Shown: positions 1 through 64,000 of the stretch, in pieces
How the letters are laid out: each line of letters begins with the position of its first letter
How positions within the stretch are numbered: the stretch's first letter is position 1
Assembly: GCA_964035575.1 (NCBI GenBank)
Contig: OZ037837.1
Coordinates: 1,116,001-1,180,000 of the forward strand
Direction: 5' to 3'
DNA: 64,000 bases
Source of the DNA: Rhynchopus sp. YZ270_cl-10
Taxonomy: Eukaryota
Notes under the pieces: model-generated
Database searches by the model: none
What the model was told of the DNA's origin: nothing
Seen by the model: only the letters and a program-made list of their open reading frames with translations
Translations under genes and position numbers: made by a program

Positions 1-620
1 ATCAAATGCATTTCATAGCCTCTCCATTCAAACAAGAGAAAGCACACAAGGATGTTCAAAAACGATACACATCTCGGTTCAAAAACAAGGAAAGTTGCTA
101 TTTTTTTTTTTTTTCGAAGATGAAACTAAGTACCACGGTGTTTTCTGGATGTGCTACCTTTCATCACAACCTCCCTTTTATTGTAGCAGCATCAGCTGTA
201 CGGCCTTCAAAAAAAAAGTGCGTTCAAGATAACACCGTATCTCCTATTGCAAACAGACGCACTGAGGCGTGGTTTCGCTTCTCTCAGATTCCTTTAAAGT
301 TAACGTTTACAAAAAAAAATAATAGAAACTAACTTCAGGAAATGAATAAAAAGAAAACAATGAAAAACGATTTTTTTTTCGTTTCTCGCTCTGCAAACTT
401 GTGTTTTTTTCACTGAAGTGTTGTGTGTGATGGAAACAGTGAGTGAGAAAAACACAAGCTGGCAGGCACCTTCCGTCATTTCTATTTCCTATCAAGTATC
501 TTGATTTACAGGGGAAAAAAAAAGAGGAAAAAAAACACGCACACACGGAACTCCTTTAGGTCTTTTTTTTGAATCAGAATATCAACAAAAATACCCCTAT
601 CTCTCTCTCTGTCTCTGTCC

Positions 621-1469
621 TTACAACTTCGATTGTTCAACAGACTTTACTGCGAGACCTACAACCATGGGACCAGGGAATCCACCGGGTGTTGACCAAT
701 GCGTAAGCGACCACGTCGTCGCACTGCGGATTGTGGTAAGGGTGTCGCGGTTGATGTTGCAACCGTCCGAGACGATGTGCCAGAAGGGCGCGATGGTGTT
801 TTGGAGGGTGCGGGTGAGGGGAGAGGTGGACACAACGTGTTCGCAGAAGAAGACACGGCCGCCGGGTTTGAGGAGGCGGTCTACGTCACGCAGGACAGAG
901 GCAGGGTCGGGCACCTCGCAGAGCACGTTGCCAAGGATGACCCAGTCGTATGTCCCGTCACCCTCCAGTTCGCTCGTGAAGCGTCCCTCCACGGTGACGG
1001 GGAATTTGGCGCCGCATCCCTTGATAGTCTGGCGCAGCTTTTCGTGGAGGTTTGTGTTGGGTTCAAGTGCAACATATTCGGAGACCGTGGCGGAGGACCG
1101 TACACCATACTTCAAATAAAGGCCCGAAGCGCAGCCAACATCAAGCACCTTGCCAGAAAGGTTTTTCATCAGCTCCGCCTTCCAGCGGGAGAACTTCGCG
1201 TCGACGCCGGCCATGACGGTGGGGAGGACGTAGGAAATGGTTTTGGCGCTGACGCGTTTGCCGAAGATCAGGACTGCGAGGGCAAGGGCTCCTCCGCTGG
1301 TGAGCACGGTGAGCACCAGGGCGGCTGCGTACCGTGGTGCAGCGTAGACAGCCAACGCAGCGCAGGTTAGCTGGAGCAGCTGTTTGGTAGGCTTCGGGGT
1401 GCGCAGCATTGAATCCGCAATACGGAACTCTTCACCATCAAAGGTGACCACAGCAGTGCTATCGGCCAT
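621..1469 (-). CDS. Class I SAM-dependent methyltransferase (Methyltransf_11 / METTL7-like) with N-terminal hydrophobic segment
   Basis: 282-aa ORF with motif I VLDVGCASG, acidic post-I ALEPN, YDWVILGNVLCEVPDP, RLLKPGGRVFFCEH and DGCNINRDT, typical of METTL7-like enzymes. Confidence 0.9.
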   Translation of the reverse strand: MADSTAVVTFDGEEFRIADSMLRTPKPTKQLLQLTCAALAVYAAPRYAAALVLTVLTSGGALALAVLIFGKRVSAKTISYVLPTVMAGVDAKFSRWKAELMKNLSGKVLDVGCASGLYLKYGVRSSATVSEYVALEPNTNLHEKLRQTIKGCGAKFPVTVEGRFTSELEGDGTYDWVILGNVLCEVPDPASVLRDVDRLLKPGGRVFFCEHVVSTSPLTRTLQNTIAPFWHIVSDGCNINRDTLTTIRSATTWSLTHWSTPGGFPGPMVVGLAVKSVEQSKL

Positions 1470-1990
1470 CGTGAGAAGTGAGTTGTGGGGGGAACGTGGA
1501 AGGTGGTAAGTGGTAAGTGGAAAGTGGAGCTAATAAAAGAAAACCTGTGCGGAAATAATGGTGATTACCTAAGACTTCAAACGAAAATATGTTGGACAGA
1601 AATAATGTTGGGAAGAGCGAGCGTTTTTTGGGCGGTTCCAACACTTCTACGTTCCCGTATTTACAGGTACAGTACAATAAAACGTTGAGCCGTTATGCAG
1701 CAAATTGCAGCGCGTCATCAGAAGTTGTACGTCAGTGTGCAAGCAACATTCTCACACAAGGTCCAAAAACACCATGGAAAAGGGGTTAGTTATCCACTAC
1801 ATGACAGGGCACTACGTGTTGACAAAGCAGGTACATCAAACAGGATAAAATACAAATAATTGGTTGCCACTCGTTGTAAAACTTGTGCTAAACTTTCTCA
1901 TCCGAACAAAGCATAATGTAGTGGAAAACGCAACAGATAATCGATACCAGACTTTGGGTGGGGATATCCGGAAGTCCCAAAGTACGAGGA

Positions 1991-2140
1991 TATATCATAC
2001 ATTCCATGACTTTGCGCACACTTTTTTCACATCTTGCACTCACAAATGTGAGATGCATACTGTTATCGTCCGACCCCGCAATTGAACGTTTCGAATCGGC
2101 CGGATCCAAAGAAATAAAAATCCATAAAAAAAATATCGCG
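1991..2140. mobile_element. Diverged terminal segment of the TIR element family seen at 44711-45652
   Basis: Reverse complement of ~2021-2135 aligns by eye with ~45500-45622; begins TATATCAT like the TIR at 44711. Confidence 0.55.
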
Positions 2141-2281
2141 GTGAGCGTATTTCTGTTTTGGCTCTCGGTGAGGAGGGTGTGTGTCATGAAAATTCCCCCC
2201 CTGAATTGGGAAAAATATTAGAGACCTTAACCTACAGGAACATCACACACAAACCTGCAAACCCGCTACAACATCAGCTAA

Positions 2282-5200
2282 AAACGCGCCGTTTCTCAGA
2301 AAACAGACGCTTTTGTTCGAAACGCGCCGTTTCTCAGAAAACCGACGCTTTTGTTCGAAACGCGCCGTTTCTCAGAAAACCGACGCTTTTGTTCGAAACG
2401 CGCCGTTTCTCAGAAAACGGACGCTTTTGATCGAAACGCGCCGTTTCTCAGAAAACCGACGCTTTTGTTCGAAACGCGACGTTTCTCAGAAAACCGACGC
2501 TTTTGTTCGAAACGCGACGTTTCTCAGAAAACCGACGCTTTTGTTCGAAACGCGCCGTTTCTCAGAAAACGGACGCTTTTGTTCGAAACGCGCCGTTTCT
2601 CAGAAAACCGACGCTTTTGATCGAAACGCGCCGTTTCTCAGAAAACGGACGCTTTTGATCGAAACGCGCCGTTTCTCAGAAAACCGACGCTTTTGATCGA
2701 AACGCGCCGTTTCTCCGAAAACGGACGCTTTTGTTCGAAACGCGCCGTTTCTCAGAAAACCGACGCTTTTGTTCGAAACGCGCCGTTTCTCAGAAAACCG
2801 ACGCTTTTGTTCGAAACGCGCCGTTTCTCAGAAAACCGACGCTTTTGTACGAAACGCGACGTTTCTCAGAAAACCGACGCTTTTGTTCGAAACGCGCCGT
2901 TTCTCAGAAAACCGACGCTTTTGTTCGAAACGCGACGTTTCTCAGAAAACGGACGCTTTTGATCGAAACGCGCCGTTTCTCAGAAAACGGACGCTTTTGA
3001 TCGAAACGCGCCGTTTCTCAGAAAACGGACGCTTTTGTTCGAAACGCGCCGTTTCTCAGAAAACGGACGCTTTTGTTCGGAACGCGCCGTTTCTCAGAAA
3101 ACCGACGCTTTTGTTCGAAACGCGCCGTTTGTCAGAAAACCGACGCTTTTGATCGAAACGCGCCGTTTTTCAGAAAACCGACGCTTTTGTTCGAAACGCG
3201 CCGTTTCTCAGAAAACGGACGCTTTTGTTCGAAACGCGCCGTTTTTCAGAAAACCGACGCTTTTGTTCGAAACGCGCCGTTTCTCAGAAAACGGACGCTT
3301 TTGTTCGAAACGCGCCGTTTGTCAGAAAACCGACGCTTTTGATCGAAACGCGCCGTTTTTCAGAAAACCGACGCTTTTGTTCGAAACGCGCCGTTTCTCA
3401 GAAAACGGACGCTTTTGTTCGGAACGCGCCGTTTCTCAGAAAACGGACGCTTTTGTTCGGAACGCGCCGTTTCTCAGAAAACCGACGCTTTTGTTCGAAA
3501 CGCGCCGTTTGTCAGAAAACCGACGCTTTTGTTCGAAACGCGACGTTTCTCAGAAAACCGACGCTTTTGTTCGAAACGCGCCGTTTCTCAGAAAACCGAC
3601 GCTTTTGTTCGAAACGCGACGTTTCTCAGAAAACCGACGCTTTTGTTCGAAACGCGCCGTTTCTCAGAAAACCGACGCTTTTGTTCGAAACGCGACGTTT
3701 CTCAGAAAACCGACGCTTTTGTTCGAAACGCGACGTTTCTCAGAAAACCGACGCTTTTGTTCGAAACGCGCCGTTTCTCAGAAAACCGACGCTTTTGATC
3801 GGAAAGCGCCGTTTCTCAGAAAACGGACGCTTTTGATCGAAACGCGCCGTTTCTCAGAAAACGGACGCTTTTGTTCGAAACGCGCCGTTTTTCAGAAAAC
3901 CGACGCTTTTGTTCGAAACGCGCCGTTTCTCAGAAAACCGACGCTTTTGATCGGAAAGCGCCGTTTTTCAGAAAACCGACGCTTTTGATCGAAAAGCGCC
4001 GTTTTTCAGAAAACCGACGCTTTTGATCGAAACGCGCCGTTTTTCAGAAAACCGACGCTTTTGTTCGAAACGCGCCGTTTCTCAGAAAACCGACGCTTTT
4101 GATCGAAACGCGCCGTTTTTCAGAAAACCGACGCTTTTGATCGAAACGCGCCGTTTTTCAGAAAACCGACGCTTTTGATCGGAAAGCGCCGTTTCTCAGA
4201 AAACCGACGCTTTTGTTCGGAACGCGCCGTTTCTCAGAAAACGGACGCTTTTGTTCGAAACGCGCCGTTTGTCAGAAAACCGACGCTTTTGTTCGAAACG
4301 CGCCGTTTCTCAGAAAACGGACGCTTTTGATCGAAACGCGCCGTTTCTCAGAAAACGGACGCTTTTGATCGAAACGCGCCGTTTCTCAGAAAACGGACGC
4401 TTTTGTTCGGAACGCGCCGTTTCTCAGAAAACCGACGCTTTTGTTCGAAACGCGCCGTTTGTCAGAAAACCGACGCTTTTGATCGAAACGCGCCGTTTTT
4501 CAGAAAACCGACGCTTTTGATCGGAAAGCGCCGTTTCTCAGAAAACCGACGCTTTTGTTCGAAACGCGCCGTTTCTCAGAAAACGGACGCTTTTGTTCCA
4601 ACCGCGCCGTTTGTCAGAACACCGACGCTTTTGATCGAAACGCGCCGTTTTTTCAGAAAACCGACGCTTTTGATCGGAAAGCGCCGTTTCTCAGAAAACC
4701 GACGCTTTTGTTCGAAACGCGCCGTTTCTCAGAAAACGGACGCTTTTGTTCCAACCGCGCCGTTTGTCAGAACACCGACGCTTTTGATCGAAACGCGCCG
4801 TTTCTCAGAAAACCGACGCTTTTGTTCGGAACGCGCCGTTTCTCAGAAAACGGACGCTTTTGTTCGGAACGCGCCGTTTCTCAGAAAACCGACGCTTTTG
4901 TTCGGAACGCGCCGTTTCTCAGAAAACGGACGCTTTTGTTCGAAACGCGCCGTTTTTCAGAAAACCGACGCTTTTGTTCGAAACGCGCCGTTTGTCAGAA
5001 AACCGACGCTTTTGTTCGAAACGCGCCGTTTCTCAGAAAACGGACGCTTTTGTTCGAAACGCGCCGTTTCTCAGAAAACCGACGCTTTTGTTCGAAACGC
5101 GCCGTTTCTCAGAAAACGGACGCTTTTGTTCGAAACGCGCCGTTTGTCAGAAAACCGACGCTTTTGATCGAAACGCGCCGTTTTTCAGAAAACCGACGCT

Positions 5201-8012
5201 TTTGTTCGAAACGCGCCGTTTCTCAGAAAACCGACGCTTTTGTTCGGAACGCGCCGTTTCTCAGAAAACCGACGCTTTTGATCGAAACGCGCCGTTTTTC
5301 AGAAAACCGACGCTTTTGTTCGGAACGCGCCGTTTCTCAGAAAACGGACGCTTTTGTTCGAAACGCGCCGTTTGTCAGAAAACCGACGCTTTTGATCGAA
5401 ACGCGCCGTTTCTCAGAAAACGGACGCTTTTGATCGAAACGCGCCGTTTCTCAGAAAACGGACGCTTTTGATCGAAACGCGCCGTTTCTCAGAAAACGGA
5501 CGCTTTTGTTCGAAACGCGCCGTTTGTCAGAAAACCGACGCTTTTGATCGAAACGCGCCGTTTCTCAGAAAACGGACGCTTTTGATCGAAACGCGCCGTT
5601 TCTCAGAAAACGGACGCTTTTGTTCGAAACGCGCCGTTTCTCAGAAAACGGACGCTTTTGTTCGGAACGCGCCGTTTCTCAGAAAACCGACGCTTTTGTT
5701 CGAAACGCGCCGTTTTTCAGAAAACCGACGCTTTTGATCGGAAAGCGCCGTTTCTCAGAAAACCGACGCTTTTGTTCGAAACGCGCCGTTTCTCAGAAAA
5801 CGGACGCTTTTGTTCGAAACGCGCCGTTTTTTCAGAAAACCGACGCTTTTGTTCGAAACGCGCCGTTTCTCAGAAAACCGACGCTTTTGATCGGAAAGCG
5901 CCGTTTCTCAGAAAACCGACGCTTTTGTTCGAAACGCGCCGTTTCTTCAGAAAACCGACGCTTTTGATCGAAACGCGCCGTTTCTCAGAAAACGGACGCT
6001 TTTGTTCGAAACGCGCCGTTTCTCAGAAAACCGACGCTTTTGATCGGAAAGCGCCGTTTTTCAGAAAACCGACGCTTTTGATCGGAAAGCGCCGTTTCTC
6101 AGAAAACCGACGCTTTTGTTCGGAACGCGCCGTTTCTCAGAAAACGGACGCTTTTGATCGAAACGCGCCGTTTCTCAGAAAACGGACGCTTTTGATCGAA
6201 ACGCGCCGTTTCTCAGAAAACGGACGCTTTTGTTCGAAACGCGCCGTTTGTCAGAAAACGGACGCTTTTGATCGAAACGCGCCGTTTCTCAGAAAACGGA
6301 CGCTTTTGATCGAAACGCGCCGTTTCTCAGAAAACGGACGCTTTTGATCGAAACGCGCCGTTTCTCAGAAAACGGACGCTTTTGATCGAAACGCGCCGTT
6401 TCTCAGAAAACGGGCGCTTTTGTTCGAAACGCGCCGTTTTTCAGAAAACGGACGCTTTTGTTCGAAACGCGCCGTTTCTCAGAAAACCGACGCTTTTGAT
6501 CGGAAAGCGCCGTTTCTCAGAAAACCGACGCTTTTGTTCGAAACGCGCCGTTTTTTCAGAAAACCGACGCTTTTGATCGAAACGCGCCGTTTCTCAGAAA
6601 ACGGACGCTTTTGTTCGAAACGCGCCGTTTCTCAGAAAACCGACGCTTTTGATCGGAAAGCGCCGTTTTTCAGAAAACCGACGCTTTTGATCGGAAAGCG
6701 CCGTTTCTCAGAAAACCGACGCTTTTGTTCGGAACGCGCCGTTTCTGAGAAAACAGACGCTTTTGTTCGAAACGCGCCGTTTGTCAGAAAACCGACGCTT
6801 TTGTTCGAAACGCGCCGTTTCTCAGAAAACGGACGCTTTTGATCGAAACGCGCCGTTTCTCAGAAAACGGACGCTTTTGATCGAAACGCGCCGTTTCTCA
6901 GAAAACGGACGCTTTTGATCGAAACGCGCCGTTTCTCAGAAAACGGACGCTTTTGATCGAAACGCGCCGTTTCTCAGAAAACGGGCGCTTTTGTTCGAAA
7001 CGCGCCGTTTTTCAGAAAACGGACGCTTTTGTTCGAAACGCGCCGTTTCTCAGAAAACGGACGCTTTTGTTCGAAACGCGCCGTTTCTCAGAAAACGGAC
7101 GCTTTTGTTCGAAACGCGCCGTTTCTCAGAAAACCGACGCTTTTGTTCGAAACGCGCCGTTTGTCAGAAAACCGACGCTTTTGTTCGAAACGCGCCGTTT
7201 CTCAGAAAACCGACGCTTTTGTTCGAAACGCGCCGTTTTTCAGAAAACCGACGCTTTTGATCGAAACGCGCCGTTTCTCAGAAAACCGACGCTTTTGATC
7301 GGAACGCGCCGTTTCTCAGAAAACGGACGCTTTTGTTCGGAACGCGCCGTTTCTCAGAAAACGGACGCTTTTGTTCGAAACGCGCCGTTTCTCAGAAAAC
7401 CGACGCTTTTGATCGAAACGCCCCGTTTCTCAGAAAACGGACGCTTTTGATCGAAACGCGCCGTTTCTCAGAAAACGGACGCTTTTGATCGAAACGCGCC
7501 GTTTCTCAGAAAACCGACGCTTTTGATCGGAACGCGCCGTTTCTCAGAAAACGGACGCTTTTGTTCGGAACGCGCCGTTTCTCAGAAAACGGACGCTTTT
7601 GTTCGAAACGCGCCGTTTCTTAGAAAACCGACGCTTTTGTTCGAAACGCGCCGTTTCTCAGAAAACGGACGCTTTTGTTCGGAACGCGCCGTTTCTCAGA
7701 AAACGGACGCTTTTGTTCGGAACGCGCCGTTTCTTAGAAAACCGACGCTTTTGTTCGAAACGCGCCGTTTCTCAGAAAACCGACGCTTTTGTTCGAAACG
7801 CGCCGTTTCTCAGAAAACCGACGCTTTTGTTCGAAACGCGCCGTTTCTCAGAAAACGGACGCTTTTGTTCGAAACGCGCCGTTTCTCAGAAAACCGACGC
7901 TTTTGATCGAAACGCCCCGTTTCTCAGAAAACGGACGCTTTTGTTCGGAACGCGCCGTTTCTCAGAAAACGGACGCTTTTGTTCGAAACGCGCCGTTTGT
8001 CAGAAAACCGAC
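2282..8012. repeat. 38-bp tandem satellite, about 150 units, truncated by the gap
   Basis: Consensus AAACGCGCCGTTTCTCAGAAAACCGACGCTTTTGTTCG with a few recurrent variants (CCGAC/CGGAC, TGTTCG/TGATCG, TTTCT/TTTGT/TTTTT). Confidence 0.98.
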
Positions 8013-8212
8013 NNNNNNNNNNNNNNNNNNNNNNNNNNNNNNNNNNNNNNNNNNNNNNNNNNNNNNNNNNNNNNNNNNNNNNNNNNNNNNNNNNNNNNNN
8101 NNNNNNNNNNNNNNNNNNNNNNNNNNNNNNNNNNNNNNNNNNNNNNNNNNNNNNNNNNNNNNNNNNNNNNNNNNNNNNNNNNNNNNNNNNNNNNNNNNNN
8201 NNNNNNNNNNNN
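8013..8212. other. Assembly gap (200 N)
   Basis: Run of N. Confidence 1.
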
Positions 8213-11200
8213 GTGGTCTGCTCTTGCTGAGGAGGAGGACCTTCCACGCAGAATGGACAAGAACGGAATCCGCTACTTCGAACACGAAGTTGCTTTGCAG
8301 GACACAGAACCATGGTCAGATATGCAAGAGGCAGACGTGTGCAGCACGAAGCGCAGAATGTACGAAGGCAGCTACGTTACAAAGCAGCAGTATCTGGACA
8401 CAGTGTGGCGCACAGCAGAGGTGGAGAAGCAGATACGCAGGCAGAACGCTGACGGCTACTTTGTCTTCAAACACGACTGGGATGAAGCCGTGGAGGGTGG
8501 TGCCTGGGAGGACGGGAAGAAGGAGACACTGCCGACGCTTGTGGAGCAGTTGCGGCAGCCCTCTCTCAACCTGTACGACCCAACGGTGTTTGGGAGCCGC
8601 ATTGAAACGGAGGAGAGCAGGGCCCAGCTGCACACGTGGTCGAGGCTGTGGGGTGCTGTGAACGCTGTGCTGGTGACAAGCACGGAGAAGGAGCGGGTGC
8701 TCTTCCGCAAGGTGGAGAATGTGGCGGACACTGTGCTGATCCACCACCTCCACCTGAAGCGTGGTGAGCTGTACTGCCAGCCCGACATCACTCTCTGGGA
8801 TGTGGAGCGCCGCTACAGAAACCGTGCTGTGAAGCACGAGAACGACAGCAGAAGCGAGACACAGGAAGCAAGGACGAAGGTGGACTTCACGTCTGACTTC
8901 AACGACAACTCAGGAAGACTGTGGGAGGCGTCAGAGCGCAGATGGACAGGGAGGGGTGGCGAGGAGGCTGCGTATGAAGGCGAGCTTTGCTACGAACATG
9001 AGTTCAAAGACAAATGCATGCAGGCACACAAGCAGGCACGCAAGGAAAGAGGGGAGGACGTGGGGTTTGATCTGAACACGTTACTCAGATGGGAAGATGC
9101 GAAGCCTGAGGACCCTTTCCTGACACACGTCCCTGGCGAGCAAGTTGAGGTGGAGACACGCAAGAACAGCAGCAGCACCATGACAACGATTCTCTTCAGC
9201 GCGCACGGGAAGATGCACGGCGAGTGTGTGGGGCTGCTGAGCGACGGACACGACTTCCTCCTCCCTGCGCTTGAGATGTTTATTGTGGAGGATGTTCAGG
9301 CACGTGGCACGTGCCTCCATGTCAGCCTCATCTCACGTGGCTCGCTGCTGCGCACGGACAAAGAGCTCCGTGCCTGGTGCTCTGGCATACAGCGGACTGG
9401 CCTGCGTTCTGTTTGGGGCAAGAACGGTGTCACGGATGAGTGTTTGCGTCCTGAGAGCAAGGCAGCAAAGGACGATACATTGGACAGGCAGAGCTTCTTG
9501 TGCACAGACGAGTGTGACGTGTTCTTCAGCCGCAAGTCTCAGATGCTCCACGGAACGGAACGGGAGGCAATGTTGCACGATCTGACGGACACTGTCAGAC
9601 CTGTGAATGACAGCGCATCTTTCAAGATGCAGGGTGCAAACGGACAGGTGAGGAACCATAGTGCGTGCACCCTGCCTTTGGCTGTGCCCACTACGTACCG
9701 CCCAGGGAAGACGTTTTTGAGTGGGTTGAACCGCAAGAAGCGTCCTGAAGGGGATCACACTGCAGAAGGCATGCCAAGAACACACGGCGACGAATTCCCA
9801 CTCATCCCGCACGTGGAACTCGCGGAGGATTGGGAGAAGGATATGGATGTGAACGATGTGGTCGCTGTTTCGGGAGCATCCATCCAGGCCTACCACGATG
9901 AGCACACAGACGAAGACGCGTTCTTCAAGACGATAGTCAAGCATGCGCGTGACACACCTGAGGAGTGCCCCCCGCCTGTGAGCGATGTGTACGGAGGGAA
10001 GGAGTTCCGCATCACTGTCGGGGAGGTGCAGCAGCTGCTGAAGACAACCACGATAGTCACGTCGCCGTCCCTCCCACTGCGTTTTGTGCAGTGTCTGATC
10101 GGCTCGTTCACGTCTGCGAAACAGCGTCTGCTGTTCTTCTACATATTCCGTGCAACGTCGCTGCTCAGCATCAGTATCAGCATCGAAGAAGATTGGGAAC
10201 GTGAGAAACGCATTATCAGAGATGACTTTCTAGCTGCAGTTGCAAGGGACGAAGAATACCTAGACTCTGAACGTAGTGCCCTTGACGCACGTGGCGCGAC
10301 GGAATCCTACCACCTCGCTCTGTTTCTGTTCAACCTTAACAAAACACCACTTGAGTATCTGGACGGCAAGTTTGATGACGACGGTGCAGAGCCTATTGAA
10401 GTCACCCGTGACAAGTTCACATCGTGGATGGCCACCGTACAGGCGGAACCTGCACAGTACGGCTTCACCTCAAAGGAACATGCGAGACAGACGTTGGCGA
10501 AGTCGCTGGTCGAACTGAGCACAGAAATGTGCGTCTCGCAGCAGGGCTTCTCCTTCACCTCCGGCACGGACGGTGAGCACAGCCAGCTCTGTGAGAAGAC
10601 GCACCACAGCATCGCCATCCTTGTGGCCACTGGGATGGACTTCTGTGAACGAAGACCCACCCTGCGTGAGGCACCAAAGTACTTCGTGAGAATAGCACGT
10701 GAAGGAACAAAGGCACACAAGGGCTGGACCTACTTCCAAGAAGGGAAGGAACGTGAATTTGTGGACCGTCTGAAGGTGCTGTACACATGCATCTTCGAAT
10801 CTGCAAGGAAACAGCGTGTGCGGAACATGTGCGCCATCCCTGTGTATCTTAATAATTATTCAGCTTGCCTTGGGTATGAGCTGAAACTTCAAGTTGCAGA
10901 AATGTACTTGCGTGCGCAGTTCGAACTCCTTGCAGAACAGGATTGGGGTTTTGAAAACGTATGCATGCTCTTTGTCTTGCTTTGTCTCACTTCTTGCTCT
11001 TTCATGTATGCGATACTGTCCTCCCCTCCTGCAACTAAGAAGGAGGACAGTGAAGCTGTCTGAATGGCGGCCACACTAAAGCAACAGATTATCAAGAACA
11101 AGAAAACAACAGCAGCAGAAAACCAAAACCCCATCTTTGTTTCAAAGACTTTATTGTGTTCCTCTTTCACATTACCTTTAATCACTGCACAACAGTACTG

Positions 11201-11696
11201 GTTGAGGGCTCAGGATGACACCGATATGGCACGCCGCATCTTGAAGAAAGGACTGCACGAGTGTGGCGACTACAACAACGAGGCACAGGGGTTGTATTTG
11301 AGGTGCAACATCGTTTTGCACAAGAAAGACGCGAAGTTTCTTGCAGTACGCCTCGCACAGCTGAAGAAATCACCTGCGCTTTTGTCCCCATCTGAATCGC
11401 CGGCACTGCTGCAGGGACAGCACGGCATGTATTGGGAGGAAGGGAGGGATGACTACTATTTTGACGTCGAAGACTGGGCGGCCACATCGACAGGTGCGCT
11501 GATGAACTACAACATTTCGAAGAAGGCACTTAACCTCGACTTTTCTGCATTGAACAGCAACGAAGACACCAGCTCCGTTGCCGATGAAGGTGATGAAGAC
11601 TTCGCTGCAGTTGGAAGACGGATGAATCGGCCGTTGCGGGCTTCGCGTTGCAGTGGAGGAGACGATAGCGCAGCTGCACTGAACGGACGTGGCTAG
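8213..11696 (+). CDS. Large hypothetical protein, 5' end in the gap; probable exons <8213-10958 and 11196-11696; possible degenerate ADP-ribosyltransferase-like domain
   Basis: Long open frame with coding-like composition; GTATGC at 10959 and ACAACAG ending 11195 join WGFEN|YWLRAQ in frame and remove the stop at 11061-11063. Confidence 0.75.
10959..11195 (+). other. Probable GT-AG intron, 237 nt, phase 0
   Basis: Donor GTATGC, CA-rich acceptor, lower-GC interior, in-frame join of the two flanking ORFs. Confidence 0.7.
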
Positions 11697-12121
11697 CGTA
11701 CCAACAAAGGCGGAGGGTCTTGTTGCCGTTTCCGTGAAACATGTTGAGAATCGTTCAGTTCTAAGAAAATGCAATCAGGGCTAACGTCCCAATGTTCACG
11801 AGACACAACTCTGTGTTTTGCTTTTGGTATATTTTCCCTGCATCAGTGTTTTGATCTTTTTCCCGTTTTCCAACCAAGAAGCAAAGTCTTCACTGAATGC
11901 GCATGTTACACTTTTAATATAATATCCGACTCGCTCCAAAACGTAAGTGATCCCAAATACGCCTTAACCACGCTTCTGATAGATTTCCAGACATGCCTGT
12001 TTTCAGGCGTTGTAGGCCTCGTTGCGTATTGGTGTATTGTATGCTATATTATGATTACACGCTATGCTAAAAGGAAATTGAACCCTTCCCCCTTTTTTTT
12101 CTAGTCTGGCGGCTTTGAAGC

Positions 12122-12260
12122 AGAGCCACACTTCACCGACAGGTAGAGGTGTGTGCGTTTCACCACAGGGTACGAAGTGATCAGCAAAGCTGAGGTGGCC
12201 AAGATAGTGATCTTGTTATTGGGTGTGTGCGTTTCACCACAACCTCTCCCTGTCTTTATT
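12122..12260 (+). repeat. Dispersed SINE-like short repeat; other copies ~22350-22446(-), ~30199-30260(+), ~56549-56625(+), ~57638-57717(-)
   Basis: Shared core GAGCCACACTTCACCGACAGGTAGAGGTGTGTGCGTTTCACCACAACCTCTCCC followed by a TTTATTG-rich tail. Confidence 0.75.
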
Positions 12261-12522
12261 GTCTTTATTGTCTTTATTGTCTTTATTGTCTTTATTGTCT
12301 TTATTGTCTTTATTGTCTTTATTGTCTTTATTGTCTTTATTGTCTTTATTGTCTTTATTGTCTTTATTGTCTTTATTGTCTTTATTGTCTTTATTGTCTT
12401 TATTGTCTTTATTGTCTTTATTGTCTTTATTGTCTTTATTGTCTTTATTGTCTTTATTGTCTTTATTGTCTTTATTGTCTTTATTGTCTTTATTGTCTTT
12501 ATTGTCTTTATTGTCTTTATTG
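12251..12522. repeat. (GTCTTTATT)n 9-mer array, about 30 units
   Basis: Direct reading. Confidence 0.98.
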
Positions 12523-12539
12523 GGGTGATCTGGGGTCTT

Positions 12540-12710
12540 TTTTTTCAAGATTATTCACAAGCCATTCACAAAAATTCACAAAAATTCACAAATATTCACG
12601 AAAACCTACACACCCGCGTATCACGTGTGTTTCCGCCTCGTTGTGAATTTTTGTGAATTTATGTGAATTTTTGTAATTTTTTGTGTTTTTTTGTGATTTT
12701 TTTTTTGGTT
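12540..12710. repeat. Inverted arrays of ATTCACAAAA / TTTGTGAAT motifs (fold-back or MITE-like)
   Basis: ATTCACAAAA-like copies at ~12553-12603 mirrored by TTGTGAATTT-like copies at ~12641-12700. Confidence 0.6.
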
Positions 12711-12846
12711 TTTGGTGTGGTGCATAACCGATTACCCGTGTTTCTACCAGTTTAAACGACGGCATTTGCATTTCCGGAATCCGCCCGGCCAGTGGTGGGG
12801 TCAATTTGCCGAAATGGACAAGTTCTCGTTTTTGGTCAATTTCCGC

Positions 12847-13097
12847 ATACACAGTATACACAGTATACACAGTATACACAGTATACACAGTATACACAGT
12901 ATACACAGTATACACAGTATACACAGTATACACAGTATACACAGTATACACAGTATACACAGTATACACAGTATACACAGTATACACAGTATACACAGTA
13001 TACACAGTATACACAGTATACACAGTATACACAGTATACACAGTATACACAGTATACACAGTATACACAGTATACACAGTATACACAGTATACACAG
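12847..13097. repeat. (ATACACAGT)n 9-mer array, about 28 units
   Basis: Direct reading. Confidence 0.98.
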
Positions 13098-13106
13098 GGG
13101 ATTGGG

Positions 13107-14944
13107 AGTACAGTACAGTACAGTACAGTACAGTACAGTACAGTACAGTACAGTACAGTACAGTACAGTACAGTACAGTACAGTACAGTACAGTACAGTA
13201 CAGTACAGTACAGTACAGTACAGTACAGTACAGTACAGTACAGTACAGTACAGTACAGTACAGTACAGTACAGTACAGTACAGTACAGTACAGTACAGTA
13301 CAGTACAGTACAGTACAGTACAGTACAGTACAGTACAGTACAGTACAGTACAGTACAGTACAGTACAGTACAGTACAGTACAGTACAGTACAGTACAGTA
13401 CAGTACAGTACAGTACAGTACAGTACAGTACAGTACAGTACAGTACAGTACAGTACAGTACAGTACAGTACAGTACAGTACAGTACAGTACAGTACAGTA
13501 CAGTACAGTACAGTACAGTACAGTACAGTACAGTACAGTACAGTACAGTACAGTACAGTACAGTACAGTACAGTACAGTACAGTACAGTACAGTACAGTA
13601 CAGTACAGTACAGTACAGTACAGTACAGTACAGTACAGTACAGTACAGTACAGTACAGTACAGTACAGTACAGTACAGTACAGTACAGTACAGTACAGTA
13701 CAGTACAGTACAGTACAGTACAGTACAGTACAGTACAGTACAGTACAGTACAGTACAGTACAGTACAGTACAGTACAGTACAGTACAGTACAGTACAGTA
13801 CAGTACAGTACAGTACAGTACAGTACAGTACAGTACAGTACAGTACAGTACAGTACAGTACAGTACAGTACAGTACAGTACAGTACAGTACAGTACAGTA
13901 CAGTACAGTACAGTACAGTACAGTACAGTACAGTACAGTACAGTACAGTACAGTACAGTACAGTACAGTACAGTACAGTACAGTACAGTACAGTACAGTA
14001 CAGTACAGTACAGTACAGTACAGTACAGTACAGTACAGTACAGTACAGTACAGTACAGTACAGTACAGTACAGTACAGTACAGTACAGTACAGTACAGTA
14101 CAGTACAGTACAGTACAGTACAGTACAGTACAGTACAGTACAGTACAGTACAGTACAGTACAGTACAGTACAGTACAGTACAGTACAGTACAGTACAGTA
14201 CAGTACAGTACAGTACAGTACAGTACAGTACAGTACAGTACAGTACAGTACAGTACAGTACAGTACAGTACAGTACAGTACAGTACAGTACAGTACAGTA
14301 CAGTACAGTACAGTACAGTACAGTACAGTACAGTACAGTACAGTACAGTACAGTACAGTACAGTACAGTACAGTACAGTACAGTACAGTACAGTACAGTA
14401 CAGTACAGTACAGTACAGTACAGTACAGTACAGTACAGTACAGTACAGTACAGTACAGTACAGTACAGTACAGTACAGTACAGTACAGTACAGTACAGTA
14501 CAGTACAGTACAGTACAGTACAGTACAGTACAGTACAGTACAGTACAGTACAGTACAGTACAGTACAGTACAGTACAGTACAGTACAGTACAGTACAGTA
14601 CAGTACAGTACAGTACAGTACAGTACAGTACAGTACAGTACAGTACAGTACAGTACAGTACAGTACAGTACAGTACAGTACAGTACAGTACAGTACAGTA
14701 CAGTACAGTACAGTACAGTACAGTACAGTACAGTACAGTACAGTACAGTACAGTACAGTACAGTACAGTACAGTACAGTACAGTACAGTACAGTACAGTA
14801 CAGTACAGTACAGTACAGTACAGTACAGTACAGTACAGTACAGTACAGTACAGTACAGTACAGTACAGTACAGTACAGTACAGTACAGTACAGTACAGTA
14901 CAGTACAGTACAGTACAGTACAGTACAGTACAGTACAGTACAGT
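13107..14944. repeat. (CAGTA)n pentanucleotide array, about 367 units, no visible variants
   Basis: Direct reading. Confidence 0.98.
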
Positions 14945-15017
14945 CTTTATTGTCTTTATTGTCTTTATTGTCTTTATTGTCTTTATTGTCTTTATTGTCT
15001 TTATTGTCTTTATTGTC
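14943..15017. repeat. (GTCTTTATT)n 9-mer array, about 8 units
   Basis: Direct reading. Confidence 0.95.
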
Positions 15018-15329
15018 GTCATTGGGTTGTTTAACGGAATTTGAGGGAGAGATGATACAGTTTTGTTGACTTGAATTGGAGAAGGGGATGTGTCCAATGA
15101 AAATCACGTCGGTAGAAAAGTTCGAGAATGTAGGTTTTATTATGTTTCAAAAAATCGTTGATGATCAACAGAACTTTGTTAGGTGACGGCCCCCCTGGGT
15201 CAGACCAAGGGGTTAACCATGCCTTGACGCACTCACGGGATGAAGTGTGCCGTCTGTATGTCGACATGTGCACCAGTATGTTGTCATTGTGGTGATGCTG
15301 GGGTGGAAGAGGGACGTGCCCAGCCATGG

Positions 15330-15388
15330 GGTGCTTTCGTGCATTTGTCTGGCACCTCGGCTTGCCGTGGTTGCAGCACGAGAGCACC
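15330..15388 (+). repeat. Conserved hairpin module (13-bp outer stem); copies near 15330, 16253, 17099, 18643, 30996, 37050, 40726, 47437, 52029, 53361, 61126
   Basis: GGTGCTTTCGTGC...GCACGAGAGCACC pair with one G-U; all copies in the same orientation. Confidence 0.85.
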
Positions 15389-15504
15389 TTTGGCGTTCTT
15401 GCTGGGGTGGGTGGGGTGGGGTGCGCTGGTGTGGGGTGCCTATCTTGGGTGGTGTTTTTATTCAGTGTGTGGGTTCACTGTCGTGACATGGCACTGTCAA
15501 TTTT

Positions 15505-15780
15505 CTACAATGTGGCTCCACAACACTGGTTCGTGATCTTTCTCACGAGCCCTGCCGAGATGTCGAAGACGGGGGTCTTCTCGAGGAACGCATTCAACGT
15601 TTCCTCATACACATCTCCTCTGAACCTGCTGAAGACATGAACATCAAGTCTTTGTAAGACACTGGTCATGCTCTTCGGGATCCAGGCGACAACGGTGTGG
15701 GCGTGGATGACTCTTAGACAGGCTTGGTCACGTGAGCCCTGTGATGGTCAAGGATCAATATGCGCACTCTCGGTAACCTC
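15505..15780 (-). pseudogene. pogo/Tigger-like (DDE_1) transposase fragment
   Basis: Manual translation RILILDHHRAH / frameshift / WIPKSMTSVLQRLDVHVFSRFR matches the DDE_1 LxxDxHxxH ... PxxxTxxLQPLD motifs. Confidence 0.7.
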
Positions 15781-16515
15781 CAAGGACACCCAGAACGGCA
15801 AAAAACTGCGTGAGCATGAATTCCTCCCCCGCCGGAAGTGTTGAAGGAGGTCTCGACGCGGGAGTGGTAGTGGCTCTTCTCGTCCCTATCGTGTGTCGCT
15901 CCTTTGAATAGAAGAAGAAGGGCATTTTTACGTCCGTCGCTCTTCATACCCTCAGAAAGGGTATGAATGGGTGGTCGCTGGGGTGCAGGGGTGGTGAGAG
16001 AGGGTGCAGCGGGTGTGGGAAACAAAAATACTGTTAACCTACATAGTGCTTACATAATAACAGGTTCAGATCTACAATTTTAAACGAAAATTCTCAAAAA
16101 TAAAAATAAATTTAGCTACTATACGTTGACCCACCCTTTACGTTAGTTGGCGTGGCCCGCCGCCCGGCCAACATCACCAAGGCAGAAGCTGCCTACGAAG
16201 GTATTGTAGTGCTGGGAGGGAGGGAGGGGGGAAGCTGGTGGGCCGGCCGTGGGATGCTTTCGTGTATTTGTCTGGCACCTCAGCTTGTCTGTGGTTGCAG
16301 CACGAGAGCACCTTTGGCGTTCTTCCTTGCGTGGGGTGGGTGGAGACAGCGGAGAGTGTCCTATGGGAGGCACTGCATCTTGCAGCAGGGCTGGGATGGC
16401 GGCACTCAGGTGCGTGATGGGGTTGGATTTTGAAGGTGGGGGTTGGGGGAAATGGACAAACCTGTGCAATGTGGTGAAGGCTGCACAGCCCTGTACGCTA
16501 TGGGCGCCTCCTATC

Positions 16516-16602
16516 GCCGTGATGATATCAACTGGTGTTGGTTGCAGACTTCAAATCTGTAGGCGGGGTGACCCGCAGCGGTTCGATTCCGCCTTCGCGG
16601 TG
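16516..16602 (+). tRNA. tRNA-Sec: tRNA-Sec (anticodon UCA), eukaryotic 9/4 type
   Basis: Acceptor GCCGTGATG/CTTCGCGGT plus G discriminator, anticodon arm TGCAGA-CTTCAAA-TCTGTA, long variable arm GCGGG/CCCGC, T arm GCGG-TTCGATT-CCGC, followed by TTTTT. Confidence 0.93.
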
Positions 16603-17878
16603 TTTTTCTTTTCCCTCAAAAGTGGTCCGTTTTTGTGCCAAGACCCAACACCTTTGCACCCCTCTGGGAGCGATCTGTCAAAAGAAGGCCGAAAAACGGT
16701 GTTTTGAGCAGTTTGAAGCACTTTCCTGTTTTTCCTGCTAAAACCTCACTTTTCCCTTTGCCATATGGCGATAATGGGCGATACTAGGGAACCTGCACTC
16801 ACCATTTGACGTGTTCGGAGCTCCTTGGCGTTCACCTTCATCTAGAAGCACGCCGCATAGCTTCGACTGCATTGCACAGAGGTGCTGGCTCATCTGTGGT
16901 GCAGCGTCTTGGGGTGGTGGGGCTGGTGTTGATGTCGCAGGTTGATGTGGGGTGTGGGCGTTCTCCCTTTTGTGGTGAAAGTCTGTGGGTTGCGTTGGGT
17001 GGGGGCAGGGAGGTGGAGGTGCACAGTGTTGTGGGTGTGGTGCTTCCCTGCATTGTTTGTGGTGAGTGTGGGAGAGGGGAAACTGTGGCCGGCCGTGGGG
17101 TGCTTTCGTGCATGTCTGGCACCTCGGTTGCAGCACGAGAGCACCTTTGGCGTTCTTCCTTGCGTGGGGCGGTGCTGTGCGAGGACGTGGCTGCATGCAT
17201 CGATGTCTGTGGTGCCGCCTGCTTTCCCGTGTGTGTACCTTTCGTGCACAACAGGTGGGTGGGTGGGCACCCCAGGTACGTTATGAGGTGGCGACGAAGT
17301 TGGAGCATGATGGACTATATTTTCCTGTTCTGAAACTGTTCGGGAAAGTGTCCCTCGTTGTGCAAACCCACAGCATGAGTATTGTGGCTGTTATGCCCAG
17401 ATAACACCCAGGTTTTTACCTCCTTTTCCCTTCATAAGGTACAGTGGCAAACCCGCAAACACGCAAACTGCAAACGGGTTTGCGGGATTTCGAAAATACA
17501 AAGCGGGTAATTTTTTTTGGAGTGAGGCATTGTGCACTGATTTGTGTTTCCGATTCCAGGAAGGAGAGAAAGTGAGAGACATGTGTCCACCACCTTACCC
17601 ATGACGGCAGGTGCAGGTGTAAGATTTTATTTTTTCTTCCTTCACAACTTCACACAAAACGGTTTTGGTTTTTTGATGATATGCACGGAACCACCCTGCA
17701 CCTGTTTGTCATCTTGTTTCCCTTGCCATACATGGGGAAACCTTTCGCACTCGAAACTAGGGAGTGAATGGGCAGACAGAAGTGTCGTGTTAATTCTCCT
17801 ACACATTGCAGACAATAGCTACACACAGCACCTCAGGGAATCCTCCCTCCACATCTATGGGTGCATCTTCACTCCTGC

Positions 17879-17974
17879 TATTTCCTCGAAGGGTGCCCAC
17901 GGTTGGAGTTGCATGGAAAAGACAAGTGCAGCAATGCTGTACTTTGCAGGCTACCAAACCACTTACGCAAGTGA
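17879..17974 (+). pseudogene. 3' relic of a B-box/LRR family gene followed by the family 3' UTR block
   Basis: Translates YFLEGCPRLELHGKDKCSNAVLCRLPNHLRK*, matching the C-termini ending at 28772, 49608 and 55743; no intact upstream frame. Confidence 0.8.
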
Positions 17975-19172
17975 GAAGCAAGTAAGCGTTCACTTTGCAG
18001 CAGTTGTTGTTGTGCATCTCCACCCCTCGCACTGTGTGGTCAGCTGCACGACGGCTGCTCTGCACTGTGCTGAGGTGTGCTTCTTTATTATTTTTGGGAG
18101 GTGGTGACAGAGTGAGGTGGGGTTTGTTGGGATGAGTCATACGAAACAATTGGGAGGATTTGAGAGGGTTGGCTGGGTGTTGTGAACAACAGAGCATTTC
18201 TTTGGGGTTTGGGTGAGGGAAGGTGAGGGTGGGGTCCTTCTTAGGATCAGAAGTGTGTCCATTAAAATTGGGTTTTCATTTTTGAGTTTTGGATGTTTGG
18301 AACACTGCTGTGGGTTTCAAGCAGGTGTTTTATATCTCTACGGATTCGTGGAGAGCAATGGGTGGGGGGAGTGCACAACAAGGTGGCAAATGCAGACAAG
18401 ATGGCAATGGTGCACCGCCTTTTTGATTGAGATGAGCATTGTGTCGATAACTGCTTTTGCGCACATTCACTTTATGCAAGCCAAGTTCTTCGCAACCATG
18501 TGGAAGGGTGTGAAGAGGGTGTGCAAGGCTTAAAGACATCGCAAAGCAACAAAGCACTTCGCATGGTCGAGTGGTACATTGTCTGCTTCCCGTCCGTCGT
18601 TGTGGTGATGCTGGGGTGGAACAGGGACGTGCCCAGCCATGGGGTGCTTTCGTGCATTTGTCTGGCACCTCGGCTTGCCGTGGTTGCAGCACGAGAGCAC
18701 CTTTGGCGTTCTTGCTGGGGTGGGTGGGGTGGGGTGCGCTGGTGTGGGGTGCCTATCTTGGGTGGTGTTTTTACTCAGTGTGTGGGTTCACTTTCGCGAC
18801 ATGGCACTGTGCCGTCTGTGCCCTCAGGCAGGTGGCAGCTGGTGGGTGTTCTTCTCCCAGGTCGTCTAAGCAGTCACCTACCATCGTGCGTCTGCGTGAT
18901 GCGTGCAACTATGAGCAGCTTTGTGGGTGGGCCAAAGCATGTGTGTGGTCGGGAGGGGACGTCGTGCTCAGGGCTGGTTGGGGACACTCTTGCTTCTGGT
19001 GGGGATGGGGACACTCGCGTGCTGTGAGTGGTGACGGTGGAAGCGCTCTGCTTGCTTGTGTGCCTGTCTGCCATACTTCGTGACGTATGCGGCATGTATG
19101 TGTACGCTAAACATTGGCTGAGACGGTTTCGTGCGGTGTCGTTGCACGGCTCTGCCTGCCAAGGGTTTCTAA

Positions 19173-19713
19173 AGGGGGTAGACCTATTATTCACCCTTAC
19201 AATTCTCAGAATTCTCAAAAAAAGTTAAAATTTTGGAGATTTTATGGGCTCAAAAACACCTACTATCCTAGCAGTATCCTGCTACTATCCAGGTCGCTGT
19301 ACCGCCCTGTACAGCTATCCTGGATGGATACACGCCCGCCCACCTCTTCCCAGACATAATTACCTAGAAACTCGCCAACGGCGAGGACTACGTCAACAAC
19401 ACCACAGATACATGGTGCAAGGAATGTTTTTTTGGAAACAGGAGACTTGTACGAGCCAAAAGTCGTGTGTGGATATTCGCACCTGAGTTGCAGTTCGCAG
19501 AAGACGGGGCATCCACCCACCCATTTCTTTACTGTGGATATAAATTTTAATTTTTTTTGGTGGAAGCGTGCAATGCAACAAACGGTGGAGATCTGATCAA
19601 GCGAAACGGATATATTTCGGCCTCGTCAAAGTTAAAATTTTAAAATTTTATCGACAAAGCGTAGACCAGTATCCTAGGAGAATAGCTCTACCGGATAGTA
19701 GGTCCACCCCCCT
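19173..19713. mobile_element. MITE with ~20-bp imperfect TIRs and TAA flanks (PIF/Harbinger-like)
   Basis: AGGGGGTAGACCTATTATTC ... GGATAGTAGGTCCACCCCCCT; TAA at 19170-19172 and 19714-19716; empty site TTTCTACGTC in paralogous leaders near 31278, 37527, 61422. Confidence 0.8.
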
Positions 19714-19775
19714 TAACGTCGTTGCCCCAACACCACAACCCCACCACACAACAGAGCAACACAAAAGAAGACAAA

Positions 19776-21628
19776 ATGGAACTGACCATCAAGGACTGCT
19801 CCAACAACTTGTACGTGATCGAGGTGGGTGTGGATGACACAACGGAGACGATGCGGCAGAAGGTGGCGACTGCAGCAGGGTTGGCTGAGGACAGCTTCCA
19901 CATGGGCTTCGGAGGGAAGCAGGAAGGAGAGGACATCACGCAGCTGAGTGCTGGAGACACAGTCGTGCTGACGAAGACGAAGAAGGTGTGGCGTACCGTC
20001 TGCAACGCAGCTCCGAAGGCATGTCTGAGGCGGAGCTCCGTGGTGGCGATAGAGCGAGAGGTACATGGATGGGGGAGTATTCTGCTGAGACGGCGTACCC
20101 CTCCACAGAAGTTAGGGGCAGGAGGGCACTACCATTCATCCAGCGGGCTGAACAGGAGACATCTGCGCATGCTCGCTACCGGCACCATGAGCACGTGCGT
20201 CCAGGGGACGCACCCGTGAAGGCACCTGAAGGAGCGGTTCCGATCTTCCAGTTTGCGATATGTGTGCTGCACCGGAAGACGAAGTGTGATGCCTGCTCGA
20301 AGAACGCCCAGGCAGACCTGATGCATTGCTGCTTTGCGCACCACTCCAACGACGACGGGTTACCGATCCGACACGAAGCATGCACTAAGCATAGACTCTC
20401 GAGGTGCGGGAACTGTGTGCAAGAGAAGAGTACGCTGGATCACTGCTGCCGCCGCCACCACGACACCTCGAAGGGGCGACAGACGACGCTGGGAGGCTTC
20501 TTCAAGAAGAAGCAGACGAAGCAGAAGGATGGGCACAGCAGGGGCGGTGATGGACTTATGTAACATCACCTCCACGATGTATTGTATCACCTATCTCGGA
20601 TAGGGGTGCATGCATCGAAAACGGGCCCCCACCAGCTGACGAAGACGAAGAAGTACGAAGCCCTTGCAGAGCTTCATGCGTTGGGTGAGACCGATATCAC
20701 TGCAGAGAGGCTGGAGACTGTGGAGGATCCTGTGGTGGCGTGTTTGCTTCTGCAGGCAGAGGTTGCGACTGTCATTCCGGATGGCTTCTTGGCAGAGGCA
20801 TCGTTAACAACACTTGATCTGAGTGCTGTTTCGTGTGTGACGGAAATAGGTGACTATTTCCTTGCTGGGTGCACAATGTTGACAAGTATCAACCTCTCTG
20901 GGTTGTGCAATGTGACGCGGATCGGTGAGAACTTTCTTCAAGGCTGCAAGAGCCTCACAGCATTAGACTTGACACCACTCAGCAGGATTGCACACATAGG
21001 TGATCGCTTTCTTTCCCACTGCAGGAGCCTCACAGAACTAAAGTTGTCAGCACTCCGCAGAATTACGCAAATAGGCGACAACTTTCTTGAGGAGTGCAGC
21101 GGCCTCACAGAACTAGACTTGCCACCACTCAGCAATGTTACACAAATTTACGAATACTTTCTTGCCGGCTGCCGGGGCCTGACAGCATTAAACTTGTCAC
21201 CACTATGCAATGTTACACGCATAGGCGGTTGCTTTCTTCTCGGCTGCAGGAGCCTCTCAGAACTAGACTTGACACCACTCACCAATGTTGCGCAAATAGA
21301 CCGAAGATTTCTTGCCTTCTGCACCAGCCTCACAGAACTAGACTTATCACCACTCAGCAGGATTGCACACATAGGCGAATATTTTCTTTCCCGCTGCACC
21401 AGCCTCACAGTGCTTGACTTGTCCCCACTTGGCGCAGTCATGGACATGGGTCCACTACCTGCTCACGAGTACACTTCGTTGAAGAGCATCCACCTCTCCG
21501 GCTGCAGCAGCGCTGTGTCGAGTCGAGTACAGGAAAGCAACCTGAAGGAGCTTGTTGATGCACGTCCGAAACGTAGCAGAGACGAATCTCCCGAGCAGTG
21601 CCGCAAGCGACGGAGAGGCTCAGAATGA
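19776..21628 (+). CDS. UBL-LRR-NLS protein copy A (9 LRR units), interrupted by a 650-bp insertion or intron at 19986-20635
   Basis: First 70 codons match the family UBL; the LRR part resumes after duplicated LTKTKK codons; 394 aa if precisely spliced. Confidence 0.8.
19986..20635 (+). mobile_element. 650-bp insertion with GT...CAG ends and 18-19 bp target-site duplication
   Basis: (G)CTGACGAAGACGAAGAAG at 19967-19985 and 20635-20653; absent from five paralogs. Confidence 0.9.
20021..20563 (+). CDS. Insert-encoded Cys/His-repeat protein with C-terminal PIP-box motif (possibly 5' truncated)
   Basis: Two C-x2-H-x4-C-x2-C-x8/9-HCC-x2-HH units and QTTLGGFF followed by a Lys-rich tail; frame open from the insert's 5' end. 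Confidence 0.6.
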   Translation: MSEAELRGGDRARGTWMGEYSAETAYPSTEVRGRRALPFIQRAEQETSAHARYRHHEHVRPGDAPVKAPEGAVPIFQFAICVLHRKTKCDACSKNAQADLMHCCFAHHSNDDGLPIRHEACTKHRLSRCGNCVQEKSTLDHCCRRHHDTSKGRQTTLGGFFKKKQTKQKDGHSRGGDGLM

Positions 21629-23073
21629 TAGAAGGCCGGTGCGTTTGCAACCGGCAAGAGCACAGTCAGCCGCATCTGCATCGATGCGTCAGAGGCAACC
21701 CGCAGTACCATGGTCCGAAGCTTCTGTGAACTGTTGTTACGTTTTTGCTCTCGTTTGTCGGTCTTCCCACGAGAAGGGGTAATAGGGGAACAGGGGAATA
21801 GGGTCGGGGTGGGTACGACATTGGGGGATTCACGCATTCTTTGTTTCGATTTCATTTCCTGAAGAAGGGTTTTATTTGGGGAGGGGAGGTGGGGTGTTTG
21901 GGTAAGTAATGTGTGAAGAACAGCGAAGCCAAACATTCTTGTAAGAGGAGTGTACGTCTTGTGTTCACATCTAAAAGCAAAACTGTGAGGGAGACATACA
22001 AGTGTATCGTGTGGAAGAGAGGTAGGGAGTGGGGGTGTTCTGTTAAAAAGGGGCCGTTATGTAACACAGCATCTTCAGATTTTGTCTATTTTTTATGATG
22101 CAAAGAGTGAACAACTTATCAAACTTGTTTGAGCAGCTTTGCTGCGTATTGGGTGGTCAGTGATGAAAAGTGTAAACCAAAGAGCGACAAAATTGTTATT
22201 TGGTACGAGTGTGCAATACGTGTGGAAATGAAAGACGCGTTCTTCGGTTGTCATGAGTCTTACCGTCTCCCTCCCAGTGTTGGTAAAATTGAACCCGCCC
22301 CCTACTTTTCCTTTTTATGTTTTTCCCCCACCCCCGAAAACAATAAAGCAATAAAAACAATAAAGACAAAAGGGAGAGGTTGTGGGTGAAACGCACACAC
22401 CTCGACCTGTCGGTGAAGTGTGGCTCTACTCCAACCCGCCCCGGATGAGGACTGTTCAAGAAGTATACTTCACAAATGTTTTCCCCTCCATCCCTCATAT
22501 TTTGACAAGACTCTACCTGCCTGCGGGGTTTCTGGACAGATGTGCTTTGCGAACTGTGTCGTCCTTAAGGCAGGTGTGTAGGTCATCTGCACGACGCCTT
22601 ATGTCAGCGTGGCATGTCAGAGTAATGCAAAATGACAGGTGCGCATGTCATAATGACACGTGGTCCGTGTTGGTACTCATTGTCTGTACAGAACACACTT
22701 TTCCATGGTTTTGTTGTAACCCCCCTAAGGCACTCCTCGGGGGTTAGAAAAAGTGTGCGTTCTGTGCAGAGAATGACACGTACCACATATCATCGTTTTT
22801 GCCATGTCACGATGACACGTAGCGTCGTGTGGATGCATGTGAGGTGAGGGGGTGGGTCTGCACTGTCGCTATGCGTGACCCAAAGAGCAACCAACACAAA
22901 AGATAGAACACATCTGTCCACATACAAGGTGGCTCTGCCAGAACACCGTGCATTGGGTGACTCGCGTGGGTTTAGAAATGGCGTAAGGGTGGTACAGACA
23001 GGAGAGGTTCCCACATGTTTTCCGCCCAACCCCACAACCCCACCACACAACAGAGCAACACAAAAGAAGACAA

Positions 23074-25227
23074 ATGGAACTGACCATCAAGGACTGCTCC
23101 AACAACTTGTACGTGATCGAGGTGGGTGTGGATGACACAACGGAGACGATGCGGCAGAAGGTGGCGACTGCAGCAGGGTTGGCTGAGGACAGCTTCCACA
23201 TGGGCTTCGGAGGGAAGCAGGAAGGAGAGGACATCACGCAGCTGAGTGCTGGAGACACAGTCGTGCTGACGAAGACGAAGAAGTACAAAGCCATTGCAGA
23301 GCTTCATAAGTTGGGTGAGACCGATATCACTGCAGAGAGGCTGGAGACTGTGGAGGATCCTGTGGTGGCGTGTTTGCTTCTGCAGGCGGAGGTTGCGACT
23401 GTCATTCCGAATCGCTTCTTAGCAGACACATCGTTAACAACACTTGATCTCAGTGCTGTTTCGTGTGTGACGGAAATTCGTGACAATTTCCTTGCTGGGT
23501 GCGCAACGTTGACAAGTATCAACCTCTCTGGGTTGTGCAATGTGACGCGGATTGGTGAAGGCTTTCTTTCCAGTACAGGCCTCACAGCATTAGACTTGAC
23601 ACCACTCAGCAGGATTACGCAAATAGATGGTTCGTTTCTTGTCGGCTGCAGCGGCCTCACAGAACTAGACTTGTCGCCACTCAGCAGGATTGCACACATA
23701 GGTGATGGCTTTCTTGCCCGCTGCACGGGCCTCACAGAACTAGACTTGACACCACTCAGCAGGATTGCGCAAATCGACGAAAGCTTTCTTGAAGGCTGCA
23801 GCGGCCTCACAGCATTAGACTTGACACCACTCAGCAGGATTACGCAAATAGATGGTTCGTTTCTTGTCGGCTGCAGCGGCCTCACAGAACTAGATTTGTT
23901 GTCACTCAGCAGGATTGCACACATAGGTGATGGCTTTCTTGCCCGCTGCACGGGCCTCACAGAACTAGACTTGACACCACTCAGCAGGATTGCGCAAATC
24001 GACGAAAGCTTTCTTGAAGGCTGCAGCGGCCTCACAGCATTAGACTTATCACCATTCAGTAGGATTGCACACATAGGCGGTTGGTTTCTTCTCGGCTGCA
24101 GCAGTCTCACAGAACTAGACTTGACACCACTCAGCAGGATTGCGCAAATAGGCGAAAGCTTTCTTTCCGGCACAGGCCTCACAGAGATAGACTTGGCACC
24201 ACTCAGCAGGATTGTAAAAATAGATGGTTGCTTTCTTCTCGGCTGCAGGAGCCTCACAAAATTAAACTTGACACCACTCAGCAGGGTTGCGCAAATAGGC
24301 GAAAGGTTTCTTGAGGAGTGCAGCAGCCTCACAGAACTAGACTTGACACCACTCAGCAATGTCACAGACATAGGCGATTGCTTTCTTAACGACTGCAAGA
24401 GCCTCACAGTGCTGAACTTGGCACCACTCAGCAAGGTTACGATAGTTGGTAGTTTCTTTCTCTACGGCTGCAGCGGCCTCACAGAACTAGACTTGACATC
24501 GCTCGCCAATCTTACACAACTACGTGAATACTTTCTTGCCACCTGCACAGGCCTCACAGCATTAGATTTGTCGCCACTCACCAGGATTACACAACTTGGC
24601 GAGAACTTTCTTCAAGGCTGCAAGAGCCTCACAGTATTAGACTTGTCGCCACTCAGCAGGATTGCACACATAGGCGAAAGCTTTCTTGCCAACTGCTGGG
24701 GCCTCAGAGAACTAAACTTGTCGTCACTCAGCAATCTTTCAGACATTAGTGGTTGGTTTCTTGAGGACTGCAGGAGCCTCACAGAACTAAACTTGACACC
24801 ACTCAGCAATGTTACAGACATAGCTGACTGTTTTCTTGACGGCTGCACCAGCCTCACAGAACTAGACTTATCGCCACTCGAAAATATTGTGCAAATAGGA
24901 GAGTGCTTTCTCGACAACTGCAGCGGCCTCACAGAACTAGACTTGACGCCGCTGTGCATGGTTTATAAAATCGGTGATGGCTTTCTCGCCAACTGCACCA
25001 GCCTCACAGTGCTTGACTTATCCCCACTCGGCATAGTCATGCACATGGGTGAGCTACATGCTGACGAGTACACTTCGTTGAAGAGCATCCACCTCTCCGG
25101 CTGCAGCAGCGCTGTGTCGAGTCGAGTACAGGAAAGCAACCTGAAGGAGCTTGTTGATGCACGTCCGAAACGTAGCAGAGACGAATCTCCCGAGCAGTGC
25201 CGCAAGCGACGGAGAGGCTCAGAATGA
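23074..25227 (+). CDS. UBL-LRR-NLS protein copy B (22 LRR units, 717 aa)
   Basis: Intact ORF; UBL-like N-terminus, 25-aa repeats LTELDLxPLSxxxxIGxxFLxxCxx, C-terminal KRSR...RKRRR. Confidence 0.93.
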   Translation: MELTIKDCSNNLYVIEVGVDDTTETMRQKVATAAGLAEDSFHMGFGGKQEGEDITQLSAGDTVVLTKTKKYKAIAELHKLGETDITAERLETVEDPVVACLLLQAEVATVIPNRFLADTSLTTLDLSAVSCVTEIRDNFLAGCATLTSINLSGLCNVTRIGEGFLSSTGLTALDLTPLSRITQIDGSFLVGCSGLTELDLSPLSRIAHIGDGFLARCTGLTELDLTPLSRIAQIDESFLEGCSGLTALDLTPLSRITQIDGSFLVGCSGLTELDLLSLSRIAHIGDGFLARCTGLTELDLTPLSRIAQIDESFLEGCSGLTALDLSPFSRIAHIGGWFLLGCSSLTELDLTPLSRIAQIGESFLSGTGLTEIDLAPLSRIVKIDGCFLLGCRSLTKLNLTPLSRVAQIGERFLEECSSLTELDLTPLSNVTDIGDCFLNDCKSLTVLNLAPLSKVTIVGSFFLYGCSGLTELDLTSLANLTQLREYFLATCTGLTALDLSPLTRITQLGENFLQGCKSLTVLDLSPLSRIAHIGESFLANCWGLRELNLSSLSNLSDISGWFLEDCRSLTELNLTPLSNVTDIADCFLDGCTSLTELDLSPLENIVQIGECFLDNCSGLTELDLTPLCMVYKIGDGFLANCTSLTVLDLSPLGIVMHMGELHADEYTSLKSIHLSGCSSAVSSRVQESNLKELVDARPKRSRDESPEQCRKRRRGSE

Positions 25228-26549
25228 TAGAAGGCCGGTGCGTTTGCAACCGGCAAGAGCACAGTCAGCCGCATCTGCATCGATGCGTCAGAGGCAACCC
25301 GCAGTACCATGGTCCGAAGCTTCTGTGAACTGTTGTTACGTTTTTGCTCTCGTTTGTCGGTCTTGCCACGAGAAGGGGTAATAGGGTAATAGGGGAATAG
25401 GGTCGGGGTGGGTACGACATTGGGGGATTCACGCATTCTTTGTTTCGATTTCTTTTCCTGAAGAAGGGTTTTAGTTGGGGAGGGGAGGTGGGGTGTTTGG
25501 GTAAGTAATGTGTGAAGAACAGCGAAGCCAAACATTCTTGTAAGAGGAGTGTACGTCTTGTGTTCACATCTAAAAGCAAAACTGTGAGGGAGACATACAA
25601 GTGTATCGTGTGGAAGAGAGGTAGGGAGTGGGGGTGTTCTGTTAAAAGGTGCCGTGTTACGACCTGGCAACTTCCAGCAGTAGGTTAAGTAATCTTTCTT
25701 GTAAATTGTTGGATCATTATCTCCTCAGTGCATGAATGCCCCACGTGACTGGACACTTTTGTGTTTGTCATGTGGAGCTGTGGTTGCTCTTTCACGACTT
25801 TTTTCCTGTTCCTGGGTACCTGGACCTGGACCTGGGTATCTGGGTATCGGTACCTGGGTACCTGGGTACCAAGAAGGCAAAAAATCAAGAATCCGGATTA
25901 TGCGACAATGTGGATTATTAATCCACATTGTCGTAATCCACATTTTTAGAGTCCACATTGTCGTTTCCCCTTTTTTTTTTATATAGTAAACTGCTTATCA
26001 ACTTAAACCCGCAAACCCAGACCAGAATATTGAACGAGGATAGTGGTGTGGGAAGTATCCAAGTGGTTACTACACCTTTTGGGTCTGAACTGTCCTTTTT
26101 GCAAACGTTTTGGGTCTCTTAAATCTGGGGTGGAACAGGGATATGGTGCTTTTCGTGCATATGGGTGCACCATGTTCTTTGCTAAGAGAACGAAACAAAA
26201 TGAAATAGAAGCAACGCAAAGGGGACTGTTCAACAAGTATACTCCACGAACGTTTTCCCCTCCATCCCTCATATTTTGATACTAACTCGCCGTGTGCGCT
26301 GTGCTCCACACAGCACAACGTAACGTCCACGAAACACGGTGCTGGCATTTGTGCGGGAAGGGGAGGCACAAAGAACGCTGTCACTTCTGTGGTGATGAAT
26401 GGTGCAGAAGCTTGGCAACGATTACCAGCCTCTCACTCACCTTTCCTGTGTGCTGCAGTCTTGAACGCACACTCTGTTTCCATCCCATGCCACCCACCCA
26501 ACCCCTTCCAGACACCCCTGCACCCTCCCACCTCTTCGAAACACACAAC

Positions 26550-28772
26550 ATGGGTTCTGACACGCAGCCCACCGCACCACAGATGCCGAGCTGTGAGAAC
26601 TGTGGCGTGCCTGCACAGCTGCAGTGCGGGATGTGCGTGGAGCTGTTCTTCTGCGACAAGCCTGCGTGCTATGACGCTTGCCACACAAGGCCACGTGACC
26701 GTGAGGCACATCGCGCTTCTGTGACTGCGTTCGGGACATCGTCGAAGTGTGCACTTCACCCAGGCCAAGAGCTGTGCCTCGTCTGTGAAGACCCTGCGTG
26801 TGGAGACGCGTTGATCTGCACTCGCTGTGACAAGTGCGACACACATGTGGGACACAAGACAGTTTACATCACGGACTACATGAAACGCCAGCGTGACACC
26901 CTCTGCTCGCACGTGGCAGACCTGACAACACAGCGGACTGCTGCAAAGGAGGAGTGCCGTGTGCTTGAGGCACTCCCTCCCACAGAGGACAGGTACAAAG
27001 ACCTTCTCCTGCAGACACACGTCGGGCACCTCGTGATGCGTGAGGATGTGTCGCGCAGCGAAGTCATGTGTGAGGAGGAGGTGGTACGGAGCTGCCTCGC
27101 ACAAACACTCAGTCGTGAAGGGGAGGTGTGTGCGCTGAAGACGTTTGTTGCGAAGGCAGGACGCGCGATTGCTGAGTGCGAGGCGGTGTGCCAGCTTGGG
27201 GACGACCAGGTGTTGCGTGCGGTCACAGAGTCGCAGGCCATTATGCGGAACATCAACAGCATGGCAGCGAGTGGAGACCGCCACCGCCTTGTGGGTGCTG
27301 CACACCCACACGCAACGTTTTCCCTGAAGCTGCCTGTTTCGAACGTGCACGACGCCCTTGCCCAGATGTTGGCAAGGTTGCCACTTTTTGGTGATGGTTT
27401 CCCGCCATCCGCAGCCTCAAGCTCGTCAGGTGCAGCAGGGTTCCCGTCGTTTGCCCCGAGCAGCAGTGCTGCTGGTGCAGCGTCCTCAAGCGCCGCAGCA
27501 ACTGGTGGTTTCCCATCGTTTGCAGGAAGCTCGTCCAGCGCAACAGGGGGCTTCCCGTCGTTCGGCCCCAGTAGTGGAAACACATCAACAGCGACAGCAA
27601 CAACAGCAGCCTCCTCAAGCGCTGCAGCAGGTGGTTTCTCCTTCACTGCGAATAGGTCCGCATCAGCGAAAGGCGGCTTCCCTTCGTTTGCAGCATCAAC
27701 AGCAGCAGCAGCCTCCAGCACGACAGGGGGGTTCCCTTCCTTCTCTGTCTCTAGTTCCTCTGCACCTGCAGGCGGAGGGTTCCCTGCATTTGCCCCTACC
27801 TCCAGCATAGCAGCAGGCTTCCCTTCGTTTGCAGCATCAACAGCAGCCTCATCCAGCACGACAGGGGGTTTGTATGCCTTCTCTGCCTCTAGTTCATATG
27901 CACCTGCAGGCGGAGGGTTCCCTTCGTTCGGTAGCACTGCCCCTGCTGCAGCTGAACCGGCTGGGTTCAGCTTCGGAGCAACCTCAGCAGCGGCAACACC
28001 GTACTCAGCTACCCCCGCAGCAGCCGCATCAACGGGGTTCAGCTTCGCCCCTCCCACAACGCAGGTCAACACGCAGAGGAGGAAGCAGGATGCCATTGCA
28101 GCACTTCGTGTGTTGGGTGAGACAACACTTACAGCGGAAAGGTTGAAGCAGGTGAATGATCAGCGCAGTGATCCGAAGGTGGCTTGCTTGCTCCTGCAGG
28201 CAGGAGTTGCGACTGCGATTCCAGACAACTTCTTCTCGAGAACCAGAGTGACGTGCATTGATCTCAGTCATGCGTCTGCTGTGACTGTGATTGGGGACGA
28301 ATTTCTTCATGACTGCACAGCTTTGACCAAAGTTGACTTCAGTGGATTGCAAGCTGTCACCTCAATTGGGTACAGGTTCCTGCGTGGGTGCACAGCATTG
28401 TCGACAGTTGATCTGAGTGCATTCCAAGCTGTCACCTCGATCAGGTACTCGTTCCTCAAGGGGTGCACATCCTTGACCAAAGTTGACCTCAGTCCTTTAC
28501 GAGCGGTCACTGCGATTGACGAAGCGTTCCTGGCTGAGTGCACATCAGTGTCAACAGTTGACTTGAGTGGATTCCAAGCAGTCATCAGGATTGGGGACTG
28601 GTTCCTCAGCGGGTGCACATCATTGTCCACAGTTGACTTGAGTGCATTGCAAGCTGTCACCTCGACTGACAGGTACTTCCTCGGTGGGTGCACATCATTG
28701 AAGACCTTGCACGGAAAGGAAAAGTGCAGCAATGCTGTACTCAGAGTGCTACCACAACACCTACGACAGTGA
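26550..28772 (+). CDS. B-box1/B-box2/coiled-coil + GFPSF-repeat low-complexity region + LRR protein (alternative start 26487)
   Basis: CENC...CGMC...C...C...H...H and CALH...C...C...C..C...H..H zinc motifs, helical region, Ala/Ser/Gly region with GFPSF repeats, 25-aa LRRs. Confidence 0.88.
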   Translation: MGSDTQPTAPQMPSCENCGVPAQLQCGMCVELFFCDKPACYDACHTRPRDREAHRASVTAFGTSSKCALHPGQELCLVCEDPACGDALICTRCDKCDTHVGHKTVYITDYMKRQRDTLCSHVADLTTQRTAAKEECRVLEALPPTEDRYKDLLLQTHVGHLVMREDVSRSEVMCEEEVVRSCLAQTLSREGEVCALKTFVAKAGRAIAECEAVCQLGDDQVLRAVTESQAIMRNINSMAASGDRHRLVGAAHPHATFSLKLPVSNVHDALAQMLARLPLFGDGFPPSAASSSSGAAGFPSFAPSSSAAGAASSSAAATGGFPSFAGSSSSATGGFPSFGPSSGNTSTATATTAASSSAAAGGFSFTANRSASAKGGFPSFAASTAAAASSTTGGFPSFSVSSSSAPAGGGFPAFAPTSSIAAGFPSFAASTAASSSTTGGLYAFSASSSYAPAGGGFPSFGSTAPAAAEPAGFSFGATSAAATPYSATPAAAASTGFSFAPPTTQVNTQRRKQDAIAALRVLGETTLTAERLKQVNDQRSDPKVACLLLQAGVATAIPDNFFSRTRVTCIDLSHASAVTVIGDEFLHDCTALTKVDFSGLQAVTSIGYRFLRGCTALSTVDLSAFQAVTSIRYSFLKGCTSLTKVDLSPLRAVTAIDEAFLAECTSVSTVDLSGFQAVIRIGDWFLSGCTSLSTVDLSALQAVTSTDRYFLGGCTSLKTLHGKEKCSNAVLRVLPQHLRQ

Positions 28773-29621
28773 GAAGCACGAAAGCGTTCACTTTGCAGTT
28801 GTTGTTGTGCATCTTCACCCCTCGCACTGTGTGGTCAGCTGCACGACGGCTGCTCTGCACTGTGCTGAGGTGTGCTTCTTTATTATTTTTGGGAGGTGGT
28901 GACAGAGTGAGGTGGGGTTTGTTGGGATGAGTCATACGAAACAATTGGGAGGATTTGAGAGGGTTGGCTGGGTGTTGTGAACAACAGAGCATTTCTTTGG
29001 GGTTTGGGTGAGGGAAGGTGAGGGTGGGGTCCTTCTTAGGATCAGAAGTGTGTCCACTAAATTGGGTTTTCATTTTTGAGTTTTGGATGTTTGGAGCACT
29101 GCTGCGGGTTTCAAGCAGGTGTTTTGTATCTCTACGGATTCGTGGAGAGCAATGGGTTGAGCAAAGAGACTTGTCTGAGTGCAACAATACACGGATTTAA
29201 ATTTCGGAATTTGGCCAAAAAGGGTCGGATTTAAAGTAATGCTTGGGACTGTTTAGAAAGCTGGTTTCAATCACCCTGTTAACACGATGCTCAAGAATAG
29301 CTTGCAGGTAATCGCCTCTTCCACTTTTTCGAGTAAGTACACACCAAAAGAGAAAGGCTGACTTTTAAAGGTGGTGTCGAGCAACAGTACCAGCTACCAG
29401 CTACAGTACATTTGCCAGATCGATTCGCTGCTGGTGTGTCTCGCAGCCATACACACCACACTGCAGGTTATCAAAGTGTTCATTGATAACTGTTTTTCAC
29501 TTTTTTTTTTTGGTCGATGGATTATGCATGGGACAACAACCATTGCAATTAGAACATGACAAAAGAATGATATCTTTTATCTTTTATCAAGAAGAAGACC
29601 CCTTCTCCCCCTCTCCCCCCA

Positions 29622-30082
29622 CTAGGTTGCATTATTCGAATTATTCGTAAACTTAATTATACGAATTATACGGTATTCGGTCTTTGCATTATTTTTTACC
29701 AAAACCAGCACTAAAACCGCCTACACCGTAGGTAACCGGCGGAGTTTCCGCCAAGGGGTACCGGGGGGTATACCATGGTGTACCATGGTACCCCCCCGGG
29801 AAAAATGGGGTTTTAGAGGTTGTAGATGACCCTGTGGTCAGTGTGACCCCACCGTGTCAGCCTCTACCCAAGTCACATTGTGTTCTCTCTATTTCTTTGG
29901 GCAATCACGATCAGAGTATTTTTATTTTTGGTAAAAATAACGCAAAAGAACTCAAAAAAAGTGGGGGGGGAACGGACTGCTGGTCCCAACTCCTCGTACC
30001 AGCAGCACCGTATAATACGGTAATCGTATAATTCGAATTGTACGGTATTCGGTCGGTGCCGAGCACGTATAATGCAACCTAG
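29622..30082. mobile_element. MITE-like element with perfect 14-bp TIRs
   Basis: CTAGGTTGCATTAT (29622-29635) / ATAATGCAACCTAG (30069-30082), shared subterminal TACGGTATTCGG motifs; no clean TSD. Confidence 0.7.
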
Positions 30083-31341
30083 CTCCAACCACGACCCTTC
30101 AGATGACCAAGCACGAGGCTTGCGTATTCATGTTTATTTAGGCGTATGTACAAGAGACATATCGCCAGTGTTCTTTATTTTGTATTTTATTTGTTTGGAG
30201 AGGTGTGTGCGTTTCACCACAACCTCCCTTTTGTCTTCATTGTTGTATTGTTTGCGGGGTGATGGGTAAACATAATAAAAGGGAAAGTAGGGTTTCAATT
30301 ATATTTGTTTTTGCTTCTCGGTGCCTACCGTACACAGAGACACTTTGCACTAATGTAAGCGGTTAAAAGTCAGTTTTCTTTTATGGTTGGCCGAAGATCT
30401 TAGTGACGAACACGAAAAATCACAGTTAAAAAAAAAAAAAAACTTTGTTCCGTTTTTGGAGCGAAGTGATTGTCGACACAACAAAAAAAAACGATTGTAG
30501 CGAAAACAACAGAGCGAGGATGATCCCAGGTCGGCTGGGAAAAGAATCATTTCGTACTATGATCGTTGGTGAACCATGTTCTCTGCCAACAAAATAAAAT
30601 AAAACGAAAGATGGAAGCAACGCAAAGGGTACTGCACAACAAGTATACTTCACAAACGTTTTCCCCTCCATCCCTCATATTTTGATACTAACTCGCCGTG
30701 TGCGCTGTGCTCCACCCATACCCACACAGCACAACGTAACGTCCACGAAACACGGTGCTGGCATTTGCACGGGATGGTGGTGGTGGCTTGGCTGCGCTTG
30801 GGCGTTCTTTTGGGTTTGGGGCACGGTGCACTGGGTGGGCTGGTGGGCGGGATCGCAGGAGGGAGACGTCGTTGTCGGAGGACACAGGTGCAGGGCACGT
30901 TGTGTGGTAGTGCAGCACGACTGGTTCTGGCTCGATGTGCAGTGTGTTGTCGTTGTGGTGATGCTGGGGTGGAACAGGGACGTGCCCAGCCGTGGGGTGC
31001 TTTCGTGCATTTGTCTGGCACCTCGGCTTGCCGTGGTTGCAGCACGAGAGCACCTTTGGCGTTCTTGCTGGGGTGGGTGGGGTGGGGTGCCTATCTTGGG
31101 TGGTGTTTTTATTCAGTGTGTGGGTTCACTTTCGCGACATGGCACTGTGCCGTCTGTGCCCCTCAGGCAGGTGGCAGCTGGTGGGTGTTCTTCTCCCAGG
31201 TCGTCTAAGCAGTCACCTACCATCGTGCGTCTTGCGGCTTCGTGCGGTGTCGTTGCACGGCTCTGCCTGCCAAGGGGTTTCTACGTCGTTGCCCCAACCC
31301 CACAACCCCACCACACAACAGAGCAACACAAAAGAAGACAA

Positions 31342-32523
31342 ATGGAACTGACCATCAAGGACTGCTCCAACAACTTGTACGTGATCGAGGTGGGTGTGGA
31401 TGACACAACGGAGACGATGCGGCAGAAGGTGGCGACTGCAGCAGGGTTAGCTGAGGACAGCTTCCACATGGGCTTCGGAGGGAAGCAGGAAGGAGAGGAC
31501 ATCACGCAGCTGAGTGCTGGAGACACAGTCGTGCTGACGAAGACGAAGAAGTACGAAGCCCTTGCAGAGCTTCATGCGTTGGGTGAGACCGATATCACTG
31601 CAGAGAGGCTGGAGACTGTGGAGGATCCTGTGGTGGCGTGTTTGCTTCTGCAGGCGGAAGTTGCGACTGTCATTCCGAGTAGCTTCTTGGCAGAGTCATC
31701 GTTAACAACACTTGATCTCAGTGCTGTTTCGTGTGTGACGGAAATAGGTGACTGTTTCCTTGCTGGGTGTTCAACGTTGACAAGTATCAACCTCTCTGGG
31801 TTGTGCAATGTGACGCGGATTGGTGGATCTTTTCTTTCCTGCTCAGGCCTCACAGAGCTAGACTTGACACCACTCAGCAGGATTACGCAAATAGGCGAAA
31901 GGTTTCTTGACAACTGCTGCGGCCTCACAGAACTAGACTTGTCGCCACTCAGCAATGTCACAGACATACGCGAAGGCTTTCTTTCCAACTGCTGGGGCCT
32001 CACAGATCTGAACATGTCACCACTTCGCAATGTGACGACAGTTGGTGGTTGGTTTCTTCACGGCTGCGAGAGCCTCACAGTATTAGACTTGACACCACTC
32101 AGCAGGATTGCACACATAGGTGATTGGTTTCTCTCCGAATGCAAGAGACTCATAGCACTAAACATGTCACCACTTCGCAATGTTACGATAGTTGGTGAAT
32201 ACTTTCTCGAGGACTGCAACAGCCTCACAGAGCTAGACTTGACACCACTCAGCAATGTTGCGCAAGTAGGCGAAGGCTTTCTTGCCAACTGCACAGGCCT
32301 CACAGAGCTAGACTTGTCACCTCTCAGAGCAGTCATGCACATGGGTGAGCTACCTGATCACCTGTACTCTTCGTTGAAGAGCATCCACCTCTCCGGCTGC
32401 AGCAGCGCTGTGTCGAGTCGAGTACAGGAAAGCAACCTGAAGGAGCTTGTTGATGCACGTCCGAAACGTAGCAGAGACGAATCTCCCGAGCAGTGCCGCA
32501 AGCGACGGAGAGGCTCAGAATGA
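31342..32523 (+). CDS. UBL-LRR-NLS protein copy C (9 LRR units, 393 aa)
   Basis: Family ATG after ACAAAAGAAGACAA; intact frame. Confidence 0.92.
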   Translation: MELTIKDCSNNLYVIEVGVDDTTETMRQKVATAAGLAEDSFHMGFGGKQEGEDITQLSAGDTVVLTKTKKYEALAELHALGETDITAERLETVEDPVVACLLLQAEVATVIPSSFLAESSLTTLDLSAVSCVTEIGDCFLAGCSTLTSINLSGLCNVTRIGGSFLSCSGLTELDLTPLSRITQIGERFLDNCCGLTELDLSPLSNVTDIREGFLSNCWGLTDLNMSPLRNVTTVGGWFLHGCESLTVLDLTPLSRIAHIGDWFLSECKRLIALNMSPLRNVTIVGEYFLEDCNSLTELDLTPLSNVAQVGEGFLANCTGLTELDLSPLRAVMHMGELPDHLYSSLKSIHLSGCSSAVSSRVQESNLKELVDARPKRSRDESPEQCRKRRRGSE

Positions 32524-33737
32524 TAGAAGGCCGGTGCGTTTGCAACCGGCAAGAGCACAGTCAGCCGCATCTGCATCGGTGCGTCAGAGGCAACCCGCAG
32601 TACCATGGTCCGAAGCTTCTGTGAACTGTTGTTACGTTTTTGCTCTCGTTTGTCGGTCTTGCCACGAGAAGGGGTAATAGGGTAATAGGGGAATAGGGTC
32701 GGGGTGGGTACGACATTGGGGGATTCACGCATTCTTTGTTTCGATTTCTTTTCCTGAAGAAGGGTTTTATTTGGGGAGGGGAGGTCGGGTGTTTGGGTAA
32801 GTAATGTGTGAAGAACAGCGAAGCCAAACATTCTTGTAAGATGAGTGTACGTCTTGTGTTCACATCTAAAAGCAAAACTGTGAGGGAGACATACAAGTGT
32901 ATCGTGTGGAAGAGAGGTAGGGAGTGGGGGTGTTCTGTTAAACAGGGGTTGTTTTTACTCCTCACAGGGTTTTCAATACTGCATAAATTGTATCGTTTTT
33001 TCACCTACCCAACCTGACCCAACACAGCCCATCTGGGCCCACCTGGGGTCAATTATACCCAATTATACCCTAGTACAGCCCTATTTTGCGCAATTACACC
33101 CAGTCACACCACTAGTACAACTCCGGTGTTTTTGACGGGGGCTTACCAGGGGGTGACCTGTTTTGCTTGCTCACACGGTGGGGTCCAGCCTCTGAGCGGG
33201 TCAAACGGGATACTCAACTAGAGGGTGTGACGACACCCGCTTTCGGGTGTGGCACCCCCGAAAAGTGGGAAAGCCTATGACGGGTTTTAGTAACAGTACA
33301 GGGGACTGCATGCCTTCCGTATATTTTGTGGCAGTATATGCCCACTCAGCCTTCTTCCTCACATACGTAAGGTCATTTTTACCTTGTAAAATTACAACAC
33401 TGGTGGCATGCTTCCCAGCACACATCAGCTCATATAAAACCGGTAAAAACACATGCAATCTGTGGTGGTCAAAAGTACAAAATTCCTTCGCCAATGCATT
33501 ATTTGGGCATTTGTTATACCTGTCAGGTCACTCTTCAGACCACCTGGCGTTTACCCCAAAAATAACACTTTTTCATACTATTTTTGACCGTGGAGTTTGT
33601 GTATAGGTACAGGTGATGGTTTTCGGAAGTTGGCAATCAGGAAATGGCGAAAGGGTGGTACAGACAGGAGAGGTTCCCACATGTTTCCCCCAACCCCACA
33701 ACCCCACCACACAACAGAGCAACACAAAAGAAGACAA

Positions 33738-35072
33738 ATGGAACTGACCATCAAGGACTGCTCCAACAACTTGTACGTGATCGAGGTGGGTGTGGATGAC
33801 ACAACGGAGACGATGCGGCAGAAGGTGGCGACTGCAGCAGGGTTAGCTGAGGACAGCTTCCACATGGGCTTCGGAGGGAAGCAGGAAGGAGAGGACATCA
33901 CGCAGCTGAGTGCTGGAGACACAGTCGTGCTGACGAAGACGAAGAAGTACGAAGCCCTTGCAGAGCTTCATGCGTTGGGTGAGACCGATATCGCTGCAGA
34001 GAGGCTGGAGACTGTGGAGGATCCTGTGGTGGCGTGTTTGCTTCTGCAGGCGGAAGTTGCGACTCTCATTCCGAATCGCTTCTTGGCAGAGACATCGTTA
34101 ACAACACTTGATCTGAGTGCTGTTTCGTGTGTGACGGAAATTCGTGACTTTTTTCTTGTCGAGTGCACAACGTTGACAAGTATCAACCTCTCTGGGTTGT
34201 GCAATGTCACAGACATAGGCGATTGCTTTCTTAACGACTGCAAGAGCCTCGCAGTGCTGAACTTGGCACCACTCAGCAAGGTTACGATAGTGGGTGGTTT
34301 CTTTCTCTGCGGCTGCAGCAGCCTCACAGAACTAGACTTGACATCGCTCGCCAATCTTACACAACTACGTGAATACTTTCTTGCCGGCTGCACAGGCCTC
34401 ACAGCATTAGATTTGTCGCCACTCACCAGGATTACACAACTTGACGAGAACTTTCTTCAAGGCTGCAAGAGCCTCACAGTATTAGACTTGTCGCCACTCA
34501 GCAGGATTGCGCACATAGATGAAAGCTATCTTGCCAACTGCTGGGGCCTCAGAGAACTAAACTTGTCGTCACTCAGCAATCTTTCAGACATTAATGGTTG
34601 GTTTCTTGAGGACTGCAGGAGCCTCACAGAACTAGACTTGACACCACTCAGCAATGTTACAGACATAGATGACTGTTTTCTTGACGGCTGTACCAGCCTC
34701 ACCGAACTAGACTTGTCGCCTCTCGAAAATATTGCGCAAATAGGAGAGTGCTTTCTCGACAACTGCAGCAGCCTCACAGAACTAGACTTGACGCCGCTGT
34801 CCATGGTTTATAAAATCGGTGATGGCTTTCTCGCCAACTGCACCAGCCTCACAGTGCTTGACTTATCCCCACTCGGCATAGTCATGCACATGGGTGAGCT
34901 ACGTGCTGAGCTATACACTTCGTTGAAGAGCATCCACCTCTCCGGCTGCAGCAGCGCTGTGTCGAGTCGAGTACAGGAAAGCAACCTGAAGGAGCTTGTT
35001 GATGCACGTCCGAAACGTAGCAGAGACGAATCTCCCGAGCAGTGCCGCAAGCGACGGAGAGGCTCAGAATGA
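33738..35072 (+). CDS. UBL-LRR-NLS protein copy D (11 LRR units, 444 aa)
   Basis: Family ATG context; intact frame. Confidence 0.92.
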   Translation: MELTIKDCSNNLYVIEVGVDDTTETMRQKVATAAGLAEDSFHMGFGGKQEGEDITQLSAGDTVVLTKTKKYEALAELHALGETDIAAERLETVEDPVVACLLLQAEVATLIPNRFLAETSLTTLDLSAVSCVTEIRDFFLVECTTLTSINLSGLCNVTDIGDCFLNDCKSLAVLNLAPLSKVTIVGGFFLCGCSSLTELDLTSLANLTQLREYFLAGCTGLTALDLSPLTRITQLDENFLQGCKSLTVLDLSPLSRIAHIDESYLANCWGLRELNLSSLSNLSDINGWFLEDCRSLTELDLTPLSNVTDIDDCFLDGCTSLTELDLSPLENIAQIGECFLDNCSSLTELDLTPLSMVYKIGDGFLANCTSLTVLDLSPLGIVMHMGELRAELYTSLKSIHLSGCSSAVSSRVQESNLKELVDARPKRSRDESPEQCRKRRRGSE

Positions 35073-35747
35073 TAGAAGGCCGGTGCGTTTGCGACTGGCC
35101 AGAGCACAGTCAGCCGCCGGTACTTTTCCTTCAGTTAAGAAAATCAATTTATTCTGGTGAAATATTCACTTTCCCTCCACTCGTGACCTTTCAGAAACTT
35201 GTGTCTGACTTTATCCCACTCCCTTCGCTGAGATAAAGTCTATTTCCCCACTCGCTTCGCTCGTGGGGTAAAATGACACTCGTTTCTGAAAGGCACACTC
35301 GTGTGAAGAAAAGTTAATTTTTTCTGAGATGCATGCACAGCTATTTTTAGTAAACACGTAGTATTTGACAAAATGCTCGAGACCCTCGTGAAAAGTCGCG
35401 CGTCTGCGTATCCCCCCCTCCCCGTTTGTTTCCCCCCGCTCTCTTTTCCCCCCTGTGCTCCACGAAACTTTCTGTACTTCAGGCAAACACATCCATACCG
35501 TAAATCAAGTCGAAGAAAAAAAAACAAAAAACAAACTCCACACCCACGAGGCGAGCGCTTTGGCAGGCGCTTGTAAGGACAGCCAAAAGACTTGATTCTG
35601 AATCAGATGTGGTGTGGAAGCGAACAACAGACAACCTTTATTTCCCCCCTCCCGTTTATAGTCTTTTAATCAACAAAGCAAAGAGAAACGATTCTCTCGA
35701 GCATTTTGGGGACATGACACTTGTGACATATCTTAGGAAATGTTTTA

Positions 35748-36142
35748 CACTATTTATTTTGAATGTGTGTTTTTGGGTTTAAATAGCCGTTTAGGGGGGT
35801 TCTACTCCACTATGTCACATTTTGACGCTGTCCCACTCAAACTGGCCACCGTGAGCACGAATCGAAAACTTTTGTGCATCTGATTGCACCTCCGAGGCTG
35901 TGGAGGGAGGGGGTGGGTACCACCCACTACCTATAGGATTTGTACAGTAAAACCATAGGGGGGACCCTTATGATTTTTTGGATTTTTGACCAACTTTTTT
36001 GAATCACGAATTTGCTCGATTTTTTTTTGATTATATAGTTTACCCACCCTAGCGATCCATTAAAGCAAGAATTTTTCACTTTTGAGCAAACGTTGCATGT
36101 TCTAAATACAGCCCAAAATACACACATTCAAAATAAATAGTG
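35748..36142. mobile_element. Non-autonomous CACTA (EnSpm)-like element, 395 bp
   Basis: Ends CACTATTTATTTTGAATGTGTGT ... ACACACATTCAAAATAAATAGTG, TTA duplicated on both sides; empty site near 39378-39384. Confidence 0.88.
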
Positions 36143-37590
36143 TTAGTATTCGTGAAAATGATTCTCGTGCTCCTCACTTCTCCTCCACACTATGTCAATA
36201 CAACAGGTTAGACCGTTTGGTCTGGGAGGGTTTGGGGTTTCTTCTTCTTCAGTTCAATCTTGAACAATTTCGAGAGCAGTTTTTATATTTTTCAGAAAAA
36301 AATGAAACAAAACGAACTGCCCATTTTTTTTTTTATTCGCGATTTTTCCCACCCCCGCTTTTAGAATCAACAGAGTGTGTACATTAAGATTTTTTCTGCC
36401 ACTTTTATGATTCAAAGAGTGAACTACGCAACTAAAGAGATGGAGATCTTCGCCTCCTGCTCCTCCGCATGACTCTGCATGGCACGAAGAGCTTCTTGCA
36501 GCTTCGCCCTAGTGCGCGTGCCATTGCTAGACGTGGTAAGAGAAGAAAGAAAAATATGCCAAGAAAGAAGGGAAAGCTTTCTGATAAAAATTCATGAGAG
36601 GAGAAATAAATCTGTTCGATAAAAGAAACGCAAGCTTTTTTATTTTATCTTGTTCAACAAAATAGAAGCAACGCGAAGGGGACTGCACAACAAGTATACT
36701 TCACAAACGTTTTCCCCTCCATCCCTCATATTTTTTTACGAACTCGCCGTGTGCGCTGTGCTCCACCCATACCCACACAGCACAACGCAATGTCCAAGAA
36801 ACACGGTGCTGGCATTTGCACGGGACGCGAGCAGGGGTGGCTTGGCTGCGCTTGGGCGTTGTTTTGGGTTTGGGGCACGGTGCACTGGGTGGGCTGGTGG
36901 GCGGGATCGCAGGAGGGAGACGTCGTTGTCGGAGGACACAGGTGCAGGGCACGTTGTGTGGTAGTGCAGCACGACTGGTTCTGGCTCGATGTGCAGTGTG
37001 TTGTCGTTGTGGTGATGCTGGGGTGGAACAGGGACGTGCCCAGCCATGGGGTGCTTTCGTGCATTTGTCTGGCACCTCGGCTTGCCGTGGTTGCAGCACG
37101 AGAGCACCTTTGGCGTTCTTGCTGGGGTGGGTGGGGTGGGGTGCGCTGGTGTGGGGTGCCTATCTTGGGTGGTGTTTTTCTTCAGTGTGTGGGTTCACTT
37201 TCGCGACATGGCACTGTGCCGTCTGTGCCCTCAGGCAGGTGGCAGCTGGTGGGTGTTCTTCTCCCAGGTCGTCTAATCAGTCACCTACCATTGTGCGTCT
37301 GCGTGATGCGTGCAAAGGACGTCGTGCTCAGGGCTGGTTGGGGACACTCTTGCTTCTGGTGGGGATGGGGACACTCGCGTGCTGTGAGTGGTGACGGTGG
37401 GAGCGCTCTGCTTGCTTGTGTGCCTGTCTGCCATACTTCGTGACGTATGCGGCATGTATGTGTACGCTAAACATTGGCTGAGACGGCTTCGTGCGGTGTC
37501 GTTGCACGGCTCTGCCTGCCAAGGGGTTTCTACGTCGTTGCCCCAACCCCACAACCCCACCACACAACAGAGCAACACAAAAGAAGACAA

Positions 37591-38994
37591 ATGGAACTGA
37601 CCATCAAGGACTGCTCCAACAACTTGTACGTGATCGAGGTGGGTGTGGATGACACAACGGAGACGATGCGGCAGAAGGTGGCGACTGCAGCAGGGTTGGC
37701 TGAGGACAGCTTCCACATGGGCTTCGGAGGGAAGCAGGAAGGAGAGGACATCACGCAGCTGAGTGCTGGAGACACAGTCGTGCTGACGAAGACGAAGAAG
37801 TACGAAGCCCTTGCAGAGCTTCATAAGTTGGGTGAGACCGATATCACTGCAGAGAGGCTGGAGACTGTGGAGGATCCTGTGGTGGCGTGTTTGCTTCTGC
37901 AGGCGGAGGTTGCGACTCTCATTCCGCATGGCTTCTTGGCAGTCACATCGTTGACAACACTTGATCTGAGTGCTGTTTCGTGTGTGACGGAAATTCGTGA
38001 CTCTTTTCTTGCCGACTGCACAACGTTGACAAGTATCAACCTCTCTGGGTTGTGCAATGTGACGCGGATCGGTGAAGGCTTTCTTTCCGGCACAGGCCTC
38101 ACAGCATTAGACTTGACACCACTCAGCAGTATTGCACACATAGGTGATCGCTTTCTTGACGGCTGTGAGAGCCTCACAGAACTAGACTTGTCAGCACTCA
38201 GCAGAATTGCGCAAATAGGCGAAAGCTTTCTTTTCGGCACAGGCCTCACAGAGATAGACTTGGCACCACTCAGCAGGATTGTAAAAATAGATGGTTGCTT
38301 TCTTCTCGGCTGCAGGAGCCTCACAAAATTAAACTTGACACCACTCAGCAGGGTTACGCAAATAGGAGAAAGGTTTCTTGAGGAGTGCAGGAGCCTCACA
38401 GAGCTAGACTTGACACCACTCAGCAATGTCACAGACATAGGCGATTGCTTTCTTGACGGCTGCAAGAGCCTCACAGTGCTGAACTTGGCACCACTCAGCA
38501 AGGTTACGATAGTTGGTAGTTTCTTTCTCTGCGGCTGCAGCGGCCTCACAGAACTAGACTTGACATCGCTCGCCAATATTACACAACTACGTGAATACTT
38601 TCTTGCCGGCTGCACAGGCCTCACAGCATTAGATTTGTCGCCACTCGAAAATATTGCGCAAATAGGAGAGGGCTTTCTCAACAACTGCTGGTGCCTCACA
38701 GAACTAGACTTGTCCCCACTCAGCAATGTTACAGACATAGGCGAATATTTTCTTGCCAACTGCACCAGCCTCACAGTGCTTGACTTATCCCCACTCGGCA
38801 TAGTTATGCACATGGGTGAGCTACCTGCTGACCAGTACAGTTCGTTGAAGAGCATCCACCTCTCCGGCTGCAGCAGCGCTGTGTCGAGTCGAGTACAGGA
38901 AAGCAACCTGAAGGAGCTTGTTGATGCACGTCCGAAACGTAGCAGAGACGAATCTCCCGAGCAGTGCCGCAAGCGACGGAGAGGCTCAGAATGA
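37591..38994 (+). CDS. UBL-LRR-NLS protein copy E (12 LRR units, 467 aa)
   Basis: Family ATG context; intact frame. Confidence 0.92.
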   Translation: MELTIKDCSNNLYVIEVGVDDTTETMRQKVATAAGLAEDSFHMGFGGKQEGEDITQLSAGDTVVLTKTKKYEALAELHKLGETDITAERLETVEDPVVACLLLQAEVATLIPHGFLAVTSLTTLDLSAVSCVTEIRDSFLADCTTLTSINLSGLCNVTRIGEGFLSGTGLTALDLTPLSSIAHIGDRFLDGCESLTELDLSALSRIAQIGESFLFGTGLTEIDLAPLSRIVKIDGCFLLGCRSLTKLNLTPLSRVTQIGERFLEECRSLTELDLTPLSNVTDIGDCFLDGCKSLTVLNLAPLSKVTIVGSFFLCGCSGLTELDLTSLANITQLREYFLAGCTGLTALDLSPLENIAQIGEGFLNNCWCLTELDLSPLSNVTDIGEYFLANCTSLTVLDLSPLGIVMHMGELPADQYSSLKSIHLSGCSSAVSSRVQESNLKELVDARPKRSRDESPEQCRKRRRGSE

Positions 38995-41629
38995 TAGAAG
39001 GCCGGTGCGTTTGCAACCGGCAAGAGCACAGTCAGCCGCCGTGTCTGCGTATCTCCCACCAGTTTGTTTTCTCCCGCTCTCTTTTCTCCCGTGTGCTCCA
39101 CGAAACTTTGTGTACTTCAGGAAAACACATCCATACCGTAAATCAAGTCGAAGAAAAAAAACAAAAAAACAAAGTCCACACCCACGAGGCGAGCGCTTTG
39201 GCAGGCGCTTGTAAGGACATCCAAAAGACTTGCATCTGAATCAGAAGTGGTGTGGAAGCGAAGAATAACAACCTTTATTTTCCCCCTCCCGTTTATAGTC
39301 TTTTAATCAACAAGCAAAGAGAAACGAGTCTCTCGAGCATTTTGGGTACATGACACTTGTGACATATCTTAGGAAATATTTTAGTATTCGTGAAGACGAT
39401 TCTCGTGCTCCTCACTTCTCCCCCACACTATATCAATACAACAGGTTAGACCGTTTGGTCTGGGAGGGTTTGGGGTTTCTTCTTTCTTTTAGTTCAGTCT
39501 TGAACAATTTTGAGAGGAGTTTTTATATTTTTCAGAAAAAAGTGAAACAAAAAAGAAAACGAACAACATTGCGTACAGACCCTAGGTTCCCCAAGCGGGT
39601 CCTGAGGCGATTGTGGACACAACAAATGAGGGAAGAAGAGCCCAACCTATTCAAACCCAAACCTTTGCACTTTAGTGTGATCTGGGGTGAGGAAGCGTTC
39701 CAACTTTTTAACCTCTTTTCCCTCTTCTATTCGCGATTTTTTGCGCCCCGTTTTTAGAGTCAACAGAGTGTGTATGTTAAGGTTTTTTCTGCCACATTTA
39801 TGATTCAAAGAGTGAACTACGCAACCAAAGAGATGGAGATCTTCGCCTCCTGCTCCTCCGCATGACTCTGCATGGCACGAAGAGCTTCTTGCAGCTTCGC
39901 CCTAGTGCGCGTGCCATTGCTAGACGTGGTAAGAGAAGAAAGAAAAATATGCCAAGAAAGAAGGGAAAGCTTTCTGATAAAAATTAATGAACACAAAAAA
40001 CCAGCGCGTGCGAAAGAAAAAAAATCGACGTAAGCGTGAACGATCACCGGCACCGCCGCCCCATCAAGCGCAAACCTCCCCATCTGAGGACAAGGAACCT
40101 GTTAATAAACGTCATAGATACGACCAGCTGGATTCTTCTGAAAAGAAAGGCCCGAGATCAGAAGCCTTTTCGTGAGTGAACTTTTTGGACAGTGGAGATT
40201 GCACAACTGTGGCAACACAACCGAGGCAACTACACTACTCCAACAATTTATCAAAAAGACAAGAAAATATTTTTTCTGATTCAAAGTGGTGTTTATGTAA
40301 AAGAAACGCAAGCTTTTTTGTTTTATCTTGTTCAAAAAATAGAAGCAACGCGAAGGGGGCTGTACAAAGTAAACTTTACAAACGTTTTCCCCTCCATCCC
40401 TCATATTTTGATACTAACTCGCCGTGTGCGCTGTGCTCCACCCATTACCCACACAGCACAACGGAACGTCCACGAAACACGGTGCTGGCATTTGCACGGG
40501 ACGCGAGTAGGGGTGGCTTGGCTGCGCTTGGGCGTTCTTTTGGGTTTGGGGCACGGTGCACTGGGTGGGCTGGTGGGCGGGATCGCAGGAGGGAGACGTC
40601 GTTGTCGGAGGACACAGGTGCAGGGCACGTTGTGTGGTAGTGCAGCACGACTGGTTCTGGCTCGATGTGCAGTGTGTTGTCGTTGTGGTGATGCTGGGGT
40701 GGAACAGGGACGTGCCCAGCCATGGGGTGCTTTCGTGCATTTGTCTGGCACCTCGGCTTGCCGTGGTTGCAGCACGAGAGCACCTTTGGCGTTCTTGCTG
40801 GGGTGGGGTGCCTATCTTGGGTGGTGTTTTTATTCAGTGTGTGGGTTCACTTTCGCGACATGGCACTGTGCCGTCTGTGCCCCTCAGGCAGGTGGCAGCT
40901 GTGCACATCTCCCCACTTACCCTGGGAGTGGTAGAGGGGCAGCGGGGTGTGTGGAAAGGCAGTGGGTGGGGGTGGGATGGCAGCAGCGGTTCTGCCGTCT
41001 GTGTACCATGCCCCACGGTGGGGGGAAGACACAGCGTAGCACCTGAGGCCACGTTAGTCACTGTTAGGCTTGCTTATGGGTGACGGAGTTGGATGCATGA
41101 CGTCTGTGAGGTTGACGTAGGGGGCGTGCATGTGTCCATGCGCGAGTGGATTGTGTTGAAGCATGCCTGCAAAGGGTGATGTCGTTGGCCCGTTCTGCTG
41201 GCATATCGTGTGCCCCGCTGCTGCCGCAGCTCACTCTGCCTGTCTGCTGGACTCTGCATGAGGTCAAACAGCCTTCTGCGCATGGTATTTACATGCGTGT
41301 TGGATGGAGGGGGTTCCACGTAGCAGGAACGTCCCAGTCGTGGGGGGAGCTTGCTCTGTAGGACTTCCTATAGAAGGATTAAATAGAGAGTCCAAATAGG
41401 AGAATTGATTTAATCCAATAACATCCAATAAAATCCAGTGAGTGGGTGGTGAGAAGGAAAATCTGGAAAAAGCTGGCAGAGAAGCCCCCACACCTGATTC
41501 CCCCCCAAGTATCAATCGAGTTCGACCTGCGCAGCCCGTGCCTGTGCGTTCTCCTGCTCTTTGCTTTCTCTGCTTTCTTTTCTTAGGTCTTCCTCCTGCG
41601 ACTCATCCAAGCCTTTCCACCGCTGGCTG

Positions 41630-41881
41630 TCACCCGTTTTTGACGCGCGCATGTGGTATTTGTGCACAGTTGTCAGTTTGTGAACGTTGAGGGGAAATAA
41701 ACAGTTTCTCCTTTTGCCATCCCATGCAACTGAACACCCTCTCCATCCCCGCCGTCCCACTGGGTATACGTGCAAGCTTTTCAATACTCGAAAGATGCGG
41801 GTCTTCCAGCAGCGCGTCGCACAGCTGCCACCACCGATCTGGTGCAACGAACTTTGCCTGTCTCCACAGGGCCCTATTCAT
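41630..41881 (-). pseudogene. hAT transposase C-terminal (dimerisation region) fragment
   Basis: WW...LARIPSGTAGMERVFSCMG matches the hAT motif WW...LxIPxSSAxxERxFS. Confidence 0.65.
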
Positions 41882-42139
41882 ACATGGCTATAATAAAAAA
41901 AAAACATGGATAATAAAATCCAATTAAATCCTTGCCATCTTTGGGACTCCCCCCTCCTCAACACCCGGTGCTGCCGGTCACAGACCAGCTTCTTAACACT
42001 GAACCCTTTTTCTCGTACCTGCATAGCCCTCGTTACAAAAGCTCCTTCTTCCGCAACACAGGCACATCCTCTCTTCTTTGCGCACACTTCCTTGCAGGCT
42101 GCACGCCTTGCGAAGCAAACACCCGCGTCAGATCCTTTT

Positions 42140-42355
42140 ATAGTATTTGGACGCCTGATTTCAGGTTGGCAATGGCATACTAGTCCGCAGGTTGCAGTAT
42201 GTGGGTGCACCAGGGTGTGCTTTTCACCACCTCCTGTGAGGTGCTCCCGCGCGTACGCTTTGAAGTGCTGCGTTGCACTGTCTACGGTAAGGATTGCCTT
42301 TATGTCCCTGTCCCCGCGTGTTGTGACGACACGCTTCTTAAGCCACGTCCAGTTG
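42140..42355 (-). pseudogene. Second pogo-like (DDE_1) transposase fragment
   Basis: Manual translation KAILTVDSATQH / frameshift / CTHILQPAD*YAIANLK. Confidence 0.6.
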
Positions 42356-42774
42356 CGTACGCAGTTTTTTTTTGTTCCTTACACGTACTGTTATTGGAAA
42401 CTCGAATAATAAAGCCAACGTTTAGTCGCCTGATACTGACTATGTTCTCCCTCCCTTTAAAAATTACTTTCGCCAAAATTCAGATCTCACACACTGTTTT
42501 TTTTTGGATGCGTTCAACGAAAATAATCTTTCCCCATTTCTAGCCGAGAAATCAAGATCCGTTGGCAGACTGTAATAGTCGAGTATAGTGGAAGCGAACA
42601 ACAAACAACCTAAATTTTTCCTCTTCCCGTTTTTATCCTTTTGAGCAACAAGCAAAGAGTAACGAGTCTCTCGAGCATTTTGTTTCTTCTTTTTTTAAAG
42701 CTGGCCGTTCTTGACGTTCTTTGTCACACTACACCACCACACCACACCACACCCGGCAGGCTCCATACACAGTC

Positions 42775-44244
42775 ATGCAGAACATGCGACAGTTCTTCCT
42801 GGGGGCAGCTGTGTCTGTAGCATTTATCTTCGTCTGGATCTCCCTGGCACCATGCCGTCAGCTACCACCGCCACCGCCTGCTTGCGATCGCATCAGTACT
42901 CCCGATCATGCACCACCATTGCGCCATCCACACACACCCGAGAAGGCGAAGCCGAAGAAGGAAGCTCCGAGGCCCTCCGTTGCGCCCGAGTTTGCAGGGC
43001 AGTATGAGTTCTACATGACAGACTCGCGGTTTGCGGAGCTGCGTGACCCGAAGTGGTTGATTGAAAAGGATATCGTTGCCTGGCCGACGTGGGTCCTCAC
43101 TGCACTTAACAACTACGCATACTGCAAGAAGCACGGATACGACATCACACTATGGGCGACCCCTAGCCCAGCCGTTTCCAACTACAGCAACCGCGGCTGG
43201 GGCAATGCCCTTGCCGCACAGTACATCAGCTCGCGCTCCCAACAAGGTGGCTGGCCTGACCGGGACTGGCTGATCTACCTCGACTCTGACAGCTATGTAA
43301 GACGAGTTGACACTCGGGTGGAGGAATTCTTGTCAGCACACCCGATGTACACACCCCTGGAGGCAGAGGACGCACAGTCGAGCCTCTTGCTGAAGGAGGA
43401 GGGGAACACACCAAAGGCACTGAAAAAGGCACGCAAGGTGGTGAACGCAACCGAAGAAGTGTTCGCCCTCCTGGCTGCAGAGGTGCCTCTCCCTGTAGTG
43501 CTTCAAGGCATTGCACCGGATTCGTGGGTCAACACTGGCGTGATTTTTTTTAACCTTCGTCACAAACTGTCAAACTTCCTATTAACAGAGTGGACCCGCT
43601 CGGTCACCTCAGGGATATGTGACGGTAGATTCCGATTTGATAGGATTGCTGAACAGACCTGCCTGAATACGATGTTCTTCGCGAAAAACGAACAGTTTGG
43701 GTATATGAAGCACATCGCCCTGCAAGAAGACCCCGCGAGGTTCAATTCACCTGTGGGTGACTACGTTCGACACACCTGGGGGGGCAACAGCGGTGGCTTC
43801 ACGTTTCTTCTCTTCGGAAGCGAGCTGATCAGTATGGGGTACAGATCGACGCGGCAGATCCACAACCTGCTCCGGGAGATGGTGGCGTCTGGAGCTGTCC
43901 GCCCACTGCCGATGGTGCTCGGGGAGAAGGCGCCTGCGTACATTGTGAACGATGACAACTGGGACATCCAGACCGAGGAGATGGCGCAGCAAGCGGACAT
44001 CCTTGTCCGCAGCAGCTGGCAGCCTGCCTTCTCACGCAGCCCCGCCATCGGTACCTTCCTTCCTGTCGTTGCTGCTTCATCCAGCGAATGTCTTGTCACC
44101 GCACACCGTGATCACACCTGCTCAGCTATCGTATGGAGGGTACGGGACAATATGCGAGGTGATTGCTTCTGCTATTCTGACCTACAGAGCCCCGAGCTCG
44201 TCACCGAGCCCTTCACCGTGACGTGGACCCCGCGGGTTCTTTAG
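42775..44244 (+). CDS. Type II membrane glycosyltransferase, GT34 (GMA12/MNN10)-like
   Basis: N-terminal TM and Pro-rich stem; NNYAYCKKHGY, DWLIYLDSD (DxD), NTGVIFF and EQTCL motifs. Confidence 0.82.
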   Translation: MQNMRQFFLGAAVSVAFIFVWISLAPCRQLPPPPPACDRISTPDHAPPLRHPHTPEKAKPKKEAPRPSVAPEFAGQYEFYMTDSRFAELRDPKWLIEKDIVAWPTWVLTALNNYAYCKKHGYDITLWATPSPAVSNYSNRGWGNALAAQYISSRSQQGGWPDRDWLIYLDSDSYVRRVDTRVEEFLSAHPMYTPLEAEDAQSSLLLKEEGNTPKALKKARKVVNATEEVFALLAAEVPLPVVLQGIAPDSWVNTGVIFFNLRHKLSNFLLTEWTRSVTSGICDGRFRFDRIAEQTCLNTMFFAKNEQFGYMKHIALQEDPARFNSPVGDYVRHTWGGNSGGFTFLLFGSELISMGYRSTRQIHNLLREMVASGAVRPLPMVLGEKAPAYIVNDDNWDIQTEEMAQQADILVRSSWQPAFSRSPAIGTFLPVVAASSSECLVTAHRDHTCSAIVWRVRDNMRGDCFCYSDLQSPELVTEPFTVTWTPRVL

Positions 44245-44710
44245 TGTGAGAATCACTTTATAAGGGGGGAAATTTATGGGGTCTAGTGGTGGAGGGTACG
44301 ATGGGATGCAAAAAAAAAAATGTTGCCAAAAATATTACCTATATTCTCGAACTTTTCTACCGATGTGATTTTTCATTGGACGCATCACCCATTGTATTAG
44401 AACAAGATAGAAAAGAGACAGTATTTATTTCCGAACACACACACACACTATTGCAATCATTCAATCCGAAAGAGACCGATCATTTCGGGTTGTATGTTGT
44501 TTCTAAAAATAACATTTTTTTCTTTCCAAAATTTTTCACAAAAATGTGGTGCAGCTTTGGGAGTATACCTTAAAAGGACCCGAGGAGGACCTTTTTTTTT
44601 ACACTTTATTTTTTTTGGTGTGCAATAACACCAGACCAAACCACACCTAGAAGGAGAATCATAGGTGTAGAAAGGCTGGGGCGGAAGAAAAACGTGCGGC
44701 GTCTTTTTTT

Positions 44711-45652
44711 TATATCATCCAAAATCTGCCCAGCCGTATAAAAAAGCCCGATTTTGGTCTGGTTTTTAAGTGATCCATTTTTCGTTAAAAAAATTGTCCG
44801 ACCCCGGAATTTTTTCAGATTGCCCCGGAAATTCATATAAGCGCGTTTTCGGAGGGAAAAATTGCACCCTCGGTGTCGCAAACGCTTGCGGGCGTGCCCG
44901 CAATCATCCTCGGAATTATTAGCCCAATTTTTTTTTTCGATTTTTATTTATTATGAAAGATCGGGTGTAAAATCGTTCAATTCCGGGGTCGGACAATTTT
45001 TTTTTTATGCACCTGTGGTTTTCTGAAGAAAAATCGTGAGGGGGGTGGTTTTCAGTAGGTTCCTTAAGGTTTTCCCTTATCACACCCATTTCCTTAAGGA
45101 TTTCCCTTGTAAAACGGGGTTTTCCTTCTAATGACCAAGATGTTTCACCATGAAGTAACTTCAAGAAAGTTTTCGATTTTTTTTTTCTTTGGAATGAGGG
45201 TTCACAATATCATTCAAATAACGCCGGTTTCGTCTCGCAGAAAATTTTTCGCTGTCACTAGTATTTGTGCGGGAAGTTGGCCCGTTTTGCTAAGGAATTT
45301 ACCTGTATTAGTACCTAATAGCCATGGTCTGGTTTTTATGTAACTTCAACTCCACTAAAGTTTTCGATTTTTATTTTATTTTATTGGGCGGAGTCCGGAA
45401 ATGCATATAGGCTAAATTTTTTGGGCGTTTGTTGACACTTTATTTCTTGAGTCACCGATAAGAAAACGAGAAAAAACCGACACGGCCATTTCAGAAAAAA
45501 TATTTTTTTTATTTTTTTGAGATTTTTATTTCTTTTGAAAGCGCGGTTTCGAAACGTTTAATTCCGGTGTCGGACGATAAAAAATATGCATCTCACATTT
45601 CTGAGTGAAAAATATGAAAAAGTATACGGCTAGCGAGATTTTGGATGATATA
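44711..45652. mobile_element. Non-autonomous TIR element (30-bp TIR, TA ends; Tc1/mariner-pogo-like)
   Basis: TATATCATCCAAAATCTGCCCAGCCGTATA vs reverse complement of 45623-45652, 27/30 match; internal inverted TGTCCGACCCCGGAA motifs. Confidence 0.75.
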
Positions 45653-47868
45653 CCTTTTTTTGATAACGTACGTCACGTAACTAGGGTGATTGAAGTGGGC
45701 CTGGGCCCATTTTTCACTTTTTACCACCGATTTAAAGCAATCACCACCGATCACCTACCGACCACCATCGATCACCGCAGACCAAATTGTGCCGCTCTTC
45801 AGGTATGTTTTTGTGCACCCATTTTGCACACACACCTCACGGACCGTATCCTGGGTTTGCCTTATCGCCAATACTCATGAGTTTTTGACTTTGTCTGCTG
45901 AGCCTCCAGCATCTCCTCCTCCTCCCCCTCCCCCCCCTCCTCCCCCTTTCTCCGCATCATCTCTCCCCTGCCTTCCCTTTCTTCGAAGAAGCTAAAGCCT
46001 TATTACGCTAAACACTTCTGGCACTCCCTTTTGCACACGGTTTGCTGCTTCCAATCACCGTCACGACCCTTCAGGAGTCTTCTTTAGGTAGCGTGCGCAC
46101 CCTTTTTTGTTGCAATATTCCAACGCACCACTGCACCTATGATACGCTGAGGCTCCGCACGCACTGTTTCCTCGATGCGCATCCTTAGCCCCCCCTTGTC
46201 GTCCGTCTCCTCCGGATCCCGCATCTCTTCAGATGCCTTTGTACGACAGGTCCATTTTCTTGAGAAGAACAGCACAGTGGCTGCCTTGTGGTCGCCCAAC
46301 CAAGAGGAAAGCACGCTTGCGAGAATCCACAAAAAAAATAAAATAAAATGGAATGTCCTCCTTAAAGAAGCTGAATATGCCGTATTTTTGCTGCCCAGGC
46401 ACCGCTTGGGGCACCTTCAGTGTGTATATTCTGTCATCTTATTTTATGGTTCTGGAGGGGTCCCACGAAGGCCTGTCCATTTGTTACAATTGCATCACCG
46501 TCACGACCCTGCGGGGTCTTCTTTTGGGTGGCGTGCAGGGGTCTTCTTTTGGGTGGCGTGTGCACCCCCCCTTTTTTTTTTTCAATGTGCAATATTCCGA
46601 GCACGAATACTGGTTTCAATACACACAACACTTCTTTCAGGTTCGATAAGCCGGAAACATGAAGGCTGCACCACAGAGGCCTGGTATTTGCAATGGAAGT
46701 GACCACACATTCTGGAGACACTAAGTTGGCGCACCTCAACTCAAGTGCCAGCAACTGTACACAGAAATCGCCCTTTGCTAACAATGACTGCCGATCATCA
46801 CCGACCACCAGGGATCACCACCAAGGTCAACGTCACTCAGCCTAGTAATGCGGAAAAATATACGTAAAAAAAGTGGCGTACCTTCTACATCCCTCTGAGA
46901 GGAGTAAATTTTTTTTTTAAAGTGGGTGTTTTTCGCCAACAAAAACGAAAAACAAAACAATAACGCGAAGACCTGTTCGACAAGTAAACTTCACAAACGT
47001 TTTCCCCTCCATCCCTCATATTTTGATACTAACTCGCCGTGTGCGCTGTGCTCCACCCATACCCACACAGCACAACGGACGTCCACGAAACGGAGATAGG
47101 GAGTAGCGACGGCTGTGCAGACACCTTTGCATTGGTTGGGTGTATTCCAGACCAGCAATAGCTGCAGTGCAGCTGCACTAATGCAGACAAGATGGCAATG
47201 GTGCACCGCCTTTGTGCTTGAGATGAGCATTGTGTCGATAACTGTGCTTTTGCACACATTCACTTTATGCAAGCCAAGTTCTTCGCAACCATGTGGATAG
47301 GGTGTGAAGAGGGTGTGCAAGGCTTAAAGACATCGCAAAGCAACAAAGCACTTCGCATGGTCGAGTGGTACATTGTCTGCTTCTCGGCCGTCGTTGTGGT
47401 GATGCTGGGGTGGAACAGGGACGTGCCCAGCCATGGGGTGCTTTCGTGCATTTGTCTGGCACCTCGGCTTGCCGTGGTTGCAGCACGAGAGCACCTTTGG
47501 CGTTCTTGCTGGGGTGGGTGGGGTGGGGTGCGCTGGTGTGGGGTGCCTATCTTGGGTGGTGTTTTTATTCAGTGTGTGGGTTCACTTTCGCGACATGGCA
47601 CTGTGTCGTCTGTGTCTCTCAGGCAGGTGGCAGCTGTGCACATCTCCCCACTTACCCTGGGAGTGGTAGAGGGGCAGCGGGGTGTGTGGGAGGAGGGGGA
47701 GAGGCAGTGGGTGGGATCGCAGCAGCGGTTGTGCATGCTTCGGAGGAGGCAACCGATGCACGACACGGCCAACGATAGGTGGCAAGTGAAATGACAAGCG
47801 ATTCACTTGTCAATGGCAGATAATATCACACTCACAATCCACACACAGATCTCAGAAAACACAGAAAA

Positions 47869-49608
47869 ATGAAGCGTTCCTCCGTGAGTGAGTCCCCCAC
47901 CACAAAGAAGTCCCGGGTAGACAGCCCTGCACCCTCCCACCTCTCCGAAACACACAACATGGTGCCTGACACGCAGCCACAGATGCCGAGCTGTGAGAAC
48001 TGTGGCGTGCCTGCACAGCTGCAGTGCGGGATGTGCGTGGAGCTGTTCTTCTGCGACAAGCCTGCATGCTATGACGCTTGCCACACAAGGCCACGTGACC
48101 GTGAGGCACATCGCGCTTCTGTGACTGCGTTCGGGACATCGTCGAAGTGTGCACATCACCCAGGCCAAGAGCTGTCCCTCGTCTGTGAAGACCCTGCGTG
48201 TGGAGACGCGTTGATCTGCATGCATTGTGCTTACTTCGGACATACGGGACACAAGACAGTTGACATCACAAACTACATGAAACGCCAGTGCAACATCCTC
48301 TGCTCACACGTGTCAGACCTGACAACTCAGCGGACTGCTGCAAAGGAGAAGTGCCGTGTGCTTGAGGCACTCCCACCCACGGAGGACAGGTACAAAGACC
48401 TTCTCCTGCAGACAAACGTCGAGCACCTTGTGATGCGTGAGGATGTGTCGCGCAACGAAGTCATGTGTGAGGAGGAGTTGGCACGGAGCTTCCTCACACA
48501 GGCACTCAGTCGTGAAGGGGAGGTGTGTGCACTGAAGACGTTTGTTGCGAAGGCAGGACACGTGATTGCTGAGTGCGAGGCGGTGTGCCAGCTTGGGGAC
48601 GACCAGGTGTTGCGTGCGGTCACAGAGTCGCAGGTTGTTGTGCGAAGCATCAACAGCATGGCAGCGAGTGGAGACCGCCACCGCCTTGTGGGTGCTGCAC
48701 ACCCACACACAACGTTTTCCCTGAAGCTGCCTGTTTCGAACGTGCACGACGCCCTTGCCCAGATGTCTGCGATTGTTGTGCCTGTCCTTGTGCAGGGGTT
48801 GGATGGAGTGGAACACGAGATTGAGGTGAGTGTGGATGACACGGGCAGGGACTTGCGTCGGAAGGTGGCGTCTGCAGTGGGGTTGCGTGAAGACTGCTTC
48901 GACATGACTTTCGGAGATGAAGTGATTGCAGAAGGAGAGGACGTGGTGCAGCTGAGGGGTCACAGGGTTGTTGTAACGCAGGTCAGCACACAGCAGAGAA
49001 AGCAGGATGCTATTGCAGCACTAGTTGCGTTCGGTGAGACAACACTTACAGCTGAAAGGTTGAAGCAGGTGACTGATGAAGGCAATCTGACGGTGGCTTG
49101 CTTGCTCCTGCAGGCAGGAGCTGCGACTGCGATTCCAGACAACTTCTTCTCGAAAACTGCAGTGCCGTGGATGGATCTCAGTCATGCGTCTGCTGTGACT
49201 GTGATTGGGAACGAGGTACTTTATGACTGCACAGCTTTGACGAACCTCGACCTGAGTGGCTTGCAATCTGTCACCAGGATTGGGTACAGGTTCCTCCGTG
49301 GGTGCACAGCATTGTCGACAGTTGACTTGAGTGGATTGCAAGCTGTCACCAGCATTGGGAACGCGTTCCTCTGGGGGTGCACATCATTGTCGACAGTTGA
49401 TTTGAGTGGATTACAACGTGTCACCTCGATTGGGGACTGGTTCCTCTGCAAGTGCACATCATTGTTGACAGTTGATTTGAGTGGATTCCAAGGTGTCACC
49501 AGTGTTGGACACTACTTCCTCAAGGATTGCACATCATTGAAGACCTTGCACGGAAAGGACAAGTGCAGCAATGCTGTACTCATGAAGCTACCACAACACT
49601 TACGCTAG
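47869..49608 (+). CDS. B-box1/B-box2/coiled-coil + UBL + LRR protein (579 aa)
   Basis: N-terminal KR...KKSR, two B-box-like motifs, UBL-like VLVQGLDGVEHEIEVSVDDTGRDLRRKVA..., LRRs. Confidence 0.9.
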   Translation: MKRSSVSESPTTKKSRVDSPAPSHLSETHNMVPDTQPQMPSCENCGVPAQLQCGMCVELFFCDKPACYDACHTRPRDREAHRASVTAFGTSSKCAHHPGQELSLVCEDPACGDALICMHCAYFGHTGHKTVDITNYMKRQCNILCSHVSDLTTQRTAAKEKCRVLEALPPTEDRYKDLLLQTNVEHLVMREDVSRNEVMCEEELARSFLTQALSREGEVCALKTFVAKAGHVIAECEAVCQLGDDQVLRAVTESQVVVRSINSMAASGDRHRLVGAAHPHTTFSLKLPVSNVHDALAQMSAIVVPVLVQGLDGVEHEIEVSVDDTGRDLRRKVASAVGLREDCFDMTFGDEVIAEGEDVVQLRGHRVVVTQVSTQQRKQDAIAALVAFGETTLTAERLKQVTDEGNLTVACLLLQAGAATAIPDNFFSKTAVPWMDLSHASAVTVIGNEVLYDCTALTNLDLSGLQSVTRIGYRFLRGCTALSTVDLSGLQAVTSIGNAFLWGCTSLSTVDLSGLQRVTSIGDWFLCKCTSLLTVDLSGFQGVTSVGHYFLKDCTSLKTLHGKDKCSNAVLMKLPQHLR

Positions 49609-50450
49609 TGACAGCAAGTAAGCGTTCACTTTTTAGCAGTTGTTGTTGTGCATCTTCACCCCTCGCACTGTGTGGTCAGCTGCACGACGGCTGCTCTGCA
49701 CTGTGCTGAGGTGTGCTTCTTTATTATTTTTGGGAGGTGGTGACAGAGTGAGGTGGGGTTTGTTGGGATGAGCCATACGAAACAATTGGGAGGATTTGAG
49801 AGGGTTGGCTGGGTGTTGTGAACAACAGAGCATTTCTTTGGGGTTTGGGTGAGGGAAGGTGAGGGTGGGGTCCTTCTTAGGATCAGAAGTGTGTCCACTA
49901 AATTAGTTTTTTTTCCTCTTGAGTTTTGGATGTTTGGAACACTGCTGCTTAAGAGGTTGCGTATACATTAGTATTTCCAGTCAAAAACACCACAATTTCA
50001 TCCGAAGTTGGGTTTTCAGACCGAAATGACCTTTGTTTACGAGTTTAGGTTCATATTTTGTGGAAATTTAAGTCACTGGCATTTTGTCCATTGTTCCGTA
50101 TACCCCCCACCACAAGCCGGGATGGCTCGGAAATGCAACAAAGCGACCTCTTGGGCGGGAAAAAAACCAGAGGAAGTTTCCTGGCAAAACATAGAGTGTG
50201 AACAAGATAAAACAATAAGCTCGCGTTTCTTTTATCGAACAGATTTTATTCTCCGCCCCGTACCCAAAACGTAAACACCACTTTGAATCAGAAAAAAAAT
50301 ATTTTCAAAGTGCGGCTTCCTGTCTCGATTCTTCCTGAAGTGCACTCTGCTCAGAAGAAACGGTTCTTAGAAAAGACTACAGGCTTGTTGTGTTGTCCTC
50401 CACACCCCACAACCACACACAGAGCTAACACAAAAGCCACGACAAAATAA

Positions 50451-51476
50451 ATGGACGTGCACTTTGAGGATTTCAGAGCGAATCTGCACACAGTCGAGGT
50501 GGATGCAGATGACACAGTGGAGGGCTTGCGGCGGAAGGTGGCGACTGCAGCAGGGTTGGCTGAAGACGGCTTTTGCATGAGTTTCGGGGGCGAAGCGATG
50601 GGAGAAGGAGCGGGCTTGACGCAGCTGAGTGCTGGAGACACAATCGTCCTCACGAAGACGCAGAAGCAAGAAGCCCTTGCAGAGCTTCATGCGTTGGGTG
50701 AGACCGATATCACACCGGAGAGGCTGGAGACTGTGGAGGATCCTGTGGTGGCGTGTTTGCTTCTGCAGGCGGAGGTTGCGACTGTCATTCCGTATTGCTT
50801 TTTGGCAGACACAACGTTAACAACACTTGATCTCAGTGCTGAGTCCATTGTGACTCACATTAGAGACAGGTTCCTGTGCAGCTGCACCTCGTTGACAAGT
50901 GTCGACTTGTCTGGGTTGAGCAATGTCACGCAGGTGGGTGCACTCTTCCTTGGGTTCTGCACCAGCTTAACTACCCTGGATTTGGCACCACTCCGCAATA
51001 TGACGCAGATTGACAACAACTTTCTTTTCGGCTGCAAGAGCTTAACCAACGTCGATTTATCCCCACTCAGCAATGTGACGCAGGTTGGTATGCAGTTCCT
51101 GGGGAACTGCCCCAGTTTAGCGACCCTTGATTTGTCGCCACTCAGCAAGGTGACGCAAGTTGGTTCATACTTCCTCGAGGCGTGCAGCAGTTTAACGACC
51201 CTCAATTTATCACCACTCAGCAATGTGACGCGGGTGGAAGCGCACTTCCTGACAAATTGTAGCAGCTTAACTACTCTGGATTTGTCCCCACTGAGCAGGA
51301 TTACGTATTTTGGTCAGGATTGGAGTGGGACGAATTTTGCTGCTGGCTGCACTTCGTTGACGAGCATTTACCTTTCGGGATGCAGCAGTGTTGTGTCTGA
51401 CGAAGTGAGGAAGTGCGAGCTGAGGCATCTTGTGGTTGGTGAAGAAGGCCAAGAAGCTGAGGGAGCTTGTGGTTGA
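50451..51476 (+). CDS. Divergent UBL-LRR protein copy F; basic C-terminal tail displaced out of frame (to 51546)
   Basis: 341-aa ORF; ~37-bp imperfect duplication at ~51405-51475 stops the frame before ARPKRSRDESPEESQKRQRHAQ*. Confidence 0.8.
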   Translation: MDVHFEDFRANLHTVEVDADDTVEGLRRKVATAAGLAEDGFCMSFGGEAMGEGAGLTQLSAGDTIVLTKTQKQEALAELHALGETDITPERLETVEDPVVACLLLQAEVATVIPYCFLADTTLTTLDLSAESIVTHIRDRFLCSCTSLTSVDLSGLSNVTQVGALFLGFCTSLTTLDLAPLRNMTQIDNNFLFGCKSLTNVDLSPLSNVTQVGMQFLGNCPSLATLDLSPLSKVTQVGSYFLEACSSLTTLNLSPLSNVTRVEAHFLTNCSSLTTLDLSPLSRITYFGQDWSGTNFAAGCTSLTSIYLSGCSSVVSDEVRKCELRHLVVGEEGQEAEGACG

Positions 51477-52291
51477 AGCACGTCCAAAACGAAGCAGAGA
51501 CGAATCCCCCGAGGAAAGCCAGAAGCGACAGAGACACGCACAATGACAGCACCCATATCCCGACCACCCAGAAAACCCCGGGCAGTTCCGAGCCAATCCC
51601 ATGACTGACACGCTGGAGAGGCCCTGGCCAAGCATGGAGTGTTAGGGTAAATATATACGCTGCACAGATAGATCAGAGACCCCACCCGATATGTTTTCAC
51701 TTTACTCTTTTGTGTTCCGCCTCCTACACCCCCATTTTCTATACTTCAGGCAATAATCACAATCATCACACTCTGACACAATCCGCGTGTACTGGAAACA
51801 ATCAATTTGAAAAGTGGAAGCGTGCAACGCAACAACTGTCGAGATCTGATCAAGCGGAACGGATACATTCTTTTTGTACGAGTATGCAATACGTCTGTAA
51901 ATGAAAGATGTTCACGTGATGACGCGCTGGGAAGTGACCCGCCGCCTGGCCAACATCACCAAGGCAGAAGCTGCCTACGAAGGTATTGTGGTGCTGATGG
52001 GAGAGGGGAAGCCGGTGGCTGGCCGTGGGGTGCTTTCGTGCATTTGTCTGGCACCTCAGCTTGCCTGTGGTTGCAGCACGAGAGCACCTTTGGCGTTCTT
52101 CCTTGCGTGGGGTGGGTGGAGACAGCGGAGAGTGTCCTATGGGAGGCACTGCATCTTGCAGCAGGGCTGGGATGGCGGCACTCAGGTGCGTGATGGGGTT
52201 GGGTTTTGAAGGTGGGGGTTGGGGGGAATGGACAAACCTGTGCAATGTGGTGAAGGCTGCACAGCCCTGTACGCTATGGGCGCCTCCTATC

Positions 52292-52378
52292 GCCGTGATG
52301 ATATCAACTGGTGTTGGTTGCAGACTTCAAATCTGTAGGCGGGGTGACCCGCAGCGGTTCGATTCCGCCTTCGCGGTG
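52292..52378 (+). tRNA. tRNA-Sec: tRNA-Sec (UCA), second copy
   Basis: Same 87-nt sequence as 16516-16602, followed by CTTTTCTTTT. Confidence 0.92.
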
Positions 52379-53802
52379 CTTTTCTTTTCCCTCAAAAGTG
52401 GTCCGTTTTTGTGCCAAGACCCAACACCTTTGCACCCCTCTGGGAGCGATCTGTCAAAAGAAGGCCGAAAAACGGTGTTTTGAGCAGTTTGAAGCACTTT
52501 CCTGTTTTTCCTGCTAAAACCTCACTTTTCCCTTTGCCATATGGCGATAATGGGCGATACTAGGGAACCTGCACTCACCATTTGACCTGTTCGGAGCTCC
52601 TTGGCGTTCACCTTCATCTAGAAGCACGCCGCATAGCTTCGACTACGTGTGGAGCTTCCGACACAACTGTGTCCTGCACCTCTATACACTTTGCACAGAG
52701 GTGCTGGCACATCTTATAGTGCAGCGTCTGTGGGCTATGGGCTTTACAATGCCTTCATTTCGGTTGCGTCACCCTTTTCACGACGAAACTTGCTGGTCAG
52801 AAGTGAATCATTCACCCAAAAAGGTTATTTCTAAGAAAGCCACAACGTTCTGCTTTCTGTTTGGTGGCTGCGCATTACCTATGCATTTTTGGGAACCCTG
52901 GACACATTGCCACAGCCACTTACACAAGAAGTCGAGCGCTGTGCAGGCAGGTCAGCTGTTGACCATAAAGCGCGTCTGACCCTTCCAGTGCGGCAGGGGG
53001 GAGGAAGGGTTTGAGACAGTGGCTCTTTGTTCTAGCCTTCGTGTGCAGGGGAGGTGTTGGTTCAAGCAACGTAGGTATTCCTTGTTCCTTCGAGGGATGC
53101 AAGGGCGACGAGGCGGAACTGGAACGAAAAATCCAATAAAGGAGGGAAAAGGCACAGTCAGCCCAGAGCCACTCAATGCCCTCTGGGGGCACGGTGCACT
53201 GGGTGGGCTGGTGGGCGGGATCGCAGGAGGGAGACGTCGTTGTCGGAGGACACAGGTGCAGGGCACGTTGTGTGGTAGTGCAGCACGACTGGTTCTGGCT
53301 CGATGTGCAGTGTGTTGTCGTTGTGATGCTGGGGTGGAACAGGGACGTGCCCAGCCATGGGGTGCTTTCGTGCATTTGTCTGGCACCTCGGCTTGCCGTG
53401 GTTGCAGCACGAGAGCACCTTTGGCGTTCTTGCTGGGGTCGGTGGGGTGGGGTGCGCTGGTGTGGGGTGCCTATCTTGGGTGGTGTTTTTATTCAGTGTG
53501 TGGGTTCACTTTCGCGACATGGCACTGTGCCGTCTGTGTCTCTCAGGCAGGTGGCAGCTGTGCACATCTCCCCACTTACCCTGGGAGTGGTAGAGGGGCA
53601 GCGGGGTGTGTGGGAGGAGGGGGAGAGGCAGTGGGTGGGGGTGGGATCGCAGCAGCGGTTGTGCATGCTTCGGAGGAGGCAACCGATGCACGACACGGCC
53701 AACGATAGGTGGCAAGTGAAATGACAAGCGAGTCACTTGTTAATGACAGACAATATTACACTCACAATCCACACACACACAGATCTCAAAAAACACAGAA
53801 AA

Positions 53803-55743
53803 ATGAAGCGTTCCTCCGTGAGTGAGTCCCCCACCACAAAGAAGTCCCGGGTGGACGGTCCTGCACCCTCCCACCTCTCCGAAACACACAACATGGCGCC
53901 TGACACGCAGCCCACCGCACCACAGATGCAGAGCTGTGAGAACTGTGGCGTGCCTGCACAGCTGCAGTGCGGGATCTGCACGGAGCTGTTCTTCTGCGAC
54001 AAGCCTGCGTGCTATGAAGTGTTCCACTCATCTTTATCAAGGCCACGTGACCGTGAGGCACATCGCGCTTCTGTGACTGCGTTCGGGACGTCGTCGAAGT
54101 GTGCACATCATCCAGGCCAAGAGCTGTGCGTCGTCTGTGAAGACCCTGCGTGTGGAGACGCGTTGATCTGCATGCGTTGTGCTTACTTCGGACACACGGG
54201 ACACAAGACAGTCGACATCACGGACTACATGAAACGCCAGTGCAACATCCTCCACTCACACGTGTCAGACCTGACAACACAGCGGACTGCTGCAAAGGAG
54301 AAGTGCCGTGTGCTTGAGGCACTCCCACCCACAGAGGACAGATACAAAGACCTTCTCCTGCAGACAAACGTCGGGCACTTCGTGATGCGTGAGGATGTGT
54401 CGCGCAACGAAGTCGTGTGTGAGGAGGAGTTGGCACGGAGCTTCCTCACACAGGCACTCAGTCGTGAAGGGGAGGTGTGTGCACTGAAGACGTTTGTTGC
54501 GAAAGCAGGACACATGATTGCTGAGTGCGAGGCGGTGTGCCAGCTTGGGGACGACCAGGTGTTGCGTGCGGTTACAGAGTCGCAGGTTGTTGTGCGGAGC
54601 ATCAACAACGTGGCAGCGAGTGGAGACCGCCACCGTCTTGTGGGTGCTGCAGGCCGACACGCAACGTTTTCCCTGGATCTTCCTGTTTCACACGTGCACA
54701 ACTCCCTTACCCAGTTGTCGGCGCTTGTTGTGCCTGTCCTTGTGCAGGGGTTGGATGGAGTGGAACACGAGATTGAGGTGAGTGTGTATGACACGGGCAG
54801 GTACCTGCTTCGGAAGGTGGCGTCTGTAGTGGGGTTGCGTGAAGGCTGCTTCGACATAACTTTCAGAGGTGCAGTGATTGCAGAAGGAGAGGACGTGGTG
54901 CAGCTGAGGGGTCACAGGGTTGTTGTAACGCTGACCGAGACAGAGAGGAGGAAGCAGGATGCCATTGCAGCACTTCGTGCGTTGGGTGAGACAACACTTA
55001 CATCACAAAGGTTGGGGCAGGTGACTGATCCGAAGGTGGCTTGCTTGCTCCTGCAGGCAGGAGTTGCGACTGCGATTCCAGACAACTTCTTCTCGAGTAC
55101 TGCAGTGACGTGCATTGATCTCAGTCATGCGTCTGCTGTGACTGCGATTGGGATGCAGGTACTTTATGGCTGCAGATCTTTGACGAAACTCGACCTGAGT
55201 GGATTACAACGTGTCACCTTGATTGGGCACTCGTTCCTCCACGGGTGCACAGCATTGTCTACAGTTGATCTGAGTGGATTACAAGCTGTCAACTCGCTTG
55301 GCAGTACGTTCCTCGCAGGGTGCACATCATTGTCGACACTTGATCTGAGTGGATTACAAGCTGTCACCTCGATTGGTGACTCGTTCCTCAAGGATTGCAC
55401 ATCATTGTCAACGATTGACCTGAGTGGATTGCAAGCTGTCAACTCGCTTGGCAGTACGTTCCTCGCAGGGTGCACATCATTGTCGACAGTTGATTTGAGT
55501 GGATTACAAGCTGTCACCTCGATTGGTGGCTCGTTCCTCCACGGGTGCACATCATTGTTGACAGTTGATTTGAGTGGATTACAACGTGTCACCAGTGTTG
55601 GGCACTGTCAAGGGTATCACCATCAAGGGTACTATCAAAGTGGGCACTATTTCCTCGGTGGGTGCACATCATTGAAGACCTTGCACGGAAAGGACAAGTG
55701 CAGCAATGCTGTACTCAGCGTGCTACCACAACACTTACGCTAG
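53803..55743 (+). CDS. B-box1/B-box2/coiled-coil + UBL + LRR protein (646 aa)
   Basis: Paralog of 47869-49608 with extra LRR units and a 14-aa insertion near the C-terminus. Confidence 0.9.
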   Translation: MKRSSVSESPTTKKSRVDGPAPSHLSETHNMAPDTQPTAPQMQSCENCGVPAQLQCGICTELFFCDKPACYEVFHSSLSRPRDREAHRASVTAFGTSSKCAHHPGQELCVVCEDPACGDALICMRCAYFGHTGHKTVDITDYMKRQCNILHSHVSDLTTQRTAAKEKCRVLEALPPTEDRYKDLLLQTNVGHFVMREDVSRNEVVCEEELARSFLTQALSREGEVCALKTFVAKAGHMIAECEAVCQLGDDQVLRAVTESQVVVRSINNVAASGDRHRLVGAAGRHATFSLDLPVSHVHNSLTQLSALVVPVLVQGLDGVEHEIEVSVYDTGRYLLRKVASVVGLREGCFDITFRGAVIAEGEDVVQLRGHRVVVTLTETERRKQDAIAALRALGETTLTSQRLGQVTDPKVACLLLQAGVATAIPDNFFSSTAVTCIDLSHASAVTAIGMQVLYGCRSLTKLDLSGLQRVTLIGHSFLHGCTALSTVDLSGLQAVNSLGSTFLAGCTSLSTLDLSGLQAVTSIGDSFLKDCTSLSTIDLSGLQAVNSLGSTFLAGCTSLSTVDLSGLQAVTSIGGSFLHGCTSLLTVDLSGLQRVTSVGHCQGYHHQGYYQSGHYFLGGCTSLKTLHGKDKCSNAVLSVLPQHLR

Positions 55744-58347
55744 TGACAGCAAGTAAGCGTTCACTTTTTCAGCAGTTGTTGTTGTGCATCTTAACCCCTC
55801 GCACTGTGTGGTCAGCTGCACGACGGCTGCTCTGCACTGTGCTGAGGTGTGCTTCTTTATTATTTTTGGGAGGTGGTGACAGAGTGAGGTGGGGTTTGTT
55901 GGGATGAGTCATACGAAACAATTGGGAGGATTTGAGAGGGTTGGCTGGGTGTTGTGAACAACAGAGCATTTCTTTGGGGTTTGGGTGAGGGAAGGTGAGG
56001 GTGGGGTCCTTCTTAGGATCAGAAGTGTGTCCACTAAATTGGTTTTGTTTTCATTTTTGAGTTTTGCTTGGAACACTGCTGTGGGTTTCAAGCAGGTGTT
56101 TTATATCTCTACGGATTCGTGGAGAGCAATGGGTGGGGGGAGTGCACAACAAGGTGGCAAACAAGAGACCAGAGAGCAGCAGTCTTGGGACAGGTGTGTC
56201 GGAGAAAATGGTCTGAGAGCAGGTCAAGGGTCAAAGGGGTTTAGGGAGGAAACGATAACGTGCGAGAGTGGGTATTTTTATTTTATTAGGACAAATACTT
56301 TGTGGTGGGAAATGATTCAAACGTCTGAGACTTTTTGTTTATTCCCCTACTTTTCTATTGTGATTCGCGAATGACGTGGGTAGCGTACCAACTAAACAAC
56401 AAGACGAACGGGGTTTTTATTATTTTAAAGTGACACTTCAAATCACGAATTGTTTTTGGCCTCAAAGAGGTTTCCTCTTCACGGCCAGGTAGTCAAAGGG
56501 AGCGTATCGTTGTAATGACAATATCAACACAGAATATTTATTACACACCGGTGTGTGCGTTTCACCACAACCTCTCCCTTTTGTCTTTTATTGTTTTTAT
56601 TGCTTTATTGTTTGCGGGGGTGGGGGAAAATATTAGTTATATACTCCAGGGAGAAATTGAAGCTTTTTTTCCCCGAGGGGGGTGCAACTCCCAAGGATGT
56701 GTATTTCCCGAGCCGAAGGCGAGGGAAATACGAATCCGAGGGAGTTGGCACCCCCCAAGGGGAAAAATCTTCAATTTCTCCCAGGAGTTTGTAATTTTAT
56801 TGCCTCCAAATAGTGCCGAAAGCCAAAATTTTAGGGGGTTTTGACCCACCGCGTGTGCACATCTGTTGGTGGGTGCTTGGGGTGCCGTACAAAAAGAAAT
56901 GAAGACGAAAACTAGGAGAGGAGGGTCTTTTTATAATATTATGTCTGAATACTTTTGTTAGTGTTTTTTGTTGAGACGGCTGAAGTAACTCCAGATGGTG
57001 TTCGACTTCAATTTCCGCTCTTTGTGCAAGTGATCGAAGTAGCGGTGTAATCTTCTCACGTGGCTTGCGGGACTTGATCTTCGACAATTTCAGAAATCCT
57101 TGCAAAGCAATGTCATGGGTTTCTTTTGTGGGCACCTTCTTCTGAGCATCCTCATAGATATCTGTGTCCTGCTTCTTGCTAGTCCTTGGCATGATCTTGT
57201 GTTTTTGACGTTAAAATCCCTCTGGGAAGTGTTTTTTGGGTGGAAAAAACCTCAAAAACGCGTTTTAGACCCCTAGAAAGGCTCAAAACTGCTCAATTCT
57301 TGCTGGAATTGCAAAATTGGGCACTTTTAGGGGTATGACCAAAAAAATTTTCGAGAGTCTAGTTAGTACGGAGGCGCACCTTAGAAGGCAAAAAATCAAA
57401 AAAAACAGCAGGGAAAAATAGACTTTTTATTCCCTGCCCCTTTTTAGCTGGGGTTCCCGGCTATTTACTATTTATTCCCTGCTCAAATTTACTTTTTTTC
57501 CCTCACCCCAGCCATTTACGGCTAAAAAATGCAGGGAAAAAAACCTACTTTATTTCCTGCCCCCCTAAAGCATTTTGGCTTGAGGCACAATATTTGGAGG
57601 CAATAAAAAAAGGAAAAGTAGGAGTGCGGTTTGAGACAGACAAAGGGAGGTTGTGGTGAAATGACACACCTCTACCTGTCGGTGAAATGTGGCTCTACTC
57701 CAACCCACCCCGGATTAGAAAAATGGAAAAAGGATGGGAGTAGGGTACGGTGTTCAATTTCCTTTTAGCATTGCATGTAATCCAGGCACTCCGCTAGGTA
57801 CTAAAGTTCTGTTGATTGTCAACAGAACTTTTTGAAAATGGGGAAAAAAAGAAAAAAAAAAAAAAGTTCTGCTAAGTGGTTCAGACCCGTTCTACCTGTC
57901 AAAAAAGCTCAGGAGAAGAAGATATGGAGAGGTGAGTGCTCAAACGTCCCAAAAAAGTCAAAATCGGGCGTTGGTAAAAAAAAAAGTTGCGTACCGTGCG
58001 CCTGCGGCGCAAGCATGTACCCCACCAACGTGGACCATCAACAGAATATTTTCAAAATCGGAAATCCTAGCGGAGAGCCTGATGTAATCATAATAAAAAA
58101 AAAACAAAAAGAATCACATCCTAGGGGGATCCTAGCTACAGCAAAGCTCTGTCGGAAAAACTTTTTTTAAATGCCTAAGTACTCGAAACACACGGAAGTG
58201 CTCTGCCTGTCTGCCAGAACACCGTGCATTGGGTGAGTCGGGTGGGTTTAGAAATAGCGTAAGGGTGGTACAGACAGGAGAGGTTCCCACATGTTTTCCC
58301 CAACCCCACAACCCCACCACACAACAGAGCAACACAAAAGAAGACAA

Positions 58348-60197
58348 ATGGAACTGACCATCAAGGACTGCTCCAACAACTTGTACGTGATCGAGGTGGG
58401 TGTGGATGACACAACGGAGACGATGCGGCAGAAGGTGGCGACTGCAGCAGGGTTGGCTGAGGACAGCTTCCACATGGGCTTCGGAGGGAAGCAGGAAGGA
58501 GAGGACATCACGCAGCTGAGTGCTGGAGACACAGTCGTGCTGACGAAGACGAAGAAGGTGTGGCGTACCGTCTGCAACGCAGCTCCGAAGGCATGTCTGA
58601 GGCGGAGCTCCGTGGTGGCGATAGAGCGAGAGGTACATGGATGGGGGAGTATTCTGCTGAGACGGCGTACCCCTCCACAGAAGTTAGGGGCAGGAGGGCA
58701 CTACCATTCATCCAGCGGGCTGAACAGGAGACATCTGCGCATGCTCGCTACCGGCACCATGAGCACGTGCGTCCAGGGGACGCACCCGTGAAGGCACCTG
58801 AAGGAGCGGTTCCGATCTTCCAGTTTGCGATATGTGTGCTGCACCGGAAGACGAAGTGTGATGCCTGCTCGAAGAACGCCCAGGCAGACCTGATGCATTG
58901 CTGCTTTGCGCACCACTCCAACGACGACGGGTTACCGATCCGACACGAAGCATGCACTAAGCATAGACTCTCGAGGTGCGGGAACTGTGTGCAAGAGAAG
59001 AGTACGCTGGATCACTGCTGCCGCCGCCACCACGACACCTCGAAGGGGCGACAGACGACGCTGGGAGGCTTCTTCAAGAAGAAGCAGACGAAGCAGAAGG
59101 ATGGGCACAGCAGGGGCGGTGATGGACTTATGTAACATCACCTCCACGATGTATTGTATCACCTATCTCGGATAGGGGTGCATGCATCGAAAACGGGCCC
59201 CCACCAGCTGACGAAGACGAAGAAGTACGAAGCCCTTGCAGAGCTTCATGCGTTGGGTGAGACCGATATCGCTGCAGAGAGGCTGGAGACTGTGGAGGAT
59301 CCTGTGGTGGCGTGTTTGCTTCTGCAGGCAGAGGTTGCGACTGTCATTCCGAATCGCTTCTTAGCAGACACATCGTTAACAACACTTGATCTCAGTGCTG
59401 TTTCGTGTGTGACGGAAATAGGTGACTATTTTCTTGGCGGGTGCACAACGTTGACAAGTATCAACCTCTCTGGGTTGTGCAATGTGACGCGGATTGGTGA
59501 CGACTTTCTTTTCTGCACAGGCCTCACAGCATTAGACTTGACACCACTCAGCAGGATTGCACACATAGGTGTTCGCTTTCTTGACGGCTGTGAGAGCCTC
59601 ACAGAACTAAAGTTGTCAGCACTCAGCAGGATTACGCAAATAGGCGAAAGGTTTCTTGAGGAGTGCAGCGGCCTCACAGAACTAGACTTGGCACCACTCA
59701 GCAATGTTACAGACGTAGGCGCATTCTTTCTGAACCACTGCAGCGGCCTCTCAGGGCTAGACTTGACATCACTCAGCAATGTTACAGACATTAATGGTTG
59801 GTTTCTCGACGGCTGCAGCAGCCTCACAGAGCTAGACTTGTCGCCACTCGAAACAGTTGCACACATAGGCGAATTCTTTCTTAACGACTGCAGCGGCCTC
59901 ACAGAACTAGACTTGTCGCCACTTTGTTATGTTTATCAAATTGATGCTTGCTTTCTTGCCAACTGCAGCGGCCTCACAGAACTAGACTTATCCCCACTCG
60001 GCGTAGTCATGCACATGGGTGTGCTACGTGCTGAGCAGTACACTTCGTTGAAGAGCATCCACCTCTCCGGCTGCAGCAGCGCTGTGTCGAGTCGAGTACA
60101 GGAAAGCAACCTGAAGGAGCTTGTTGATGCACGTCCGAAACGTAGCAGAGACGAATCTCCCGAGCAGTGCCGCAAGCGACGGAGAGGCTCAGAATGA
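58348..60197 (+). CDS. UBL-LRR-NLS protein copy G (9 LRR units), interrupted by the same 650-bp insertion or intron at 58558-59207
   Basis: Same structure as copy A; 393 aa if precisely spliced. Confidence 0.8.
58558..59207 (+). mobile_element. Second copy of the 650-bp GT...CAG insertion (internal ORF 58593-59135)
   Basis: Same TSD (58539-58557, 59207-59225); translations identical to the 19986 copy. Confidence 0.9.
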
Positions 60198-61485
60198 TAG
60201 AAGGCCGGTGCGTTTGCAACCGGCAAGAGCACAGTCAGCCGCATCTGCATCGATGCGTCAGAGGCAACCCGCAGTACCATGGTCCGAATCTTCTGTGAAC
60301 TGTTGTTACGTTTTTGCTCTCGTTTGTCGGTCTTGCCACGAGAAGGGGTAATAGGGGAATGGGGGAATAGGGTCGGGGTGGGTACGACATTGGGGGATTC
60401 ACGCATTTTTTGTTTCGATTTCATTTCCTGAAGAAGGGTTTTATTTGGGGAGGGGAGGTGGGGTGTTTGGGTAAGTACAGTGTGAAGAACAGCGAAGCCA
60501 AACAATTAACTGAAATATACAGAAAACAGCCCCTTTTAGACTACTCTGCCGTGGTGTCGGATGAGGGCACTATAGAGCCCCCCCCTATACCTACGGTGCA
60601 CGCGCACGGCCGTACGTCTGCGTCCGCCGCGCGGGCGCCGTGCGCACTTTCTGAGAATTCGCTGCGCGCGCGTGCGCACGGCAGTGCGCACGGCCCTTAT
60701 TCAACGTAGGAAGCCTGGCTCCTATACGTTGCTCTTTGTTGTACTGTACCAGCCCCTATGCGCAGGGGGGTTATCCCGGATTTCGGCGGACCTTGCGCAC
60801 TTCGAGAAAGGCGGAGAAACGCGTCTCACCCTCCTCTCACAAAACGGAACACACACAGTGGCTCGAGGAGTTGGGGAGCAGCACCGGAGCAGCAGCAGAA
60901 GACCTCCGCAAAGGGGGAAAGAGGTTGTCCCCGGATGTGGAGAACAATGACAACAAGCACTGCCGTACGTACTGCCGTGCACACGCCGTGCGCAGTGCGA
61001 AGTGCGCAAGGTACCCCAGACGCACTTTCTCAGAATTTTCTGCGCACGCGTGCGCGCGCAGCATAGCCCTAGGCATACCCCGAAAGCGAATACGTATTCG
61101 CCATATATTCGGATCCCAACCATGGGGTGCTTTCGTGCATTTGTCTGGCACCTCGGCTTGCCGTGGTTGCAGCACGAGAGCACCTTTGGCGTTCTTGCTG
61201 GGGTGGGTGGGGTGGGGTGCGCTGGTGTGGGGTGCCTATCTTGGGTGGTGTTTTTATTCAGTGTGTGGGTTCACTTTCGCGACATGGCACTGTGCCGTCT
61301 GTGCCCTCAGGCAGGTGGCAGCTGGTGGGTGTTCTTCTCCCAGGTCGTCTAAGCAGTCACCTACCATCGTGCGTCTTGCGGCTTCGTGCGGTGTCGTTGC
61401 ACGGCTCTGCCTGCCAAGGGGTTTCTACGTCGTTGCCCCAACCCCACAACCCCACCACACAACAGAGCAACACAAAAGAAGACAA

Positions 61486-62515
61486 ATGGAACTGACCATC
61501 AAGGACTGCTCCAACAACTTGTACGTGATCGAGGTGGGTGTGGATGACACAACGGAGACGATGCGGCAGAAGGTGGCGACTGCAGCAGGGTTGGCTGAGG
61601 ACAGCTTCCACATGGGCTTCGGAGGGAAGCAGGAAGGAGAGGACATCACGCAGCTGAGTGCTGGAGACACAGTAATGCTGACGAAGACGAAGAAGTACGA
61701 AGCCCTTGCAGAGCTTCATGCGTTGGGTGAGACCGATATCACTGCAGAGAGGCTGGAGACTGTGGAGGATCCTGTGGTGGCGTGTTTGCTTCTGCAGGCG
61801 GAGGTTGCGACTGTCATTCCGAATAGCTTCTTGGCACACACATCGTTAACAACACTTGATCTCAGTGCTGTTTCGTGTGTGACGGAAATAAGTTACTATT
61901 TTCTTGGCGGGTGTTCAACGTTGACAAGTGTCAACCTCTGGGTTGTGCAATGTGAAGCGGATTGGTGAAGGCTTTCTTTCCGGCACAGGCCTCACAGCAT
62001 TAGACTTGACACCACTCAGCAGTATTGCACACATAGGTGATTGGTTTCTCTCCGAATGCAAGAGCCTCATAGCACTAAACATGTCACCACTTCGCAATGT
62101 TACGATAGTTGGTGATTGGTTTCTCGGGGACTGCAGGAGCCTCACAGAGCTAGTCTTGACACCACTCAGCAATGTTACACAAATAGGCGAAAGCTTTCTT
62201 GCTAAATGCACAGGCCTCACAGAGCTAGACTTGACACCACTCAGCAATGTTACACAAATAGACGAAGGCTTTCTTGCCAACTGCACAGGACTCACAGTGC
62301 TTGACTTATCCCCACTCGGCGCAGTCATGCACATGGGTGTGCTACATGCTGACGAGTACACTTCGTTGAAGAGCATCCACCTCTCCGGCTGCAGCAGCGC
62401 TGTGTCGAGTCGAGTACAGGAAAGCAACCTGAAGGAGCTTGTTGATGCACGTCCGAAACGTAGCAGAGACGAATCTCCCGAGCAGTGCCGCAAGCGACGG
62501 AGAGGCTCAGAATGA
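61486..62515 (+). pseudogene. UBL-LRR-NLS copy H (7 LRR units) with a 2-bp frameshift
   Basis: AACCTCTGGG near 61933-61942 vs AACCTCTCTGGG in paralogs; both halves otherwise intact (real mutation or sequencing error). Confidence 0.8.
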
Positions 62516-63808
62516 TAGAAGGCCGGTGCGTTTGCAACCGGCAAGAGCACAGTCAGCCGCATCTGCATCGATGCGTCAGAGGCAACCCGCAGTACCATGG
62601 TCCGAAGCTTCTGTGAACTGTTGTTACGTTTTTGCTCTCGTTTGTCGGTCTTCCCACGAGAAGGGGTAATAGGGGAACAGGGGAATAGGGGAATAGGGTC
62701 GGGGTGGGTACGACATTGGGGGATTCACGCATACTTTGTTTCGATTTCTTTTCCTGAAGAAGGGTTTTATTTGGGGAGGGGAGGTGGGGTGTTTGGGTAA
62801 GTACAGTGTGAAGAACAGCGAAGACAGATTATTATCTAAAATAAGAAAACAGCCCCTTTTAGACTACTCTGCCGTGGTGTCGGATAAGGGGGGCTATAGA
62901 GCCCCCCTAGACACGGCGCGAACTTATCTGCCAATACGTTCGGTCATGTAGTTGATGAGGTGTCGGGTACGAGAGTCCTGACCAGGTACCGCGTCCCAGA
63001 CCCACGTTTCCTAAACAAGCACCACTGGCGTGAGATTCACTATGCGAGGTGAGGGCACCGATCAAAGGGGGCGGAACTCTTGCAAAAGAGAAGGGCGTCC
63101 TGGTGGGCTCGCCCCACGACGCACTAGTCATGGCCATACATGTGGTACCAGTCAATTGACAGGTGTTTTGCCGGTGGCTATTGCCTCCCAGGGAAAGGGA
63201 CTCTCGAAAATTTTTTTTGCCCCCCTTTTAGGGCTAGTTTCGACCATTTGAGGGAACACGCAGCAAAATTTGGCACTTTTTGAGCATCTGTGGGGGTCTA
63301 AAACGCGGTTTTGTACCCGATTTTTCGTGGGTTTTACCGAAGTCAATTTTTGACCCCCCCCGGGGCGCCTGCCACCCACCCGAGTCACGAAATGCGAATG
63401 GGGCAGGACCCAGAGTGTTAGTGGGGCACATCCCACGTGTTCAATCTTGCAGTCTGTCACTCTCACGATTACGGTATTTTCCTGGAGTCAGGCCAGCTTA
63501 TTGCACATGGGAGAGCTGCCACATCCAGGGTGAGATGTGCTGCCTGTTAATGACTTCTCGAGTCCGCATTGCACTTCGCGGTAGCCCCAAGGGAAGACAC
63601 CCTTCTTCAGAAGCCAGGTAGCGAATGCTGCCCCACCCACCCCCTCTACACTGTCCGCGTAGATCCCCCCACTACTAGGATCCTGTGAAGAAAAACCGTG
63701 GCTGCTATCTAGTGATAGTAGTCTATAACTAAACATTTTTTTTTGTTTTCGCCGTGCTTCACACTCTTGTTGACCCCTTCATCGAATCTCATCAGGAACT
63801 TCAAAATT

Positions 63809-64000
63809 ATGTCGAAGGAGCAACACGCAGACAGCACACTAAGCGAGAAGGCACCAACGAGAAGACAGCCTTCTGCAGACGACTGGACAGACCCTGCAGT
63901 GTGTCAGGTGCTCATTGATGCAGGGGCAGACATCGAGGCAAAGGACGACATGGGACGTACGCCTCTGCACCGCGCCTGCAAGAGTGGGGACCTTGCAGTT
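63809..64000 (+). CDS. Ankyrin-repeat protein, runs off the window
   Basis: Manual translation ...VCQVLIDAGADIEAKDDMGRTPLHRACKSGDLAV is a canonical ankyrin repeat. Confidence 0.85.
   Translation, partial: MSKEQHADSTLSEKAPTRRQPSADDWTDPAVCQVLIDAGADIEAKDDMGRTPLHRACKSGDLAV

Follow-up and report, generated by a model that had tools for sequence, protein, structure and literature searches.

Is there diversified intracellular recognition in free-living protists? A gene cluster in the 64,000-nucleotide stretch of DNA analysed here (the window) raises this question and makes it testable with a few tagged genes. The DNA comes from a marine protist, probably a diplonemid. An earlier note had described seven paralogs (A–E, G and H) with fixed ends and 9, 22, 9, 11, 12, 9 and 7 leucine-rich repeat (LRR) units, numbers that our recount confirmed, and had proposed a diversifying repertoire that might deliver its targets to the proteasome.

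The gene cluster

All the genes lie on the forward strand. Gene B (23074..25227) is intact in a single frame and consists of a ubiquitin-like domain (UBL), a linker, 22 units and a basic tail; gene C (31342..32523), with 9 units in the same order, is likewise intact and its folded model has a pLDDT of 90.4. Gene A (19776..21628; UBL at 19776–19985, helical linker, 9 units, basic tail) and gene G (58348..60197; UBL, 9 units, basic tail) share an insertion, while D (33738..35072; 11 units) and E (37591..38994; 12 units) are mosaics, and H (61486..62515; 7 units) is a likely pseudogene. Gene F (50451..51476) is a divergent member (69% over amino acids 1–150) with its basic tail out of frame behind a short duplication. 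Three further genes place other domains before the repeats. Z1 (26550..28772) has a Cys-rich zinc-finger-like region, a B-box-like region, a predicted coiled coil (judged by eye) and low-complexity GGFPSF repeats in the place of the UBL, followed by the same linker and LRR as A–H. Z2 (47869..49608) has a basic N-terminal peptide, zinc fingers with a B-box match (E 0.0011) below the cut-off, a helical region, an internal UBL, linker and LRR, and Z3 (53806..55743) is its paralog with more LRR units. When Z1–Z3 were checked for a TRIM-like layout (RING, B-box, coiled coil), no RING match was found. A short 3′ remnant of a Z-type gene lies near 17878.

The two ends of the seven genes are as uniform as had been claimed. 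The N-terminal 70 amino acids are identical in six genes and carry V64M in H (0–3 of 210 nucleotides differ across all 21 pairs), and none of the last 150 nucleotides differs in any pair. Silent pairwise divergence is 0.013–0.016 in the UBL, 0 in the tail and 0.11–0.13 in units 0–2; the ends are thus near-invariant even at silent sites, and divergence in the array is roughly tenfold higher.

Most units are of 75 nucleotides and seven are of a 72-nucleotide type, giving a period of 25, sometimes 24, residues with F-L-x-x-C in the repeat. The arrays are uninterrupted open frames, and an exon-per-repeat layout is absent. Pfam LRR_5 matches B at 239.2 bits and C at 74.7 bits (cut-off 27.7), and the first three VIA structure ranks are 4fs7 (Z 19.3, rmsd 5.2, 284 residues aligned), 4fdw (Z 18.4) and TpLRR 6mlx (Z 16.7, rmsd 3.8, 200 aligned), with other LRR classes trailing from Z 15.9. 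The predicted fold is a ubiquitin domain followed by a BspA/TpLRR-like solenoid, a class with a consensus period of 23 residues. No signal peptide or transmembrane helix is visible in the seven genes, and no NACHT, NB-ARC or ROC-COR domain was found in eight window proteins, 29 relatives or one longer relative. That longer relative, one among 299 candidates, matched LRR families only, with no signalling or enzyme domain attached, which is a weak test.

Mosaic arrays

The individual exchanges described in the earlier note were largely recovered. D is an N-terminal part joined in register to the last block of B (D 2.37–11.72 matches B 13.37–22.72 with 22 mismatches in 702 nucleotides), the junction sitting on a 7-nucleotide common stretch. 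E has a D-like start and G-like units 2–3, then the middle block of B (E 4.0–10.35 matches B 10.0–16.35; 14 mismatches in 477 nucleotides), and then jumps to B20/D9-like sequence and other pieces. C 5.97–7.65 and H 2.97–4.65 differ at 3 of 127 nucleotides. The likeness of G to E (unit 3, 2/75 mismatches) and to A (unit 4, 5/75) is clear, but that to D is weaker, at 12–16/75 in units 6–8 with two short tracts of 4 mismatches in 63–65 nucleotides. Within B, units 3–5 are duplicated as 6–8 with 3 mismatches in 245 nucleotides. Many short painted segments may be spurious, and the evidence for mosaics comes from tracts of at least 60 nucleotides.

Simple duplication plus deletion cannot reach these mosaics. 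The order of blocks conflicts between A and B (three pairs of tracts) and between C and G, and in codons 1–150, 17 of 28 pairs of silent informative sites are incompatible, with P from 0 to 0.04 in nine no-recombination simulations. The contrast between A and G is sharper still: they are identical over 878 nucleotides of UBL and insertion and over 150 of tail, yet differ at 85 of 300 nucleotides in units 5–8, where 12 of 56 codons for the same amino acid differ silently. The combinatorial shuffling that had been suggested stands as mosaicism. The exchanged pieces, however, are not whole cassettes, since breakpoints fall at many phases inside units, ignoring unit borders and producing chimeric units. 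Exchange in register, whether between two genes or inside one, alters the length and content of the arrays and can occur at any phase of the 75-bp unit.

Selection on repeat positions

To define the variable positions, 432 units were taken from relatives that lie on other contigs. Amino-acid change is in excess at repeat positions 14, 17, 18, 21, 22 and 24 (ratio 1.9–4.6), so that the earlier claim of diversification is borne out for six positions and not over all positions together, where pN/pS in recent blocks is 1.05–1.32 and not significant. In anchored first units the variable positions show 21 amino-acid-changing events per 24.3 sites against 7 silent per 30.1 sites (ratio 3.7–4.6, p 1e-3 to 2e-4; mean pairwise ratio about 2), and in recently copied blocks the ratio is 1.9–2.4 (p 0.043–0.007) at the six positions and 0.2–0.25 in the core. 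The repeat core is under purifying selection. The numbers behind these ratios are low, with 60 differences in the blocks and 28 events in the anchored units, and minimum-event counting can undercount repeated silent changes. The differences are not clustered as micro-conversion tracts would be (P 0.66 and 0.40); 21 of the 60 differences have both alleles elsewhere in phase, compared to 19 of 120 for other bases, a contrast that could stem from transition bias. In VLRs and plant NLRs it is the x positions of the LxxLxL strand that vary; these have ratios of 0.8–1.0 here, and the six variable positions lie elsewhere.

A proposed family of intracellular binders

With slightly better than even confidence, we read these genes as young members of a large UBL–LRR–tail family whose reshuffled, fast-changing arrays are intracellular binders of fast-evolving symbiont or virus proteins. 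The exchange of array pieces and the homogenisation of the ends would both come from ectopic recombination or gene conversion of the ordinary kind, acting on heritable DNA, and selection would retain new array variants. The six variable positions may form a putative binding face, the tail would set the compartment (basic for the nucleus, CaaX-like for membranes), and the UBL would be a fixed handle to a single conserved partner in the host, by which the bound protein would be neutralised or removed. Expression, nuclear location and a defence role of genes A–H are things that we only infer.

A more ambitious version, which we hold to be rather unlikely as a whole, is a compartment-addressed, recombining "intrabody" repertoire of diplonemids on an LRR scaffold common with Holosporales symbionts, with hundreds of UBL–LRR genes, arrays swapped within a few generations, exchangeable tails leading to nucleus or membranes, and bound foreign proteins passed to the proteasome without ubiquitination. 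The locus offers a concrete, testable family bearing the marks of an arms race, with a repeat common to the host and to bacteria living in diplonemids. Its scaffold, with invariant caps, six variable positions per repeat and tolerance of any in-register crossover, would be a natural library of intracellular binders.

The UBL and the proteasome

The ubiquitin-like nature of amino acids 1–70 is supported by the model, which has the strand and helix pattern of a beta-grasp fold, and by Foldseek, which gave 264 matches at E ≤ 0.001, the rows listed being ubiquitin, NEDD8 and ISG15 (TM by target about 0.7–0.78 for ubiquitin). Pfam ubiquitin reaches only 17 bits, below its cut-off of 25.4. The UBL is not essential to every member of the family, because Z1 and P0291 lack it.

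Docking by the usual shuttle factors (UBL–UBA, Rad23/Dsk2) uses the hydrophobic patch around Ile44, and many beta-grasp domains make no contact with the proteasome. Here Ile44 aligns to Gly44, and among 53 relatives the column holds Ser in 27, Gly in 25 and Arg in 1; the Leu8 position is F, C, Y, L or W, and the position that we map by eye to Val70 is Thr in 49 and Ala in 4. No UBA family match was found at E ≤ 1 in B, C or F. Delivery to the proteasome, which the earlier note had put forward as a possibility, is so far unsupported, since 52 of 53 relatives have Gly or Ser in place of Ile44.

A midnolin-like shuttle would be a special case of the intracellular-binder reading, possible if unlikely: a target caught by the LRR would be brought to the nuclear proteasome, where the UBL and the C-terminal helix would dock directly, for ubiquitin-independent degradation of programmable specificity. 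According to the part of PMC12088389 drawn on here, the midnolin UBL itself avoids the Ile44 patch and binds RPN11 through Thr38, Thr41, Tyr43 and a C-terminal extension. The order of UBL, binding domain and basic tail with a predicted C-terminal helix agrees with this, as do the missing terminal GG and a His, Tyr or Phe at position 13 in 51 of 53 relatives, which is matched to Tyr43 by counting from residue numbers. Besides the lost Ile44, the shuttle has against it that the UBL is acidic (12 D/E against 7 K/R) and is followed directly by a helix, without a free Gly extension, and that tails ending in C-S-V-S (CaaX-like) replace the basic bipartite tail (57/120) in 22 of the 120 best-listed relatives.

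Relatives, bacteria and viruses

The protein search, the one source for the size of the family, gave 508 matches, of which the best 120 were listed. A protein with the UBL and the same repeat is present in a Diplonema japonicum transcript set. Whole-protein atlas matches were all below 0.9, and an open-access literature search found no paper on this UBL–LRR family.

Three Holosporales proteins have this 25-residue repeat too, variable at the same positions and with a consensus identical at 19 of 25 positions (counted by eye); the shared variable positions may be a mere mark of exposed, tolerant sites. According to bioRxiv 719211, diplonemids are host to Holosporaceae whose LRR genes lie next to T6SS effectors. 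The repeat is also found in ten proteins whose N-terminal KYLKYK-type motif matches giant-virus MAG contigs. It is conceivable, though improbable, that the repeat came to the host from symbionts or viruses and that the host's look-alikes of their LRR effectors act as decoys, competing for partners of host or foreign origin, with no role in sensing. However, units of 25 amino acids carry little phylogenetic signal, and the viral contig searches showed no contig encoding the repeat itself: they gave no relative of P0184, and the alignment query gave 11 loci that match the N-terminal part only. In prokaryotic genomes the UBL and linker had no match, and none of 600 pattern matches was confirmed; the profile search was swamped by generic BspA repeats (best 150 of 218,923 matches).

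Insertion and damaged copies

A and G are both interrupted after codon 70 by an identical insertion of 668 bp (19986..20653 in A, 58558–59225 in G) that starts with GT and ends with AG, has an 18-bp target-site-like duplication, and holds a 191-codon Cys/His-rich open frame without a Pfam match. Either of two AG acceptors would preserve the reading frame, and the insertion is likely a truncated mobile element acting as a putative intron. Dispersed repeats are shared between the genes of the cluster. Copies also get lost: in H, 2 nucleotides are deleted near 61937, so that the frame changes within unit 2 and ends after about 160 codons, and F has its tail out of frame. Exact, gap-free contigs cover H from 61910 in four of four runs; in run X5, 3 of 30 bins at the H flanks are without cover. 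This leaves one broken gene among the seven, and two that would rely on putative splicing.

The insertion, the repeat-rich surroundings and a basic tail that suggests the nucleus would fit an internal conflict or self/non-self recognition (mobile elements, drive, mating or fusion types), rather than infection, as the driver of diversification; the repeat-shuffling NLRs of fungi serve allorecognition in the account taken from PMC13449251. We find this quite improbable, as one self-marker locus is hard to reconcile with hundreds of dispersed paralogs and with a CaaX-like subfamily, and no DNA-binding domain was found in A–H.

The broken copies, the common dispersed repeats and an overall pN/pS near 1 in recent blocks would be expected if the expansion were for the most part neutral or selfish, with an unstable coding minisatellite amplified alongside its surrounding repeats and no more than relaxed constraint on exposed residues. 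This seems very improbable to us: ratios exceed 1 in three measures at positions chosen from other loci with a core at 0.2, every rearrangement preserves frame and register, a protein with the UBL and this repeat comes from the D. japonicum transcript set, and no transposase or reverse transcriptase was found in the 14 window frames scanned.

Programmed diversification within the cell line, VLR-like or DGR-like, or assembly chimeras could account for an array replaced before even one change had arisen in 878 nucleotides and would suit an assembly supported here by short-read contigs, but are extremely improbable, as tblastn and a motif scan found no orphan cassettes in the window (all LRR units lie inside genes), the 7 common nucleotides at the D junction would be too short for an assembler join, and exact contigs cover pieces of H and units 3–9 of A (535 nucleotides of run X6, 20960–21494, 0 differences). 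The "VLR-like logic" of the earlier note, taken as somatic cassette assembly, finds no support in these window matches, which are confined to genes, or in the breakpoints, which ignore unit borders. A microhomology preference was rejected, the median junction identity of 5 nucleotides in 44 inferred switches equalling the null median of 5; adenine-directed mutagenesis seems unlikely as well, the A–G excess (28 of 60 changes) following purine-rich codons and being absent in the flanks.

Comparison with known systems

Lamprey and hagfish VLRs likewise have combinatorial LRR diversity between fixed ends, but their somatic assembly from flanking cassettes, secretion or GPI anchoring, and concave-face variation are not seen here. 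Entamoeba BspA-like proteins include a CAAX subset. The BspA-like families of Trichomonas (911 genes) and Entamoeba share Pfam LRR_5, a vast expansion in protists and a likely bacterial origin, and a CAAX search is mentioned for them in PMC2843621, a paper in which the word ubiquitin does not occur; the present family differs in its 25-residue period with F-L-x-x-C, its N-terminal UBL and the absence of signal peptides and transmembrane helices in A–H. Midnolin has the same N-terminal integral UBL, central binding domain and C-terminal helix, but is described in the part of PMC12088389 drawn on here as a single conserved gene with a Catch domain, in contrast to a hypervariable multigene LRR family. 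The brown algal ROCO LRR genes, candidate immune receptors by the available part of PMC11378527, combine LRR shuffling with diversifying selection in a eukaryote that is neither plant nor animal, though with an exon per repeat and a ROC-COR GTPase, both absent here.

Further parallels are found in two systems. The 90-bp-exon LRR genes of Tetrahymena are, in the text drawn from PMC6564038, hundreds to thousands of lineage-specific protist genes that vary in repeat number, undergo unequal crossing over, mostly lack a transmembrane domain and have a proposed role in bacterial sensing; in Tetrahymena every repeat forms its own exon, flanked by phase-2 introns, and selection on most of them is purifying, whereas here the repeats are intronless, exchange occurs at any phase, six positions diversify and the array is flanked by a UBL and a targeting tail. 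Fungal NLRs with high internal conservation (Podospora het-d/het-e) show, in the material from PMC13449251, near-identical repeats, exchange between genes, fast turnover and elevated dN/dS inside the cell, but the present family has no NACHT or NB-ARC, no cell-death effector domain, and LRR in place of WD40, TPR or ANK. Our best reading by analogy is an inherited arms-race repertoire akin to the Tetrahymena arrays and fungal NLR repeats, with a new architecture unlike that of NLR, ROCO or VLR proteins.

Gene set and genomic surroundings

The seven UBL-LRR genes (A to E, G and H), each with a ubiquitin-like N-terminal domain (UBL), a helical linker, LRR units of 75 bp and a basic tail, carry 9, 22, 9, 11, 12, 9 and 7 units respectively, as an earlier note on this DNA had counted. 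The near-identical N-terminus and identical tail that it described are likewise borne out, with 0–3 differing positions in the 210-nt UBL across all 21 pairs and no difference in the last 150 nt, and the block relations that it named between genes hold. The reading frame of H is shifted by the loss of 2 nt near 61937. A divergent family member, F, starts at 50451 (+ strand). The eleven LRR genes of the window are all on the + strand, which is consistent with the co-transcribed gene groups reported from D. papillatum (PMC10161547).

The remaining three, Z1–Z3, place zinc fingers and a helical region ahead of the same linker and LRR. Z2 and Z3 (47869–49608 and 53806–55743, both +) may be TRIM-like, with a basic N-terminal peptide, zinc fingers, a candidate B-box, a helical region and an internal UBL before the LRR; of their relatives, P0291 lacks the UBL and P0307 has it. 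Z1 (26550–28772, +) is a putative B-box-type gene without the basic peptide, and its UBL slot is filled by approximately 230 aa of GGFPSF/Ser-Ala low-complexity repeats, which resemble nucleoporin FG repeats. At 17878–18390 lies a remnant of a Z-type gene, comprising its 3′ end and the adjoining flank.

Elsewhere, a methyltransferase gene (624–1469, minus strand) best matches Rhynchopus euleeides at 50% identity, and a 5-kb minisatellite (about 2900–8000) ends at a 200-N gap (8013–8212). Open frames of 949 and 210 codons at 8214–11696 gave no Pfam match, and 12800–15050 holds a (TACAG)n satellite of about 2 kb with adjoining short-unit arrays. A dispersed repeat of 200–600 bp lies upstream of several family genes (15274–15497, 18596–18893, 30607–31341, 36620–37300, 40335–40995, 47390–47868, 53186–53802 and 61115–61485). 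Within the array is a glycosyltransferase-34-like gene (42775–44244; weak match, E 0.0034), and an ankyrin-repeat gene starts at the window end (63722–64000).

Support for the assembly

Four short-read runs, each from a different study, have contigs that cover 30, 30, 28 and 19 of 30 bins in 19400–39300, and one 535-nt contig (run X6) matches units 3–9 of A exactly. The frameshift in H is crossed by exact, gap-free contigs in all four runs examined there (two studies), with a short side of 28–30 letters, slightly below the required 31. It may be that one of these runs supplied the reads for the assembly itself. Only 7 nucleotides are shared at the D junction, and the assembly shows a putative internal duplication of 225 bp in B.

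An insertion of 668 bp, the same in A and G, follows codon 70 (19986–20653 and 58558–59225) and is absent from the other five paralogs. It starts with GT, ends with AG and has an 18-bp duplication, and either of two AG sites would allow in-frame removal. It is a candidate for an intron gained from a mobile element in the very recent past. The bin that holds it has a contig depth far above that of single-copy stretches, hinting at many copies.

Recombination between arrays

Duplication and deletion alone should give collinear blocks of even divergence, and we see neither. In tracts that are in register, span 60 nt or more and contain no more than 4 mismatches per 60 (1.6% of all windows), order is reversed three times between A and B and once between C and G, with no reversals in the other 19 gene pairs. 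A and G are identical over the UBL and insertion (0/878 nt differ) and the tail (0/150), and nearly so downstream (7/300), but differ at 85/300 nt in units 5–8. Codons 1–150 have positional homology, and among the 28 pairs of silent informative sites in them 17 are incompatible, requiring at least four exchanges; recombination-free simulations attain this level with P from 0 to 0.04, according to the assumptions made.

Breakpoints are spread over many phases of the unit, and the median identity at inferred junctions (44 switches) is 5 nt, the random expectation. The unit thus does not act as a cassette, and wherever a crossover or conversion occurs in register it yields a new, often chimeric, repeat. 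Of the combinatorial shuffling proposed earlier, the mosaic arrays stand, given the reversals and the A/G contrast, while whole-cassette exchange does not; the accompanying idea of VLR-like logic, in the sense of somatic assembly, is not supported, and these genes are very unlikely to be VLRs.

Selection on repeat positions

Positions were called variable if their entropy exceeded 3 bits among 432 distinct units of 111 relatives, all on contigs other than the window's; these are positions 14, 17, 18, 21, 22 and 24. Within the anchored first units of A to E, G and H, they show 21 amino-acid-changing events across 24.3 sites versus 7 silent events across 30.1 local sites, a ratio of 3.7 (p 0.001), or 4.6 (p 0.0002) with transition bias. 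Seven recently copied blocks give ratios of 1.9–2.4 at the variable positions (p 0.043–0.007), 0.8–1.0 at the x positions of the LxxLxL strand and 0.2–0.25 in the core. Among 36 non-redundant units, dN at the variable positions over dS is 1.8–2.6. On small numbers, these three measures agree in pointing to an excess of amino-acid change at the six positions. Diversifying change, as originally suggested, is supported at these positions (1.9–4.6), but the recent blocks taken over all positions reach only 1.05–1.32. Directed mutagenesis as a source of the A-G excess among changes was rejected, as the excess reflects purine-rich codons.

Family and relatives

Of 1331 candidates in a search with aa 1–150, 508 proteins were hits. 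The top 120 of the 508 all come from ENA or the window itself, on approximately 29 contigs as told apart by length (counted by eye), and probably represent one assembly. Their tails are basic and bipartite in 57, end in C-S-V-S, a CaaX-like motif, in 22, are otherwise CaaX-like in 1 and of other kinds in 40. A profile search added 33 proteins, of 144 new ones, with three or more units of the 25-residue type. Among eukaryotes, the repeat has named relatives in Diplonema japonicum and Flectonema neradi; the D. japonicum transcript product has a UBL (E 3e-6 to the UBL profile), the 25-residue repeat and a hydrophobic C-terminus. The window is eukaryotic, and this one repeat type together with the one methyltransferase match suggests that its host is likely a diplonemid.

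Among the 33 are proteins named Holosporales by NCBI (P0261 and P0310); their repeat varies at the same six positions, and its consensus agrees at 19/25 positions. P0310 also has a signal-peptide-like start and an F-box-like stretch (by eye). In Holosporaceae endosymbionts of diplonemids, LRR genes are reported to adjoin T6SS effectors (bioRxiv 719211). For ten of the repeat proteins the N-terminal motif, and that motif alone, also matched giant-virus MAG contigs. Another relative, P0268, has a UBL-like stretch at its N-terminus, at least 12 almost identical repeats of 25 aa that differ only at these same variable positions, and a RINT1/TIP1 domain; it could be a gene-model fusion. In the ESM Atlas, clusters that combine ubiquitin/SUMO-like domains with DUF285 repeats (scores 0.81–0.83, leads only) suggest that the combination of UBL and repeat solenoid arose elsewhere too. 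We found no description of the UBL-LRR family in the open-access literature searched.

Protein anatomy and proposed function

Residues 1–68 are predicted to fold as ubiquitin, in agreement with the beta-grasp fold proposed earlier, and are followed by a conserved three-helix cap (residues 69–104). Modelled in full, C (pLDDT 90.4) most resembles BspA/TpLRR solenoids; in the modelled repeat the second short strand occupies positions 14–15, and the variable positions would come after it, not on the classical concave strand. The tail has two basic clusters, the pattern of a bipartite NLS.

With ends that do not vary, a middle that recombines and is under positive selection, tails that can be swapped as putative addresses, and genes that are gained and lost, the pattern fits an inherited recognition repertoire in conflict with a fast-changing opponent. 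We lean slightly towards these genes encoding proteins that would bind foreign proteins inside the cell, the UBL acting as their handle to a host partner.

A specific form of this, resembling the earlier proposal that bound targets are delivered to the proteasome, would have the UBL dock there directly. The position of ubiquitin Ile44, part of the surface used by Rad23-type shuttles, is Gly44 here and Gly or Ser in 52/53 relatives, so that this patch is remodelled. Midnolin provides a precedent, its UBL reaching the proteasome by another route (PMC12088389), though we consider such midnolin-like docking improbable for these genes.

The proposed inherited repertoire has parallels in Tetrahymena LRR arrays, brown algal ROCOs and fungal repeat-shuffling NLRs, which work similarly. 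However, the window genes lack both the exon-per-repeat structure of the Tetrahymena arrays and ROCOs and the nucleotide-binding domain of the ROCOs and NLRs, and the UBL-LRR family thus belongs to none of these three classes.

Follow-up and report, generated by a model that had tools for sequence, protein, structure and literature searches.

Results

The 650-bp insert that interrupts a UBL-LRR gene in the window (the whole 64,000-nt stretch of DNA analysed) is most probably the 3' end of a 5'-truncated LINE lying at a recurrently used UBL/LRR junction; TPRT with a sequence-preferring endonuclease is its likely mode of integration, and its GT...AG ends are likely a by-product. This reading is carried by a parent ORF with its domains, a duplication of the target, variable 5' truncation and repeated use of one site. 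The fixed target site in a gene family is the main feature of the locus and had no place in the original prediction, in which the insert was described as an intron-generating retroelement.

Host gene and paralogs

The host gene, the duplicated target and the paralogous sites in the window are listed below.

19776..19985 (+), 5' part of the host gene: 70-codon ubiquitin-like domain with the linker LTKTKK at its end
19967..19984 (+), left copy of the target-site duplication, probably 18 nt (exact repeat as far as 19985)
20635..20652 (+), right target-site duplication (direct-repeat search)
20654..21628 (+), 3' part of the host gene: LRR cap and BspA-type LRRs (Pfam LRR_5, E 3e-24; frame open)
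23265..23283 (+), empty target site, intact paralog of 717 aa
31533..31551 (+), empty target site, intact paralog of 393 aa
33929..33947 (+), empty target site, intact paralog of 444 aa
37782..37800 (+), empty target site, intact paralog of 467 aa
61677..61695 (+), empty target site, frameshifted paralog with the first stop after 160 aa
58348..60197 (+), second filled paralog, LRR frame open

The UBL of the host matches Pfam ubiquitin at E 0.005, below the cut-off. The UBL parts of seven paralogs show 0–3 differences in 210 nt, and the LRR parts are about 79–86% alike. By default the gene is interrupted, the unspliced UBL frame ending, as predicted, at the stop at 20219. The five empty paralog sites that had been reported are indeed present, with the qualification that one of them (paralog 61486) is itself frameshifted. 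A second filled gene had been missed: the paralog at 58.5 kb carries a 100% identical insert (58558–59206) at the identical site. The two filled paralogs agree at both junctions and have a private variant at 20758 in common, which points to one insertion that was later copied by conversion or unequal crossover; their upstream flanks differ and their LRR bodies are 86% alike.

A conserved C/A-rich leader with a CAG precedes the ATG of every paralog (19724–19775 in the window gene) and is likely a trans-splice acceptor. As the 3' end of the insert is similar in make-up to this leader, a spliced leader might be added there too; past the insert, the first ATG in frame is at 20876, behind two out-of-frame ATGs. 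In run X10, one UBL-gene contig has a loose end with what we take to be a resemblance to the euglenozoan spliced-leader tail. Six open paralogs end in a common basic tail, PKR...RKRRR (21560–21628 in the window gene), which presumably resembles a bipartite nuclear localisation signal, and the LRR proteins may thus be nuclear.

Elsewhere in the window, longer LRR genes with Cys-rich N-termini (26487–28772, 47869–49608 and 53743–55743) form a related second subfamily, some of them with weak B-box and ubiquitin/FERM matches. A 38-bp satellite of about 151 copies (2282–8012) runs into a 200-N gap (8013–8212), and a perfect (AGTAC)n array of 368 copies (12251–15017) lies between perfect 9-bp arrays. 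Beside the satellite gap are ORFs of 936 aa (8253–11063, +) and 210 aa (11064–11696, +), neither of which has a Pfam match.

The insert

The sequence confirms a 650-bp insert that begins with GT (19986) and finishes with CAG (20635). It lies in sense orientation relative to the host gene and is made up as follows.

19985..20634 (+), 5'-truncated non-LTR retrotransposon of family A (99% tblastn match to P0017, repeats, contig matches)
19985..20563 (+), ORF2 remnant, codons 1473–1664 plus stop (last 192 codons), in a frame other than that of the host UBL
20261..20461 (+), two finger-like Cys/His motifs in tandem at the C-terminal end of ORF2 (translation)
20480..20503 (+), octapeptide QTTLGGFF (the pattern occurs in 1 of 77 RT proteins)
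20575..20617 (+), 3' UTR stem–loop, 43 nt (fold −24 kcal/mol, z −2.56)

The insert is thus coding sequence, namely the C-terminal end of an RT-bearing ORF, a point that the earlier reading did not contain. Its 180-aa frame has no Pfam match and shows two Cys/His motifs in translation, which it shares with D. papillatum LINE proteins (blastp, 35–39%). The octapeptide QTTLGGFF resembles what we assume to be a putative PIP box. There is no poly(A) tail in the insert, and a C-rich 3' end adjoins the duplication. The repeat search found neither terminal inverted repeats nor LTRs at the insert ends; a TIR DNA transposon was rejected for want of the terminal inverted repeat.

A small hairpin had been noted at 20590–20604. 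It is present and forms the tip of the longer stem 20575–20617, which 3 of 200 shuffles equalled in folding. The segment 20576–20629 is retained with one difference in a depth-3 contig of run X10, the flanks of which diverge. This retention within differing flanks fits a signal by which the RT recognizes its RNA, and the stem–loop is likely to serve in this way. The exact 3' UTR pattern had 0 matches in the metagenomes.

In runs X5, X7 and X8 there are contigs whose match begins at 19985 and which extend upstream into parent sequence; G19985 and the GT therefore belong to Gly-Val codons of the element.

The parent element

The parent was found by a search for longer proteins, 4 of which were obtained among 407 candidates. 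The best of these, P0002, is 99% identical to the insert and bears an RT. Whole ORFs were taken from cluster members: P0017 with 1,664 aa for family A and P0024 with 1,666 aa for a sister family, B. In P0017 and P0024, respectively, the APE domain is matched by Pfam at E 6e-10 and 5e-11 and the RT domain at E 2e-19 and 1e-19; no RNase H match follows the RT in either at E up to 1. A 2A-type motif lies directly before the APE in both (residues 70–90), P0024 fitting the canonical GD(V/I)ExNPGP and P0017 having His for Asn. LINE-1 ORF2p and R2 are the best PDB matches of the parent ORF.

The window insert begins at ORF2 codon 1473, and the truncation points found in ORF2 are residues 611, 785, 843, 1063, 1094 and 1473, with the 3' end in common. 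APE and RT, a duplication without LTR or TIR and variable 5' truncation place the element among the APE-type non-LTR retrotransposons. The retro-type origin that had been proposed is therefore right: database proteins supplied a parent with APE and RT domains as well as other copies, at the same junction, that are variably 5' truncated.

Families A and B are 94% alike over the first 100 columns and 60–93% thereafter. Outside the same family the nearest named relatives among 77 matches are Diplonema papillatum LINE proteins (best 42%), and no trypanosomatid name occurs among these 77. Together with the loose end that recalls a spliced leader, these relatives make a diplonemid host likely. An RT tree of 35 rows, restricted to search hits and with two too-short sequences dropped, gives no resolution for A/B and the D. 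papillatum P0145 family, which stand at the base of the group, and assigns no clade. Contig depths in run X5 are 2,143–8,879 for element pieces versus 107–130 for gene-specific pieces, which hints at tens of element copies, the depths themselves not being copy numbers. Near-identity, among other grounds, indicates that the database proteins probably come from the same assembly as the window.

Repeated use of one junction

A query with the UBL matched 184 clusters, and among 120 listed most are UBL-LRR proteins. Junctions were read from the sequence behind the linker, and out-of-frame tails were tested by codon compatibility. Eleven junctions fall at the same UBL/LRR codon: that of the window and ten from database proteins, four of which involve the element of the window or its sister family and six an OTU-bearing ORF.

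P0011, family A: truncated at residue 843, same UBL/LRR codon
P0101, family A: residue 785, out of frame, 40/40 residues compatible (next best 19)
P0005, family B: truncated at residue 611, same UBL/LRR codon
P0003, family B: truncated at residue 1094, same UBL/LRR codon
P0082, OTU ORF: truncated, 39/40 residues compatible (next best 21)
P0108, P0121, P0136, P0221 and P0222, OTU ORF: whole, in frame with the host UBL

The five full-length junctions may go back to fewer events, some of them being copies made by conversion. Six junctions, those of the window copy, P0101, P0082, P0108, P0121 and P0136, came to light by way of the target and are therefore a biased sample. Among the 24 listed A/B entries found through the element, four show a 5' flank and three of these four are UBL; the other 20 lack a visible flank, and of the 34 family A members 19 lie outside the listing. 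The flanks were read from predicted proteins rather than DNA, where only in-frame or short out-of-frame fusions are visible. In two other LINE families (30 listed entries) none of five visible flanks is UBL, an unbiased but small comparison (Fisher p 0.048) from whose control count P0243 was left out, its apparent flank being diverged element sequence. The count of visible flanks for family C was 0/15, and 0/69 metagenome LINE loci had a UBL, cap, LRR or 3' UTR match. At the other end of the element, five contigs of run X5 run past 20633 with a target-like consensus (agreement 0.59), and X10 contigs behind 20629 also end in target-like letters.

The available part of PMC4494074 calls a LINE target specific when over 20% of its flanks are of one type. 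At the protein level the share is 3/4 of the visible A/B flanks and 5/6 of the whole OTU-ORF entries, three of the latter having been found via the target. The locus also has the features of an RHS-type hot spot, that is, one 5'-coding site in a multigene family with a conserved N-terminus and a variable C-terminus.

The junctions bear on the length of the duplication as well, which had been put at 18 nt. The exact direct repeat is 19 nt (19967–19985 and 20635–20653; chance at given positions about 4e-12), and the true duplication is nevertheless likely 18 nt. In other copies the junction codons change directly after the AA of the last Lys codon: P0003, P0005 and P0082 now have Asn there, which is AA plus an element base, while in the window copy and P0101 the G after AA is also present in the element. 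This suggests a duplication of 19967–19984 with G19985 contributed by the element, and a single rule, a top-strand cut after AA giving 18 nt, would fit all junctions.

It could be argued that there is no true targeting, and that a loosely nicking LINE only appears to have a hot spot owing to insert-tolerant, redundant paralogs and gene conversion. The host family is large, as the number of clusters matched by the UBL query indicates; conversion did copy the window insert; most element entries show no flank; and P0004 is an element copy in a non-UBL gene, behind the target-like peptide MLAVTEK. Yet tolerance and conversion leave unexplained why six different truncation points occur at the same codon and why none of the five visible flanks in the control families is UBL, and we give this explanation little credit.

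Other sequences were also seen at or near this place. In P0071 and P0128 this UBL is followed, from the same linker on, by unrelated domains, suggesting that the linker may also be a domain-shuffling point; these two were not counted as junctions, the joined sequence matching none of the five element ORFs. All eight UBL-LRR genes P0085 and P0265–P0271 are broken in the LRR cap by one shared foreign sequence at a second fixed point, equivalent to about window position 20720. This sequence matches none of the five element ORFs tested and would be either a further element with a target of its own or a single insert that conversion has spread. At 20639, loose ends in runs X1 and X9 carry a different C/A-rich sequence directly before the target Leu codon, perhaps from the 3' end of a further element inserted there.

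The OTU ORF as a candidate ORF1

The OTU ORF is likely the ORF1 of the A/B elements. Near-whole A/B ORF2 entries lie on four contigs told apart by length, three of which also bear the OTU ORF, while on the ORF2-bearing contigs of three other families it occurs in 2/7, 0/10 and 0/6 (pooled p 0.013). In the metagenome locus L023 an ORF upstream of APE/RT remnants contains two blocks homologous to the OTU ORF (E 6e-8 and 6e-7) in swapped order. Five of the six whole OTU ORF entries are open from the first codon and continue the frame of the host UBL; the start of the sixth is Met41. With a fixed cut the in-frame fusions are effectively one observation, so that they give only a hint of host start codon use. 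No reading-frame overlap was found between the end of the OTU ORF and the start of ORF2, and the ESM Atlas had no usable match for the middle of the OTU ORF. Ginger and Helitron elements are known to contain OTU domains (PMC2836005, in part).

Could the insert be spliced?

A join of 19985 to 20636 yields an open frame of 400 aa in which LTKTKK occurs twice, and a join of 19985 to 20654 one of 394 aa; both joins had been proposed and both hold. The ends concerned are as follows.

19986..19991 (+), donor-like GTGTGG, made up by the parental ORF2 codons for Gly1473/Val1474
20626..20635 (+), acceptor-like C-rich stretch ending in CAG, of which the A is the last base of the element and the G belongs to the target

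GGT starts at 8 of 650 insert positions and G|GTRTG at one, the donor. For Diplonemidae, PMC12621601 gives, in the part available, (G)/GTATG donors and acceptors with a C-rich tract and CAG. The window copy, with G/GTGTG and a C-rich CAG, fits this consensus, which may not be that of the host species itself. The AG at 20653, which would restore the gene exactly, is purine-rich and weaker than the CAG at 20635.

One explanation of these ends is a retro-introner, that is, a family adapted to being spliced out, with its own C-rich CAG acceptor and surviving copies enriched for a donor. Besides the fit to the consensus, the added 18 nt keep the frame, the first codon of P0011 is likewise a Val (GT) codon, in full-length copies a Val codon in phase comes one codon later, and introners derived from non-LTR elements exist, making up about 5% of classified families in what PMC12130899 reports. 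The unusually good donor and the open LRR frames of both filled genes would also fit selection for spliceable copies, and the duplication of the event likewise speaks against a mere by-product. Four of the five empty paralogs are open too, and as the insert is very young, open frames say little. Against such a family, only one of the five other truncated junctions begins with GT, which is near chance (0.12), and none of the five full-length ones does; the target G needed for CAG is missing in three of the four other A/B junctions, where Ile or Phe stands before the target Leu; and no YTRAY branch motif lies upstream of 20635, though few diplonemid introns have one. Splice sites are thus absent from most insertions of the family, systematic intron creation is not supported, and a retro-introner is improbable. 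The GT of the window copy, a copy that was picked for its ends, is the Gly-Val coding sequence of the parent at the truncation point. The claim of an intron-generating retroelement is partly supported at best: the retro origin stands and the family-wide splice ends do not.

Under the preferred reading of a truncated LINE at a target site, fortuitous in-frame splicing of the window copy, with six added codons, is plausible, its ends fitting the diplonemid consensus. Partial in-frame rescue of the gene by splicing to 20635 is conceivable, though we would slightly rather expect it not to occur. A 668-nt skip in contigs of X2, X5 and X10 was not taken as splicing, as it equals the empty paralog site. 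No 650-nt skip was found among the contig joints listed, which were not weighed because the contigs are of undefined kind. Long introns of D. papillatum often contain transposons (PMC10161547, in part).

Discussion

A course of events compatible with these sequences can be proposed. The APE would nick the bottom strand immediately ahead of the Leu codon in LTKTKK, and the RT would engage the RNA via the 3' stem–loop. As the element has no poly(A), priming may use read-through into target-like sequence. The top strand would have been cut some 18 nt downstream, where the AA of the last Lys codon ends, and cDNA synthesis would have come to a stop at ORF2 codon 1473; the second paralog would later have received a copy of this single event through gene conversion or unequal crossover.

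A more far-reaching version, which we regard as unlikely, is that of a two-ORF LINE living in a receptor-like family, whose full-length copies would borrow the spliced-leader site, the start codon and the UBL of the host and make a UBL-OTU-ORF1 fusion, and whose donor-bearing copies, that of the window among them, would be spliced out in frame. Such an element would be a site-specific retrotransposon and an intron in one. The C-rich 3' end of the element and the target G would then act as a splice acceptor, and full-length copies might be spliced via the in-phase GT one codon in.

An assembly artefact as the source of the duplicate or the insert could be suspected from the complete identity of the two inserts and from the listed contig pieces, none of which spans the whole stretch, but it is highly improbable in view of the divergent upstream parts and LRR bodies of the filled genes, the clean target duplication and the ten other junctions at the site.

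Among known systems, the closest in working may be the RHS hot spot of Trypanosoma with ingi/RIME and L1Tc (PMC7563717, in part), so that the window element would be a site-preferring LINE of that kind. There, too, APE-type LINEs insert at one 5'-coding site of a euglenozoan multigene family with a conserved N-terminus and a variable C-terminus, and truncate the protein. In contrast, the host family here is UBL-LRR (Pfam) in a likely diplonemid host with abundant cis-splicing, and the element differs from those at RHS by the lack of a Pfam RNase H match and of poly(A), and by a likely OTU ORF1 fused in frame to the host UBL. With Ingi/L1Tc the element has in common a 2A motif before the APE, the RT and two C-terminal Cys/His fingers, whereas Ingi/L1Tc are described with RNase H, poly(A), one ORF and a 5' ribozyme (available parts of PMC3708506, PMC5814959 and PMC12278014), and the element here probably has a separate ORF1.

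Target-specific APE LINEs of the Tx1/R1 type likewise combine an APE, a multicopy target, a fixed 3' junction region and variable 5' truncation, a likeness of features. The targets named for them in the parts of PMC4640811 and PMC4494074 at hand are RNA genes, spliced-leader exons, transposons, microsatellites and telomeric repeats, while the target here is a protein-coding exon. Introners are also TEs in exons with GT and AG ends that use target bases, but they are spliced as a family property in many genes, as PMC12130899 describes in part, whereas here one event has both good ends. The REP element of Tetrahymena, a LINE tied to a young, expanding protist LRR family (PMC6564038, in part), appears to be a looser parallel; it adjoins 90-bp exon/intron units, unlike the insertion in coding sequence at one codon seen here. 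No report of a diplonemid LINE targeting UBL-LRR genes was found in a search of mainly open literature, without Repbase.

The locus thus holds a real, young, truncated LINE at what is likely a family-wide target site. Target lists of site-specific LINEs name RNA genes and repeats, as far as the available parts of PMC4640811 and PMC4494074 go, and RHS is the one protein-coding target case in the partly accessible literature surveyed. The element offers an APE endonuclease with a possible protein-coding target of 18–19 nt. As Diplonemidae splice GT-AG introns, the locus also tests directly by what route a new intron could arise from a truncated LINE. Use of the start codon and the UBL of the host by full-length copies, if it occurs, would be a reason for targeting. 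A second protein-coding case, from a different branch of the Euglenozoa and a different family of genes, would suggest that such elements can find safe havens in expanded families.

Follow-up and report, generated by a model that had tools for sequence, protein, structure and literature searches.

The window considered here, i.e., the whole 64,000-nucleotide stretch of Rhynchopus sp. YZ270_cl-10 (contig OZ037837.1, positions 1,116,001 to 1,180,000), carries at 19776-21628 a ubiquitin-like/BspA-LRR gene that is split at its LTKTKK codons by a 649-bp insert (19986-20634), with the insert being bounded by a perfect 19-bp direct repeat. The features of this locus, together with a second copy of the insert, are as follows.

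19776..19985, + strand: 5′ part of the host gene, ubiquitin-like domain ending LTKTKK (Pfam ubiquitin E 0.005, below the cut-off; also assigned from the paralogues)
19967..19985, + strand: target-site duplication, left copy, 19 bp, GCTGACGAAGACGAAGAAG
19986..20634, + strand: 5′-truncated non-LTR retrotransposon copy, 649 bp, beginning with GT and oriented as the host gene
19985..20563, + strand: open frame of the element, identical to residues 1473-1664 of protein P0016 plus the stop (exact suffix match)
20261..20344, + strand: Cys/His unit 1, CVLHRKTKCDAC-x9-HCCFAHH, pattern C-x2-H-x4-C-x2-C-x10-CC-x2-HH, predicted zinc-binding
20381..20461, + strand: Cys/His unit 2, CTKHRLSRCGNC-x8-HCCRRHH, pattern C-x2-H-x4-C-x2-C-x9-CC-x2-HH, predicted zinc-binding
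20480..20503, + strand: PIP box QTTLGGFF, followed by the basic run KKK, predicted PCNA-binding (consensus match, PMC5371812)
20564..20634, + strand: 3′ UTR, 71 nt, with a predicted hairpin, ending CCCCCACCA, without poly(A)
20635..20653, + strand: target-site duplication, right copy
20654..21628, + strand: 3′ part of the host gene, BspA-type leucine-rich repeats, frame intact (Pfam LRR_5 E 3e-24)
58558..59206, + strand: second, base-identical copy of the insert in the paralogous gene 58348-60197, with duplications at 58539 and 59207

Intact paralogues of the host gene lie at 23074, 31342, 33738 and 37591, and the target site is present in the window in seven paralogues, with five of the sites being empty and two being filled. 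The two filled host genes have identical ubiquitin parts, while their LRR parts differ at 121 positions in 640 bp. The identity of the inserts and of the ubiquitin parts, combined with the divergence of the LRRs, points to a single insertion, the filled 5′ half of which would later have been copied to the second paralogue. When the host frame is read unspliced, it meets a stop at codon 148, and the open frame of the element is in a different frame from the ubiquitin part.

The genes of this type form a cluster at 19776-62300 of the window, with members at 19776, 23074, 31342, 33738, 37591, 50451, 58348 and 61486, the last of which is apparently frameshifted; their LRRs are highly variable, their N- and C-termini are nearly identical, and Cys/His-rich genes ending in LRRs are interspersed among them at 26292, 47869 and 53737. 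Just upstream of the host gene, 19172-19712 is occupied by another insertion, roughly 541 bp long, which has terminal inverted repeats rich in G and is flanked by TAA at either end; it is missing from the paralogues at 31283 and 37532, and a 57-bp piece of it occurs at 51814-51869. From its family traits we take it to resemble a PIF/Harbinger (Tourist-type) MITE. It is also noted that long tandem arrays are present at 3000-8100 and 12230-15030 (a multi-kb degenerate repeat, and satellites with short units of roughly 9 and 5 bp), that these arrays yield spurious long ORFs, that a run of N lies near 8000-8200, and that an Rfam scan of 19000-21000 gave one sub-threshold chance match only.

The preliminary description of this DNA had reported, inside the insert, a nested cargo ORF with a tandem Cys/His motif and a consensus PIP box, and had suggested the C-terminus of a mobile-element protein as its possible source. 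The motifs are located exactly where they had been placed. The ORF, which starts with an ATG at 20021, ends at 20563 and has 180 aa, is not a nested cargo: it is a mere remnant of 5′ truncation, out of frame with the ubiquitin part of the host, its frame is already open from 19985, and the methionine encoded at 20021 is an internal residue of a long LINE protein and not a dedicated start. The suggested source, on the other hand, proved to be the right one, the ORF being the C-terminus of a LINE ORF protein and identical to P0016 residues 1473-1664. A search among longer proteins gave four matches in 406 candidates, with the top one, P0001, being a 1212-aa reverse transcriptase (RT) protein that is 98% identical over the whole query (E 6e-125). 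The clusters of the four matches have 34, 7, 1 and 1 members, and the family counts given below rest on the 24 members listed. Full-length homologues were found as well, namely P0016 with 1664 aa and, in a sister subfamily, P0023 and P0024 with 1666 aa each. A tyrosine-recombinase C-terminus, which had been considered for about 20021-20090, was dropped when the APE-RT parent protein was found.

The order of parts in P0016 is a 2A-like peptide ending at residue 88, an AP endonuclease (APE) at 106-314, the RT at 684-900 (YADD), a candidate CCHC finger at 1191, then a further block, the Cys/His units at 1565 and 1605, and the PIP box at 1638. The endonuclease is recognised above the cut-off by Pfam Exo_endo_phos (E 6.3e-10 in P0016 and 4.5e-11 in P0023 and P0024) and the RT by Pfam RVT_1 (E 2.4e-19 in P0016 and 1e-19 in P0023/P0024), and the best matches among PDB sequences are to LINE-1 ORF2p (E 1e-14 to 7e-14) and then to R2. 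The CCHC finger, C-x2-C-x9-H-x4-C after the RT, is seen by pattern; Pfam zf-RVT has no match to P0016 and matches relatives only below the cut-off. For RNase H, Pfam gives no match in P0016, P0023 and P0024 at E up to 5, with the same domain being detected by Pfam in relatives. The RLE-type elements (R2, CRE/SLACS) are ruled out by the presence of an APE at the N-terminus, with Pfam matching nothing after the RT in P0016, P0023 or P0024, where a restriction-like endonuclease would be expected. In the repeat analysis of the insert locus, no terminal repeats were detected. Taken together, we are in hardly any doubt that the ORF represents the last 192 residues of a long APE-type LINE protein, present in a 649-bp 5′-truncated copy that is flanked by a 19-bp duplication inside the ubiquitin-LRR gene.

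The junctions of the insert agree with this assignment. Contigs of the sequencing runs X2 and X7, which like X1 and X8 are not on record as RNA, match from 19985 and then run upstream as element sequence (loose ends). Since they keep matching the element upstream of this position, G19985 is both the last base of the left duplication and the next base of the element, i.e., a 1-nt microhomology. Other family members begin to match the element at residues 611, 1094 and about 843, and stubs of 45-90 bp of the element 3′ end are present in other flanks, with a 14-bp duplication being readable for one of them (loose ends of X1); these variable start points and stubs are the typical 5′-truncation ladder of target-primed reverse transcription. 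The 3′ ends of the element lie at 20630-20634 without poly(A); the present copy ends directly at the duplication, and those of the other copies, mostly at 20630-20633, run into varied flanks. The hairpin of the 3′ UTR has a folding energy of −24 kcal/mol (z −2.56; 3 of 200 shuffles are as stable) and is plausibly a recognition signal for the RT. From the biology of the class, it would be expected that the A-rich LTKTKK codons are where the endonuclease nicks the bottom strand, that reverse transcription is primed at the nick on the 3′ end of the element RNA, and that it stops after about 650 nt, the joining occurring via the 1-nt microhomology. The truncated piece would be incapable of moving by itself, and it is probably not translated as a protein. 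In contigs of X7 and X8, 155 nt are skipped at window 20426-20582, with the second Cys/His unit being joined to the 3′ UTR hairpin, possibly reflecting an internally deleted, non-autonomous derivative that has no PIP box. When P0016 and P0023 are compared, the first 56 and the last 14 residues are identical and the tail is only about 73% identical; the identical ends of the two subfamilies suggest that both ends have recombined or are constrained at the level of the RNA.

With the RT region as query, 7989 candidates were scored and 15 of them matched at E up to 1e-30; six of the 15 are named D. papillatum proteins, and one has a Rhum transcriptome label. Taken with the style of the genes in the window, these relatives make it likely that the host is diplonemid-like. 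The RT tree, which consists of 15 rows (homologues only, none dropped), has an open backbone that fits both a loss and a swap of the Cys/His module. Because some relatives (P0027, P0030 and P0034) end in RNase H and others in the Cys/His tandem, the C-terminus of these LINEs is, as read from their sequences, modular: it carries RNase H, the Cys/His tandem or nothing. Another related LINE protein, P0036, has an N-terminal OTU protease domain (E 4.7e-08). At the opposite end, residues 71-88 of P0023 and P0024 have 17/18 identity to the T2A of Thosea asigna virus (reference sequence from a table in PMC9980757). The predicted 2A-like peptides read GDVEENPGP in P0023 and P0024, and GDVEEHPGP in P0016 and P0006, where H replaces the conserved N; the D. 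papillatum protein P0056 carries a 2A-like GDVHPNPGP. Peptides of this kind ahead of the APE domain are known from single-ORF LINEs, including Ingi and L1Tc (PMC3708506).

We now consider the Cys/His tandem. The unit pattern C-x2-[HC]-x4-C-x2-C-x(4-13)-CC-x(2-3)-HH occurs twice in 11/15 and 9/9 listed proteins of the two sister subfamilies, i.e., in 20 of the 24 listed family proteins, and in two D. papillatum LINE clusters it is present in 10/15 and 8/15 of the members listed (18/30), all these counts referring to listed cluster members, many of which are fragments. In the sister subfamily all 16 Cys/His positions are the same at a tail identity of 73%, for which 0.73^16 = 0.0065. The author of the preliminary description had not recognised the family of the zinc motif, and indeed neither Pfam, nor the PDB sequences (no match at E up to 10), nor the ESM Atlas offers a name for the unit. 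The Atlas gave no usable match for the tail and, for residues 1150-1480, unnamed clusters at 0.90 and a zf-RVT lead at 0.88. The AlphaFold2 model of the tail on a 5-row alignment is unusable (pLDDT 46, pTM 0.17), and a metagenome scan with the 426-aa tail gave 586 pattern matches among which no relative was confirmed. A search with P0016 residues 1180-1664 returned the two sister clusters only; this search is insensitive, as it missed D. papillatum tails that were later reached through the RT. We interpret the two 8-ligand units as a putative nucleic-acid-binding zinc module. Zinc binding itself, predicted solely from the ligand spacing, seems probable, and the eight ligands in each unit suggest two zinc ions per unit. 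It counts against our explanation that the module is dispensable in the lineage, with the cluster of P0026, the closest named RT relative (53% identity), having no tandem (0/15); a further cluster is likewise without it (0/6 listed).

The PIP box is less secure. When the 192-aa tail was shuffled 100,000 times, the strict consensus Qxx[LIM]xx[FY][FY] turned up anywhere in 0.2% of the shuffles and in the last 40 aa in 0.04%. In the family, a PIP box by the relaxed pattern stands behind the Cys/His units in 20/20 tandem-bearing proteins of the two sister subfamilies and in 0/18 of the D. papillatum proteins with both units, so that its conservation extends over the two sister subfamilies only. 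Moreover, the sister subfamily reads QTTLGGLF, failing the strict two-aromatic consensus by the L at position 7. If the box is functional, it would in the active element recruit PCNA and thereby link the replication/repair machinery to the insertion step or to the repair of the insertion, for which precedents exist in the PIP boxes of pogo-type transposases and in the binding of PCNA by LINE-1 (PMC5371812). The human LINE-1 also illustrates that a consensus match can mislead, because its canonical PIP was proposed as the PCNA site, whereas structure prediction and pull-downs favour a different site in the wrist domain (PMC7617806). The match here may be incidental, the element having a basic disordered C-terminal tail, kept by nuclear localisation or by an RNA-level constraint, that fits the consensus by accident; to this we assign a considerable weight, somewhat short of even. 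The absence of the box from the D. papillatum relatives, the tails of which are long, basic and of low complexity, is in line with it, as are the conservation of 7/8 PIP positions between the subfamilies, which does not exceed the 73% background (p = 0.32) with the following residues being equally conserved, and the chance of 1.6% per protein of this size, as obtained by shuffling the complete 1664-aa protein 20,000 times. It is harder to reconcile with an exact consensus that lies in the final 30 residues, directly behind a module that looks folded, and that has lysines after it, at a place where the chance in the last 40 aa is only 0.04%. On balance, we lean slightly towards a terminal PIP box that may indeed function in recruiting PCNA.

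As to where the element inserts, a long foreign N-terminus is present on 4 of the 24 listed family proteins. In three of these, P0002, P0004 and P0010, ubiquitin-like host domains end three residues after LTK, as at the window locus, and the element sequence sets in at its residues 1094, 611 and about 843 (the third value being read by eye), both subfamilies being represented. Together with the window locus, where the junction is at 1473, this makes it likely that four independent insertions occurred at one codon position and that the position is a hot spot, with the evidence consisting of protein-level junctions and in-frame fusions only, in a large host family and from records whose genome may differ from that of the window. 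The preference is not exclusive, as the fourth chimera, P0003, and some of the stubs lie in other flanks. The flanks of the sites of the P0003 type and of the stubs look A-rich, although several sites are mixed in the consensus lines from which this is read (agreement 0.55-0.68).

Two further readings of the locus concern its expression. In addition to being a LINE copy, the insertion might also act as a new, introner-like spliceosomal intron, with the host protein still being made, which we regard as unlikely. There is a donor AAG|GTGTG at 19986, and in-frame acceptors ending at 20635, 20644, 20650 and 20653 restore the full host frame (with +6, +3, +1 or 0 residues), the first one at 20635 being the C-rich CCCCCACCAG and the others being the three AAG acceptors in the duplication. 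That all four AG acceptors between 20635 and 20653 restore the frame, and that the three other nearby AGs tested (ending at 20603, 20660 and 20669) do not, speaks for splicing. Yet in-frame acceptors are to be expected from a target with AAG lysine codons, and a start of the truncated copy with GT is unremarkable, as GT is common (30 in 649 nt). The acceptor CCCCCACCAG fits the canonical-intron diplonemids, which have (G)/GTATG donors and C-rich acceptors ended by CAG (PMC12621601); the donor, however, departs from GTATG at +3, and the CAG acceptor requires the terminal A that is mostly missing from the other 3′ ends (20630-20633). The LRR frames are still open in both filled genes, the insertion was itself duplicated, and introners of non-LTR origin do exist, making up about 5% of the classified introners (PMC12130899). 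Against this, the many intact paralogues leave little pressure to rescue a filled copy, and a 668-nt skip in X7 is accounted for by the empty DNA paralogues.

The other reading, that the tail has been domesticated or is independently expressed, with the internal ATG at 20021 serving as the start of a small zinc/PIP protein, we consider highly improbable. It could appeal to an intact ORF of 180 aa, to an ATG near the 5′ end of the insert, to the presence of two copies in the window, and to the probable transcription of the region, which is expected because diplonemid genes are co-transcribed in clusters (PMC10161547). The sequence does not, however, differ at all from the tail of full-length elements that are young, and its intactness therefore reflects youth rather than selection; the ATG is an internal Met, and the truncation points differ between copies and do not preserve the 20021-20563 ORF. 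We retain the reading as a young truncated LINE copy.

On this reading the locus itself is ordinary, and the LINE family is of moderate interest. What sets the family apart is the undescribed tandem Cys/His module, which is predicted to bind zinc and has no Pfam or PDB match, and a terminal PIP box specific to the two sister subfamilies, along with a probable hot spot and a possible intron-like rescue. If the PIP box works, it would provide a second LINE route to PCNA, separate from the wrist site of human LINE-1, and mutating it would be a straightforward way to ask what LINEs need the clamp for. If the hot spot is borne out by DNA sequences, the one known from trypanosome RHS genes would have an equivalent in another protein-coding family, and if the insert is spliced, intron gain from a LINE would have been caught soon after it took place, while empty paralogues still neighbour the filled ones. 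In its boldest form, which is speculative and in our judgement quite unlikely as a whole, the proposal would be that an undescribed diplonemid LINE lineage uses a C-terminal PIP box, placed after a new tandem zinc module, to dock on PCNA, and that it homes on the lysines between the ubiquitin and LRR parts of a large host gene family, where the AAG codons and the C-rich 3′ end of the element pre-build in-frame 3′ splice sites, so that copies truncated at a GT would be removable introns and LINE truncation would lead to intron gain at a safe-harbour hot spot.

It is useful to compare the element with known systems. The nearest are the uncurated D. papillatum LINE proteins KAJ9444445.1 (P0026), KAJ9454695.1 (P0031) and KAJ9439789.1 (P0032), which have the same APE-RT-CCHC order and share the block after the CCHC finger with its ELxxDFE motif. 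The RT identity of the element is 53% to P0026 and 42-43% to P0031/P0032; the clusters of P0031 and P0032 have the same tandem Cys/His unit whereas that of P0026 is without it, and none of these proteins has the C-terminal PIP box. The name 'R2 Pol polyprotein' given to them is automatic, the proteins carrying an AP endonuclease. The genome paper of D. papillatum counts about 2500 retroelement gene models and defers their rigorous classification (PMC10161547); in its seven text supplements, a term search returned orthogroup labels only, among the first two places per term. Our literature search, with most subscription journals and Repbase outside its scope, retrieved no description of this LINE family or of a C-terminal PIP box in a LINE.

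With the human LINE-1 ORF2p, the element shares the APE-RT-CCHC layout, in so far as its CCHC finger is assigned by pattern, and the 5′ truncation with target-site duplication. A Cys/His tandem is not known from LINE-1. LINE-1 and Ingi have a poly(A) tail, unlike the element here. LINE-1 binds PCNA, its canonical PIP being at residues 407-415 and the supported PCNA site in the wrist domain (PMC7617806), whereas the PIP of the present element, a predicted site only, lies at the extreme C-terminus, about 430 residues past the CCHC finger and behind the Cys/His tandem. The consensus PIP Qxx[ILM]xxF[FY] on a mobile-element enzyme is also found in the pogo, Tigger and Lemi1 transposases (PMC5371812), those being DNA transposons and the one here being a retrotransposon. 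As with the non-LTR-derived introners (PMC12130899), there is here an insertion into an exon with potential GT/AG ends and a restorable frame, known in the present case from DNA alone; by contrast with introners, the donor here comes from a chance truncation point and not from a fixed end of the element.

Finally, we compare the element with Ingi/L1Tc, in which one long ORF likewise encodes a 2A-like peptide immediately ahead of the APE (PMC3708506). Membership in the Ingi/L1Tc clade was considered and rejected: the 2A-like peptide before the APE is present, but Ingi has RNase H, Pr77 and poly(A) (PMC12278014), while the element here has no RNase H detectable by Pfam and no poly(A). The two systems are alike in the choice of target, as Ingi/RIME have also inserted repeatedly at one site in a multicopy protein-coding family (PMC7563717), with the target family being RHS for Ingi/RIME and the ubiquitin-LRR genes for the element described here.

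Follow-up and report, generated by a model that had tools for sequence, protein, structure and literature searches.

TRIM and TRIM-like proteins, such as TRIM5alpha and the RING-less TRIM29, TRIM44, and TRIM66 (B1-B2-CC arrangement), carry two B-boxes and a coiled coil together with an exchangeable C-terminal module. Plant NLRs with integrated domains come from multigene LRR clusters in which fragments of unrelated host genes are acquired. In TRIMCyp, which is described as a natural fusion, a segment of the host gene for cyclophilin A has been captured onto the B-box/coiled-coil scaffold of TRIM5. The engineered Trim-NUP153C joins TRIM effector domains to a Phe-repeat region, and such a fusion of TRIM5 with the FG region of NUP153 is reported to restrict HIV-1 (PMC3795039).

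Here we describe a gene of Rhynchopus sp. YZ270_cl-10, gene A, in which a UBL has been replaced in frame by a Phe-rich repeat segment. It lies in a 64,000-nucleotide stretch of DNA (OZ037837.1:1116001-1180000), referred to as the window. Its family shares with TRIMs the two B-boxes, the coiled coil, and a C-terminal module open to exchange but differs from them in being RING-less, in forming an intronless tandem cluster, and in carrying a UBL and a BspA-type LRR at the C terminus, which are not among the human TRIM C-terminal domains given in the table legend of PMC2533329. Compared with TRIMCyp, the cargo of gene A is a disordered repeat, an internal domain was replaced with the LRR retained, the joints bear no marks of retroposition, and the case is known here from sequence alone. 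Whereas Trim-NUP153C unites a true FG domain with TRIM5 effector domains, the gene A insert is FG-poor, and its protein has no RING. Unlike the plant NLRs, gene A has neither NB-ARC nor TIR, the captured piece is of low complexity, and a decoy role is only putative. We favor, with a probability of about 0.58, the explanation that ectopic repair captured a Phe-repeat segment into a dispensable UBL slot, where it has been tolerated as a flexible linker. The locus would then be a clean, datable case of a gene being built, as donor and recipient are both present and only ~7 to 10% diverged. Our literature searches returned no description of this B-box/coiled-coil/UBL/LRR family or of such a capture among the matches listed, and the terms leucine-rich, B-box, and nucleoporin are absent from the main text of the published Diplonema genome.

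The gene family and its UBL slot

Intronless BspA-type LRR genes form a tandem cluster in the window. Eight are UBL-LRR copies, of which three are broken, and another three are longer and have a zinc-finger module at the N terminus. The longer copies are gene A (26487..28772, +), paralog B (47869..49608, +), which encodes B-boxes, a coiled coil, a UBL (48767-48975), and an LRR, and paralog C (53803..55743, +), which has the architecture of paralog B. The chimeric gene A is one unbroken ORF of 761 amino acids from the ATG at 26487, or 740 from the ATG at 26550; the former start yields an N terminus identical to that of P0003, one of the family proteins (P0003 to P0085) that are predicted models with possible errors. 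Elsewhere in the cluster, a UBL-LRR copy (61427-62515, +) has a frame break near 61960, and an unrelated ORF (42715-44244, +) weakly matches Glyco_transf_34 (E = 0.004). Two UBL-LRR copies are split by an element of ~650 bp (about 19986-20634 and 58560-59206, +) flanked by a 19-bp target-site duplication; this is probably a mobile element that inserted prior to duplication of the UBL-LRR copy.

The first zinc finger of gene A is B-box1-like (26592..26705, +), with its Cys/His pattern intact; the homologs P0004, P0009, P0018, and P0022 weakly match ANCHR-like_BBOX (E = 0.009 to 0.02). B-box2 follows (26748..26855, +), with ligands conserved in the alignment and a zf-B_box match in paralog B (E = 1e-3) and in homologs (down to E = 3e-5). 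The N terminus of gene A alone has no Pfam B-box match, and the assignment comes from the paralogs, the profile, and the fold. A profile of 16 family sequences matches the B-box2/coiled coil of TRIM5 (5va4; E = 1.4e-8), and when the N-terminal 273 residues are modeled with AlphaFold (mean pLDDT, 74), the five top Foldseek matches are TRIM5 B-box2/coiled-coil chimeras (best E = 6e-4). The predicted coiled-coil helices (26868..27272, +; residues 107 to 241) come directly after B-box2. At the C terminus, a helical linker and the BspA-type LRR (28059..28772, +) match Pfam LRR_5 (E = 7.7e-17; 61.8 bits versus a cut-off of 27.7), with pLDDT mostly >90.

No RING family match was found in gene A, its paralogs, or 15 homologs, and for this reason we call the proteins TRIM-like rather than strict TRIMs (PMC2533329). 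Judged by profile and predicted fold, the host gene family is TRIM-like, with two B-boxes, a coiled coil, and a BspA LRR. One member, P0021, has B-boxes, a coiled coil, and a SPRY domain (E = 2e-8), which is the TRIM5 layout minus the RING. With its B-boxes and coiled coil followed by UBL plus LRR, SPRY, or low-complexity tails, the family resembles a TRIM-style repertoire distinct from the RING-bearing type of animals.

Outside the swap, gene A corresponds to paralog B, as the initial annotation had proposed. Both anchor strings occur exactly twice in the window (27351 and 28059; 48748 and 48976), and identity is 92% over the left flank (26510-27369) and 82% over the right (28058-28625). At the swapped slot, where both paralogs B and C have the UBL segment, 209 bp (48767-48975 in paralog B) are replaced by 689 bp (27370..28058, +), in agreement with the ~207 and ~690 bp first reported; the difference of 480 bp is 160 codons, and the frame is kept. 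The in-frame swap in gene A is real. The 209-bp segment of paralog B matches Pfam ubiquitin (E = 7e-4) and FERM_N (E = 5e-4), both under curated cut-offs.

The insert encodes 230 residues (among them 60 Ala, 55 Ser, 31 Gly, 25 Phe, 22 Pro, and 21 Thr), arranged as GFPSF/GFSF-type units in Ala/Ser/Thr spacers, and is predicted to be disordered. An earlier count of about 13 motifs is borne out when degenerate forms are admitted: seven GFPSF, one GFPAF, and three GFSF make 11 strict motifs, to which GFPPS and GLYAF are added. In 20,000 shuffles of the insert residues, the mean number of strict motifs is 0.12 and the highest is 3. The internal duplication previously reported was recovered at 27675..27923 (+), with copies at 27675-27785 and 27816-27923 that are 88% identical over 111 columns; one motif of the second copy is GLYAF. 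The insert lies in sense orientation, in the donor's frame at both joints; read in the remaining two sense frames, it contains 1 and 7 stops and lacks the motifs.

The slot varies in other members of the family as well. Among 150 representative hits, 15 have the N-terminal module, eight with a UBL match and seven without, and four of these seven are LRR proteins. Alternative tails include SPRY (P0021), a GFGGF tail (P0018), NPF (P0067), and a Pro-rich tail (P0016). DNA contigs of two sequencing runs, X2 and X5, join 27359 to 28085 in frame, a net loss of 699 bp relative to the window. On the evidence of these sequences, the UBL slot is dispensable and often exchanged in other family members. 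The tails of P0018 (GFGGF-rich, with 8 FG, and unrelated to the insert), P0067, and P0016 are possible further captures, with the reservation that all three are predicted models.

Gene A was also said to lack the N-terminal basic motif of its paralogs. The motif is indeed absent in comparison with paralogs B and C, yet its absence is the common state in the family, shared by all 10 family hits with an intact N terminus. We rejected a tie between this loss and the capture, given those 10 homologs and given that P0003 has the same start and no insert. Basic stretches, which we take to be of the bipartite NLS type, are C-terminal in UBL-LRR copies (25130-25227 and others) and N-terminal in paralogs B (47869-47920) and C (53803-53855), and gene A has neither; much of the family may be nuclear.

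A second locus and the route of insertion

The right junction of the insert is bridged by contigs of three of four public runs (X1, X2, and X5; three studies) with 43 to 45 letters and zero differences, where run X1 may be the source sample of the window. At the left junction, only 30 (X1) and 25 (X2) flanking letters are reached, just short of the 31-letter threshold. Contigs from three studies are letter-identical to the window over most of the insert. An assembly artifact as the source of the swap is ruled out by these public-run contigs, which match the insert and bridge its right junction. The window-type insert varies at 27526, 27610, and 27639 (three sites in X2 and two in X3), which is strain variation; all of these variants are non-synonymous, and one converts GFSF to GFPF.

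Contigs were aligned to the insert alone at 80% likeness, and three of four runs were informative (X2, X3, and X5; two studies); run X7 (share, 0.09), with one short low-complexity contig on the insert, was excluded. The runs contain two versions of the insert, the window type and a second type that is ~90% identical to it (26 to 29 other letters plus 12 gap letters over ~300 bp). Depths of the second and window types are 85 to 90 versus 79 to 115 in X3, 107 to 137 versus 128 to 154 in X5, and 408 to 679 versus 395 to 632 in X2. In all three runs, the second version matches 27389..27932 (+) and belongs to a longer GFPSF array; its contigs depart from the window at 27389, 27798, and 27925, with loose ends that are in frame and repeat-like. 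It does not extend into the B-box flank. At 27389, it is preceded by another contig (3071 bp, unbranched in X3), the final 30 loose letters of which translate in frame as another repeat spacer. All four rearrangement joints inside the array of the second locus keep the frame, and the gaps listed between this locus and the insert all sum to multiples of three.

The N-terminal module of the family has a summed depth about a hundredfold greater, and contigs are fragmented there. The unbranched 3-kb upstream contig thus indicates that no high-copy B-box module lies at that position, which speaks against a further family copy as the second locus. We infer that it is a gene in its own right, of low copy (depth not being copy number) and with a longer GFPSF array, a condensed piece of which gene A holds. 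Capture from a donor locus is well supported by these contigs, and the transfer was presumably from the second locus to gene A, a direction for which only the 30-letter ends of the donor are seen. Local repeat expansion as the origin of the insert is excluded by the second locus, with its longer array that leaves the window in frame at both ends.

The joints of the insert show no target-site duplication and no poly(A), and 209 bp of the original gene were lost at the insertion site. At the left joint, 19 nt of filler (27370..27388, +) are unmatched by the second locus and contain a 7-nt inverted copy of the left flank, a weak, post hoc match (shuffle P of ~0.03). Taken together, these features make DNA break repair with template switching a likelier route than retroposition; the latter, the TRIMCyp type, was rejected on the clean joints and the lost 209 bp. 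Repair of a break would have copied a 689-bp stretch from the second locus, possibly a nucleoporin gene, over the UBL and in frame. The 3' part of the insert (27948..28058, +), with GFSFG and GFSFA, has no second copy at 80% likeness, and its depth comes from the window-type contig only; second-locus contigs cover neither the initial 19 nt nor the final 110 nt of the insert.

With the insert as query, no donor protein was found among 7,993 (128 to 408 amino acids; E of 1), 7,986 (407 to 1,295 amino acids; E of 1e-3), and 7,967 (1,296 to 3,700 amino acids; E of 10) scored candidates; in a phmmer control, the insert scores itself strongly. These searches weakly suggest that the protein collection probably lacks both gene A and the donor, or that they were crowded out. 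The insert has no match in PDB sequences, Pfam, or the ESM Atlas, paralog B has none in the ESM Atlas, and none of the 150 representative family hits matches the insert. In JGI metagenomes, the exact insert pattern was found 0 times, and none of 601 pattern matches was confirmed.

Nucleoporin likeness and selection on the insert

The insert shares predicted disorder, low charge, Phe enrichment, small-residue spacers, and Gly-flanked Phe with FG nucleoporins, including those with FxFG or FSFG repeats. Charged residues (DERK) make up 2.2% of it (Asp/Glu, 0.9%), Phe 10.9% (versus 3.1% in the rest of the gene A protein, a difference of ~3.5-fold), and FILVM 13.5%. For comparison, Nup98 FG domains have a median of 2.5% charged residues, 13 to 17% FILVM, and a median length of 549 (PMC4283134), more than twice the 230 residues of the insert. 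Over residues 298 to 522 of 761, pLDDT is <50 and no secondary structure is predicted, in a region without real alignment depth. The insert has 12 GF dipeptides, and its motifs are spaced 13 to 28 residues apart. A small residue follows all 11 strict motifs (six A, three G, one S, and one T), and two of the seven GFPSF are followed by Gly. In trypanosome FG Nups, likewise, Phe is bordered by Gly or other small residues, and FSFG is dominant in TbNup64/75/98 (PMC2742445); PSFG is a recognized minor FG type (PMC10591098).

The dominant form of the motif is nevertheless GF-P-S-F-[A/G/S], not FG. Only 4 FG dipeptides occur in the 230 residues (1.7 per 100, against a shuffle mean of 3.4 dipeptides; P = 0.44), with 1 FxFG, whereas the ten Nup98 domains tabulated in PMC4283134 have 6.3 to 10.3 FG per 100 amino acids. 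In further contrast to FG nucleoporins, there is no pore anchor, and the host protein is not a nucleoporin. We conclude that the insert is nucleoporin-like in composition, with too few FG motifs to be classed as an FG domain. The initial annotation had described it as a captured nucleoporin-like segment. Capture from another locus, one with a second, longer in-frame array, has held up; a nucleoporin as donor is only plausible, as the composition fits, whereas FG density does not exceed chance and the searches yielded no donor protein, and we put its chances at about even. Among the matches listed for GFPSF in literature searches, none was on nucleoporins by title. If the donor is a nucleoporin, then GFPSF[A/G] would extend the set of non-canonical pore repeats.

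Over 103 codons, the insert and the second locus differ by 12 synonymous and 10 non-synonymous changes (omega of ~0.37; P = 0.007), a low value to which the donor alone could give rise; the repeat units compared may be out of register. With an even split of the changes and constraint on the donor alone, a neutral copy should carry 13.5 non-synonymous changes, and the 10 observed do not reject neutrality. In 16 of the 22 changes, the window copy carries A/T where the other copy has G/C, and 2 run the other way (P = 0.001). With the window copy taken as derived, C>T falls on 5/34 synonymous and 0/71 non-synonymous sites (P = 0.003, post hoc and with small numbers), and G>A is alike in both site classes (7/75 and 2/21). 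The C>T pattern would then be consistent with a translated spacer from which bulky hydrophobic substitutions have been removed. The opposite polarity, with the second copy derived, gives an omega of 0.82 and requires non-synonymous A>G to run ahead of synonymous (7/26 versus 2/33; P = 0.035), which would be odd for a constrained gene. None of the 10 non-synonymous changes is in a motif (P = 0.07); this sparing would fit a role beyond that of a passive linker. Compared with the second locus, one motif is a residue short (3-nt gap behind 27637), and another has decayed to GLYAF.

The private changes of gene A in its N-terminal module number 8 synonymous and 29 non-synonymous over 184 and 623 sites (omega of ~1) and are not AT-biased (13 versus 20). 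With this value and three broken UBL-LRR copies in the window, the family looks loosely constrained. In-frame GT..AG pairs able to remove most of the insert were listed (47 in all); the strongest-looking acceptor, at 28064, is common to the UBL paralogs and is in frame only with the donor sites 27336 and 27345 of the shared flank. Upstream of several family copies (26280-26314, about 30660-30700, and about 47020-47060, +), a pyrimidine tract is followed by TACTAAC and a downstream CAG, an element that resembles a 3' or trans-splice acceptor.

Alternative explanations and other features of the window

Should the captured segment be expressed, it would probably form a long, uncharged, flexible linker between the predicted coiled-coil scaffold and the LRR. 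The reach of the LRR would be lengthened and any UBL-dependent step lost; the functional gain would likely be small, and the Phe motifs may add some weak multivalent stickiness. Translation of the insert is presumed, as is its role as a linker. Retargeting to the pore or to condensates, as proposed in the initial annotation, gained no support from any of our analyses, and since other members have lost or exchanged the UBL slot, the data are equally well explained by a tolerated insertion. Retargeting would require that the insert be a working FG-like domain, binding transport receptors or FG-binding invader proteins, with relocation to the pore or action as a decoy on the TRIM-like scaffold as the outcome. 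Charge, Phe, and FILVM content that match Nup98 FG domains, the spacing of the motifs and the small residues that follow them, the PSFG and FSFG types cited above, the precedents of TRIMCyp and of the TRIM5-NUP153 fusion with its reported activity, the 8 FG in the tail of P0018, and motifs spared by non-synonymous change all speak for it. An FG density at shuffle level, a length below half the Nup98 median, one shortened and one decayed motif, the missing RING as effector, and the failure to find a donor nucleoporin speak against it, and we consider it quite unlikely. If the chimera does bind FG-readers, it would be a natural counterpart of the engineered TRIM-NUP153 restriction factors.

Gene A might also be silent or in decay within a birth-and-death cluster, or its insert might be spliced out; either way, the repeat would never appear in a protein. 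Broken family copies, the omega of ~1 in the N-terminal module, and the presence of in-frame GT..AG pairs are compatible with this, as is the absence of every tested gene A start from the protein collection, in which paralog B is present. We consider this reading unlikely. Against it stand an ORF open over 761 codons with intact zinc ligands, an insert in sense and in the donor's frame at both joints, gaps relative to the second locus that are all multiples of three, and AT-ward changes that avoid bulky hydrophobic substitutions; the acceptor at 28064, moreover, is shared with UBL paralogs and restricted to two in-frame donor sites. FxxF motifs occur in trafficking accessory proteins and J-domain chaperones, and those that bind adaptors are acidic. 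The dominant unit of the insert, GF-P-S-F, is FxxF and not FG, and a relative (P0067) has an NPF-bearing tail, such that the donor could be some other disordered protein from which the chimera gained a specific partner (e.g., a trafficking adaptor or chaperone). With Asp/Glu at 0.9% of the insert, against the acidic adaptor-binding motifs, and without a Pfam, PDB, or Atlas match, we regard this as very unlikely. Most speculative, and in our view hardly probable, is a microbial eukaryote whose TRIM-like immune repertoire draws on pieces of its own nuclear-pore genes for use as baits: the gene A tract would catch FG-binding capsids or symbiont effectors, the P0018 tail would be a second independent capture, and the donor would be a class of nucleoporin with GFPSF[A/G] in place of FG.

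Several features of the window lie apart from gene A. An ORF of ~950 codons (8213-11063, +) after an N gap has no Pfam match. Satellite arrays with 38-, 9-, and 5-bp units occur at 2282-8012, 12251-12522, and 13107-14944. Within the LRR cluster, two tRNA-Sec genes (16516-16601 and 52292-52377, +; 73.9 bits each) lie in a 717-bp duplicated segment whose copies are 97% identical. The tRNA-Sec genes, the satellites, and the branch-point-like TACTAAC..CAG elements point to a eukaryotic origin of the window.
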